A program made the translations under genes and the position numbers. This document shows, in pieces, positions 1-64,000 of a stretch of DNA of 64,000 bases. The stretch covers positions 19,716,001 to 19,780,000 of the forward strand of contig CATNEN010000001.1 in assembly GCA_950097015.1 (NCBI GenBank), in the 5' to 3' direction. Source of the stretch: Macrostomum hystrix (Eukaryota; Animalia; Platyhelminthes). Numbering within the stretch: position 1 is the stretch's first letter; each line of letters begins with the position of its first letter. The notes below the pieces were generated by a model. It saw only the letters and a program-made list of their open reading frames with translations, did no database searches and had not been told where the DNA came from.

Positions 1-120
1 CGTGTGCCTGCGTACAGCAGTCAGCGAAATGGGCAGAATTGCCTCCTCGCTGGCTGCGGGTCTGGTGTCACCACGTGACGTGCCATTGCTCGCAGCCCTC
101 CTGCAATTACTACTATCATT
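1..120 (+). mobile_element. 3' end of tRNA-derived SINE family A (cut by window edge)
   Basis: GTCAGCGAAATGGGCAGAATTGCCTCCTCGCTGGCTGCGGG...GCAGCCCTCCTGCAATTA closely matches the 3' part of the full copies at 10593 and 30395. Confidence 0.85.
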
Positions 121-195
121 ATTGTGTTTGCGCGCAGGACATTTGATTAATTTGTTATTCAGCTACGAGTTAAATGAAATGCATCTCCACCCGCA

Positions 196-486
196 GCAGA
201 TCTTCAGTCCAGTTCCGATCTGACCAACTCTGATGAGTCCATGCTGGATGTCGATGGTCGCAACGATGACTTCGAATCTTCCGCTAGCGGGCTCGATGAG
301 GTTTGGGGACATTCTCTGGCCTGGATTGACGAACGTGGAGACTTTGAGCGCTTCATCAGTTGTCCTAATGGACCACCTGGCCAGCTGCAGCAATCGAGCG
401 GCAGTAGGTCGAGGGTTCGAGCCCGAATCTGGAGACCGACTCAAATAGCGACAGGAATCTGGTTCGGAGGCGGCGGTGACTTTTGA
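196..486 (+). CDS. possible terminal coding exon of an upstream gene, product unknown
   Basis: Acceptor-like CTCCACCCGCAG at ~195, then an open GC-rich frame (..SMLDVDGRNDDFESS..GGGGDF*); no recognisable motif. Confidence 0.25.
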   Translation, partial: ADLQSSSDLTNSDESMLDVDGRNDDFESSASGLDEVWGHSLAWIDERGDFERFISCPNGPPGQLQQSSGSRSRVRARIWRPTQIATGIWFGGGGDF

Positions 487-1887
487 TTCGACCTGGACTT
501 GTGACAATATTTAAAGATTCTGATAAGATCCAATCGATAAACCTAAAAGGCTACATTTCACGATAGTTTTGTTCATAATGACACATTTTCTCAGCAAATG
601 TTTAGTTTTAATTAAAATACATATTCATCGCAATATTTAAAATATACTTTTTTTGATTTTATAAGGCAAAATGAATTAGCTTTACGTGTTTATTTTATTT
701 TACACGCAGTAAAATCTTCTAAATCTTGTGAATCCTTTTAGCCAGGGTAAACTTAAGAATTTAACAGTAGGACTACCCAGAAATTTTGTCGTCCGTTTTT
801 ATATCAAGTGGAAATGCCCCATTAATTTTTTGCAGCGCCTGAATGCAAACAGCGTTGGGTGGTGACTAATTGGTTGGCAGACTAGGCGATGTTGTTTTGT
901 GGTTGAGCTGAGTCTAATATTTAGGCTTGATCAGTGAAATTCGAGAAATTCGCGTCAAGGTGTCAATAGTGGCCTAGTTCCAGCTGTAGCCCTTGAAGGT
1001 CCAGCAGTCCGTCTAGATAAAGGTAGGTGACCACCGAAGACGGAGATGATGCATACAGGCACATTTGGGTGACATGCAGATGCATTTTGAAGGCCTGGCA
1101 AGGCCGCACTGAGGCGCGGTGCTAATTTGTGTTTAGGAGTGAATGAAATGCACTAGCGCTTATGTAAAAAATTCGACATTCGGCCAGAAACATTGAATAT
1201 CTCGACGGTCTGAAGGGCTGGCGACTTGATTATTGTTTCAAAAGATACGCGAAAAAAGTTGGCCAGGGTGTAGTTCCACTGTTAAGTGATTATGTGGCCT
1301 GATCAAGGACACAAATCGTTTTAAATTGAACTTCAGATATTCTGAAACCTGTTCCTGAGTAAAAAGTAAAAAAATTGGAAAAATCCACGATATGTTGTAT
1401 GGTTGTATATTGTTTTATTGTAGCATATCTGACAAAAATGTGAATTCTATGGGGGTAATAAAACGCGTTGACAATATACTCGAGAAGCAATGGCCTAGAA
1501 AAAGCATTGACATCTTATATGTATAGAATCTACCCACATTACACAAAGTCATGAAGCCACTGATACCTGAACGACAAAGTTAAATAACACCCATTACACC
1601 CTGTGATTGGCTAGTATTTTGGAAACACTCTAAAGTATATACATATATTATATGAGACATTGGAAACTAAACAACAGATGAATCTTTTCTGCTTATTCTG
1701 TATCGAGTTTCAAGTAATTGACATTTACGCATAGTCCTATTAATAGTTTCAGTTCAATGTCTGTCAGTAGATATCTTATTTAGTATCTAACTTTTTGTTC
1801 ATCGGTTAAGGCAAGTTTATACACGATGATGTTTACTCTTTGATAAAGTTTCATTTAAGCATTAAATAAATGTGCACAAAACGAGAG

Positions 1888-2385
1888 TGAATGAGGGGAG
1901 AAGCAGGGGAGAATCAGGGGAGAATCAGGGGAGAATCAGGGGAGAATCAGGGGAGAATCAGGGGAGAATCAGGGAAGAATCAGGGGAGAGTGAGGGGAGA
2001 ATCAGGGGAGAATGAGGAGAGAATGAGAGAATGAGGGGAGAATCAGGATAGAATGAGGGGAGAATCAGGGGAGAATCAGGGAAGAATCAGGGGAGAATCA
2101 GGGAAGAATCAGGGAAGAATCAGAGAAGAATCAGGGAAGAATCAGGGGAGAATCAGAGAAGAATCAGGGGAGAATCAGGGGAGAATCAGGGAAGAATCAG
2201 GGGAGAGTGAGGGGAGAATCAGGGGAGAATGAGGAGAGAATGAGAGAATGAGGGGAGAATCAGGATAGAATGAGGGGAGAATCAGGGGAGAATCAGGGAA
2301 GAATCAGGGGAGAATCAGGGAAGAATCAGGGAAGAATCAGAGAAGAATCAGAGAAGAATCAGGGGAGAATCAGGGGAGAATGAGT
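1888..2385. repeat. 12-bp minisatellite (GGGAGAATCAGG)n with an internal ~217-bp duplication
   Basis: Directly visible; the variant block GAGTGAGGGG...CAGGATAG occurs at ~1988 and ~2205. Confidence 0.95.
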
Positions 2386-3894
2386 GGGCAATGAGGCTAA
2401 GTTCTCCATGGAACAATGAGTCTTAAAGAAATCATAGGACATCTTAGAAAACCAGCGAATCCCTTATCGATCCACTGAGATTCACGTCAGCCGCCAAATC
2501 AGATCAAGTGGTCTCCATCCACTTCTCACTGGTCAGTAGCTCTACACGCGAACCAATAATCAATATGATGGTCTTTGTTTATTGAATTTTCGCATTGGCA
2601 CACAATCTTTGTCCAAAGTAGTCCCTGAGAATGATCAACCTCACCCATTGGTCTCACACGCGATGAGAAAGTGACAGTGGGGTGTTGGAGACCATTTCCT
2701 CCTATTTTTCTCGCCAATTTGAGCACGGCACACAATGGCGATGTTGTTTTTTGCGAATTGTATTAAGGAATGTTGAGCAATGAGCATTCATGCTCAATTA
2801 AGAGACTCTTTTGCATGTCTCCGCGCACTTCGAGGGAGTCTGAAGTGGCGCCGTGAAATGCTAAGATATTCCTGCAGTATAGCCTAGTTTAATAGTTGAA
2901 GAAACAAAGACAATGATTAAAACAAAGACATCCTTCATGATTATAAGGTGACAAGATGGGGTCAAGCAATACAATAGACTAACAAACGGAAAATGAAATC
3001 GCAGAGCACATGAAAAGGTGAGCCACCGTGTTAGCTCTAGCCGCCATGGCAACAAAAGCTTCTACTTTCTCTTCGCGACGAAAAAAACACCTAAATTAAT
3101 TAATTACATTGCTTGTCTTCTTGAGTTCAATAATTGAGAAGAACTCAAATTTGATTGCTCTAAATACTGGCTTCTTTTGATTCACCGAATTTATGTTTTC
3201 TTTCCTGCAATTCTTATCGATCCCAGATTTGTTTTGATTGTAAAATTGTTGCAACATATGTTGCTGCATTGCTATCAGCTCAAGCCAATGACCTTTGACA
3301 GTAGCTAAGGAGAGTCTACAAGTATAAGATTAGGAACCTGTCAAACATCATTTTTTCTATTGAGCTCCCGTAAAGCCCACTTGAGTATAGCGGAGTAGCT
3401 TTTTGATTGACACCATGCTCAATTCTTATCGGATGGTTTTGAAATTGTTTGCTCAATCACTGACAAGGATGCACGTTATTGAAAAAAGAACAGTTTTTTA
3501 GCCTGAAGCTGAAAGATTCCACGCGCTCAGGCGGGGGATTCTGGAGACAGACTGAGCAGCTAGTTTGTTCCCACACTGGGATTTCTGCAGGTTTGGGGCG
3601 TTGCCACTTGCCCTCGAGTTCCCACGACTTGGATCCTCCTTTGAAGTGGATCGCAGGATGATGAAAAGGAAATGAAATTCAACATTATGAAGATGGCGGG
3701 CCATTGCGTGCCGGCCGAACTGCGCACTTACCACCGACTGTCTCTGTGTTATCGAGTCACTAAAACAAAGATCCATTTGCGCAATATCAAATTAACTAGA
3801 CTGAAATACTGTGGAAAATTAACAAAAATCAATAATCAATAGTAGAGGCAAAACCACAGAACATCGTTGAATTCAGTTTTTTTATTCAGCGTTC

Positions 3895-4525
3895 TATCAT
3901 TCTTCTATCATTCTTCCCCTTCTCTCTTTCTTCTCCTTCTCTCTTTCTTTCCCTTCTCTCTTTCTTCCCCTTCTCTCTTTCTTCCCCTTCTCTCTTTCTT
4001 CCCCTTCTCTCTTTCTTCCCCTTCTCTCTTTCTTCCCCTTCTCTCTTTCTTCCCATTCTCTCTTTCTTCCCATTCTCTCTTTCTTCCCCTTCTCTCTTTC
4101 TTCCCCTTCTCTCTTTCTTCCCCTTCTCTCTTTCTTCCCCTTCTCTCTTTCTTCCCCTTCTCTCTTTCTTCCCCTTCTCTCTTTCTTCCCCTTCTCTCTT
4201 TCTTCCCCTTCTCTCTTTCTTCCCCTTCTCTCTTTCTTCCCCTTCTCTCTTTCTTCCCCTTCTCTCTTTCTTCCCCTTCTCTCCCTCCACCCCTTCTCTC
4301 CCTCTTCCCCTTCTCTCCCTCTTCCCCTTCTCTCCCTCTTCCCCTTCTCTCCCTCTTCCCCTTCTCTCCCTCTTCCCCTTCTCTCCCTCTTCCCCTTCTC
4401 TCCCTCTTCCCCTTCTCTCCCTCTTCCCCTTCTCTCCCTCTTCCCCTTCTCTCCCTCTTCCCCTTCTCTCCCTCTTCCCCTTCTCTCCCTCTTCCCCTTC
4501 TCTCCCTATCCCATTCTCTTTCCTC
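3895..4525. repeat. CT-rich 18-bp tandem repeat (CTTCCCCTTCTCTCTTT/CCCT)
   Basis: Directly visible; the ORFs here are repeat artefacts. Confidence 0.95.
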
Positions 4526-5714
4526 CTATATTTAGCACAATTTACCTGTCAAAACTCTGCATAATGAGCGGCTGAACAGATTTATTCATCTCTTACTGGA
4601 AACTGAGGCGCCCTTATTTACTCCAAGAAGAACGATTGGCGAAAAATGAAACTGGAGAGTTTGAGCAAACTTTATTCGAATCGAGTCTCCAAGCTACCTG
4701 AGTGGGGAAGAGGTTTTTTGAGAGAACTGATATCCCCTCCCCTTCTATAGGTGCTTGAGCTGTCGGCTGCTCGTGTTTGTACTGTGCAGCCGGCCCCCAG
4801 TGTTGGGGAGTCGTGACTTTCTCCTCAAAAAAGTTATCCCATTAGATTGGGGGATAAGGGAGTGTGATTTAATATCTCGCTATCTCCGAGGGAGCAGCAG
4901 AACCTTATCTGCTTCTCTCCAGTGCCAACATTCTCCCTCTGTTTTTAGTTTTTTTCTTCTCAAATTTTTCCTGTCGAGCAGCGTGGAGCGGTCACGTGTG
5001 GCGACTACATGCAGATTCTTGGTCCAGGTGGCGCAGAGAGAGAAGCGCAGATGAATTTTTCCCCTCCCGAGGAGTCTTGTTTCAGGTCGTACCTACGAGA
5101 AATGCAAATTCGTCGGCGCAGTGCTTGGCTTGTGCAGCCCAAGTTGATTAGTTTAAGTTTGGCACGCGCCATATTAGGTCAATTATAAAATTATCGCTAC
5201 GAATTTTCGTTTGACGCTACTCACGGTAGAGTAATACAAGCATGAACATCGAAAAGAAAACAATGCTTAAGAAACAGGAACATAAACAATAAAGCCTAAA
5301 TAGCCATTTCTTCATGAGCACTTGTTTTCGACTTCGATAGATTAAGATAAATCGATAATTTTCTAGACTAGCCCTTTCTGTAGATTAAAATATCGCATTC
5401 ACCAAGAATTGACTAGAGTGCGGTGTTGGAGTAAGGGTCTTGGGGGTTTGAAGTTTGGATGGAGTGGGGGTGGGGCAGAACTAACCAATCGGATCGCATG
5501 CCTACAACGTACAGTGTGAAAGTATCCATAATGTACTCGTACATACGGGACTGGAGGGAGGGTGTTGACGTCTGAGTGGAAAGAAAATAAATCGCTCTCA
5601 CTTGGTCAGGCTTTGCGAAAACAGGTCTATTAAACTTAAAAGTACACAATCAAACCAAACCAGCTAGTTGAAAAAAAATTCTCTCCAAGCAGAGCAATAA
5701 CAATCCCATTTAGG

Positions 5715-8671
5715 ATGCTGTTATTTTCGATATTAATCTTAACTGTACTAAGCAGACCAAGCGTTTCCATGACAACAGAGCCCGGCCAGCAGTCCCAGCG
5801 GTGCCAAAGTCTGTGCACCTCCTGTCAGTCATTGAGGCCGGCCAGAATCAGCCAGATCTGTTCTATGAGCCTGCTCACTGGCTGCGGCTGCCCCGAGAAC
5901 GCCTTGGACTTGACCTCGGCTACCACACCGACGTCGGCATCTGTCAACGATTCGGCTAGCAGATTGAAGAATAGTTGTCCGCAGGTTGAGAAGGACACTG
6001 CTGGATTCTGTCCTCATGGTGAGTGAGCAAGAGATCCAGACTAAAGACACTAGGTAATCCCAGATTTAGATAATCCCCGATCCAGTTAATCCTAAAAGTC
6101 ATGATAATCCAACAAAAGGTCCTGATAAACCTACAAAAGGTCCTGAAAATCCTTCAGATCCTGATAATCCCACTCGTGCTCACAGGGCAGCAGACGGACT
6201 CATCCGGCTGTCCGACTGCGCTCTGCCGTCAGCCGCCCGGCTGTCCGGCTTTTGCAGCCTCCGGCCACCGCGCCTGCCGCCTGTTCTGCCCGTCCGGCTT
6301 CCAGACTGACTCGGCCGGCTGTCCAGTCTGTCGCTGCCGATGTGCCGACACCGAAGGCGTTGGCGGCGATGAACCGCTGCGCCAACAATGCTCCTCGGCC
6401 TGCGAGTCTGTCAAAGCAGTCGGGGGACTCGTCAGAGCCGCGCCGGACTCCGGCCAGTGCTTCGTCTGCGTCTGCCGTCAGGAGCAGCAGCCAGCAGCGA
6501 CCTCCGCGCCCGCTTCGACGCCCAGTGTCACCCCGTTGCCCTGCCTGCTCCGCTGTCCGAACAGCTGCGGCTCCCTCGGCTACGCTGACGGGGTGTCCCG
6601 CGATGAGCGCGGCTGCGTTAGGGACTGCTCCTGCCGCTGCCCCGCCACCGGGCAGCAGGTGCGGCTTATAATCCCCAAATTCCATCCTATTCTATGAATA
6701 TTCCTAGTTCCTTTAATCTGCATAAAAGTTGATTGCAAAAGTCAAACTTCACGGTCCCAAATAACCACCGGATCCTAAACATCCAAATCTAAAATCCCAA
6801 AATACTCTGATCCCCAAAGCAAGTCGACCTCAAACATGCCATTGCCACAAGCAGAATTGCCATCTCCAGAAGCCGCAAGCATTTGGATATTCTTAGGAGG
6901 GAGGGTGGCAGAGCAGTTAGCGCGTTTGCCTCTCGCGCCAAGGTCCCTGAGTTCGATTCCGCGGCGAGGCCGCATTCATTTTGGGCGCAGCCGCAGAGAA
7001 GTCTTGGGGGCTTGTCGTGCAATTTTCGCCCTTGAGGGCCAACCTCCGAGGCATATTGAGAGTGTACACTGCCTGACGATGAGAAAGTGAGGGCAGATGT
7101 ACACACTTGTGTGAGCGTGTGCCTGCGTTACAGTAACTGTGTGCGTGTGTGCTCAGGAGTCAGCGAAATGGGCAGAATTGCCTCCTCGCTGGCTGCGGGT
7201 CTAGTGTCACCATTGTATGTTTATGAATGATATTTGTATTCAATCTTTCTTAAGAGAAACAGGAGACTAGAGAAATCCAGAAAAGAACCGCTTAACAATC
7301 TGATCCTAATCATCCCCCGATTCCAAGAAATTGCATACCTCAAAAGCGTCTAGGAATCCCTAAAATGCCAAAAATTTCGATTTCGAATTTCCAATCCTGA
7401 GAAATCCCCGATTACGAAATGCATTTTTTCAAGCATGAAGTTCCGGAAAAGGATAAGACCCATTTTTTTCATCCTCTTCCAGGCGTGTCCCACTGGCGAG
7501 AGTTGCCTCCGCTGGGAGATCAATCAGTTTGGCTGTCAGGTGTGCTCAAGCTGTTCTCAAACTCAACGCTTAGCTATCGGCTGCGTTACTAAATCGAGTT
7601 TGCGGCTGTCAAATTCTATGGAACGCCTCTGCCCAACTGACTGTCCGATGCAGCAGTTCTCAATTAGCGAGGATTCGAGCACCGGCTGTCTTACCTGCGC
7701 CTGCACTGCGCCTCAGGTGCCGACAAGTGCTTCAGGCTTCTCCGGGCGAGCTGGCCAAAATAATGATAAGAATCGCGTGAAACAGTGCTTAGTACCGGAG
7801 CCAAGGTGTACTAATAACTGCGGACCTCACGGCTACCTGCGCGATTCACAGGTGATTCACTAGGTTGATTGCTGATTCATTTGATTGGTTGATTCGTTTG
7901 ATTGGCTGATTCGTTTGATTGGCTGATTCGTTTGATTGGCTGATTCGTTTAATTGGCTGATTCGTTTGATTGGCTGATTCGTTTAATTGGCTGATTCGTT
8001 TGATTGGTTGATTGATTTAATTGGCTGATTTGTTTTATAGGTTTATTAATTTAAATTATTGGTTTGAATAATTTGATTGATTTATTTATTTATCGGTTAA
8101 TGTACTTCTTTTTTTGTTGATTTTTTTATTGACAAAATCATTTCATTGACATATGATTAAAAAAATTAGATTGTTCCATTAATCAGACTAATTATTTGGC
8201 TAGATAAATACCGGCTATTTGTTCACTTATTACTGATTGATTGGTTCACAATAACATACCATACACTAACGTGAACCCATCACACAGGGCTGCCTCCTAC
8301 CCGGCTGTTCCTGCAGCTGCCCCGATCTCAACACCTGCATTGCCAGCTGCAGCAGCACAGGCAATTTCACAGTTGCCAGGGACGCTTACGGTTGCCACGT
8401 GTGTCACTGTGCCGCCTTCTCTTCTAGTGGCAACAATTGCCCGGCCCAATTCAGGTGTTCCGGTAGCTGCGGCCATCACGGCTACGAGAGTGACCCAGTG
8501 ACCGGCTGCCAAACCAGCTGCCAGTGCAGCTGCCCCAGGAGGAGCTGCAGCTGCAACTATGGCAGCCGACAGGACGAGTTTGGCTGTGACACCTGCGTGT
8601 GCAACACGGCTGCCGACTTTCTCCGAATGCCCTTCCCCAGCCACAATCAGCTGCTTTGGTTTGGCCCATAG
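5715..8671 (+). CDS. secreted cysteine-rich antistasin-repeat protein (putative serine protease inhibitor), ~509 aa; exons 5715-6018, 6186-6658, 7483-7851, 8288-8671
   Basis: Signal peptide MLLFSILILTVLS; antistasin-type motifs CRLFCPSGFQTDSAGCPVCRC, CGHHGYESDPVTGCQTSCQC, CNYGSRQDEFGCDTCVC; all introns GT-AG and frame-compatible (1530 nt). Confidence 0.85.
6898..7211 (+). mobile_element. SINE family A copy in intron 2 of the antistasin gene, 3'-truncated
   Basis: Pol III A box TGGCAGAGCAG, B box GTTCGATTCC; body matches the other copies. Confidence 0.85.
7865..8040. repeat. 17-bp tandem repeat (TTGATTGGCTGATTCGT)n, intronic
   Basis: Directly visible. Confidence 0.9.
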
Positions 8672-9123
8672 ACTAATGTGGGCTCTGATTTTGAATTAGT
8701 GAAGTACAGAATGGATTGCTAGTCTATTCACACTGTCTTTGTACTTTGATCCAAAATACGTGTCATTCGGTTGTAATTGTTAACAAATCGATAATAATTT
8801 TCGATCTAAATATAAAATATTTATCTTTTAATGGATATTGGCCCGCATGCAGAATGCTCCGTCTAAGGCAGTATCAGCTTAAAATTCAAGCCTGGTCTAG
8901 GGCAGACTCTTGAGCAGACTAGATTGAGGTAAAGAGAGAAGCAGCGATTGGTAATCACGGCAATGAGGCTATGTTCTAACGTTTTGACTGTAGTTTTAAT
9001 GCATTGAAAAGCTCATTGAAACTCATTGAATATCCTGTTCTAACGAAAAAATTACACAAAACAACAATGTTCAAATTTTGATAACACAGGGCTCAATTCG
9101 CTCAGGTAGCAATAGTGTCCAAT

Positions 9124-9830
9124 CAAAACAGGCCTAAAGACTTCGACTCTTGTTCTTTGGCATCTTTGCCACGTCGCAAGAGATCTCTGATCTCCTTCAA
9201 GACTTCAATCTTCTCGCGCTCCAAAGCCAGGTGGTCAGTGCCAGCTTATTTTCGTTCAAAGCCGACGAGTTCGTCCGCGAAGTTGCTTTCGGCGGACTTC
9301 TTCACTCGGTGTCTACCATTTCTACCATTTAGACTACTTCCGTGGCCGACTGCAGCTTGCTAGAACTACTTCGCGGTTCCACCATGTCATCCAGCTGATT
9401 TCCTGGTGTCACCGGCGGAGATGGCGGCTTCGAGTTGTCTGTGCCGACGCTGAGACCAAAAGACAAAGGTGTCAGCTGCGGATTGCCTTCGCCAATGATT
9501 TGCAGCACCTTTAAGTCATTCAATGACAGTTTTGGAGGCGGTCCACCTCCAGTCTTCTTTGCACTTTTTTCTTTGAGCCGTTGTACAATGTTCTTCCATC
9601 ATTTTTGCACTTTCTCAACCGGGTAGTTAGTTTCGCACTGCTCATTGACCTGCGAAGTCACAACCTCCCAGGCAGTTGTTCTTCGCTTTCGACATGTCGG
9701 TGTTTGACCCTTTGATAAAATCGAAGATGACTGCCCCTGGAGGGCATCCAGAAGAACAGTTTCGTAGTCTTTTGCAGATGCCTTAAAATCACGAGTTTCT
9801 GCATACGTGCCTATATTTCCAGAGAGGAAT
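9124..9830 (-). pseudogene. Myb/SANT-like DNA-binding protein of a Harbinger transposon, disrupted
   Basis: Translates to ...RKRRTTAWEVVTSQVNEQCETNYPVEKVQK*WKNIVQRLKEKKSAKKTGGGPPP... (W..V...VN / WKN / KTGGG pattern), then a coiled-coil tail LEREKIEVLKEIRDLL; in-frame TGA at ~9600 and further stops. Confidence 0.75.
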
Positions 9831-10592
9831 GAAAATAGGTGAAATAGATGGGCCCTTTGCTCGACGTTAACTTTTGCTCGATCTCAAATTTTCGAACTCT
9901 TGCCCACTACTGGGATCTCCAAAAATATGACCTTGAATTTGGCGCTCGGTCTAGCCCAAAGATTATAAATACCCTATAGGTAGGCGAATGACCTTTTGGA
10001 AATCTGACGTCCTGGCTGCGTAACTTGACGTCATATTTCATAATTTTCGCAATAGCGTCCGATTTTGCATCAGAATTGCGTCAGATTTTGCGTGATGAAA
10101 TCTGACGCGTCATGAAATTGAATAAAAAGTAAGTTAAAATGATTGTTTTGATATGCGCTATAATTTAGTACAGTTCCTATAAGTAAATGCAGCTACGTTA
10201 TTCAGGGTGAGAAATGTGACGCGTGCAATGAAAAATGACGCGAGTTACGCTGAATGACTCGAAAATTAAAACAAAATCACGCGCAATTTTAAATCGCCAA
10301 TGTTGTTGCGACTTGCGTTCGAAGCTGTTTCAAATATTATTGTGTTATTTGAAACTAGTTGTTCGTTTGTTGGACTACAAAATGTACAGTGCGCTAAGAA
10401 GCTTTAGAATTTGAGGAGATCAAGTTTTATTTGATTTTGCAATTAATTTGAATGACACTAAATAATATAGATAGTGTGTATAAATTAATACATACCTGTG
10501 CTGTATATTCCTGTATACTCATACTGTCAAATGTTGTGTTGAGCCAATGTAATTAAGAGATAAATATTTACTCTTTATTTACTAAATGGAAA

Positions 10593-10960
10593 GGGGGGTC
10601 GGTGGCAGAGCGGTTAACGCGTTTACCTCTCGCACCACGGTCCCTAAGTTCGATTCCACGGCGAGGCCACATTTATTTAGGGCGCAGCCGCGGAGAGAAG
10701 GCTTGGTGGCTTGTCGTGCAATTGACGCCCTTGAGGGCCAACCTCCAAGACACAGTGAAGTGTACACTGCCTGACGATGAGAAAGTCAGGGCAGATGTAC
10801 ACACCTGTGCGAGCGAGTGCCTGCGTACGTGTGCCTGTGTGCGTGTGTGCTCAGGAGTCAGCGAAATGGGCAGAATTGCCTCCTCGCTGGCTGCGGGTCT
10901 AGTGTCACTAAATGATGTGCCATTGCCCGCAGCCCTCCTGCAATTATTATTATTATTTAC
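10593..10960 (+). mobile_element. SINE family A, full length
   Basis: A and B boxes, (ATT)n tail, 13-bp TSD TACTAAATGGAAA on both sides. Confidence 0.9.
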
Positions 10961-11749
10961 TACTAAATGGAAACTCAATTATCCAAGATTGCTTTGTAGG
11001 CAGGCGTTTGGTCATATGCCAATCTATTTTACTGTAGGCCTACTTTTGTATGTTAGGCCTATGTATGCCATGTCTATGCAATTGTAAAGTGAAGTATTAT
11101 ATCTGCAAAGCCAAAGGTTTATTATGTTTAAGTCTAACTAGGTAGCTATATAGTAAGATGGTCAAAGCTTATCTTATATTCTTATATTATCCATCAATTG
11201 TATTATTGATGTTGAGATAATAAATATAAGAATAAGCAACGATCCACGAAGCAACAGTCACTTCCGGCAACAAGAGCTGCATGTGCAGTTCTTTGAAAGT
11301 CCACCTACTCGTATGTGGATCAAGCTTGGAAATGTTAAGCCATTTGATTCATCTGACAGGCCACAGCAGGCTGATTCAGAGCTACTCGCTGCATTCACAA
11401 CCGCTTACGAAGCTACACTGTTCCTTCCGATGAACGACTGAATCGCTATCTTGATTAGAACCTCCTGCGCGCAATTTTTCTAAGCTTTCTTAGGAAAACC
11501 GGGCATTAAGATGCGAGTATTTACTTTTTGTCAATAATGAAGCGCTGTAATTCAGCCATATTTGGCGCATTTAATGTTTCGTTCATTGTGCTATTTTTCA
11601 ACCATTTTTATGCGCAACTCGCTTCCTATGCTACAGCTCAATCTTCATCAGTGCCGCATTAAACAGCGACTCAGAGTTGGGTTTTCACTCACTATATTAC
11701 TTTGCAGTAGAATGAAAGAAAATTCGCTTCTAAATTGTCACATGAATCT

Positions 11750-12112
11750 AATTTTCCATAGCCCACATCTGACCCGTCATTTTTCTAAACACGCAGTAGT
11801 TTTCCATAGCCCACATCTGACCCGTCATTTTTCTAAACACGCAGTAGTTTTCCATAGCCCACATCTGACCCGTCATTTTTCTAAACACACAGTAGTTTTC
11901 CATAGCCCACAGCTGACCCGTCATTTTTCTAAACACACAGTAGTTTTCCATAGCCCACATCTGACCCGTCATTTTTCTAAACACACAGTAGTTTTCCATA
12001 GCCCACATCTGACCCGTCATTTTTCTAAACACACAGTAGTTTTCCATAGCCCACATCTGACCCGTCATTTTTCTAAACACACAGTAGTTTTCCATAGCCC
12101 ACATCTGACCCG
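11750..12112. repeat. 48-bp tandem array, left part (~7.5 units)
   Basis: Unit GTAGTTTTCCATAGCCCACATCTGACCCGTCATTTTTCTAAACACACA. Confidence 0.95.
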
Positions 12113-12707
12113 TCCACTATACTAAAAATGAAATGGTTGGTTGGTTGGTTGGTTGGTTGGTTGGTTGTAATTGATTTTCTCCCGAACGGCTCAACCGATT
12201 TTCACCATTTCTTCACCAAAAGATGCCAAATATGGGGACAATTATACACCTATTTTTATTAAGCTTAACTTTATTGCTAAAGGGATTAAATATTCGAAAA
12301 ACATGATTTTTCAAAGGTCAAACCATCTTGGCCTATTGAGAATTTTACTCACTGCCGCTGAATTAGAATTGCATCGTCAAATTGCGCAACAACCCCTAGC
12401 TGATTGAATTTGAAGCCTGCACTCTGGAGACAAATGGGAAATAAATGTACACAACCAACCGCGAGACTGAGTGTACTCTATTTTCTTACTTCATTGTACA
12501 AAGCCAGAACTTTGAGAATTCATTTTATAAGGCTGATTTTTGCACCCACTAACCAACAGTCGGAATAGCCGATGTGTAGGCACTAGGAATAGGTTAGGCT
12601 AGGCTAGGGTTCGATTCTGCACTGCGTCAAATCATTTAGACTAATTTTCAGCCAGTAGTAATTGAAGATTATTTTAATTTATTTTTTCATTTCGTAAATA
12701 AAATATC

Positions 12708-15695
12708 ATAAATCATAGCAAACCTGAATTTCAATCATGGCAAAAATAGAGCTTGAATCATGGCTAAACCAGCGTCTGAATCATGGCTAAACTGGAGTCT
12801 GAATCATGGCTAAACCAGAGTCTGAATCATGGCTAAACCAGCGTCTGAATCATGGCTAAACCAGAGTCTGAATCATGGCTAAACCAGAGTCTGAATCATG
12901 GCTTAACCAGAGTTAGAATCATGGCTAAACCAGAGTCTGAATCATGGCTAAACCAGAGCCTGAATCATGGCTAAACCAGAGTCTGAATCATGGCTAAACC
13001 AGCGTCTGAATCATTGCTAAACCAGAGTTTGAATCATGGCTAAACCAGAGTTTGAATCATGGCTTAACCAGAGTTTGAATCATGGCTAAACCAGAGTCTG
13101 AATCATGGCTTAACCAGAATTTAAATCATGGCTAAACCAGAGTCTGAATCATGGCTTAACCAGAGTTTGAATCATGGCTTAACCAGAGTTTGAATCATGG
13201 CTAAACCAGAGTCTGAATCATGGCTTAACCAGAATTTAAATCATGGCTAAACCAGAGTCTGAATCATGGCTTAACCAGAGTTTGAATCATGGCTAAACCA
13301 GAGTCTGAATCATGGCTAAACCAGAGTCTGAATCATGGCTAAACCAGCGTCTGAATCATGGCTAAACCAGAGTTTAAATCATGGCTAAACCAGAGTTTGA
13401 ATCATGGCTTAACCAGAGTTTGAATCATGGCTAAACCAGAGTTTGAATCATAGCTTAACCAGAGTTTGAATCATGGCTAAACCAGAGTCTGAATCATGGC
13501 TTAACCAGAATTTAAATCATGGCTAAACCAGAGTCTGAATCATGGCTTAACCAGAGTTTGAATCATGGCTAAACCAGAGTCTGAATCATGGCTTAACCAG
13601 AGTCTGAATCATGGCTTAACCAGAGTTTGAATCATGGCTAAACCAGAGTCTGAATCATGGCTAAACCAGAGTCTGAATCATGGCTAAACCAGCGTCTGAA
13701 TCATGGCTAAACCAGAGTTTGAATCATGGCTAAACCAGAGTTTGAATCATGGCTTAACCAGAGTTTGAATCATGGCTAAACCAGAGTCTGAATCATGGCT
13801 TAACCAGAATTTAAGTCATGGCTAAACCAGAGTCTGAATCATGGCTTAACCAGAGTTTGAATCATGGCTAAACCAGCGTCTGAATCATGGCTAAACCAGA
13901 GTCTGAATCATGGCTAAACCAGAGTCTGAATCATGGCTTAACCAGAGTTTGAATCATGGCTAAACCAAAGTCTGAATCATGGCTAAACCAGAGCCTGAAT
14001 CATGGCTAAACCAGAGTCTGAATCATGGCTAAACCAGCGTCTGAATCATGGCTAAACCAGAGTTTGAATCATGGCTAAACCAGAGTTTGAATCATGGCTT
14101 AACCAGAGTTTGAATCATGGCTAAACCAGAGTCTGAATCATGGCTTAACCAGAATTTAAATCATGGCTAAACCAGAGTCTGAATCATGGCTTAACCAGAG
14201 TTTGAATCATGGCTTAACCAGAGTTTGAATCATGGCTAAACCAGAGTCTGAATCATGGCTTAACCAGAATTTAAATCATGGCTAAACCAGAGTCTGAATC
14301 ATGGCTTAACCAGAGTTTGAATCATGGCTAAACCAGAGTCTGAATCATGGCTAAACCAGAGTCTGAATCATGGCTAAACCAGCGTCTGAATCATGGCTAA
14401 ACCAGAGTTTAAATCATGGCTAAACCAGAGTTTGAATCATGGCTTAACCAGAGTTTGAATCATGGCTAAACCAGAGTTTGAATCATAGCTTAACCAGAGT
14501 TTGAATCATGGCTAAACCAGAGTCTGAATCATGGCTTAACCAGAATTTAAATCATGGCTAAACCAGGGTCTGAATCATGGCTTAACCAGAGTTTGAATCA
14601 TGGCTAAACCAGAGTCTGAATCATGGCTTAACCAGAGTCTGAATCATGGCTTAACCAGAGTTTGAATCATGGCTAAACCAGAGTCTGAATCATGGCTAAA
14701 CCAGAGTCTGAATCATGGCTAAACCAGCGTCTGAATCATGGCTAAACCAGAGTTTGAATCATGGCTAAACCAGAGTTTGAATCATGGCTTAACCAGAGTT
14801 TGAATCATGGCTAAACCAGAGTCTGAATCATGGCTTAACCAGAATTTAAGTCATGGCTAAACCAGAGTCTGAATCATGGCTTAACCAGAGTTTGAATCAT
14901 GGCTAAACCAGAGTTTGAATCATGGCTAAACCAGAGTTTGAATCATGGCTTAACCAGAGTTTCAATCATGGCTAAACCAGAGTCTGAATCATGGCTTAAC
15001 CAGAATTTAAGTCATGGCTAAACCAGAGTCTGAATCATGGCTTAACCAGAGTCTGAATCATGGCTAAACCAGAGTCTGAATCATGGCTTAACCAGAATTT
15101 AAATCATGGCTAAACCAGAGTCTGAATCATGGCTTAACCAGAGCCTGAATCATGGCTAAACCAGAGTCTGAATCATGGCTAAACCAGAGTCTGAATCATG
15201 GCAAAACTGGAGTCTGAATCATGGCTAAACCATAGTCTGAATCATGGCTAAAATAGAGTCTGAATCATGGCTAAACCAGAGTCTGAATCATGGCTAAACT
15301 AGAGTCTGAATCATGGCTAAACCAGAGTCTGAATCATGGCTAAACTAGAGTCTGAATCATGGCTAAACCAGAGTCTGAATCATGGCTAAACTAGAGTCTG
15401 AATCATGGCTAAACTAGAGTCTGAATCATGGCTAAACCAGCGTCTGAATCATGGCTAAACCAGAGTCTGAATCATGGCTAAACCAGAGTTTCAATCATGG
15501 CTAAACCAGCGTCTGAATCATGGCTAAACCAGCGTCTGAATCATAGCCAACCAGAGTTTGAATCTTGGCTAAACCAGAGTTTGAATCATAGCCAACCAGA
15601 GTCTGAATCATGGCAAAACGAGAGTTTGAATCAGAGCCCACCAGGGTTTAAAACATGGCGAAACCTGAGTTTGAATCTTGGCTAACCCAGCGTTT
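12708..15695. repeat. 23-bp satellite (GAATCATGGCTAAACCAGAGTCT)n, ~130 units
   Basis: Directly visible; degenerate at both edges. Confidence 0.97.
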
Positions 15696-15705
15696 GAAAA
15701 ATCAA

Positions 15706-17340
15706 CGTCAACTGGGGAGTCATCATCAAAATGGGGATCATGGTGAACTGGGGGATCATAATAAACTGGGGGATAATTGTCGACTGGGGGATCAATGTCA
15801 ACTGGGGGATCATTGTCAACTGGGGGATCATTGTCAACTGGGGGATCATTGTCAAATGGGGGATCATTGTCAACTGGGGGATCTTTGTCAACTGGGGGTT
15901 CATTGTCAACTGGGGGTTCATTGTCAACTGGGGGATCATTGTCAACTGGGGGATCATTGTGAACTGAGAGATCATTGTCAAGTTGGGGGTAATGGTCAAC
16001 TGGGGGATAATTGTCAACTGGGGAATCATCATCAACTGGGGATCATCATCAACTGGGGGATCATTGAGAACTGGGGGATCTTCGTCAACTGGGGGATCAT
16101 TGTGAACTGGGGGATCTTTGTCAACTGGGGGATCATTGTATACTGTGGGATCATTGTCAACTGGGGGATCATTGTCAACTGGGGGATCATTGTCAACTGG
16201 GGGATCGTTGTCAACTGGGGGTTCATTGTCAACTGGGGGATCATTGTCAACTGGGGGATCATTGTCAACTGGGTGATCATCATCAACTGGGGGATCATTG
16301 TCAACTGGGGGAAAATTGTCAACTGGAGGAACATTGTTAACTAGGGATCATCATCAATGGGGAGACTTCATCAACTGGGGGATCATTGTGAACTGGGGGA
16401 TCTTTGTTAACTGGGGGATCATTGTCAACTGGGGGATCATTCTCAACTGGGGGATCATTGTCAACTGGGGGATCATTTTCAACTGGGGGATCATCATCAA
16501 CTGGGGGATCATTGTCAACTGGGGGGATCATTGTCAAATGGAGGAACATTGTTAACTGGGGATCATCATCAATGGGGAGACTTCATCAACTGGGGGATCA
16601 TTGTGAACTGGGGGATCTTTGTTAACTGGGGGATCATTGTCAACTGGGGGATCATTGTCAACTGGGGGATCATTGTCAACTGGGGGATCATTTTCAACTG
16701 GGGGATCATCATCAACTGGGGGATCATTGTCAACTGTGCGATCATTGTCAACTGGGGGATCATTGTCAAATGGGGGATCATTGTCAACTGTGGGATCGTT
16801 GTCAACTGGGGGTTCATTGTCAACTGGGGGTTCATTGTCAACTGGGGGATCATCATCAACTGGGGGATCATTGTCAACTGGGTGATCATCATCAACTGGG
16901 GGATCATTGTCAACTGGGGGAACATTGTCAAATGGAGGAACATTGTTAACTGGGGATCATCATCAATGGGGAGACTTCATCAACTGGGGGATCATTGTGA
17001 ACTGGGGGATCTTTGTTAACTGGGGGATCATTGTCAACTGGGGGATCATTGTCAACTGGGGGATCATTGTCAACTGGGGGATCATTTTCAACTGGGGGAT
17101 CATCATCAACTGGGGGATCATCATCAACTGGGTGATCATTGTGAACTGGGGGATCTTTGTCAACTGGGGGATCATTGTCAACTGTGGGATCATTGTCAAC
17201 TGGGGGATCATTGTCAAATGGGGGATCATTGTCAACTGTGGGATCGTTGTCAACTGGGGGTTTATTGTCAACTGGGGGTTCATTGTCAACTGGGGGATCA
17301 TTGTCAACTGGGGGATCATTGTCAACTGGGGGTTCATTGT
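15706..17340. repeat. 18-bp satellite (GGGGGATCATTGTCAACT)n, ~90 units
   Basis: Directly visible; ORFs are repeat artefacts. Confidence 0.97.
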
Positions 17341-17432
17341 AGCTTTAAAAAGCTGTAAATTCAGCTGCTAAAAAGTATATACTAGACGAATTTAAAGTAT
17401 TTCTGCTCCCCGAAGTTGGCAAAACTTGCTAG

Positions 17433-19031
17433 TCATTTTTCTAAACATGCAGTAGTTTTCCATAGCCCACATCTGACCCGTCATTTTTCTAAACATGCAG
17501 TAGTTTTCCATAGCCCACAGCTGACCCGTTATTTTTCTAAACATGCAGTAGTTTTCCATAGCCCACATCTGACCCGTCATTTTTCTAAACACACAGTAGT
17601 TTTCCATAGCCCACATCTGACCCGTCATTTTTCTAAACACACAGTAGTTTTCCATAGCCCACATCTGACCCGTCATTTTTCTAAACACACAGTAGTTTTC
17701 CATAGCCCACAGCTGACCCGTCATTTTTCTAAACACGCAGTAGTTTTCCATAGCCCACATCTGACCCGTCATTTTTCTAAACATGCAGTAGTTTTCCATA
17801 GCCCACAGCTGACCCGTCATTTTTCTAAACATGCAGTAGTTTTCCATAGCCCACAGCTGACCCGTCATTTTTCTAAAGATGCAGTAGTTTTCCATAGCCC
17901 ACATCTGACCCGTCATTTTTCTAAACATGCAGTAGTTTTCCATAGCCCACAGCTGACCCGTCATTTTTCTAAACACACAGTAGTTTTCCATAGCCCACAT
18001 CTGACCCGTCATTTTTCTAAACATGCAGTAGTTTTCCATAGCCCACAGCTGACCCGTCATTTTTCTAAACATGCAGTAGTTTTCCATAGCCCACAGCTGA
18101 CCCGTCATTTTTCTAAACACACAGTAGTTTTCCATAGCCCACAGCTGACCCGTCATTTTTCTAAACATGCAGTAGTTTTCCATAGCCCACATCTGACCCG
18201 TCATTTTTCTAAACATGCAGTAGTTTTCCATAGCCCACATCTGACACGTCATTTTTCTAAACACGCAGTAGTTTTCCATAGCCCACATCTGACCCGTCAT
18301 TTTTCTAAACATGCAGTAGTTTTCCATAGCCCACATCTGACCCGTCATTTTTCTAAACACACAGTAGTTTTCCATAGCCCACATCTGACCCGTCATTTTT
18401 CTAAACACACAGTAGTTTTCCATAGCCCACATCTGACCCGTCATTTTTCTAAACATGCAGTAGTTTTCCATAGCCCACAGCTGACCCGTCATTTTTCTAA
18501 ACATGCAGTAGTTTTCCATAGCCCACATCTGACCCGTCATTTTTCTAAACACACAGTAGTTTTCCATAGCCCACATCTGACCCGTCATTTTTCTAAACAC
18601 ACAGTAGTTTTCCATAGCCCACATCTGACCCGTCATTTTTCTAAACACACAGTAGTTTTCCATAGCCCACATCTGACCCGTCATTTTTCTAAACATGCAG
18701 TAGTTTTCCATAGCCCACAGCTGACCCGTCATTTTTCTAAACATGCAGTAGTTTTCCATAGCCCACATCTGACCCGTCATTTTTCTAAACACACAGTAGT
18801 TTTCCATAGCCCATATCTGACCCGTCATTTTTCTAAACACGCAGTAGTTTTCCATAGCCCACATCTGACCCGTCATTTTTCTAAACACACAGTAGTTTTC
18901 CATAGCCCATATCTGACCCGTCATTTTTCTAAACACGCAGTAGTTTTCCATAGCCCACATCTGACCCGTCATTTTTCTAAACACGCAGTAGTTTTCCATA
19001 GCCCACAGCTGACCCGTCATTTTTCTAAACA
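17433..19031. repeat. 48-bp tandem array, right part (~33 units)
   Basis: Same unit as 11750-12112. Confidence 0.97.
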
Positions 19032-20488
19032 TCGTAAGTGAAACCTTGCTCTGATCGCGGGCATTGAGATATTTATTTTTTGTCAATAATGAAGCGCTGT
19101 AATTCAGCCATATTTGGCGCATTTAATTTTTCGTTCATTGTGCTATTTTTCAACCATTTTTATGCGCAACTCGCTTCCTTTGCTACAGCTCAATCTTCAT
19201 CAGTGCCGCATTAAACAGCGACTCAGAGTTGTGGTTTTCACTCTCTATATATTCTCTTAATTTCGCTTTCAAATAATCAAACAAATAAAGTTTTCCATGG
19301 CCTACATCTTTTTTTAAAGTTTTTGTTGTTTAAAGTTGAAAGCATATTCAAATCAAGTTCGGCTTTGCGTTTTCAACGAATTTTTCGTCCTATACAACTT
19401 CTGGGTAGTAAACTACTAGCGTACAAGTAGTCGTTAACATGGAATGTGCTGCAAAATTATGAATTTGTTCTAATATTTCTTTTTTATTGACACTCGTAAA
19501 ATTAAGTGCATGAAGAAGGTACTGAATGTGCACATTTTTTACTATAGTACTGAATGATGCAGTGAAGTATGAAGTTGATAAATCTGACGCGTCATTTTTA
19601 GGGGTCTCAGTTTGACATTCATAGAACTGACACAGTAAGTGAAATCTTCTATGGAAATCTAACGCGTCATTCCTCACGCAGTACTAAACTTGAAGTTTTA
19701 ATTTAGTAGAAAAATGACGCATCGTTGTCTAGCACGTTAAAGTATTTAGTACTTCGCACTGAAAGTTGAAGTACTGTACATACTCGTAGTACAGTATTCT
19801 ATTCTTCCGCACCCACATGTAGTAACTTGCATATAGTTTCAGTATTAGTATTAGGTAAGTAAATTAGTATTAGTATTACTATATTCATAGCATTATCGAC
19901 GTTATCGTACATTTCTCCAAATTGGACATCAGATTAAACTGCTCGGTAGTGCACTGCATATGTTGTTTTCTAGCTTCTGTAAGTGATAAATTTTTAAATA
20001 CCGAATCGTGTACCGAAGTTACCCATCATCGTGTGTATATTTCCATTAATATTTATTGTTCAACAGACAGGACTCTGTATCAGAATCTATATACAACCAA
20101 GTTTCTGTGCATTGGTTTAAAAGTGAAATGCAAGTGCTGACAAACTCCGCTATAAAATGGTTAGGGTTAGGGTTACGGTTTGCGGAATTTACAATTTTGT
20201 GTCGCTACCATAAGACTACACTAGCGTCATTTTAGCGTCATTTTTCAGTACTTTCTGAGAATTATCGCTACGTCAGAATTCCACTTCTGCGTCATTCACC
20301 TACCCCGACGTGTGTTCGGGTGTTTATAATCTTTGGTCTAGCCTAGCCTCAACTAGCCTAGATTTTTCTCCCAAGTTAAGATTAGGTTTAGTGCATACCG
20401 ATTTTAAGATCAAGATGAAACTACCCAGTCTGGACTAGCAAGTCTCGGCTAGGCTTTCTGCATACGGGCCAACAAAGCGCACTTCTTG

Positions 20489-20500
20489 CATATATAAAAA
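20489..20500 (+). promoter_or_regulatory. TATA box of the lectin gene
   Basis: TATATAAAAA ~45 nt upstream of ATG 20538. Confidence 0.5.
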
Positions 20501-20537
20501 GTTTGCTTTTCGGCCAAAGCGAATCCAAGAGCTGCAA

Positions 20538-22199
20538 ATGCAGTCCAATCTTCTATCCACCTGCCTCTTGGCAGTCACTGCAACTCTGCTGCTCTCCGCT
20601 GCCTCTGCTCAGTGTCCGCAAAAAAACTGGACTCAACGAGCTCAGTCGTGCTACAAGTGGTTCAGCCGCCCGCAGTACTTGTTCGAGGCCGAGCAGACGT
20701 GTCAGTCTCACGGAGCTCACCTCGCCTCCGTCGGATCTGAGCAGGAGAACCGACTGGTCGGAAGACTGTCTCACTGCAGAGACGCCTGGATCGGAAAGTT
20801 CGGCACGGACCTCAACCGACTCAGGGACCCGAGAACCTACGTATGGACGGACGGCAGCGATGCTTTGAGCTTCGAGAGACACAACTTCTCACAGCTCGAC
20901 ACTGTGCACAAGCCTCTCATTCGCAGTGACGGTGAGTGGTGGCTCAACTCGCTCTATCACGAGAGACACCCGTTCGTGTGCAAAGCGAGCACCAACTCGA
21001 GTCACCATGAATCGTCTCGCCGATGTCCGAGCGGCTGGTCGCTCAAAGACGACCACTGCTACTTGATGCCGCGCTTCGAGGCCAACTTCACCGAGGCGAA
21101 TTTCTACTGCCAGCGAAACTCGTCTCAACTCGTGTCGGTGCTGACCCACTCTGAGCTGAGCTTCATCAACGAGTTCACCTTCGGAATCGATGGTTGCGAG
21201 AAGTCGCCGGCGCTCGACTCGGTGTGGCTCGGCCTCATCAAGCTGAACCCCTGCTTCCCCCACAGTGCGGGTCGCGAGCTGTGCTACCAGTGGACGGACT
21301 TCTCTGGCAAGCTGGCCTCGATCCCGCAGTGGCAGGCTGGACATCCGAACAATGCGGACTGGACTGTGAACTGCGTCACCCTGTCTGCCGGTCGACTGCG
21401 CACTGACAGGTGCTACAACAGGCACAGGTTCGTGTGCAAGTCGGTGGCGTCCAACGACACGTATGGAGGTGTGACTTCTCCTCCAGTGGATGGTCTTGTC
21501 GCAGCGTTCGACTTCAGGAGGGGCCTCGACAACCTTGTGGACCGGCGGACCTATGTGATTGAGGACAAGTTCGGAGTTCAAAGGAGCTTTGTAGATGGTG
21601 CTGTCTTCAAATACGCCACGACAAACCATGAACGCAGTGAGTACTTCAGCGTTGGTGGTCTTGTGCCTTATAACGAGTCTATTTCGAATGCAACGGAATG
21701 GGCCATGTACTTCCGCCTGCGCCACAGGAATGATACGTTCACCTATTTTGCTGGCAGTGCAAACTTCAACATTTCTGGCTCGGTTCATGAGTCCTTCGAT
21801 TACAGTCTCTTCACTGTTATTGACAATAGGATAGTAGGGAAGGCGCAGCTGGTAGTGTTTCACAATTCGCCAGGATACTTCAGCGATTATAACTATGACG
21901 ACCACTTCCATTACTTCTCTGGCAACCGCTGTTCTGGTTCATCATGGTGCGACATCAGACTTTCGATGAAAAATCGCGCTTGCAATTCTACAATCGGTGG
22001 GGAGCCAGGTAGAAAGAATTTTTTTGATGGCTTTTCGACGAATAAGATGTTTTTCGAGCTTCAGCAACTTAGAATTGGTAATATTTATCCGCGTTCATCC
22101 CTGTACGACCCTGGACTGCGCATCGCGTGCTTCGGCATCGCTCGAAAGCAGCTTACTGATAGAGAACTACAGCAGGCCATGTCTGTCTACTGCCCTTGA
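20538..22199 (+). CDS. secreted intronless protein: two C-type lectin domains plus a C-terminal ConA/LamG-like domain, 553 aa
   Basis: Signal peptide; CPxxW..CY..F..A...C..LAS..WIG..FVCK pattern twice; C-terminal region opens GLVAAFDF and closes IACFGIARKQLTDREL, as LamG/pentraxin-like folds do. Confidence 0.85.
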   Translation: MQSNLLSTCLLAVTATLLLSAASAQCPQKNWTQRAQSCYKWFSRPQYLFEAEQTCQSHGAHLASVGSEQENRLVGRLSHCRDAWIGKFGTDLNRLRDPRTYVWTDGSDALSFERHNFSQLDTVHKPLIRSDGEWWLNSLYHERHPFVCKASTNSSHHESSRRCPSGWSLKDDHCYLMPRFEANFTEANFYCQRNSSQLVSVLTHSELSFINEFTFGIDGCEKSPALDSVWLGLIKLNPCFPHSAGRELCYQWTDFSGKLASIPQWQAGHPNNADWTVNCVTLSAGRLRTDRCYNRHRFVCKSVASNDTYGGVTSPPVDGLVAAFDFRRGLDNLVDRRTYVIEDKFGVQRSFVDGAVFKYATTNHERSEYFSVGGLVPYNESISNATEWAMYFRLRHRNDTFTYFAGSANFNISGSVHESFDYSLFTVIDNRIVGKAQLVVFHNSPGYFSDYNYDDHFHYFSGNRCSGSSWCDIRLSMKNRACNSTIGGEPGRKNFFDGFSTNKMFFELQQLRIGNIYPRSSLYDPGLRIACFGIARKQLTDRELQQAMSVYCP

Positions 22200-22836
22200 T
22201 GCCTAGATAATCAGTTCGCATTAATGGCTTATCTTTTAAGTAGACATTGTTCTTTTAGATCTGGTTTCTGATCTGAAGTTGGTTCTGGTTTTTGATTTCC
22301 AGAAATACACTCGTTCTTCAGGTGGTAGTTGGCACATATAAATTCACCGTCTGATAACTTTTCTTCATGGTTTCTTTACAATATCTGTAAAAATTATAAT
22401 TTTGAGCGAATTAAATTGAACCATGATTACCTAGCTTAGTTTACCTTTGTATTTGAAAAGTAATATATAGAAAAATTGGAATTTACGTGTGTCATAGTGT
22501 CATAAAGTCATACAAATCAAAGCTGGCTCGCACAAGGAAGGTGTGGTTGAGAAAGACTCATCTTTCTGAAATGCATGGCAAAAATTAAGAAAACATTGAG
22601 ACGGGCTTTAGTTTTATTTCAAAAAAGCAACGAAAAAACATTTTAGGAAATTAATATTTTGAACAACTTCTTTCGGTTTTAAGAGTTGGTCTGCACAGTA
22701 TGGTTGACATTGCTGTTTTAATCATATCCAGGTATATAGGTATTCATTAAATATTTTACGAACGGAAGTATAGAATCTTACAAGTCTGAAAACGTCAATG
22801 ACTGATTGACTGCATGGCCTCTAAATTCAGTTTACG

Positions 22837-23211
22837 ATCAAATCTGGACTATCGGCAATGCTCGCTGTTGTTCCTGGGCCCTCTGAAACGCACTTGCTAA
22901 GCTAGCTTCGTGTCCTGTTGCTTGCTTTAGCTTGTAGTTAACAAATTCAAACTTATCCTCATCCTGAGTTTCCGTGGCGACGCGTTTCTCATCCCTGATG
23001 ACGGTCATTGCTGCACGCAGATCTTGAGCTGCTTCCGATGCTCAGTGTAGTTGGCCAGGCTGTACAACTCCTCGAAGTCGGGGTCCTCTGCGCACTGTCT
23101 GCTCCAATTCTCAACAGCCCTTCTCAAGTCAAATTTACCTTGGATGACCAGCTGGGCAAGTCTCAGCAAGTGAGAGATTAATACGCAATGGTTCGTTGTC
23201 AGCCCAGTCAA
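22837..23211 (-). pseudogene. frameshifted fragment of an ANK-cGLR family C-terminal domain
   Basis: WSRQCAEDPDFEELYSLANYTEHRKQLKICVQ/[frameshift]/MTVIRDEKRVATETQDEDK aligns with WLSELQEDPDLEELLTLAHYSDRREHVEFSLRQMVILRDERRVAMETQDFEK of the gene at 32813-38766. Confidence 0.75.
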
Positions 23212-23345
23212 TATTTTAGCAACATTTTCGTTGCAGGTTAGTTGAGTATCACTTAGGTATCACTTGAACTTTCTAGCAGCCATGGGTCTAATAAGGTCAG
23301 ACGTTGGATTAAGCACCAACGTACAACAGTTCGAGTATATTGCTC

Positions 23346-24041
23346 GAATAGAATGGATTGCTAGTCTATTCACACAGTCAAAGGAATAGAATGGGTTGCT
23401 AGTCTATTCACACAGTCAAAGGAATAGAATGGGTTGCTAGTCTATTCACACAGTCAAAGGAATAGAATGGGTTGCTAGTCTATTCACACAGTTATGGGAA
23501 TAGAATGGATTGCTAGTCTATTCACACAGTTATGGGAATAGAATGGGTTGCTAGTCTATTCACACAGTTCTGGGAATAGAATGGATTGCTAGTCTATTCA
23601 CACAGTTCTGGGAATAGAATGGATTGCTAGTCTATTCACACAGTTATGGGAATAGAATGGATTGCTAGTCTATTCACACAGTTCTGGGAATAGAATGGAT
23701 TGCTAGTCTATTCACACAGTTCTGGGAATAGAATGGGTTGCTAGTCTATTCACACAGTTATGGGAATAGAATGGATTGCTAGTCTATTCACACAGTTCTG
23801 GGAATAGAATGGATTGCTAGTCTATTCACACAGTTCTGGGAATAGAATGGATTGCTAGTCTATCCATATTTCTGATGTAATCATACAGATTTTTGTCAAA
23901 GTTGTTAGCACCGTCATTGTACTTTGATCTAAAAAACGTTTTAATTCGGTTGTAATTGTAAAAAAATCGATAATATTTTTCGATCTAAACATGCAGATAT
24001 TTATCATTTAATAGATATTCTGTCAAACTTCTATTCCCATA
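23346..24041. mobile_element. MITE-like element whose left end is amplified into a 38-bp tandem array (23346-23863)
   Basis: Array unit contains TATGGGAATAGAA; its inverted copy TTCTATTCCCATA ends at 24041; a truncated homologue lies at 8709-8839. Confidence 0.6.
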
Positions 24042-24504
24042 GATTTTCTTTTTAGTTCGTAGAAAAAAAACGGTGAAAATTCCAAGTTCCAGCAAATGCA
24101 GTTTAAGTGCAGCCTTAAAGCCAGCATTGTAAATTTAAATTTTGTTTAGCAAACAATTTATTTGCAAAGTCAATAAAATCCAACATGGTATTTGGCTGCA
24201 AAAACTGTCGTTTTCGGGTTGGTAAGAACTTAAGTACCAGCACACATACGCTATTACAAAAATATGCAAAAATATGCAAAAATGACAATAAGGCACACAA
24301 TGATAATTTATTTACAAAAATAGTGAAATCAGTTAAAAGTCGCGAAAATTCGACAGTTTATTTAATAATTTCTACCTCGACAAACTTTTTGTAAGTAATT
24401 TTGAGACCTGTAAAATATCACTAAGCAAAAGCATTGACAGGCTAAACGAATGGTTAGCTAGCTAGTCAGGTGGTTTAAAGGGCTGGCTAAGTAGAGTGAT
24501 ATAT

Positions 24505-24690
24505 AGGCAGAGTGATGTGAGTGGCCAGAGTGAGGTGAGGTGAGTAGTTAAAGTGAGGTGGGTGGCTGGAGTGAGGTGGGTGGTCAGGGTGGGGTGGGTG
24601 GCCGGTGTGAGGTGGGTGGCTGGAGTGAGGTGGGTGGTCAGGGTGGGGTGGGTGGCCGGTGTGAGGTGGGTAGCTGGAGTGAGGCCTTAG
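24505..24690. repeat. G-rich 18-bp degenerate tandem repeat
   Basis: GTGAGGTGGGTGGCTGGA-like units. Confidence 0.85.
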
Positions 24691-25159
24691 AAAACAGAAT
24701 ATCGATATGATATTTTTAATCATTAGCAGAGTGATAGAAGCAATCAGGAAAACTTTTTAACAATTTGTAACTGCGATTAGCTTGTTAAGAAATAAAATCA
24801 TGTTCTTTTAAGTCAAGTCTGCTATGGAAGCAAATCACTTTAGCAATGCTGAATGCAATTAGGCCGAATGGATGTAAAAAAGATCAAATTAGCCGCAGAC
24901 GCCTACTTACAGTATAAATATAAGCGAAAATATTTAGAAATCAATTAAATGATAGAGTTGACAAGGCAAAACCAAGAGAAGAAAAAATATTATTAAGTAA
25001 AGGAATAGAAAGCAGTAAGACAGTGGACCAATGTACCAGCACAGCGAGTTATTTTTCTAGAATGATTAATAATATCGATAATAAATTAAAACATGAATAG
25101 CCAGCACAAAAACGCGATAAGTACTTTAAAAATGATTCCTGCAAACACTGTTAAAATTG

Positions 25160-25570
25160 CCCCGAAGTTTCGATTCGAGGTCAGTTGGACCCCACCGCTC
25201 ACAACACACAGTCAAATGAACCCCGAAGTTTAGATTGGAGGTCAGTTGACCTCACCTCTGACAACACACAGTCAAATGACCCCCCGAAATTTTGATTGGA
25301 GGTCAGTTGACCTCACCGTTGACAACACACAGTCAAATGACCCACCGAAATTTCGATTGGAGGTCAGTTGACCCCACCTCTGACAACACACAGTCAAATG
25401 ACCCCTCCCCCGAAGTTTCGATTGGAGGTCAGTTGACCCCACCGCTGACAAGACACAGTCAAATGACCCCTCCCCCGGGAGTTTGGATCGGAGGTCAGTT
25501 GACCCCGCTGCTAAAGCAAAAAGTCTATGAACTCCTGAACTTCATACGATGTCGTTTGACCCCCCCGTGG
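25160..25570. repeat. ~60-bp tandem repeat just 3' of GK5
   Basis: CCCGAAGTTTCGATTGGAGGTCAGTTGACCCCACC...CACAGTCAAATGA, ~6 copies. Confidence 0.9.
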
Positions 25571-25583
25571 ACTCAAGCCCAGC

Positions 25584-28566
25584 TCAGTACCAGGAGTAGC
25601 ACCTCTGGACGGCTACCTGCCATTTTTCGTAGTCTCGCTTGAGTCGCTGGGCAAACTCCGGCCTGGGCCGAAATCGAGACTCCACGCTGTCGAATCTCTG
25701 CGCCACTTCCTCCTGGGTCCAGAGTCCGGCGCCGATGCCGGTTAGAAAAGCGCAGCCCAGTGAGGTGGCCTCCCGATTCGAACCGCGGACCACTTCGCAG
25801 TCGAGCAGATCTGCGATGGCCTGCATGACGAAGTCGCTTGCGCTGACACCGCCGTTGCAGCTGCAAAGCAAAATTAAAAAAATCACAAATTTAGGTGACA
25901 GTTTGCGAAGCTTGCCTACTCACACAGTAGGCTGTTAAAGATGTCGAAAGAGGAAGAAAAATACTAAGCTCTAACCGAAGCACCGCAGGCTGTTTTCCTG
26001 TTTCCAAGCGGAAGGCCTCAGCAATGGCTTTAGTCTGAAAGATGACAGCCTCAAGGATGGCGCGGGCCATGTGCTGCTTGGTGGTGCAGCTGCCGACGCC
26101 TAGAAATCCGGCGCAGGCGGCGGGGTCGAACACGGGCACCGCCGACCAGGTAAAGCAGGGCACGAAGAACACTCCGCCGGAGTCTGCGAAAAAAGGCGCG
26201 TTTTTTGCGTCATGCTTCTTTTAGTAGAACGAATGTGTCGAAATGCTTAACAGTAGAGGACCACAAAGTTTAGCAAAAGAAAAAAAAACAGAAAAAAAAT
26301 TCTATTTTTTACCTTCGACTTTCAAAGCTTCAACTTCGGCCTGAGCCACACTGGGATAAAATCCCATAGCGCAGCCCCATTCCAGAGTGTTGCCAGTGTC
26401 CGAGTGGCTGCCCTCTATCATGTAGGCCGGCTTGGGCGCATCTGATTGGTCGCCTAGCACCCAGCCGATTACAGGATAGAGGCCTTTCATAGAGGCGTAG
26501 GGCTGATTGCCGGTGTTCCAGTCCAGAAAAGTGCCAGTTCCCAGCGTGACCTTCACCTGGTCGGGCTGGTGACACAATTCGCCGAATGTCGCAGCGCTCT
26601 GATCTCCCGACATTGACGTGATTTCGATTTGGGCTCCAGGAAAAAGATCAGTGTGGCCGAACGGACCGGATGTGGGTCGCACTTCCGGCAGCATGCACAA
26701 TGGCATGTGCAACATCATGGATACAATGATGGCGCTCCACTCAAGCTGCGGTTTGGATTCGGGAGTGCAAATCTGTTGGCTACTTCGTGAGATAAGGACG
26801 GCCCCACGCCAAACCCCATTTTTCTGATTAGTTTATCCTGACTGCCTGTCCCACATGTACACGGGTTACATGGGGGGCAGATTTACAGATCGACAAATTT
26901 CTTTTATAAGTCGTCCCTAGAATGGGCCGTTTTTTTTTAACTTAGATCGCTTGTATCCGCCTGTCTCTGACCATCACAGTCCGACCCACAAGCTTTAGCT
27001 AAAGAGTAGAGAATTTATTCAGCTTTCAAATTGAGAAATAAAATATCAATAGAACGAAATTTAGGTTTCAAGTGTTATTTCACGTAGTCTACATGTCTTA
27101 TATAGGGGACGGCTAATGTCAGCCTAAATATGTGCTGGTCCCGAAATTGTGAGAATGGCGTTTAGTTATTTATCTAGATTTGGCATTTTAAACACTGGTT
27201 CATTAAATCAAAATATATATATATCATGGCTAGAGCGAAAATAACAATATTGTACGTCCCTAGATGGGGCCGTTTTCGTAAAATTTCGATCGGATTTATT
27301 ATCAATTAAATGATTATATTTAAGTCGCCGCATCAAAGCCTCACCCCAAACGGATCGTACATTCCCGTTGTACTGGCACACGAATAATCCGTTGCGAACA
27401 CGCGTCCCTCGGTTAGTTTCCATAGCAACCAGGACTCGTTGCAGCCAACGCAAATCTCTCCGCGGCTGGCGCGCTCCAGCAAAGCTGGATTATCGGCGAA
27501 CAGCTTCACGAGCTGGATGATTGGCATGCCGATTTTGAACTGCAGCACAGAGGCTGCCAGGAATTTGGCCTTCTTAGTCAATCGATAAATAGCCCAACAG
27601 GCAGATCGGAACGCTCGCATTCGAACAGATCGATTCCAGATCACACACTCTTTGCCAGCGCGCCTGTCTTGCCAGGAGATAATGGGCATCAGCGGCTTGC
27701 CCGTGTCTCTCTCCCAAGCGGTCACAGAGTTGCGCATCACCGTGATGCCGAGGCCACGGATTTCGCTGGGCTGAATCTCTGCGGGGTGAAACGGGTGCAG
27801 TGAGGAGGGTGTCTTACTGAGGGCAGAAATTCAGCAGTGAGATGAGTGCCTCACTGACGGGTAGAAATTCCGGAGTGAGGTGGATATCTTACTGACGGGT
27901 AGATTCTGCGGAGGGAGGTGGGTGTCTTACTGACGGGTAGATGCTGCGGAGGGAGGTGGGTGTCTTACTGACGGGTAGAAGTTGCGGAGGGAGGTGGGTG
28001 TCTTACTGACGGGTAGAAGTTGCGGAGGGAGGTGGGTGTCTTACTGATGGGCAGAAATTCGGAGTGAGGTGGGTGTCTTCGGCAGGAAAAGAAATTGCAG
28101 AGTGAAGTGGTTGTCTTTTCTGAGAGGTAGGCAGGAATTGCAGAGTGTTCTATACAAAGGACTTGCTGTCTCTTGGTACACCTTTGCAAACACTAGATAT
28201 TTTATGAAATCAAAGTAGATACATTTAAATTTAATGACTTTGACAAAGCCCATACATTTTCTTACCCTGAAATGCATCCTTTAGAATGCCTTTACAGATA
28301 ACCCATAGGTCTTCTGGATCATACTCAGTTTGGAGTGGTTCTGGATGAAGTGCAGTAACCTAAAATTATTGAATGTACAAAAAACAAGTAAATGCATTGC
28401 AAAGTTTTGTGTTTTATAGAGCCTCAGGCTTAAGATACAGCATAGGAAACTAGCTGCTTACCTTGGCACTCTTGCTAACAACAATTTTTGCTTCTTCATT
28501 GTAGATATGCACTCTGGCACTTGAGGAGCCAACATCTAGGACAGCAACATATTTTGCATCTGTCAT
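25584..28566 (-). CDS. GK5: FGGY-family glycerol kinase 5-like, ~516 aa; exons 28566-28462, 28359-28266, 27778-27345, 26745-26313, 26183-25976, 25860-25584
   Basis: LDVGSSS, ISWQDRRA, ATDYSCASTTGMYDPF, GDQSAATFG, KVTLGTGTFLD, GLYPVIGW, ARAILEAV, GGVSASDF; all introns GT-AG and in frame (1551 nt). Confidence 0.9.
27800..28145. repeat. 38-bp intronic tandem repeat in GK5
   Basis: GAGGTGGGTGTCTTACTGACGGGTAGAAGTTGCGGAGG units. Confidence 0.9.
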
Positions 28567-30394
28567 GGTTGACGTAGCTAACTAGCTAGCTAAAATAGAA
28601 TGCAATATATTGCTTTTTTATGTTTCTTGATAGAAAAGGGAGCAAAACAGCGATAGCTTGCATTAATATTTCATTACCTAATTGCTGATTTAAAGTGACT
28701 CAAAGTAATATTAGGCCCCTAGCTTAGGCCAAGCTAATATGTGATTCTTCTTTACTGATACACCATATTTTGGTATGAAAATATTTGAAGCAAAAAAATA
28801 TAGTTGACTATCTTTTTACCATCTCTACCTTTCTATTATAAAAAAATAGATAATATTTAATTCTGGCAAAAAAATAACAAGTGAAGCAGCAATTAATCAC
28901 TAGCTTATTACATTAGCTAATGTAATTACAAATGGTAGACAATAAGCTTCAGTAGTTTTTTTAAATAGCTTATCATCTCAGTCAACTTAGTCAAAATAAA
29001 AGCACTTAAAAACAAAAGCACTGATATAAAACACCTACCTAAAAATCTGAAATAAAACTACAAACAGCAGGCTGCTGAATTGGTACTAAGAAATACATTA
29101 CACTGAGAAAAACAAAATAGTCATGCTTTATTTTGAATATTAGTGAAAAATTTATTTATATAAAGAGATGAGCTAATTCGTAAAAGTTTAGTTCAAGTTT
29201 CAAATACTTTTATTATGCGCAAATATGGACCAACTGTTAAACTGTAGGCCTAATGTAAACTAAAGACAAGTAAAAAGGTTAAAAATGGCCTAAGACAACA
29301 TAGGAAAAAACGCTTTCTTTTTTATATTTTACGCAATTTCTTAATTATCAAAAACATAATTGATAGGATTGATCTACCGATAAGGCTTATCAATTTGATG
29401 TCTTGGAAAATAAAGAAAACTAAATGGTGCTGTTTAATATAAGTATTTAAACAAAAACTTTTTGCTCGCAAGTTTTTGAGTCGTGACATTGAGTCGGCAG
29501 CTAAATTTCCAAAATTTATTTTTATAAGCAAAGAACCTAGACACTTAGGCTTAGGGAAATAAACTATCAAAAGTTCCTTCAATAAAACTTTCAAGCAAGC
29601 TTTCGCTAGCATGAAACTGACAAGCATTGGCTTTGCCAGGTCAAGAGGTCATGACCCCCAGACAACTAGATTTGTTAGGGCTGATGCTGCTGCACTGGAG
29701 GAAAGCATGTCTTCTGGCTTCAAAGTCAAGCAAACTTCTATAATTTTTCTATAGCTTTTATCTAGTAGAGTAATTTATATTGTTCCTTGGGTAATATTCT
29801 CGTCAGTTATGAGTATCAGATGAGTGTGTCAGCCATGAGTATCAGATGAGTGTGTCAGCAATGAGTGTCAGATGAGTGTCTGTTTGCGGATTAGCTAATC
29901 ATAAAGCCAATGAAAGAAATCGGTTGAGTAATATCCTCATTTAAGTATTCAAGATGTGTTTAGGAAGTTATTTTGCGGTACAGAAGCCATCGTATTGCTG
30001 TCGTGTATAACTAGTGCAATATTTTAATGTAACGAGGTTGACCCTCTTTTCCAACACAGCAAAGTTGAGACCGTAGAAAATCGAGACACAGAACATTTAC
30101 CCCGATCGATATGCTGACGGTTTCAGGCGATGGTTATCTTCCGTTCACTCTGACAGGTGGATCAGCAATGATTAGGACGCTGAGTGCAAGAGCGGCACTA
30201 AAGTCCCGAGCTCGAATCCGGAAAAAGGCCTGGGATACTAAAAAGGCCAACGAACAACGAACAATCCGAGTAATCGGACCTGGCACTGCAATATTCGAAT
30301 GGTCTGTGCTGTCTGGTATCCGTGTCCTGACGATGGCAGACGCCGCCCGACGTCAGCCCGTGGCACAGATGATTGCACAGGTATGACGCTCGCC

Positions 30395-30746
30395 GGGGGT
30401 CGGTGGCAGAGCGGCTATCGCTTTTGCCTCTCGCACCACGGTCCCTAAGTTCGATTCCACGGCGAGGCCACATTTATTTGGGGCGCAGCCGCGGAGAGAA
30501 GGCTTGGGGGCTTGTCGTGCAATTTACGCCCGTGAGGGCCAACCTCCAAGGCACAGTGAAATGTACACTGCCTGACGATGAGAAAGTCAGGGCAGATGTA
30601 CACACCTGTGTGAGTGTGTGCTTGCGTACAGCAGTCAGCGGAACGGGCAGAATTGCCTCCTCGCTGGCTGCGGGTCTGTGTCACCAAATGATGTGCCACT
30701 GCCCGCAGCCCTCCTGCAATTATTATTATTATTATTATTATTACTT
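30395..30746 (+). mobile_element. SINE family A, full length
   Basis: A and B boxes, (TAT)n tail, 11-bp TSD TGACGCTCGCC. Confidence 0.92.
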
Positions 30747-31741
30747 TGACGCTCGCCAACCAGGCCGAGTGCAAGGTGCAGGAAGACTTGGGCTCGGAGC
30801 ACACTGCCAATCAGCGTCGCTGTCTATCACAGCAGAAGTGTGGCCAAACGATGTGGCGTTTACAAAAAATTGAAGAGGAACTCAAATCTAAATTCAAGTA
30901 TATATTTAGTCTTTTAAACACATCGATTAAGTGCTTATAAATTGTCACGAGAGACAAAAATGTACCGCCGATAACACTCGTAAAGTAGAATTGTTAGGAG
31001 CAAGGAAAACTCACGCGAATGTACTATATGTTATATCACGACCACTTTCTCCGAGCTATCACGAGCAGAAGGAAAACATAGCTATTTGTTACCCCCCTGA
31101 AATTAGTTTGACCGCACTTCATTATCAAGCATCGCCATCAACAGCCACGCTGCTATAGTGACGTTATCAAGATTGCATTGTTTTTTCAACTGACCAAGTA
31201 AGTGTTCTTTCCTGGGTTTGATGATTGAGACTCGATAACTTCACCATGCATTGTGCACAGTCAGCTGATGATGATGACCAGTTGATGCACCCACCGAAGG
31301 CTAAGATGACGCAGACACAAAGTCGACAAGCAGATGAAATTTAAACTGTCAGCAAAGCTGCACGGAGTTGCAGAACTGATTCGCGTAATGAATGAGGGTG
31401 TGATGAATGGTGTTCAGAATCATTGAATATCTCGAAGTTCTTGTAAGGTGGTGACTTAAAGATTGTTCCAGAAGGTGCATTCTAGAATTCCATGTGTCTG
31501 TGTGTTTCATTTTCAGGTGCAGAAAACAACTTTGAGGGGGGCATTGCTAGCTATATCTACAGTTGAATAAGATCCCGCAAATTGTGTATAAATCAAAGAA
31601 ACAATTAAAAGTAAGAGCTTTTAAAACCACACAAAAACGCTATCAAAAAAAGAATTGTGTGACGATTAAATGACGAAGACAGAAGTCCTTGGCGGCGGCA
31701 ATTAGAGTTCACTTCAGTCTAGAGTCAGTTCAATTATATGG

Positions 31742-32190
31742 TGTAGCGGTAGCACTTTATTATAGTGGTGCACTGGGATGCACGACAAGCAGAATAAAGA
31801 AAGTCAGGTGCAGGAGCTCAACAATAGTACTAGCAATGACAGCACGGCGAGGCGAAGATAGGAAATAGTGCGCGAAGCTAGGACCGACACGGGAAGCCAA
31901 GCAGTGGGCAGGGCTAACAACCAGTGGGCAAACAGGAACGCGAGAAGACAAGGCGAGACAACAAGAACGAGAACCGGACAGGACCAGGACCAGACAGGAC
32001 AAGTGGAGCGAGAGCGGGCCTAGAGCCCTTACTTAAATAAGCTTAGTAAACTGCAGAACAGGGCGATCGATAACTCTAGAAACTGGCTCCAGCCAATGAG
32101 CGTGTAAGTAACACTGGTCTGGGCAGACGACACTTAGACATTAGCAAAACCAAGCTGTGGCAGCGCGATGTGCACTAACGCCTACTAACA
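31742..32190 (-). mobile_element. possible solo LTR
   Basis: TG..CA-bounded GC-rich block with minus-strand TATA-like TATTTAA and AATAAA in LTR order; no TSD found. Confidence 0.3.
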
Positions 32191-32531
32191 GTAACACTCT
32201 AAGAATTACAGCTTAACCATACGAAACTGAGAAATGGGTGAAAACCCATAGTACACACGTAAATTAGCTATGTAAATTAACACGTAAATTAAATTGCTAG
32301 GGGCGCTTTCAACAAGTGACAACGTCACAATTGTTTCCGGTAAACAAAAAACACTGAGACCTTGAGTCCAAAATGACGTTCTGTAAGAAGCGCAAGCCAC
32401 AAAAGCGAAGCTTTTCGAGTTTCGAGCTTCGAGTTTAAAGGTCTGATTCCAAACTGACATTAAATGTTAAACTAATCAAATGTTTCATAATGAAGATTCT
32501 CAAGCAGAAAAAAACTTTCTATTGAAACTCT

Positions 32532-32670
32532 TCAGTCATTCAGTCCATATTTTATCCTTCGCATTGCTCTGATGAATTCCCAGAGACCAAATCTAGCCGC
32601 TGATTTAGCCGCCTCCACACAGCATTGATCTTGTTCGGTCCTATCAGAAATTAATTTTATCGTTCCAAAA
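32532..32670 (-). pseudogene. isolated fragment of the CC-type ankyrin-like repeat of ANK-cGLR gene A
   Basis: ISDRTEQDQCCVEAAKSAARFGLWEFIRAM matches the repeat consensus DxxxRDQCCxEAAKxAAxxGxW. Confidence 0.65.
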
Positions 32671-32812
32671 GATCGTGACTTACATGTATAGGCCGGCGCG
32701 TGTACATTAGCCCTATGCACACAGCCCCGGCCCAGCGCAAGTGCTAGTCAAACCTAAGGTTGGGGTGGCCACGACACGCAGGGCGCTGGAGAGAGCGGCC
32801 GCCACGAGAGCA

Positions 32813-35800
32813 TTAAATTTTCGATTTACGGCTCTTAAAGATTTTCGAGGTAGCGGCGTGCGAGATGAGTGAGCTGTAGAACTTCTTTTCCATTCTGATT
32901 TTCGAGCCTGATTGAGAAGGCGATTCTTTGAAACATTTTTGAAGCTCTCGATTTTTACTACCAGTTGATGATGTTGTGGCAACTCTTTTGGCGTAAGCCG
33001 ACCTGTTTTGAATGATTCGGTCATTTTTTCCGATAACTCGCTTGGTATTCCGAGACACTTGTGTCTTTGTGATGTGGCTCTCGTCTGTGATCAGGCCGCA
33101 CCCCCTGATCGTCTGGCTTTTGGCATCTTTTTGCCTCTTTTTGCCTCTTCCGATTACTTTCACTGGAACTTGAAACAACTTCCTCCCTCCTCCTCGTGCT
33201 GTGGGTGACAAATGAAAACATAAAGCAATACCGGATGCAGGAGAGTGATCGAATATAAGCAAGAAAGGTGAACTAACGACGACATACTTTAGAACACTTG
33301 AAATATTCCCGCTTATCAATCATATTCTAATAGTACTCACCGTGTGCAAACCGCTGTTGTCTAGTGCTAATCCAGGCCGCTCTCTGTTCCTCTATCGTCT
33401 CCATGGCAACAAGTCGTCCGAAGTCTGCTGCAGTCCACCAGAGTCTGGCCCGTGTCCACAACTTCCGCTCCTCGTTCTCTGCACTGGGGTGAATGCCGCT
33501 GTCACTGCCCCTTCGATTTGACACTCTCCACAGCTTCTCTCTGACCCAGCGGATCTTCTCAAAGTCCTGCGTCTCCATGGCGACGCGTCTCTCGTCTCTG
33601 AGTATCACCATCTGCCGCAAGCTGAACTCAACATGTTCGCGGCGGTCGCTGTAGTGAGCCAGAGTGAGCAGCTCCTCCAAGTCCGGGTCCTCTTGCAGCT
33701 CTGAGAGCCACGCATCGAAGTCGATTGCTGTGCGATTGCGGAGCAGCTCAGCTTGGAGACTCCAGCTCAGACAGCGGAAGTTCACGTACAGGTGAGAAGA
33801 TCGAGGCTGTGACAGTCTGGCTGTGAGCAGAGTCTGAGTGAACTCAGGAAGGAATGTGAATCGAGGCGGAGTGTCGTGGGGGAAGCAGAACCTCCAGGCC
33901 CAGTCAGCACCCGTATTTAGAATCTCAAGAGTGCCATGTGTGCTACGAAAATCATGGGGTAGAAAAGCTCGCTGTACGTGATGGTTTTGCAGCTGCAGCA
34001 ACAGTTTTTCAGCATCCAGAGTTTCTTTACACTTCAGTTGCACCATGACGTTCAAGCATAGGTTTGCACAACGGCACCAATTTAGATCGCTAAGCATGCT
34101 GAGCAGATTGACGAAGCAGTCTCGACGGCTTGATTCCGACTGCAGTTCAGTCAGAGTCTGGCATATAGCAGTGTATCCTAGGCAGAATTTAAGCTCTATC
34201 TTTTGAGGCTGCTTACTGATGAACTCGGCGGAAGGTACCACTTTCAGCGGCAACAAGGTGAACGGGTGGTAATAGAAGCTCTCAAGCTGTAGAGGTCGAA
34301 GCCATCTGCTGATTTCTGTTTTGACTTTGCTTATATGACTCCTGAGGTCGCTCAGCCGGTGTTGAATGATAGACTTTGTGTTGTCAAAGTCGCCTCCGAT
34401 TCCAGCGTTCTTAAAGTAGATTGATGCATCACGCATAAAAAAGTGAGGCATGCACTCATCTGGCGATTCGCTTGAGTCCATGAATCCAAGCATCAAATCT
34501 ATAGACTCCTTCAAAAGTTTTTTCAAATTTTGAGGTTGCCATTCTTCGTTGTTGAAAGTTCCGTGCTTTTCAAGCATGAAAAATAAAAGGGTTTTTGCGT
34601 GGTAACTTTTCAGTCCCGGAGCTCTAAGCTCAAGTGGCAAATGTCGCTTAAAAATAAACTTTATTATAGTGAACAGTTGACCTTGAACTGTACTCAAAGA
34701 CTTCATGATGTGCTTCTCATGGAAGCTGAAACTGACTCTTAGCTCGTTTGAGCAATTCGGCCTGGTCGCTCTCACAAGATGAACCTTGGTGTCTTGATAG
34801 CTGCAAAGCTTCTCAACTCTGTCATGACAAAATGGGCTGCAGCATGGGATAGCACGGCAGATGTCGAATGCTGGTCTTATACCGCAAGCTGCTGTCGTCA
34901 CTGTGGGCTGATTTCCTGAAATGGTAACCAGTGCTGCACATTAAACATAACTCTGCAGCCATCAAAATAAAACAAAAACAAATCAAGAAACATACCGGAT
35001 CCTACCGCCACCTGGGCATGTCCGTTCGTGACGCGCAACTTTGAAGCTCCTCTGCAGTTGCACGAACCATCTAGATGAAACTCCTGACCATCAGTCAGCA
35101 CAGTCCAGTCGATGTCCGAGTCAGCCGCTGTCCTACCATTCACTTGCATCAGACTGTTGGCCCAGCCATCTGAGTAGCTGCCTGTCATTTGCATGTCACT
35201 GTTAGTGAGCGATCGAGCGATGCCCTCCAATAAAAAGGCCATTTTCTGCTGACAGCGCGCCCTCTCCTGCGTGAAACCAGCCTCACAAAGAAGTTGGTAC
35301 AACTCTTCGCTGAGCTGCCTGTCCTCTTGAATGTTGTCTTGAAACCTAAGTTTGTTAGATTTAGAGTAATTGTATTGCAGTAATTATAACTTTCGACTTC
35401 TCAATGAGATAGAATAAATTTGATGTTTTTTGAGCTAGAAAGCTTAATTTCACATTGCTCATTGAGAAATTTTTGGTATGCGGCGGCCCACCCCAGTCCA
35501 TGGACTGAACAGTAGCTGCACTCAGCATTGTGGTTTTACAAATTTCTAGAATATCAGTTGAATAGCGTGCATACCTTTCAACTCCGGACGAAACAGCAAC
35601 GTCTTCTGCGCTGATTTTTCTCTCTCTAAGATTCAGATGCAGGAGATGCGTGAGTTCAGGTTATGCTGATCGGTTCATTTATTTATGAAGCAAGCATTAA
35701 AATAAGTGTGTGCAGCAGCAAAAATAGTGAAAATGAAGAGCGAAACAGATCTTACCGCTCATTCAGCATTCGCAGCATCTGCGAGTGTCCAGCTTGCTCG

Positions 35801-38766
35801 GCCAGCTGCGAAAGCGTCAGACCCCGACTGTCCCGATGACTCGCATCCGCTCCTCCGTCCATCAGAGTCTTGGCTGCTCGCAAGTGACCACCTTCACACG
35901 CTCGTGACAGAGCAGTCCGACCCTGACTGTCTTCAGCTCGCACTGACGCTCCAAGATCCAACAGTTTGTCGATGAGCTCGTGATGACCTGCATCAGCTGC
36001 CAGCATGAGAGCAGTGGCTCCAGTGCCGTCTGGCAGATCGACATGTTCTCTGCTGAATCGCTCATCATTCATTAGTGTGAGAGCCAGTGCGACATAGCCA
36101 TGAGAGATGGAGACACAGAGCAGCTGTGTGAGCTGAGCTGGCTGCATTCGAGACAGAGTCTGTGTGAGAACGGAGTTCCTGCCCTCGATGGCCATCGAGG
36201 CGGTGAAGTTGAGGACTTGGCTGGACTGGAAGAGCCAGTCGGGTTCTAGGCCAAGGAAGACGACAATGTCTTCTTGAAGACTTGAGCATGCCGCAATTGC
36301 ACATTCTCGACGGAAATCGATTCTAAGACGTCTTTTTGACAGAGACCTCAGGAGGTCTAACTGACCAGCTTTTGCTGCCGACTTCGCAGCCTCAAAGTAG
36401 CACTGATCTCTCATACTACTATCATCGACTATCTCTACGAGAAATTTCACGATATCCCACAGACCAGCACTTGTGGCCGCTTTTACTGCCTCCAAGCAAC
36501 TCCGATCTCTTATAGAACTATCACAAATAGACTGGAAAAGGTACTTCATCAGCTGCTGATTTCTTACAGCTTCAAGCACCGCCTTCATGCAGCACTGATC
36601 TCTCACCCTCTGTTCAGCTATTGTCTGCACCAGAAATTTCACAATATCTTGCCTGCTCTGAATAACTGCAGCTATTGCTGCTTCCATGCAGCACTGATCT
36701 CTCACACATTGGTTGCCAACTGCCTGCACCAGAAGCTTTAGCATTTCAAAGTTGCCTTCAATTACAGCCGCTTTTGCTGGCTCGATGCAGCTTTGGTCTC
36801 GTAAATTGGGATCACCAATTGAGAAAATAAAAAACTTCACAAAGTCCCATTTCCCCGCGAGTGCTGCGAATTTCGAGGCATCTTTGCAGCACTGGTTCCG
36901 CAATGTTTGGTCAGTGATTGATTGTATCAGATGCCGAATCACGTCAACCTGCCCAACCGACGCAGCTCCTGCAGCGTCAATGGCTGCCTCCACGCAACAC
37001 TTATTTCGAACAGCTTGATCAACAAATGTCGACACCAGATATTTTATAACTTCAATTTGACCCGCCAGTGCAGCGGATTTCGTTGCAACAAAACAACAGT
37101 CATCTTTTGACTTCAAGTCATCTATGCAGTTCACTAAAAACCTCATCTCTTCTAGTTGGCCTCTTGTAGCAACGTAATTGGCAGTCTTTATACAGCACTG
37201 CTCTTTTATGTCAGCAAAGTCGATTAGTTGAATGATTTCCACAAGAGATGCTCTTTCATTAAACTCGGCAGCCGATAGAGCGATCTCCATGCAGCACTGA
37301 GCCTTCGAAGTTGGGTCAGAAACCTCCTGCAATAAGAGCTTAGCAGCTTCCCACTGCCGTTCGGAAGCTGCGAAAATCGATGTTTGAATGCAGCACTGCT
37401 CTCTCAGTCGTTCGTCATAGATGCATTGAATTAGGTCCTCCAGAAGCTGACATTTTCCAAACCTTCCAGCAGACCACGCGGCCTTCATGCAGCATTCGTC
37501 CTTCACTTTTTGATCCTGGGCAGATTTGACAAGAAAGTCAATCGCATTCCAATGCCCCTCTGAGGCAGCTGCGTTTGTGGACTGGACCAAGCAGTTTTCT
37601 ATTAGTTTCGGATCAGTTATCTTTCCAATCAGTGTCTCAAGAACTCTTAGGTGGCCAAGCTTTGCTGCGGCCTTTGACCCCTCGGCACAGCATTTTTCCA
37701 TCAGCTTCTGGAGTGAAATCTTTGAAAGCAGAATTTCTAAAATGTAGCTTTCTTGACATTGTGTGCCGGCAGTCTGGTCATTCAGGCAGCACTGAAACTG
37801 CACACTTCCATCCACGACTATTTGGTTAAAAAGACGAATAACTTCTCGGCTGCTAAACTCAAGTGCAGTGTTTATCATGACTTCGCAAATGGCTTCTTGT
37901 TTTATTTTACTTTCGGTAAAGTGCAGCAGAAAATTTGCTACATCCCATTCACAACAGGCAGCCGAGAATCTCACTGACTGCAGGCAACATTCATCTCTTG
38001 CACGTTGATCCGCGACAACCTTCAGCAGAAATTTCAAAATGTCCCACTGACGCTTTTCAGCCGCGACCTTTGCTGCTTCCACACCGCAGAGATCTTTGAC
38101 TTTCCCGTCTGGAATCGACAGCAACAAAAATTCCAACGCTTTCCTTGAGCTGAATTGATGCCCGATTTCGGCTTCGGGTACAGTCATGCAGAAGTCGTCC
38201 TCCACCGCATCTTTATCTGAGCTTATTGGCAGCTTTACAATGGATAATCTGGTGTACTTCGAGTTGAATGGCTGTCCATCAGCTCCTTGCTTGCGATTGG
38301 CATCCAATTCAACTGCTGACTTGGCGAGAAATACCGAAATATTCCACTGACGAAATTTAGCTGAAGTGTTTGCTATTTCCCTGAATAAATCATCGACGTG
38401 CTCCTCTTCAACTTCCAGCATCATTTGCTGAACAACATTCAGCTGGCCGAACCGGGCAGCCGATTTCGCCGCCAAGAAACACAGCTGGCGTCTCATTGTT
38501 GGATCCGCCAGTGTCTGTAACAAACTATTTAAATTTGAAACGCGACCAACTTTCGCAGCAGATACTGACGCTTGAGCATAAGCTTGATACTCAATACCAT
38601 CCTTGCTCAACATGAGCTTTAATGATTTCGCAGAACACCAGGCTGCAATCATTTTAATCGATTTCTTACGTTTTAAAGCCAGTTGAAATCGAAACCAAAC
38701 TCGTGATTTTCTCTGATGGTCAGTTGTTTCTTCTCGCAGGTCCCTAGAATCCATCAAGGAATCCAT
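32813..38766 (-). CDS. ANK-cGLR gene A: ~20 divergent 33-aa ankyrin-like repeats + 3-4 canonical ankyrin repeats + Mab-21/cGAS-like nucleotidyltransferase + C-terminal domain + basic tail, ~1790 aa; exons 38766-35756, 35625-35575, 35345-34996, 34915-33341, 33198-32813
   Basis: GSYSDG..DSDID motif, third acidic residue in FDICRAI, Mab-21 motifs HLV..ELRVSFSFHEK, LKSYHAKTLLF, MPHFF; all junctions GT-AG and in frame (5373 nt). Confidence 0.88.
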
Positions 38767-39057
38767 TGGTTAGTGTGCTCAACTGGTCAGAAATCTGAAA
38801 CTGTATGGCGTTTTGATATGTGTAATAATCATTATAATTGTATTTCTAGCCATTTTAGACATGAAATTGTGAAACTCTTGCCTGTTTAGCCCCATTTAAA
38901 GTATTAAAGTCTTTCAATAGCATGGATCTGAATAAGTCACCAGGCGGTCAAATGGGTACCAGTATTAGCTGGGGTTGAACTAAGTGCAGTTGTGGCCCCA
39001 CCACCTGTCCACAGACTAAACAGCTGTACACAGCCTGTGAAAGCATTGCACAATAGC

Positions 39058-39451
39058 TGCGGATAGCTCAGTCAGTAAGGTGTCGGACTCTGGATCAGAT
39101 GGTCCTGGGTTCGACTCCCGACCTAGTCTAGAACTATTCGTGCAGCCTTTGGCAAGCTGCTTTGCCCTGATGTGCACAGTCTACTCAGCTGCAAATGAGT
39201 ACCGACATTTCGTCGGGTACTAATAATTCCGGCTGGCGTGGAATAAAGCAGTTCTGTGCGGCAATTCTGTGGGGTTTGGATGCTGCCGACATGTATCGAA
39301 AAAATAAATTCCATTCCATTGCTGACACGCAGCTCTCAAACGGTGTCCGAGAGAGCCGGGGATTACATTAGGTGTATAGACCCCACCTGATAGTGCGCTT
39401 GACACACGACACCTGCACTGGCCCTTGGGTCTGGTGTCAATTATTATTATT
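39058..39451 (+). mobile_element. tRNA-derived SINE family B (CORE-like), full length
   Basis: A box TAGCTCAGTCAG, B box GGTTCGACTCC, CORE-like GTGCAGCCTTTGGCAAGCTGCTT, (ATT)n tail, TSD AATAGCTGCGG. Confidence 0.85.
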
Positions 39452-40075
39452 AATAGCTGCGGCTGTGCCACTGTCTGTAAATATGGCCCAACTAAGACTA
39501 TATGTCATTGAGGAACGAAAGAGGTAGTGAAAAGCTTACCGTTTAAAAAGATCAATACAGCCATTTTGCAAATTTTGTTTGGTAAAATGATATATTTTTA
39601 ACTAGAAAAATATTAGTACCTTGTAACGAAGTTTTGCTGCAGCCTTTATAAGAAAGCTTTTATGTACATCCATGTAAGTGTACGTATATCTACGATCAAT
39701 ACGTACATAAGTACTCTTGTTATAAGGTACTAACTAATAAGGTACTTCTAGACATCTAGACTCAGTGTACATCTTCTCGAAGCATGTCCTGCTCATGTTC
39801 TGCTAATTGCGATCCCAACTATGCTGAATCTTACCTTGCCTATGAGATTTTGAGTTCATTTGGTTATCTTTGCCTACCTCAGAGCACATCTTATCACTAT
39901 TCCTTTTTATAGAAATGTTTGTTTATTTGAACTGCCCGACCAACTCACCTGTACACCTTATCAATGGCTTCACTAATGAAAAAATATTCATTATTATAAT
40001 TGCCTAATTGCAGCTGATAGCGGTCGAACTCGATCAATCCAGAGTGTTATTTTTTATTAAAAAGCATAACTTTTT

Positions 40076-40142
40076 TCCAGTGAAGTCAAGAATCGAACCC
40101 CTGACCTTCAAGTTGTGAGCCAATGCTCTAACCACTTTGCCC
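40076..40142 (-). mobile_element. tRNA-like SINE head or tRNA pseudogene fragment
   Basis: Reverse complement GGCAAAGTGGTTAGAGC...GGTTCGATTC has A and B boxes but no intact acceptor stem. Confidence 0.5.
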
Positions 40143-41181
40143 TACTTAAAGGATTAAAAATGTCTTGTTGTTTTTAACACCAACTTGAATTCATGAGAAA
40201 TATTTTATCGTAAGCAATGGCAGTCAAATAAAAATTATCAAAGAAACTATATTATATGCTTTACTATTATTATTTTAACTTCTAAATAAATTTGATAGTT
40301 ATAACGCCTTTTTAATGCAGCAGATACTTCTATGAGTAGTATTTGGCACTTTAATCCCAAGTCTAAGCAAAGCAATAAGTTTTCAATGGACTATTTTATC
40401 AACTGTTTTCAATAGTTTAAAAATATTTCCATGTTTTAATCGTCCATTTTTAATAATAGTTTAAGGAACCATTTTAGCCGAGTCAATATTTTCCAACCAA
40501 AATTCCAAATGTCTTCCTATTCTCCAATTTGCTCAATAATTCTGATCCCTCCTTCACACCGTGATCAGCTTTGTTTGTCTCCACAATTTCAACTCTGTCA
40601 CCAACGGGGACACAGTGACGGCGTGTCTCAAGCGGCGGCTGAGTAAGAGAGTACACCCGCTGTCTTATTTCACTTTCTCTCCCAAAATTTTACTTTTAAC
40701 AAAATATGTTCCGCACAAGGGGATCAGGGGAACGGAGTGGAGGGAGGGGAGAAATGAGAGGGAGAGTGCAGAGCTGCTGTTCCACTTCAATTGTCTCTCC
40801 TTGCCTGCCATTGGCCAGAACTTGGTGGCATGGAGAGGACTAACATTGTGTACTGTCCTCCGGCCACCACCCCAAACACACCGCCTCACCTCAGGCTCAC
40901 AGAATGTTTAAGGAACAAACTACCTGGTCGTCGAGACGGAGAGAAGGAGAGAACAATTTTGCAAGCCCAATATTTCACCTGAAGATAGAAGGGCTCCGCC
41001 CGTTCAATTAATCATACAGGGCCAGTTGCGTAACTCCGTTTTAAGATTCTCTTGAATTTAGCATGAAATCTGATAGCCATGCAAATAGATCGACTCCATA
41101 CCTTCTTGAGACCAGCCGCATCTTTATTTAGATTACAGTCTTTATTCTTTTTTTGAAAGAAAATTGGTGAAAATAGTCGAC

Positions 41182-44100
41182 ATGTTGAAGTGGGCCCGAA
41201 ATCCACCCAGTGCTACTAGCTCGCAGGAGATGGCAGATGATGACAAGCAGCAGCAGCAGCAGCAGGAGCAGGAGCAGGGGCTAGTCCTCGAACCCGTGAC
41301 CTCAGTTGCTAAGCCGGAGCCTGAGCCGGAGGTGCCTGCAAGCTCGAGAATTCCAAAACTGTTCGGCAGTTTGCGACTCCGTCGAAGGCAGGCCAGGAGA
41401 AACTCGGTGTCTGAACTGCCAGCCGGACCATCTGTGGGTGCTGCTGCGGCTGCGGCTTCTGCTACAGATGGGTCGACTTTAAAGCGATGGATCACCGGCT
41501 CGCTGCGACGAATCAGCCGGTTGAGAGACAACGGTGGCAGCGACGGCGGCGACGGCGGCGGAGTGTCACTAAGACGATCAAGAAGTGCGGACAGATGCGG
41601 GCCCAGAGACAGCTGCGAGGTGAGAAACACAAGTTGCACCTGCGACTGATACGCAGTTGATGTACTATAGCCGCAGCTTTTGCGCGACGGTTCTAAATAC
41701 TGCGTACAGCTGTTCAGTCCATGGACAGGGGAGTCTGTTTCATCCATACAGATTCTATTCTATTCTATTATATTCTATTCTATTCTATTCTATTCTATTC
41801 TATTCTATTATATTCTATTATATTCTATTCTATTCTATTCTATTCTATTCTATTCTATTCTATTCTTTTCTATTCTATTCTATTCTATTCTATTATATTC
41901 TATTATATTCTATTCTATTCTATTCTATTCTATTCTATTCTATTCTATTCTTTTCTATTCTTTTCTATTCTATTATATTATATTATATTCTATTATATTC
42001 TATTCTATTCTATTCTATTCTATTCTATTCTATTCTATTCTATTATTTTCCCATTATTATCCTAGTTATCCTAGTTATTTTATATCCTATTATTAACATA
42101 TATTGTCGATTCCATTAAACTATATTTCTTTGTTCTAGCTGTAGTTTCATGTTTTTCCAGTTTTCTGTATTCACCGAATCGTAAGTGTACTCAATATTCA
42201 AGTACACAGCTCAGGAGTACAACACTTAGCCGCACGATGCGTGAATGAGCACCCTTGACCTCGCGTCAACCTGTCAACCTGACCACGCACAGTCTCAACT
42301 TGGAGCACTGCCTTAATTAACTGCCGGTCCTAGTGAATGCTAGGGTTTCCTTTGCCGTTGCTAGAACACGGCTAAGCCACAATGCCAGCATTAGACAGAC
42401 GATCAGAAGCTGCAGTGAAGCAACTGCCTATAATTACTCGAGAGCTAACAGCTAGGGAGAAATTGGAGAGAAGACACGGCAAAGCTTTGTCGAAGTTCGG
42501 CCGAGCTTCGCTTCGTATTTCAGTCTGCATTAATATTTAATTTAGTTCCTTTAAAACAGAACCAAAGCCACCGAAGCCCAGCAAGCGAGGCAGTTTTAGC
42601 AGCTGACAAGCATGCTGGATGAAGCAGAGCATTGCATTTTTGCGCAAATTATGAGCAGCCTGTTTGAACACGAACGGCGCTAAGTGGCTTCAGTTTGCAG
42701 TTTAGCTGCTTGGAGTGCAAGGAATTCAGACACAATTAGTGAGCTTGTGTTTAGCACCTCTGTGTGGAGAGACATAGGCTTAATTAGTGAGGCTTGCTAT
42801 AGGCCGTCTTAGTACTGCGGCACCCTTCCTTTAGTAGCAGTAAAAAACAGTAGAAGACCACGGGTGTTTTAAACACCCACATTTTTCTTATTCCATGCAT
42901 CTCCCAAAATATTGAACCCAATCGCCATTAAAAATGCACAACTGTAGCCAATTTTTTGCGCTAAAGCCGATGAAACAACTTTCAGAATCACTAATTGTCG
43001 CCTTCGTCGAGATATTCAACGATTCTCGTCGTGGTGACTGGTGACAGAAACCACCAGTTTTTTTCTGCTCAAACAATGTCAACATTTAACCATGTCGACT
43101 TGTCACCAAGGTCTTCGACAAGAAACACAAAATCTCGATCATGCTGACGTCGGAGCTTTTCTTTCATTCTTCAACGCCAATTCTTCATTTTCTCTCTCAT
43201 ATCTTCTCTCCTCTCTCTCCTCTCTCTCCTCTCTCCCCTCTCTCTCCTCTCTCCCCTCTTCCCCCTCTCCCATCTCACCCATTTGTCTTATCTCCCATCT
43301 CTCCCCTCTCTCCTCTCTCCCCACTCTCCTCTCTCCCATCTCTCCCCCTCTCTCCTCTCTTCCCTCTCTCCGCTCTCTCCCTTCTCTCCCATCTCTTCTC
43401 TCTCTCTCCTCTCTCTCCTCTTCCCCCTCTCCCATCTCACCCATTTGTCTTATCTCCCATCTCTCCTCTCTCTCCTCTCTCCCCACTCTCCTCTCTCATC
43501 TCTCCCCCTCTCTCCTCTCTCTCCTCTCTCCCCTCTCTCCCATCTCTCCCCTCTCTCTCTCCCCTCTCCCCTCTCTCCCCTCTCTCTCCTCTCTCTCCTC
43601 TCTCTCCTCTCTCCCCTCTTCCCCCTCTCCCATCTCACCCATTTGTCTTCTCTCTCCTCTCTCCCATCTCTCTCCCCTCTCTCCTCTCTCCCCTCTTCCC
43701 CCTCTCCCATCTCACCCATTTGTCTTCTCTCTCCTCTCTCCCATCTCTCTCCCCTCTCTCCTCTCTCTCCTCTCTCTCCTCTCTCCCCACTCTCCTCTCT
43801 CCCATCTCTCCCCCCTCTCTCCTCTCTCCCATCTCTCCCCCTATTTCCTCTCTGCCCTCTCTCTCCTCTTCTCCCACTCTCCCATCTCACCCATTTCTCT
43901 CCTCTCTCCAATTTTCAATTTCTTCCCCTTGTCGCTCCTGCACTATTTCTTCCACCAATCTCCAAAATGTTCTTCTTAAGTTCATCAAAGCAGACCAGAA
44001 CTTCCCTAAATCTCCAAGCGCAGTTTACCCAAGCAGGTTTTGCAAAAGAAATGCACACGTCAACACAGATTAGCACTGATTGGCATTCGCAACACCTGCT

Positions 44101-47100
44101 CAGCACCTCTCAATGAGCTCGGCTAGATAAAAAAAAATGTTGCATTTCAGCCAACAAAAGACTGAATTTCTATTAACTAATTAATAAACGTAGACTGGTT
44201 AAAATGCATTGATTTTTAGAGAAATTATCGGCAGGCTCTGCTTGTTGTAAAACATTTCATCTTCCCAACCTGAGTTCGATTCCGCGGCGAGGCCGCATTT
44301 GTTGTAGTCTTCGCGTTCTGTCGGCAGTTCGCCAACGCGGTAGTGGGGGTTCGGGTACGGACCGCCCAAAGCTTGCCGGGAGTAGAGGGAGGGGAAGCAG
44401 CGACCCTCGAGGCGTCCAGGCACTCCGAGGAGAGACGGGATGGACTTGGAGCGTACCGACACTCGCTAAGCCCTGATTGAAGGTTTTGACTGCGAGCGGG
44501 CAGCCACTCGACAGCCCAAGAGAGAGGTAGATGATGGTCTGGAAGCGTACCGACACTTCTCAGACTCGAGGAAGACTCTGGATGAGAAGGATGATGGTGA
44601 GCTCTCGGCAACCGCAGAGGTCGGGCAGAGGAACAAGATTTGATAATAAATAAATAAATAACGCGTGAATACTTTTCTTACCGAGAGGGGTTGAATGTGG
44701 AACTCATGCAAAATGGTGCTTCCGGCTGTGTATTATGGCTTCTACTTTCTACGTCCAATCGCTTCTGATTTTCAAATTAACTTCAGCAATGCTCTCGCAC
44801 GAGTTCAGGTGGGGGCGGGCTGGCCACGGGCAGCGCGCGCAAATAAATAACCGCGTGGGGTGGGGCGAGGGCATAGGGCTGGGCGGGGTAGGGCTAAGCC
44901 ACGCAGGGCTGGGGGTAGCAAACAGGGCTGGGCTGGGGTCGGCTGCAAGCCGAGAGAGAGAGAGAAGGGGACCGGCTAGCCAATCAGAAGCCTCCTTGGC
45001 GAGAGGCCTGATTGGACTAGCGAGGTCGGCACAGGGGACAGCCAATGGGCGAGCGAAAAACATGACAAAGGAGGGTGGCCTAAGCCGGGGCCGGCCAGAA
45101 CTGGTTTGAGCAGGTGGCCGGGGTGGAAGGGTTAGAGACGCAGGGGTCGGGGCAAGGTCATTGTGAGACGCAGCTCACAACACATTCATTTTGGGCGCAG
45201 CCGCGGAGAGAAGGCTTGGCGGCTTGTCGTGTAATTTATACCCTTGAGGGGACAAACAGTGACATGTACACTGCCTGAAGATGAGAAAGTCGGGGCAGAT
45301 GTACACACCTGTGGGAGTGTGTATACCTACCTCTTCGCTAGCTTCGGGTCCACCATCACAAAAAACTAAATATGAAATGTAGAAATAAATCTAATATTCG
45401 TTGTCGTAACGGACTTCGAGTTTAACGAACTAAACTAAAACTCGTTCATTCGCCAAACAGTCAACAACGACTGCGCCATTGAAGTCAGCGTCAACGTCAG
45501 CCGCTTCGTTGGCTGACTTCGCCGAAACCGCCGCTGTGATCTGCCAGCTGCTGGGAGGCAGCGACTGCAGCGCCGATAGGCAGAGCCTTCGCTTCCTGGT
45601 GGACAGTGCTCTGAGCTCCCCGATAGCAGGTGAGACGCCACTCCCTTCTCAATCCTTCCCGAATCCCTACACAACCCTTCCCGAATCCCTTCGCGATCCT
45701 TCCCGAATCCCTTCACAATACTTCATGAATCCCTTCACAATCCTTCATGAATCCCTTCACAATCCTTCATGAATCCCTTCGCGATCCTTCACGAATCCCT
45801 TCACAATTCTTCCGGAATCCCTTCTCAATACCTCCCGAATCCCTTCGCGATCCTTCACGAATCCCTTCACAATCCTTCATGAATCCCTTCACAATCCTTC
45901 CGGAATCCCTTCTCAATACCTCCCGAATCCCTTCACAATACTTCATGGATTCCTTCACAATCCTTCATGGATTCCTTCACAATACTTCATGGATTCCTTC
46001 ACAATCCTTCATGGATTCCTTCACAATACTTCATGGATTCCTTCACAATCCTTCATGGATTCCTTCACAATACTTCATGGATTCCTTCACAATCCTTCCG
46101 GAATCCCTTCTCAATACCTCCCGAATCCCTTCCCAATCATTCCTGAATCCCTTCACTATACTTCCCGAATCTATTCACAATCCTTCCCGAATCCCTTCAC
46201 AATCCTTCATGGATCCCTTCACAATCCTTCCCGAATCCCTTTACAATCCTTCCCGAATCCCTTCATAATACTTCCCGAATCCCTTCGCGATCCTTCACGA
46301 ATCCCTTCACAATCCTTCCCGAATCCCTTCACAATCATTCCTGAATCCCTTCACAATACTTCCCGAATCTATTCATAATCCTTCCCGAATCCCTTCACAA
46401 TCCTTCCCGAATCCCTGTCCAATACCTCCCGAATCCCTTCACAATCCTTCCCGAATCCCTTTACAATCCTTCCCGAATCCCTTTACAATCCTTCCCGAAT
46501 CCCTTCATAATACTTCCCGAATCCCTTCATAATACCTCCCGAATCCCTTCGCGATCCTTCACGAATCCCTTCACAATCCTTCATGAATCCCTTCACAATC
46601 CTTCCGGAATCCCTTCTCAATACCTCCCGAATCCCTTCACAATCCTTCATGGATTCCTTCACAATACTTCCCGAATCTATTCATAATCCTTCCTGAATCC
46701 CTTCACAATCCTTCCCGAATCCCTGTCCAATACCTCCCGAATCCCTTCACAATCCTCCCCGAATCCCTTTACAATCCTTCCCGAATCCCTTCATAATACT
46801 TCCCAAATCTATTCACAATCCTTCCCGAATCCCTTCACAATCCATCTCCCAATCCCTTCTCAATACCTCCCGAATGCCTGCACAATACTTCACGAATACT
46901 TACTCAATACATACCGAATCCCATCTCAATCTTTCGTTACTTCGCACATGATTCATCTAAAAGTTCTTGATTTTGTAAATCGAGTATATATTTTCCTAAA
47001 CGAATCACCGCGGCCTCCCAAACCCGTCCCAGCTTCATTCGGGCGCACCCTTGAGCAGCTGAATCGGCTGGGTCTCGCCGAGGATCCGTTCGCCCTCACA

Positions 47101-50100
47101 TCTGTCATCGGCCAGGAGCTCCTGGCAGCGGGTCAAGCTCGCCGGGCCACCGTCTGTCTCGAGTGCTCAATCCGGCTAGGCGGTGACGTGCCCGAAGCTC
47201 GGCTGCGCTGCTCTGTGCTGGCTTCGCTGGGCAGGGCGCACTGGCTGCTGGGCGGCTGGGACTCCGCCATCGACTGTATGCGGCAGCACCTCCGACTGGC
47301 CGAGAGCTGCAGTGAGCACTTAAGCACTGCTGAGCACTCATTGGCTGAATTATCAGCCGTGTGTCTGCGTGTTCTGGGTGTCTGTACTGGGTGTCTGTAC
47401 TGGGTGCCTGTACTAGGTGTCTGTACTGGTTGTCTGTCTGTACTGGTTGTCTGTCTGTACTGGGTGTCTGTCTGTACTGGGTGTCTGTACTGGGTGTCTG
47501 TACTGGGTGTCTGTCTGTACTGGGTGTCTGTACTAGGTGTCTGTCTGTACTGGGTGTGTCTGTACTGGGTGTCTGTACTGGGTGTCTGTACTGTGTGTCT
47601 GTACTGGGTGTCTGTACTGGGTGTCTGTCTGTACTGGGTGTCTGTACTGGGTGTCTGTCTGTACTGGGTGTCTGTACTGGGTGTCTGTCTGTACTGGGTG
47701 TGTCTGCACTGGGTGTCTGTACTGGGTGTCTGTACTGGGTGTCTGTACTGGGTGTCTGTCTGTACTGGGTGTCTGTACTGGGTGTCTGTCTGTACTGGGT
47801 GTCTGTACTGGGTGTCTGTCTGTACTGGGTGTGTCTGTACTGGGTGTCTGTCTGTTCTGGATGTCTATACTGGGTGTCTGTACTGGTGTCTGTACTGGGT
47901 GTCTGTACTATGTGTCTGTCTGTACTGGGTGTCTGTCTGTACTGGGTGTCTGTCTGTACTGGGTGTCTGTATCTTCAGTGTGTCTGTCTGTACTGGGTGT
48001 CTGTACTATGTGTCTGTCTGTACTGGGTGTCTGTCTGTACTGGGTGTCTGTCTGTACTGGGTGTCTGTCTGTACTGGGTGTCTGTATCTTCAGTGTGTCT
48101 GTCTCTTCAGTGTGTCTGTCTCTTCAGTGTGTCTGTCTGTTCTGGATGTCTATTCTGGGTATCTGTACTGGGTGTCTGTCTGTTCTGGATGTCTATACTG
48201 GGTGTCTGTCTGTTCTGGATGTCTATACTGGGTGTCTGTACTGGGTGTCTATACTGGGTGTCTGTACTGGTTGTCTGTCTGTACTGGTTGTCTGTCTGTA
48301 CTGGGTGTCTGTACTGGGTGTCTGTCTGTACTGGGTGTGTCTGTACTGGGTGTCTGTCTGTTCTGGATGTCTATACTGGGTGTCTGTACTGGTGTCTGTA
48401 CTGGGTGTCTGTACTATGTGTCTGTCTGTACTGGGTGTCTGTCTGTACTGGGTGTCTGTCTCTTCAGTGTGTCTGTCTCTTCAGTGTGTCTGTCTCTTCA
48501 GTGTGTCTGTCTCTTCAGTGTGTCTGTCTCTTCAGTGTGTCTGTCTGTTCTGGATGTCTATACTGGGTGTCTGTACTGGGTGTCTATACTGGGTGTCTGT
48601 ACTGGGTGTCTGTCTGTTCTGGGTGTCTGCCTGTCCTGGGTGTCTGTCTCTTCTTTGTTTTTGTATTTTCAAGGTGGTATTCCAGCCTAGCTGTCTTCCC
48701 AAAGACACACCCAATCCCTTTGTGTGCATTGGTGCTTTACATTTTCGCTCAATTTTAATCCCGGTTTCAAATGAACTTCCTTGATTCTATGACCAGTTCA
48801 CCCGCATGTCACAGCAGCCTCTTAAACCAGAGAACCTTTAGAGCTAGCCGCGCGTTCACAAGCCCACTGCTGGAACTGGTCATTAAACTACCAACTGCTC
48901 GGAGGCCATAAACTTTGAATGAGCTGTATCGCCCTTCGCAACTGACTAGCTAGCCTTGACAATAGAGCGCGGCTTGAGTGTCATTAACTTTAATCATACT
49001 GTCGTGCAATATGAAGCTTAGTATAATAAAGGTTCTCTCACACGGACTAGGAGAATCTAGAGCCGATATCATTAGAGTTAAAATAGTACGCGTGTACCTG
49101 ACAGTTGGCCGGCTTAATAAACTGCTTATTGACAAAATTCAAAGGACTTAAAAGATTTAGCATTCATAAAATGCTATTTTTGTCTACATTTCCCACTAGC
49201 TTGGTCAGAAAAAATTATAAAAAAATTGATAAAAATGTAATTGTTTTTGTCTGGTGAGAAATTCTCGCCCAGAAACGAGTTAGTGATAATGTGGGGTGTT
49301 TCTGCTGATCCTGAATCATCATTATCAGCTGTCAATCAAACAGAGCACCACGTGCTCAGCGATTGTGAGCTGTTTCTGTTCTGCGGGAGAGCAGGAAATA
49401 TTTTTATTAATTTCTCGACCTTTCTCGATTGTTCCTTCTGGACTGAGATTCGAACTCACGACCTATCTAGACTTGCACAGACTTAGCTGCAGGGGTCAAG
49501 AAAGGACTCAGTGGGAAGGCGAGGTCGAAAATTCCCAAATCCCTGGACAATCAACGAGCGTAAATACACAGAGCACACCCATCCCACCCTCCTCATCGCC
49601 GCAGACGATGCAGCCGAGCAGAGCCGGGCCCTGGGCAACCTGATCGCAGCTCTGTCCGCTTTGGGTCGCAACGCTGACGCTCTTCGTTTCGAGCGCCGCC
49701 GTCTGCGATTGCGCGAACGAGACTCGAACTCCGGACGGCCGGGGTCTGACGGTCAGTCCACTCTGAGCAAACTGTATAAGTCCACTGGCGATGCGGCTGT
49801 ACATAGCGAGAAGGCCCGTCTATTGTCTGGACGTCAGCCTAGTCAATCTCACCGACGTCCGGGACCGAGGGTTCCAACTAGCGACAATCCCGAAGCTTGG
49901 CAGAGGTGCCAAGACTTGCTAGATCAGGGTCGAGCTGCTCTGACTGGTAGAAACTACCGACTAGCCGAGGAGAAACTTCAGAAAGCCATGGCCGACGCTT
50001 CGACGGGAGATTCGCTGACCGAGTCCAGGCTGTGCGCCGCCATGAGCGAATTGTCTATGGCCCAAGGTGTCCTGGACGAGGCCGAGACCTGGCAGCGGCG

Positions 50101-53100
50101 GAGACTGAGGCTGTCAGAAGCTAGCTCAACCGTGGAGGAGCAGGCGGAGTCACTAGCTGCTCTCGAAGTGCTGGGAGAACTGCAGCTGGCGAGATGCACT
50201 GAGTCCACCGAGACCGAGGCTGATGAAGCGGAGAGGCAGTTCAACCGTCAGCTGCAGCTTGTGAACAAGCTCGCTGACTGGGAGTCGACGTCGGCAGCTT
50301 TAGGGAGAATCGGTAGGCGCACAGATGTCTTACATCTCAGACTATGAAAATGACATTTTGACAATGCTGAACTCCTTGAAGCTCAGCATGAAGTTAAATT
50401 GTTATCCCTGATAACCCGAAATATCTTTCCCTGAGGCTTTGATGACACCACACTGAAGCTCTGAAAAAGTCTGTCTTTTTGAACAATCGTTCGCACTACC
50501 AATCTAACAAGCCTGCAAATTCTTCCATGGAAACCAGAGACGTTTTTTTTCAACTTTCAACAATACGCATTATTGGAAATAAAGCTGATGGGCGCATAAC
50601 GACAGCCCAAACCATACTCCTCTTCAGGTCACCTCCTACTAAAAGTCACGTCTTTGCCCCCCCAAAAGTGCGCCGTCCACTTCCCACCCCCTTGCGGATT
50701 TCTAATCACCAAGCATCGCCATTCCGCTACGCTTTCTTCCATGTCTTCTTTTGTCGGTCTCGGTTTCTGGCTAATGGACGCCATGTGTTCCGTGGCCCGG
50801 CGAATCTCCTTCAGATCCCCGGGTTCTCCTAACCACTCATTTAGGAAGCGGTGGACGGCAACACAAAGGAAAAGACGAAATAGAAAATGAATGGGACGCG
50901 AATCGAGGGGCGACAGTAAAAAACACGTCGCCCATCGTTTCCTCCCCTTCGAGTACGGTGGAAAACATCTAGTGTAGAGGTTTCGTTTATCTTCTTCATT
51001 CTTTTCTTTCTGTGCCGCAGTCCGCCAGTTTCTGTTTAATGCGCTTTTCGAAAGCTGGAATGCATCCACTATGATGCTTTCAGACAAAAAAGATAAAATT
51101 CTAGATAGAAAATCTAATAACAATTCTTTCCTAAAATTATCCCGTGAAAGCTCTATTCTGTAGCCGTGTACACTGGAAGACATCTGCGCAATTACAAAAG
51201 ATTCTATATTCTTTCCAAGCATCGAACCATTATCGTAGTTTTAGAAATAACACAAATGGTACTCGTACTAAAACCAAAAAAACTAAATTTTAAACCCAGG
51301 TCGTAGCCATGCCGCCCGAGGCAATTACAAGACAGCGTTTCGTTGGCATGTCGAGCGACTTGCACAGCTGCAAAATTCGCCAGCTGGTGACCGACGTGAT
51401 CGGCAAATGGACGCTTGTCTGATGAACCTAGTCGACGCTTGCCGTCAGCTCAAACGCTGGTCGGAAGCTCTTGGCTACGCGCGACAGCGAGTGCAGCTGA
51501 CGGATCGCGCTGGTCGCATTGACTCGCTGGACCAGTTGGCCGACATTCTTTGGCGCTACGGAAGAAACAGACGCGAACAAGCAGCGTCCGTTACAGTGGC
51601 TTACAAAGAGCTTTTATCGGCTCTGTCTGATAGTGAGCGTTGCTATGGTGACCACGAAGCCAACCAGAGGAAGAGGCGAAGAGCTTTTCGTCGATTAGCG
51701 AGTATTCAACTTCGCTGGGGTCTGGCCAGAGATGCAGAGACAGGCTTCAGAGAGTCGCTCTCAGTCGCTGCGGGTGCAGCAACGGCACTGGAGATTTCAA
51801 AGGCAGAGCGCGGACTCGCCGGGTCACTGCTGCTACAGAATCGATTTCCGGAAGCAGAGTCAGCGATCGCACACAGTCTTTGTGTCTGCAGCGATTCAGA
51901 AACCAACTTGAAGATTTGCTGCGCAAAGGCAAAGTCAAAAGCACTGTCGGGTCACGCAGCGATTCGAGAACGTCTCGGCGATTATCCCGGAGGTCTGCGT
52001 CATAGACAAGCGGCACTAGAAGCGGCTCGACGTGTCCGATCTGCGAAGCTTCTGAGGAGTGCCCTAGGAGACTTGGGCGACGCCAACCTGGCTCTGGGGA
52101 ATTTGGCCTCCTGCCTGCGATGTCATCACGAAGCAGTGGAGATGGCAGAGGCGTCCGATGTGGAAGCGCTTAGTCGCCTGGCCGGAGCTCTTGTATCCTC
52201 CAGAAGATGGTCGGAAGCTGTTGAACAGCTTGAAAGGCTAAAAAAACTGCTTGAATGTGTTCAGGAGAATGACAATGAGAGTCCAGAATGCAATCTAGCT
52301 AATGTGTTGCGTGCCTTAGGCGACTGTTATCACAGGTTGCGGAAACCGAAGCAAGCAATTCGATACTACAGACGCTGCTTAGAGAGCCTGGCTGATGCAG
52401 AGACTAAGCCTCCCACTCCCAAACCTTGGACGGCACCTGAATACTCTGGTATTGAGTTGTTCAAACTATCCGGGAACTCAACAAAATGTTCTTGTCCAAC
52501 ATGTGATAAGCATCGTGCACAAAAACTTTCAGAGCATGAAACAACACCAAACAGTGAGCGCGAAACGGAGTCCAAAATAGAGCAGAAATTGGTTATATCA
52601 GGAAAACAAGAAAACTGGCTTTGTCGAGCTATTATTCTCAACCAGCTGGCAGTGTGTCATCGTCGATGTAGACAAATTCGTGAAGGCCAGCAATGCGCTG
52701 AGAAGTGTCTCGCTTTGGCGACAAATCTCAGGACGAGCGATGCTGCACCGATCGTCACTGACGCTATCATAGCAGACACCTACGAAACGATGGGTCGCTT
52801 ATTACTGCTCAAGCTGCAGCTGACGAAATCAACGATTGAGATCGACGGCGACGTAATTCAGAGAGCCGGAGACTGTTTCGCCGCCCAGCTGACTGCCGCG
52901 CGTCGAGTCGGATGCCGAGCGCGTGAAGCATCGGCTGCGCACTGGTTGGGCCGAGCGCGACAACTTGCCGGCCGCAGGGCCGAAGCGGCCGCTTGGCATC
53001 GGGCAGCGCTGGCAACCGCCCCGTCGCAGTATGGACGAGAACGAGCTCTCGCGGCACTTGCTGCGAATCTACGCGAAGCTGGAGACGCTGCGACCGTCTT

Positions 53101-55159
53101 GGAGACGCTGGACGATACGAAAGACACCTTGGAAGTTGACGTTCAACATAATGATGACATAGCGATCGCTTCGAAAACTTCAAGTAGCTGGCAATTCCTT
53201 CGTCAACATCAACGAGGATTGGCTTTAGAACGACTCGGTCGTCTTGAGGAGGCTCGGAACGCGTTGATGGTTGCAACTGTAAAGCAGGTTGAAATGCTGG
53301 AGAGAAACGATCTTGATGATGAATGCGAAGTTGATGAGGAAGAGAACTGCGAGGCGTTAGGCGAATGTCTAGACGGGCTGCAACGGATACTCTGGAGTCT
53401 TGGCAACTGGCGACAAGCTCTTAACTTTGCTGAGCGCCGGCTGCTTTTGTTGCTAGGCAACGAGTTTGATGGCTCGAAGTTCGATAGACTCAGCAATGCA
53501 GATCCTGTTGAGGCACTGCAATCCGACCTGGGCGATTGTGAGGCCGTGCTCTGCTTAACACAAGCAGGCGAAGGAAAACTCTTCAGCTGGTTGATCACTT
53601 CTTCAAAAAGAGAAGCAGGTGGTCTTGTTGCTAAGGATGCGAAAATCAACTCAAAAAGCTCCGACGATACTGCAGCGATCGTACATGAACTTGTCATGAC
53701 AACACTGCTTTGCGACTCAAGAGAGTGGCTAAAGAAATTGACGATAGTCTCCAGTCGGGACACGATGCTCGCAATGCCTTCAACAACCGGGTTGCTAAAT
53801 GGTCAGATTTCAGTTTCAATGGCGCCCAGCCTTCGGCACTGTCAGTTCTGGCGTACTGGGCTGCGAAGAGTTTCGAAGCCGGATTTAACCGACCCCTCCT
53901 GCCGAGTACTAGCATTCGCGGACGATGATAGCGACGAAACTAGCTTGTCAGCTCTTATTAAACAAGAATGTTTGCAAAACTCGAGGACGACTTGTTGCTG
54001 CCAGCCATTGTCGCAGCTGATCCAGATGGCGCCTCAAGCTAGAGATATTATTCACATCTCGCTAACATTTCCGACAAGCGCATGGGAAATGCAAGACTTG
54101 CAAATTTCAGCGCGGCTTGTGGTAATCTTAGCTAAGCGTTCGCTCGCAGCAGAGCAAGGTAGTGGGTTCAATTCTGACGAACTGAACTTTCTGGTTCAGA
54201 TGGCTGGGGCCCTGATGTTTGCAGGTGCGAGAGCGGTTCTTATCTGTCTGCAGCAAGATATGCTGAGCACTGTGTACTCCAAACTATTGACATATTGTGG
54301 TGACAAGAGCAGCGGACATATTGCCGATGCCGTTCGCTCTGCTCTTGCTGAGCATAGCAACAATAAAAGCATCCCTAGCAACCCATTGATCTTACTTGGC
54401 GACGTCAGAACCCGACTGCGAACCATGTGTGGCTCGCTGGGCTGCATACTTCATCTACTCCTGACGGGACAGCGCGGTGCCGGCAGTGGACCCGTAGAAA
54501 TTCGACGTTCGCTGCGATCGCTCGTGAGATTCTTGGAGGCTGCGCCGTCAGGTGCGGAAGCTCCGCGTGAGAGGCGGCAAAGCTGGTGGACTTGCGAAGA
54601 GATTGAATCAGCAGCTACGCGCATTCGAGCCCTTGCAGCTCTTCCAGACTCTGCTCTGGTTGCATTGCGACGGTTACTCGCTGCAGTCAGCAACGATAGC
54701 GAGGACCTCGAACAGATGGCCAGCCTGCTGAAAGACGCTTCCAGAGTGTCGACATCGACTGCTTGCCTGACAGTCACTCCGAAGCTCTGGCGTCGCGATG
54801 GCTGTCACGATTTTTTAACGGCCGTTGGCTTCCGGCTGTGCAGTCTGGACGCGGCCGACGGCACCGCTCAGCTGATGCTGTTGTCTCTCTCATCTCCGAC
54901 GACATCCACAGCACTTTTAGGCAAGGCATCGCTGAGCTTGGCCACGCTCGCTGATGCTGATCTCACCGACGACTGCGAGTTCTTCGACAGAGTTCAGGGC
55001 CTTGAAGCTGCTAGAGTGAACGAAGACTGCTCTGACGCCGATGCCAGCCTGTTTCGTCGACGTCGCAGATGCCAGCCGCCCGCGGTGGTGCAGTCCACGG
55101 TCAGCTGGGACAGCAGCAGCGGCTACGGCAGTGGCTGGGACTTTCCGGGGTCGCCATGA
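41182..55159 (+). CDS. TTC28: TTC28-like tetratricopeptide repeat protein with a degenerate CHAT domain, ~1817 aa; exons 41182-41619, 45461-45629, 47033-47311, 49605-50312, 51300-55159
   Basis: DPFALTSVIGQELLAAG..LRCSVLASLGRAHWLLG and C-terminal LWRRDGCHDFLTAVGFRL match TTC28 family signatures; many TPRs; CHAT-like LMFAGARAVLICL; in-frame GT-AG splicing (5454 nt); extra exons cannot be excluded. Confidence 0.8.
41752..42045. repeat. (TTCTA)n microsatellite
   Basis: Directly visible. Confidence 0.97.
43190..43910. repeat. CT-rich low-complexity repeat, intronic
   Basis: Directly visible. Confidence 0.95.
44266..45330 (+). mobile_element. partial SINE family A copy split by a solo LTR
   Basis: B box and GAGGCCGCATT before 44300; SINE body resumes CATTTTGGGCGCAGCC after 45186. 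Confidence 0.8.
44300..45182 (-). mobile_element. solo LTR (883 bp, probably Gypsy-type)
   Basis: Termini TGTTGT...ACAACA, 4-bp TSD CATT, CCAAT and TATA-like motifs; orientation inferred. Confidence 0.85.
45640..46930. repeat. ~22-bp minisatellite (AATCCCTTCACAATCCTTCCCG)n, intronic
   Basis: Directly visible. Confidence 0.95.
47360..48655. repeat. 13/17-bp minisatellite (GTCTGTACTGGGT)n, intronic
   Basis: Directly visible; the long Cys/Val ORFs are artefacts. Confidence 0.95.
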
Positions 55160-55832
55160 GCCATTGATGATAATGATGTCTTTTATTTTCGCATGTAGAT
55201 ATTTTTTTCGAAGTTTTTTATGTCTGAAGCATTCTTAATCCACCTGATAGACAGAAAACATGCGCACGTAGTCCTTTTGTCATTTTGTAACCAGCCACAA
55301 CTGACTACTATCCAGTAGTATGTAACAGCTTTCACAGTTTACCCGCTGAACGATCGTTTTTTGCAGCGCTGGAGTATTTTAAACCAAACCTCAATAACTA
55401 GTCACATAAATTGCTCTTCATGTATTTGAAAATTGTAATTGTAATAAATTATTACATTTTCGCACTCAGTCAATTCTGTCCGACATTTAAAGTTTTTTTA
55501 TTTGATTAAAAGGTGCAAATAAAACTGAATATAGTCTTGTGTCAACCAGGACAAAAGTAATGTCAATTTCTTGAACTTTTTTTCGTTTCTTCAAACTAGT
55601 TTTTGGCATGTTTGAGGACTCGTAAATATCTAAAAACCGGTAGTCCTGGAAGCGCCGAATGAGAATAGCAATAACTTCGAACTTATAATAGACAGTCGCA
55701 CACTAAACAAACAACTAAGACAGGTGTGGCAATTGAATCTGAATAAAAGTTTAGAGCCTTGAAAATTATGAATAAAAGTGCTCAGATACGCTCGTTATAG
55801 AGTTGTAACAATAAGGGTGCGCTGAAATTCAT

Positions 55833-58800
55833 TCAAACTTTCCGCTGCACACTGGCAGCTCCACTTAGCAGACTCTGCAGCTGCTCCCTATCCAGACACC
55901 TGTCCACCACACTGTGGTACTTTGACAGCAGGCTCTGGCCCAAGCCCCAGTCAGGGCAATAGTGCAGGCACGCTAGCAACTCCTGTAGATCGGGCTGGTC
56001 GCCCTGCAGGGACTCGGCGGCCCAGTCTCGGCTGAGCTTCCGGCTGAGCTCCGCATCCAGCAGCTCGATGCAGAGGCTGCGCAACAGAGCGTCGAAGTTG
56101 ATGTAGAACTCGTCGCTATTTGTCTCCAGACGTGTCGGAAAGTACTTTTCTATGAAACTGCCTCCGGTTAAAAAGTGAAACTTCGGATCCGAATCGAATT
56201 CAAAGCAGAACTTCCAGGCTGAGTCAGTCTGGGTCAGGTGATTCCAAACAAAATCCTTCGTGGCTTCACGCGCCGATCTGCCTGCAGGCCATTCAATCCA
56301 CCGGCAAGCTGTGCGTCCTCTGTCACTAAACTCAACCAGAGTCTCTGTTGCTGCGACTCGATTGTCGAATTTCAAGCAGCTCAGCGCTCTGAGAGCCTCT
56401 CTCGCGGTGCGGACACAGTCTGGCAAGGTGTTTAGTAGTTCCAACACATCTGATTCTATTGCTTCCTTTTGAGTAAGCAAGCCTAACGCTTCTCTCACAA
56501 CAGAGTAGGCCATCGTATAGTCGCTTTTCGAATGGATCTTTTTAAACAAACCCGATGCCTGAAAAACTGCCGCCTCGTCATTGATGGGGAGAATTTGAAA
56601 CGGGTGAAAATAGAAACTTCCTGATTGTGGAAGAACCGAAAGGCTGTCTTTAAACTTCATAAGATTTTCTGGCAGATGATAAATGACATCAGTCAACACT
56701 AAGGCGATTTCTCTAGCCGTGCTTTTATCTGCACCCTTCAGATATAGACCGGCGTCTTTGAGGAAGAAGTGCTCCATAACTCGACCGTCAAGATTCTCAT
56801 TTGAACAGCCTCTTTCCACGCAGTCAAGAAGCATCTGCAGCGATCTTCGAGTGAGACTCAAGAGACTCTGCGGTTGCCATTGCTCGCATGGAGTCTCTTC
56901 CAACATCCGGAAGGTTACAGTCTTGGCGTGGTACGCCTTGAGGCCCTGCACCCTGCGACCGATGACCTTCTTAACCAGAAATTTCAGCAGGATGAACATC
57001 TGGCCCTGGACAGTGTTGAGACTCCGTAGCAAACGTCTCTCCAGGAAGGTGGTGCTCACCCTCAGCTGCTTGCCAGCCTGTCCAGGGGGCGCCGCGTGCA
57101 CCAGGTGACACGGCGAGGCCGCTAATTCCAGCCGAAGTGACTGCAGCACAGACTGGGGAATGTTGGACCTGGCCAGCCGACTAGGCTGCAGCGGCGCGAT
57201 GGGAGGGTAGCAACAGAGCCGGCAGGCGCTCACTCGGTCCACGGCCGGTTTCAAAGCGGAGCCTCGCCATGGCCTGGCCGGGTTCGAAGCTAAATAGGTG
57301 CGAAATAAACTCTTGAATTATTCTTAGTTAACACTGACGGGGGTCAGTGGCAGAGCGGTTAACGCGGTAGCCTATGGCCCCCAATTTCCTAAGCTCGATT
57401 CCGCGGCGAGGCCACATTCATTTTGGGCGCAGCCGCAGAAAGAAGGCTTGGGGGCTTGTCGTGCAATTTACGCCCTTGAGGACCAACCTCCAAGGCACAG
57501 TAAAGTGAACACTGCCTGACGATGAGAAAGTCAGGGCAGATGTACACACCAGTGTGAGTCTGTGCTTGCGTACAGCAGTCAGCGGAACGGGCAGAATTGC
57601 CTCCTCGCTGGCAGCGGGTCTAGTGTCAACAAATGATATACCATGGCCCGCAGCCCTCCTGTAAATATTATTATAGCTGGATATTTCATGATTATTATAC
57701 TCGTATTTAACGTTGCTAATACATTTTCTGAATCTTATACCCGCAAGCCGTGCTGACTTACCAAATCCTGCACAGAGAATGTGACCGTTGGTGTACTCGC
57801 ATCGGTTCATAGTCTCGCCTTCTGTCTCAGAGCAATCGCAGAAATCTTTCAGGTGATACAGCCGGCCCGTAATCAGCTCCATCACGTCAATGTCTGATTC
57901 AGAGTCGGTTCTCCCGTCCAAGCTCGTCAAGCTGTTGCCCCAGCCCTCGGAGAAGCTGCCAACAACAAATATCTGTTGGCTGGTGTACCGGGACGTGATC
58001 TGCTCGAGCACATCGGCAGCTGCGCTCTGCAGTGCCGCTCGAGACTCGGTGAAGCCAGATTGAGTCAGGCACTGGTTCAGGAGCAGGCTCGCCTCGTTGC
58101 TCGGTGTTCTAAATCAGTTTGAAAAGTGCAAAGATAGTAAACATTACTGACTTACTCCGTAAAATATCCCACTGATGCCGGAAAAGATACTAATAATACG
58201 AGTATTTGCAGGAGGGCTGGGGGCAGTGGCACATCATTTGGTGACACAAGGCCCGCTGCCAGCGAGGAGGCAATTCTGCCCGTTCCGCTGACTCCTGAGA
58301 ATACATGCACGCGCTCACTCGGGTGTGCATGCCTGCCATGACTTTCTCATCGTCAGGCAGTTTCACTCCCACTGTGCCTTGTAGATTGGTCCTCAATGGC
58401 TTAAATTGCACGACAAGCGAGAGGGTGCGAGAGGCCAACGCGATAACTGCTCTGCCACCGACCCCCTTACAAGCTTGTACAAGATTTTTCAAGCGGGACA
58501 ATCAACTTACTCCGGAAAATAATCCACTTGCGCCGGAAACGTCGGTTCAATTTTCGACTCGGAGATTTTTAAGCAGTCCTGCTGTACCAAAGAAGCGCTC
58601 AGGATGAACTCATCCGAAGACTGCGCCCTCGCCAGCAGTGCTGCTGTGAACAGATCACAGTTCAGACAAGCAGCTTGCAGGCAGACCGACTCGATTTCCA
58701 CCTGGGCCGCAATCAGAGCTTGCACAACCTTGTGATGACCTTGACTTGTTGCTATTAGCAACGGAGAAATGCGAGGCCATCGCACAGCGCTCAAATCGGC

Positions 58801-60729
58801 CTGAGCTGCTATGAGCAGATGGACAACAATCTCGTGACCATTCTGCGCTGCTGAGAACACCGGCGATGCACCATTGGCAGCTCGAATGTCCAAGTCAGCC
58901 CCGGCTGCGGAGAGCGACCTCACAACTCTCACGTGACCGTACTGGGATGCAACGTGAACAGCCGTGTAACCATCGCGCTGCTGAGTGTCCAGACTGGCAC
59001 CAAACTTGATCAAGTTGTCAACAATGGGCGAATGACCATTCTGCGCAGCTATCCACAGAGCTGAGGTACCATCGCTGGCCAATAATTCCGTGCTGGCCCC
59101 AGCAGACAGGAGTCGGTCCACAACATTCGTGTGACCTTTCTGTGAAGCTGCGTACAGCGGAGAGCATCCGGCGTAATTTGCCAGGTCCACGTCGATTACG
59201 GTCGCAGCTAATAATTCTTCGACCGCTTCACAATGTCCTTCCTGTGAAGCCAGATACAGAGCCGTGCAGCCATTGCTCACTTGAAGATTCACATTGGCCT
59301 GAGCGGCGCTCAACAGCAGCCGGACAATGCGGGTATGGCCCAGCTGGCTGGAAATGTGAATCGGCGCTGCTAGCTGCACATGGCCTGTCAAGTCAGCATC
59401 GGCATTGGCAGCGATCAGGGCTAAAGCGATCTCCCAGTGGCCCTCCTGCGCTGCAGCGTACAGTGCGGTTGTGCCGTGCCTGTTAACTTGGTTAACATCT
59501 ACCTGAGCCCTAATTAGTCGGTGGACAATCTGGACATGGTTGCACTGCACTGCTATTTGGAGCGGCAGGGCTTCATTCTTATCGGAGTCGGGGTTTGGTT
59601 TCGCACCGGCCTCAAGTAGATAGTCAACAATGCTTAAGTGGCCATAACCAGAGGCTGCATAGAGAGGAGCTAACCTGCATGGGTTTGAGTCAGCTTTAGC
59701 TTTGAGCAGTGTCTGCACGACCAGATTATGTCCGTTTTGCGCAGCGATCAACAGAGGCGTGCTGCCATTTTGCATGGCTTGATCAACGTCGGCCATCCGT
59801 CCGACCAGATCTCGCACCACAGCTAGGTGGCCATCCTGAGATGCGACATAGACTGGCGTTGCTCCATCGGTCTCTGGTAGGTTTAAGTCAGGAACACCAA
59901 ACTGCAGCAGCTGCCTGACAATCTGGACTCGTCCGAACTGCGAGGCAATGAACAGCGGCGTGGCGCCCTGTATCTGGCGCAGATTGACGTCGACTCCTGC
60001 CCGAGTGAGAACCTCGACAACTTCTAGATGGCCTTCCTGAGCGGCTGCGTACACCGGAGTTCTGCCCCGATCCTGCTGCTGATTGGCATCAGCCTGGGCT
60101 TTGAGTAGTACCGACACAGCCTGCCTGTGTCCCTTCTGTGCCGCAATATACATGGGGGTGCAGCCGTCAGTTTTGCGAAAGTCCACATCAGCCATGGCTT
60201 CAGCCAGCAGGGTCACAATGCCCCAGTGTCCATTCTGAGCGGCCATATAAATTGGCGTTGAACCAACGCTGGTTCGAGCTCGGTTTACGTCCGCCTGGCA
60301 ACTAATGAGCAGGCGTGTCACAGCCGCGTGACCATTTTGAGCGGCGGCCCAGAGCGGAGTGCAGCCGAGCCGCTGGGGCTGGTCCACATCGGCGCCCAGT
60401 TGGACCAGCCGCCTCACCAGCTGCTCATGTCCGTAGGCCGATGCTACAAAAAGTGGCGACTCGCCGTGACTCGATATGCGATTAACGCCGGCAGATGATA
60501 ACTTGGACGATTGAACAAGCTGTTCTAGAGCAGCCAGTTGTCCATTGATGCAGGCCAAGTGAAGCGGCGACAGGTGGCTCCCGTTAAAGTCGAACATGTC
60601 ATCAGCGGATTCGCCCCCGCTCAGACACGCCTTCAAACTGGCTGAGTCGCCGGCTAAAACTGCTCGCAGAAATTCAGCGCTTGGAGATTGCTTAGCCGGC
60701 ACAGATGCGCGCTGCGCTGGCACAGTCAT
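55833..60729 (-). CDS. ANK-cGLR gene B: ~19-21 canonical ankyrin repeats + Mab-21/cGAS-like nucleotidyltransferase + C-terminal domain, ~1340 aa; exons 60729-58511, 58108-57762, 57289-55833
   Basis: TPLxxAAxxGH repeats; GSFSEG..ESDID motif, third acidic residue in VDRVSAC, HLV..QLRVSTTFLER, LKAYHAKT, MEHFF; GT-AG junctions in frame (4023 nt). Confidence 0.88.
57337..57672 (+). mobile_element. SINE family A in intron 2 of ANK-cGLR gene B
   Basis: Full-length match to the family. Confidence 0.88.
58192..58467 (-). mobile_element. SINE family A with an internal deletion, in intron 1 of ANK-cGLR gene B
   Basis: Reverse-complement match; lacks the B-box region. Confidence 0.85.
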
Positions 60730-62149
60730 ATCTTTTGCTAAAGCGGAAATAAAACTTCATCCATAAGTCTTAATTTAAGAAGAACGATTTAATTTTGCCA
60801 AGAACAGACCGTTAAGGTTTTTGACACACGGATTCGTGGTGCAAGTAAAAATTAAAACCATAACTTTGTTACTATGTCATTTAATTCATGTATTCCTCTT
60901 AAAATATTTCGAAACTATTTTGACTTTATCTTTTTTTATAAATAAATTCCTAAGATGACTTCATAGTATAACAAACTTTATTTAAAGGTAAGATATAATT
61001 ATAACTGATAAACAATTAACAAAACAAGATTTCAGCTCTTGACTGCGGTGCAGTTTCAATATAAAAAATAGTTTATTGCTAAAAAGTTAACTTTTGGAAG
61101 AAAATAGCTTCAAAGAAGGCATAATATTTGTTTAGTCAAATTAAATAAAATTACGTATATTTATTTTTATGTAGTGTATGTGTTTGACATGAAAATGCCA
61201 ACAGCAACTGAAAGAGAGTAAAAAACTATTTTTAGTGAGACATAAGTGCTATTCTTTAATGGACTTTGGAAGATACAGGGATTGTTAAAAGATAAGATGT
61301 ATATAGTTACTTAATCTGAACTCCACAAAGTTTTAACTAAAAAATGTTATTAGGGGCATTGGCATGTTATTTAAAACTTATAAACCAACATGATAGATTG
61401 TATTGTGCTTTATATAGTTTCGAATGCGAGATGTTAAACAATTATGAGATGCTTTGGTTCCTTGTTTCTATCAATAAAAGTTCTTTCCTTCTTAGAATAG
61501 TTTGTATTTAAACTATCTCAAGCGATAACTCGAAGCACTTACTACTAAAATTCAATAGCTAGAAATCGAAGAAAAAACTATTTTGGCTGTTTTTTTAAAG
61601 ATAGCTGTGCTTGTTTAGTGTGCCGAAAACTAAATTTAAATCTTCAATGCATACATGTTGTTATAGTCCGTGAAAAAAAACACGGAAAACCACTAGAGAA
61701 ACTAAAAAGTTATTTATAAACGAAATATCATGTGAAGTGTAATGATAAATTTCAATCATTTTTGGTAAAGTTAAAACTTTGGCTTTTCTGGTGCTTTTCA
61801 AGGCTTGAAGGCTTTCAATTCTTTGTGCTCTAAACTTGTATAGCAGAGAACGTATTGACAAACCGATTTTCGTCTACTGGAATGGACAAAAAATTCGATT
61901 GTAGTTAACAATGTAGTTAGGAAAGCAAGGAGAATAAAAAACAGAAGTTAAAAGAAATGCAAAGCACTCTTGAAGGAAGAACGGGAACTTTTCGAATAAA
62001 ACAATAGCTGTGGAGAGCTTATAAGTGAATTTGTAAAGTATATTGAATACACAGATTTATCATTAATTTCTTAATTCGCAAAATCAGTCAATACAATTGT
62101 AAATAGCGATTCGCTACTTGTTATAACGTTAATAAGAATAATAAGTGCA

Positions 62150-62465
62150 TTAGGGCTACGTGCAATGGCACATCATTACCAGACCACAGCCAGCGAGGAG
62201 GCAATTATACTCATTTCGCTGACTCCTGAGCACATACGCACCCAGATACTGTACGCAGGCACACACTTTCTCATCGTCCGGCAGTGTACACTCTCACTGT
62301 GCTTAGGAGGCTGGCCCTCAAGGGCGTGAACTGAACGATAGGACCCCAAGGGATTCTCTCCACGGCTGCGCCTGAATGTGGCCTCGCCGAAGAGAGCGTA
62401 TTGGTGTATTGCTCAGGAACCTTTGTGCAAGAGGCATACGCGTTATCCCCTCTGCCATGCCCGCC
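62150..62465 (-). mobile_element. diverged SINE family A copy
   Basis: Reverse complement contains GCCTCCTCGCTGGC and GACGATGAGAAAGT. Confidence 0.8.
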
Positions 62466-63630
62466 CTTTTTTATAACATTAACTTTTTATCGCACAGCTG
62501 GATATGATGACTGTCTGTAGATTTCAGAAAATAAACTGAAAGCATATTGGAATTGGTTTCTGTTTCAGAAGAACTTTGTATTTTGGCAACGCACTCATCA
62601 AATCAAAATCAAAAGGCCGACCGATTCGGGCTGCGAAACTTCTGAATCTTTTCTTTAGCTGCTCTCTAAAGTAGAGACCGAGCTAGTCGATAGTGGAGAG
62701 TGAAAGAGAGAGAGAGTAAGCGAAAGTGGTCAAACGAGAAAGTCCAGCAGAGAGGGTGACATGAAGGGGCTTAGTTCGACAGAGTGTGAGAGAAAGTGGG
62801 ATAGGGAAGAGCGACTGTGAGTGGCGAACAGCGGGAAACAGCCGACAGGCAGAGAGGGGAGAGTGACGAATAGCGAGAGTTGCCATGCAGTCCAAGCCGT
62901 TGGGGACTCTTTTAGAAGCAAAGTACACACAGCGGCCAGCAGCCCGCCAATGCACACTCAGCCAGTAGGTCCTGGCACTGTGAGCGGGGAAGGAGCGGGG
63001 AAGAGAAGGCGAGGACGGCAGGGTAGGGAGGCTACCGGGCGGTGGGTGGGGTTCCTAGTTGCTGGGTTGAAGGATTTGTGGGAGAAGCCGGGCAGGGGAT
63101 CTGGGAAGGATAAATGGAAGGCCAAGCCCCCCCCCATTGCTTGCTAACAGGGTTTTGGGAGAGCTAGCAGGCACAGAGGAGACAAGCTAGCAGGCTCTGT
63201 TAAGTCCAAATCCCAATGTCCTTAGGCCCATTGCCCTCCCTCTTTGTTAAGCCTCTTGAAGCAGCTGCGGCGAAAGATCTTCTGAGTTTCTTGGCACCCA
63301 GGTAAGTCAGTTTTCTATCGCTAAACTAGATTCATATCCGTTAAGAAATGCGCGAAGTGTTTTGTCATGCCCTGACGACTCGTTTGACATTTCATCTGCA
63401 GTTGCGCCAGTTGCGCCAGGTAAATAAATGGCGTTACAATGCTTGTCTTCTGCTCCAGCTGTGACAAGGGGTTGCGCGCCTGCATGATTTTGAAAGGTCA
63501 CCCCGCTGGGGATTGTTCTGCCGGGGTGTTGCAAGCGAAGGAGGTACCATAAGCCAACATTTCCATCTGCAAATTCCTAATTCCACTAAGTGTATTGTAA
63601 TCATTCTCCAGGTAAAATTACGCATCAGTG

Positions 63631-64000
63631 ATGGCGACACCATCCCCCGACCTCATGCTGGGTGTCAACAATGGCGGCACTGACAGCGGCGGCGGTCGGG
63701 ACGAAACGTCGATCACCCTGTCGAGGTACTCGGAGTACGGCCTGCTGATCTGCATCGGCATTGTCGGCATCATCGGCAACTTCGGCATCGCGCTGGTCAT
63801 CCTGTTTGTTCGCCGACTGCGCAAGGCCGCCAACGCTTTCATGTTCCACCACTGCCTGCTGGACCTGCTGAAGTCTTTGTACAGCCTGATCTTCGCCAAC
63901 AGCTTGCTGCACGACAAGGAACCGCGCTTCTGCAACCTCCTTGGCGGCTCATTCATCGTGTGCGTCACCAGCACCGCCTTCAACATCCTGGCCATGGTGA
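63631..64000 (+). CDS. class A (rhodopsin-like) GPCR, N-terminal part TM1-TM3, runs off the window
   Basis: MATPSPDL...LLICIGIVGIIGNFGIALVILFVRRLRKAANAFMFHHCLLDLLKSL...FCNLLGGSFIVCVTSTAFNILAMV: TM1 GN, TM2 D, TM3 Cys. Confidence 0.85.
   Translation, partial: MATPSPDLMLGVNNGGTDSGGGRDETSITLSRYSEYGLLICIGIVGIIGNFGIALVILFVRRLRKAANAFMFHHCLLDLLKSLYSLIFANSLLHDKEPRFCNLLGGSFIVCVTSTAFNILAMV

What the first reader, a model, noticed from the sequence alone, without database searches (positions are those of the whole stretch)
32813..60729. Modular ankyrin-repeat/cGAS-like receptor family: exchangeable repeat sensor exon on a conserved nucleotidyltransferase core
Seen: two paralogous genes (32813-38766 and 55833-60729) each have one giant first coding exon (3.0 kb and 2.2 kb) of ankyrin-type repeats that ends at a phase-2 intron just before the first NTase helix (LSEELYQLLCEAGFTQERA vs ASLLLNQCLTQSGFTESRA). 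They share a phase-1 intron at the same site inside the NTase (after NGHAQVAVGS / NGHILCAGF), the same Mab-21 motifs and the same C-terminal domain. The repeat arrays are very different in type. Established: Mab-21/cGLR enzymes (cGAS, Drosophila cGLR1/2, bacterial CD-NTases) make cyclic dinucleotide messengers, and the well-studied cGLRs sense nucleic acid with the catalytic domain itself. Inference: this is an NLR-like architecture in which a variable repeat solenoid senses a ligand or guarded protein and gates a second-messenger synthase, diversified by exon shuffling at the phase-2 intron.
Basis: partly seen in the sequence, partly recalled or inferred. Interest (0 to 1): 0.9.

Follow-up and report, generated by a model that had tools for sequence, protein, structure and literature searches.

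The report
Flatworm ankyrin-fused cGAS-like receptor genes
Two flatworm genes each join a long ankyrin-repeat array to an apparently intact cGAS-like signalling enzyme; they belong to a family of about 140 such genes in this genome, but the design was already catalogued in 2023 and I found no sign that the repeat exon is swapped between genes.

Summary
Gene A (32813-38766, minus strand) is one spliced transcript of 1790 codons. Transcript-type contigs from four runs of one study join the ankyrin exon to the enzyme exons. Gene B (55833-60729) has the same plan by sequence only.

Both genes keep the GS...DxD...D catalytic motif and a Mab-21_C domain. A 53-59% identical Macrostomum lignano relative folds like cGAS. 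The genome matches the M. hystrix assembly (220 Mb, 42 contigs) and holds about 140 enzyme N-lobe exons, most with ankyrin sequence just upstream.

- Ankyrin-cGLR fusions were catalogued by Li et al. 2023, who cloned five M. lignano members of this family without their ankyrin part. None is named among their 15 selected active enzymes.
- Exon shuffling is not supported. Repeat type follows the enzyme tree (one change), and sequences on either side of the phase-2 intron diverge together (Spearman 0.84, control 0.88).
- Gene A's odd repeats are diverged ankyrin repeats with a 33-residue period.
- Ligand sensing by the array, and any enzyme product, remain untested.

Verdict: new members of a known kind, of moderate interest.

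The parts
35756..38766 (-). Gene A exon 1 (3011 nt, ATG at 38766, ends in phase 2): the ankyrin-type array
   Evidence: ORF. The donor at 35755 is used in spliced contigs. A stop lies 2 codons upstream of the ATG.
36307..38589 (-). Gene A: about 20 diverged 33-residue repeats with a [QE]CC signature in place of the ankyrin TPLH motif
   Evidence: Autocorrelation peaks at period 33. Repeat register shown. In-register BLASTP alignment to gene B's ankyrin array, E 9e-9. No DNA-level tandem repeat.
35830..36102 (-). Gene A: three canonical ankyrin repeats next to the enzyme. This is the most conserved stretch compared among paralogues.
   Evidence: Pfam Ank_2 4e-35, residues 889-979. Mean 83% identity among 17 paralogues.
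35575..35625 (-). Gene A micro-exon (51 nt, in frame, phase 2 on both sides), a linker between the ankyrin exon and the enzyme exon
   Evidence: Joints 35625>35756 and 35343>35573 (cut +2) in one contig in each of 4 runs. GT..AG on both flanking introns.
34996..35345 (-). Gene A exon 3: enzyme N-lobe (spine helix; GS at 35177-35182; DxD at 35108-35116). Ends in phase 1.
   Evidence: G55, S56, D77 and D79 are invariant in 12 of 12 aligned paralogues.
33341..34915 (-). Gene A exon 4: third catalytic Asp (34863-34865), Mab-21_C (34428-34643) and a C-terminal helical domain (33342-34277)
   Evidence: Pfam PF20266, 34.5 bits. Spliced joints. AF2 model of the C-domain has pLDDT 85.5. Only generic TPR-like matches, Z up to 8.5, and no Foldseek hit at E<=0.001.
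32813..33198 (-). Gene A exon 5: basic, low-complexity tail (127 residues, net charge about +26), stop at 32813-32815
   Evidence: Joint 33198>33341 in 4 runs. Charge. No match in the other 29 paralogue loci within the flanks held, about 1.5 kb each side of the exon-4 match.
58511..60729 (-). Gene B exon 1 (2219 nt, ends in phase 2): about 20 canonical ankyrin repeats
   Evidence: Pfam Ank_2 9e-109, Ank 15 stretches. Sequence.
57762..58108 (-). Gene B exon 2: enzyme N-lobe (GS at 57955-57960; DxD at 57886-57894). Ends in phase 1.
   Evidence: Splice sites are inferred from sequence and frame only.
55833..57289 (-). Gene B exon 3: third Asp (57237-57239), Mab-21_C (56709-56963) and C-terminal helical domain (55836-56615)
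   Evidence: Pfam PF20266, 24.2 bits against a cut-off of 24.1. 35% identity to gene A exon 4.
58109..58510 (-). Gene B intron 1 (402 nt, GT..AG). It holds a SINE-like insertion flanked by a 24-nt direct repeat that duplicates the donor.
57290..57761 (-). Gene B intron 2 (472 nt, GT..AG, phase 1). It holds an inverted copy of the same element.

Best explanation
These are two diverged paralogues of a Macrostomum-specific expansion of ankyrin-fused cGAS-like receptors (ANK-cGLRs). Each protein has four parts: a long N-terminal ankyrin solenoid, a cGAS/Mab-21-type nucleotidyltransferase with an intact active site, the Mab-21 C-lobe, and a family-specific helical C-terminal domain of about 250-300 residues.

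Most likely mechanism (inferred): the enzyme is held inactive until the ankyrin solenoid, possibly together with the C-terminal helical domain, binds a protein or other non-nucleic-acid partner. It then makes a nucleotide second messenger that is read by a downstream receptor. A weak STING-like candidate exists in the genome.

The family diversified by tandem gene duplication and by growth, shrinkage and divergence of the repeat arrays. It did not diversify by exchange of the repeat exon between genes.

Shown here: the gene structure, the transcript for gene A, conservation of the motifs, the fold of a homologue, the family size, and the congruence of repeat type with enzyme clade. Inferred: enzyme activity, the product, sensing by the ankyrin array, and any immune role.
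For: - Spliced contigs link the ankyrin exon to the enzyme exons of gene A in 4 runs of one study. The spliced frame is open for 1790 codons.
- GS...DxD...D is intact in genes A and B. In the gene A-type loci the third Asp is intact in all 30, and GS...DxD is intact in the 29 whose N-lobe exon lies within the flank held. GS...DxD is intact in 28 of 29 gene B-type loci.
- The AF2 model of the M. lignano homologue P0004 has pLDDT 88.8. Its best PDB matches are cGAS chains, with probability 1.0 and target-normalised TM 0.5-0.57.
- Mab-21_C is present in both genes.
- Li et al. 2023 classify M. lignano members as cGLRs and list ANK-cGLR as an architecture.
- The genome holds 142 N-lobe exon matches. 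Ankyrin sequence lies on the same strand, within the ~1.5 kb of upstream flank held, in 23 of 29 gene B-type loci, and the ankyrin tail lies upstream in most gene A-type loci.
- The enzyme core is near neutral: +0.5 and +2.4 net charge. [quoted passage not shown]
- The five ankyrin-less M. lignano constructs have an empty 'active cGLR' column in Li et al.'s Table S3.
- Repeat type needs one change on the enzyme tree. The two sides of the phase-2 intron co-diverge.
Against: - No enzyme assay exists for any member with its ankyrin part.
- The fold was predicted for a homologue, not for the window's own spliced protein.
- Gene B has no transcript evidence.
- PF03281 (the Mab-21 NTase model) did not hit the exon pieces at E<0.01, and the N-lobe profile found nothing in the PDB by sequence.
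- STING_LBD is found only once in the genome and below Pfam's cut-off (25 against 27 bits).
- The sequencing runs are not labelled as RNA. That they are transcript-derived is inferred from the spliced joints and the total contig size.
- The congruence test uses coarse classes and automatic M. lignano gene models. Full arrays of the other loci in this genome could not be fetched.
Confidence: 0.6

Rival explanations
1. The enzyme domain senses the ligand itself, as in cGAS and Drosophila cGLR1 (double-stranded nucleic acid). The ankyrin array only localises, scaffolds or auto-inhibits the protein.
For: All characterised cGLRs bind ligand on the catalytic domain (Li et al. 2023). The three ankyrin repeats next to the enzyme are the most conserved stretch compared (83% identity), which suits a structural or regulatory role. 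Gene A ends in a very basic tail of about +26 charge that could bind nucleic acid.
Against: The enzyme cores are near neutral. The ankyrin-less M. lignano constructs, tested with poly I:C and dsDNA, are not among the 15 named active enzymes. The basic tail was not found in the other paralogue loci, within the flanks held.
Confidence: 0.2
2. One reading: the repeat exon is an exchangeable cassette, moved between genes by exon shuffling at the phase-2 intron.
For: The phase-2 boundary is conserved. The same phase recurs at the junction from the C-domain to the ankyrin exon in the caspase-linked subclade, so the exons are phase-compatible. Genes A and B carry very different arrays.
Against: Repeat type maps to the enzyme tree with one change. 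Exon-1 tail and exon 4 co-diverge as closely as two enzyme exons do (0.84 against 0.88). The two array types are homologous ankyrin repeats (E 9e-9), so divergence from a common fused ancestor is enough to explain them.
Confidence: 0.07
3. The proteins are not nucleotide-signalling enzymes. The Mab-21 domain would act as a scaffold or pseudo-enzyme, as proposed for Mab21L1/2, in a non-immune process such as reproduction or development.
For: Some branches of the family have lost catalytic residues: the caspase-linked loci read N-I-D with Ser at the third position, and M. lignano P0011 reads G-I-D. No product is known. MAB21L1 is also among the fold matches (rank 36).
Against: Genes A and B and nearly all of their closest paralogues keep every catalytic residue despite 35-65% overall identity. 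That argues for selection on catalysis.
Confidence: 0.13

Closest known systems
Ankyrin-fused cGLRs catalogued by Li et al. 2023 (bioRxiv 10.1101/2023.02.22.529553 / PMC9980059), including Stylophora pistillata ANK-cGLRs and M. lignano cGLRs #89-93
   Same: Same domain order (ankyrin array, then cGLR enzyme). M. lignano #92 and #93 are gene A-type and #89-91 are gene B-type relatives by their motifs. #93 is P0115, 85% identical to P0001.
   Different: The paper treats the fusions as a catalogue entry and expressed the enzymes without the ankyrin part. It does not describe the exon plan, the Cys-Cys repeat variant, the C-terminal helical domain or the family size in a second Macrostomum species.
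Human cGAS and Drosophila cGLR1/2
   Same: Bilobal cGAS-like fold in the homologue model. GS...[DE]x[DE]...[DE] active site. Mab-21 C-lobe.
   Different: About 12-14% identity. There is a longer insert between GS and DxD. The core is near neutral rather than basic. The flatworm proteins add a 740-1000-residue ankyrin array and a 250-300-residue helical C-domain. The ligand is unknown.
Fungal and animal NLR/STAND receptors with ANK, TPR or WD sensor arrays
   Same: A repeat solenoid is joined to a signalling module, in a large and tandemly expanded family with variable repeat number.
   Different: No NACHT or NB-ARC ATPase domain was found. The signalling module is a nucleotidyltransferase. This is a resemblance in logic only.
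Macrostomum ANK-cGLR-ANK-caspase genes (M. lignano P0006, P0010, P0146; this genome at C1:3.09-3.12 Mb)
   Same: Same enzyme family and same C-domain. They branch inside the gene A side of the tree.
   Different: They carry a C-terminal ankyrin plus caspase extension and have lost catalytic residues. Genes A and B have neither feature.

Membership tests
cGLR / Mab-21 (cGAS-like) nucleotidyltransferases | cGAS-like bilobal Pol-beta NTase fold | tested here: met
   AF2 model of M. lignano P0004 (53% identical to gene A exon 4): pLDDT 88.8. Top Foldseek PDB matches are cGAS chains with probability 1.0; MAB21L1 is at rank 36. The test was done on the homologue, not on the joined window protein.
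cGLR / Mab-21 (cGAS-like) nucleotidyltransferases | Active-site motif G[GS] ... [DE]x[DE] ... [DE] on the expected strands | tested here: met
   Gene A: GS, D-I-D and the Asp in PAFDIC. Gene B: GS, D-I-D and the Asp in PAVDRV. GS and DxD are invariant in 12 of 12 aligned paralogues. In the model they sit at beta1, beta2 and a later strand.
cGLR / Mab-21 (cGAS-like) nucleotidyltransferases | Mab-21 C-lobe (Pfam PF20266) | tested here: met
   Gene A 34.5 bits and gene B 24.2 bits, against a cut-off of 24.1. Gene B is borderline.
cGLR / Mab-21 (cGAS-like) nucleotidyltransferases | Sequence match to the Mab-21 NTase model (PF03281) or to solved cGAS/MAB21 chains | tested here: inconclusive
   No PF03281 hit at E<0.01 on exon pieces. 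phmmer and profile searches of the PDB found no NTase. Only single exons were searched, never the joined domain.
cGLR / Mab-21 (cGAS-like) nucleotidyltransferases | Ligand-dependent synthesis of a cyclic nucleotide messenger | not testable with these tools
   Needs biochemistry. The five ankyrin-less M. lignano relatives are not named as active in Li et al.'s Table S3.
Ankyrin repeat proteins | 33-residue helix-turn-helix repeats matching the Pfam Ank models | tested here: met
   Gene B: Ank 4.9e-106 with 15 stretches. Gene A: last three repeats, Ank_2 4e-35. Gene A's Cys-Cys repeats have period 33 and align in register with gene B's array (E 9e-9), but Pfam does not call them.
NLR / STAND receptors | Central NACHT or NB-ARC P-loop NTPase | tested here: not met
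   No such Pfam family in any exon piece of either gene. The genes are therefore not members. The comparison is one of design logic only.

The most novel reading that the evidence does not exclude
The ankyrin solenoid is the true ligand or guardee sensor that switches on the cGLR enzyme. The ~140-gene family would then be an inherited recognition repertoire built on a second-messenger synthase rather than on an NLR ATPase, in a phylum where most members are reported to lack cGLRs. A sister branch has replaced messenger synthesis with a directly fused caspase.
Probability: 0.3. Interest if true: 0.75.

Novelty: new member of a known kind. Interest (0 to 1): 0.42.

Why it matters
Every cGLR whose ligand is known senses nucleic acid with the catalytic domain, and many animal cGLRs are orphans. 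If the ankyrin array is the sensor, this family would show a second way to switch on a cGAS-like enzyme. It would also offer a tractable flatworm system for finding non-nucleic-acid ligands: M. lignano is a laboratory model. For the scan, the main result is a correction. The architecture is real and expressed, but it is already catalogued, and the proposed exon-shuffling mechanism is not supported.

Tried and rejected
I used the ±1.5-kb flanks of genome-search loci and M. lignano proteins instead.
- The whole-protein family profile against the PDB was swamped by ankyrin hits. The exon-3 profile and the exon-4 sequence gave no NTase hit.
- Pfam scans of alignment A1 and of ten long proteins were over the size limits.
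- The Atlas search of the C-terminal domain gave only scores below 0.8.
- VIA and Foldseek searches of the C-domain model gave generic TPR-like or helical-repeat matches (Z up to 8.5, Foldseek E at least 0.14). No specific fold is assigned.
- The 1192-codon frame at L030 looked like an extra domain, but it is a low-complexity PSKLRASSVNH repeat.
- The '1302-aa open frame' reported for the caspase locus is not one exon. The Mab-21 exon ends at a GT donor and is joined across a 118-nt intron.
- No DNA-level tandem repeats exist in either ankyrin exon. These two arrays are therefore old and diverged, unlike the homogenised arrays that earlier findings report elsewhere in this genome.
- The joined spliced protein was not sent to any search or fold tool. 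Exons were searched one by one by reference.
Full report
**What is in the sequence**

Both genes lie on the minus strand. Gene A opens with a 3011-nt exon (38766..35756) and gene B with a 2219-nt exon (60729..58511). In each, an in-frame stop lies shortly upstream of the ATG.

Pfam calls gene B's first exon a canonical ankyrin array: Ank_2 E 9e-109, with 15 Ank stretches. In gene A it calls only the last ~100 residues, which are three repeats. The rest of gene A's exon is a repeat with a 33-residue period and a [QE]CC signature where ankyrin repeats have TPLH. It aligns in register with gene B's array over 378 residues at E 9e-9. Both arrays are therefore ankyrin-derived, and gene A's is a diverged variant. 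Neither exon has any DNA-level tandem repeat, so these arrays are old rather than homogenised.

**Gene model of gene A**

Four runs of one study hold 82-83% of the sampled words of the stretch. The runs are not labelled as RNA. Their contigs total only 44-50 Mb against a 220-Mb genome and carry four joints, each with GT..AG on the gene's strand. I take them to be transcript assemblies; this is an inference.

The joints give this model:

| Exon | Coordinates | Length | Note |
|---|---|---|---|
| 1 | 38766..35756 | 3011 nt | ankyrin array, ends in phase 2 |
| micro-exon | 35625..35575 | 51 nt | in frame, phase 2 on both sides |
| 3 | 35345..34996 | 350 nt | enzyme N-lobe |
| 4 | 34915..33341 | 1575 nt | third Asp, Mab-21_C, C-domain |
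| 5 | 33198..32813 | 386 nt | basic tail and stop |

In two of the four runs, the listed pieces of a single contig run from 35851 inside the ankyrin exon, through the enzyme exons, to about 33810 (X2 record 9, X4 record 20). In all four runs one contig carries the joints around the micro-exon.

In a local script I joined the exons only to count frame and length. The result is 5373 nt, 1790 codons, with one terminal stop. The joined protein was not sent to any search or fold tool. All searches were made exon by exon, by reference.

It missed the micro-exon, so two introns rather than one separate the ankyrin and enzyme exons. It also missed the 142-nt 3' intron that removes the apparent stop at 33327.

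**Gene model of gene B**

From sequence alone, exon 1 ends ...CCG GA|GTAAGT (phase 2). Exon 2 is 58108..57762 and ends in phase 1. Exon 3 is 57289..55833. Both introns are GT..AG and the frame stays open, giving 1340 codons.

Three things support the model indirectly:
- the same exon plan recurs in the paralogues;
- 23 of 29 gene B-type loci have ankyrin-coding sequence on the same strand within the ~1.5 kb of upstream flank held;
- M. lignano proteins such as P0032 have the same domain order.

**The enzyme**

Exon 3 of gene A and exon 2 of gene B carry GS and D-I-D. The next exon carries the third Asp, in PAFDIC and PAVDRV respectively. G55, S56, D77 and D79 are invariant in an alignment of 12 paralogues.

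In the gene A-type loci the third Asp is intact in all 30. GS...DxD is intact in the 29 whose N-lobe exon lies within the flank held. GS...DxD is intact in 28 of 29 gene B-type loci. Mab-21_C (PF20266) is found in both genes.

Because the enzyme domain is split by an intron, I folded a public full-length relative instead. This was M. lignano P0004, 709 residues and 53% identical to gene A exon 4, with a 56-row family alignment. The model has pLDDT 88.8 and pTM 0.81. Its best PDB matches are cGAS chains, at probability 1.0 and target-normalised TM 0.5-0.57. MAB21L1 appears at rank 36. In the model, GS follows beta1, DxD lies on beta2 and the third Asp on a later strand. This is the Pol-beta NTase arrangement.

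Sequence-only searches of the PDB, and the PF03281 model, did not reach the exon pieces.

**The C-terminal domain**

Both genes continue after the Mab-21 C-lobe with a conserved domain of 250-300 residues, running from FY[YF]HPF onward. Gene A's copy, folded with 32 rows, gave pLDDT 85.5. It is mostly helical with a small sheet. VIA found only generic TPR-like or helical-repeat matches (Z up to 8.5, within the range the tool calls common for helical proteins). Foldseek found nothing at E<=0.001. I describe it as a family-specific helical domain of unknown role.

Gene A's last exon adds a basic tail of about +26 charge that was not found in the other 29 paralogue loci, within the flanks held.

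**Organism and family size**

All named relatives in public protein collections are from Macrostomum lignano. The assembly has 220,453,370 bases in 42 contigs. This matches the M. hystrix assembly of Wiberg et al. 2023 (PMC10468722), so the organism assignment is an inference.

In the whole genome:
- gene A's exon 4 finds 82 places;
- gene B's last exon finds 91 places;
- the N-lobe exon finds 142 places at E<=1e-5.

Many copies sit in tandem clusters about 11-15 kb apart. Genes A and B are only 35% identical and belong to the two main branches of the family.

**Is the repeat exon exchanged?**

I ran three tests.

- *Repeat type against the enzyme tree.* On a tree of the enzyme core (exon-4 part only; 74 rows: 72 public proteins plus the window's two genes), rows with a gene A-type N-terminus and rows with a canonical ankyrin N-terminus need a single change. 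All 33 gene A-type rows fall in one group of 36.
- *Co-divergence across the intron.* Among 17 gene A-type paralogues in this genome, pairwise identity of the exon-1 tail correlates with that of exon 4 at Spearman 0.84. The control, two enzyme exons against each other, gives 0.88. The pairs are not independent, so only the effect size counts.
- *Homology of the two arrays.* The two repeat types are homologous.

What does vary is array length. Open frames holding gene A-type repeats range from 432 to 1892 codons. This fits an ancestral ANK-cGLR fusion that spread by gene duplication, with arrays growing, shrinking and diverging in place. The tests are coarse, because full arrays of the other loci could not be fetched. 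Local exchange is therefore not excluded, but nothing calls for it.

**What is already known**

Li et al. 2023 report that 87% of about 3,000 animal cGLRs are stand-alone enzymes, while some carry TPR or ankyrin modules. [quoted passage not shown] Their Table S3 lists five M. lignano proteins, #89-93, cloned for the activity screen. The column that names active enzymes is empty for all five, whereas known active enzymes are labelled there. The screen used poly I:C and 45-bp dsDNA.

The architecture and this very family are therefore on record. Their function is not. I found no later paper on ankyrin-cGLR function.

**Mechanism**

I favour ligand or partner binding by the ankyrin solenoid, which would control an otherwise silent cGLR enzyme, with a nucleotide messenger as output. 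The evidence in favour is:
- strict conservation of catalytic residues across diverged paralogues;
- a near-neutral enzyme core of +0.5 and +2.4 net charge, whereas Li et al. link nucleic-acid sensing to basic surfaces;
- the apparent silence of the ankyrin-less constructs.

This remains an inference. The three ankyrin repeats next to the enzyme are the most conserved stretch compared (83% identity). That suggests a fixed coupling module, with the variable part further towards the N-terminus.

A possible receptor exists. A 337-codon frame at C2:9104529-9104996 matches STING_LBD at 25 bits, just under the 27-bit cut-off.

**Side observations**

A sister subclade couples the same enzyme and C-domain to ankyrin repeats and a caspase:
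- Four loci here have a caspase exon 1.8-2 kb downstream on the same strand.
- At L032 the C-domain exon ends at a GT donor and joins an ankyrin exon in frame across 118 nt.
- M. lignano P0006, P0010 and P0146 show the fused protein.
- These copies have lost catalytic residues: N-I-D and Ser here, D-[MI]-N in M. lignano.

Earlier findings of this scan describe the same caspase locus, and homogenised hypervariable ankyrin arrays on other cGLR genes of this genome. I treated them as leads. The caspase adjacency and the broken motif were seen here independently. The hypervariable arrays were not examined, and the window's two arrays are not of that kind.

**Verdict**

The genes are new members of a known kind (ANK-cGLR). 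Exon shuffling is not supported, and sensing by the array is an open hypothesis worth a bench test.

Noticed in passing
G000 C1:3096831-3123438 (L032-L034) and C1:9218952-9222968: A subclade of the same family has a caspase (PF00656) exon 1.8-2 kb downstream on the same strand. At L032 the C-domain exon is joined in frame to an ankyrin exon across a 118-nt GT..AG intron. The enzyme motif is degenerate (N-I-D, with Ser at the third acid). M. lignano P0006 and P0146 show the fused protein with D-[MI]-N; P0010 shows the same fusion, but its motif was not located.
   Followed up: partly
L031 (G000 C2:9103029-9106496), frame 1000-2010 minus: The only STING ligand-binding-domain match in the genome: 25 bits against Pfam's 27-bit cut-off, covering profile positions 3-145 of 182. 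It is a candidate diverged receptor for cGLR products.
   Followed up: partly
window 57339-57674 and 58196-58466; direct repeat 58150-58173 / 58505-58528: Gene B's two introns hold inverted copies (81-92% complementary) of an element with a tRNA-like head, flanking the enzyme N-lobe exon. The copy in intron 1 is bounded by a 24-nt direct repeat that duplicates the exon-1 splice donor. This could affect splicing of exon 2.
   Followed up: partly
window 51407-55159 (+): A 1250-codon single open frame, tail-to-tail with gene B. Pfam finds only TPR repeats (TPR_12, 8e-18) near residues 254-327; the rest is unassigned.
   Followed up: no
window 32813-33198 (-): Gene A's last exon encodes a 127-residue tail with pI 11.3 and about +26 net charge. 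It is supported by spliced contigs but was not found in 29 paralogue loci, within the flanks held.
   Followed up: partly
window 34996-35345 (-), alignment A2: His90, Cys95 and His109 are invariant, and Cys97 nearly invariant, in the N-lobe exon across 12 paralogues. A conserved Cys-Cys follows the third Asp. Together they might form a metal site; this was not tested.
   Followed up: no
L030 (G000 C2:3317917-3322344): One paralogue's last exon runs on into a long low-complexity tandem repeat (PSKLRASSVNH units) within a 1192-codon open frame.
   Followed up: partly
window 20538-22199 (+) and 17392-19122 (-): Unrelated neighbours: an open frame with a C-type lectin domain (1e-18), and one with a whole-protein Rieske-domain match (4e-22) whose only aligned stretch is 25 residues long.
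   Followed up: no
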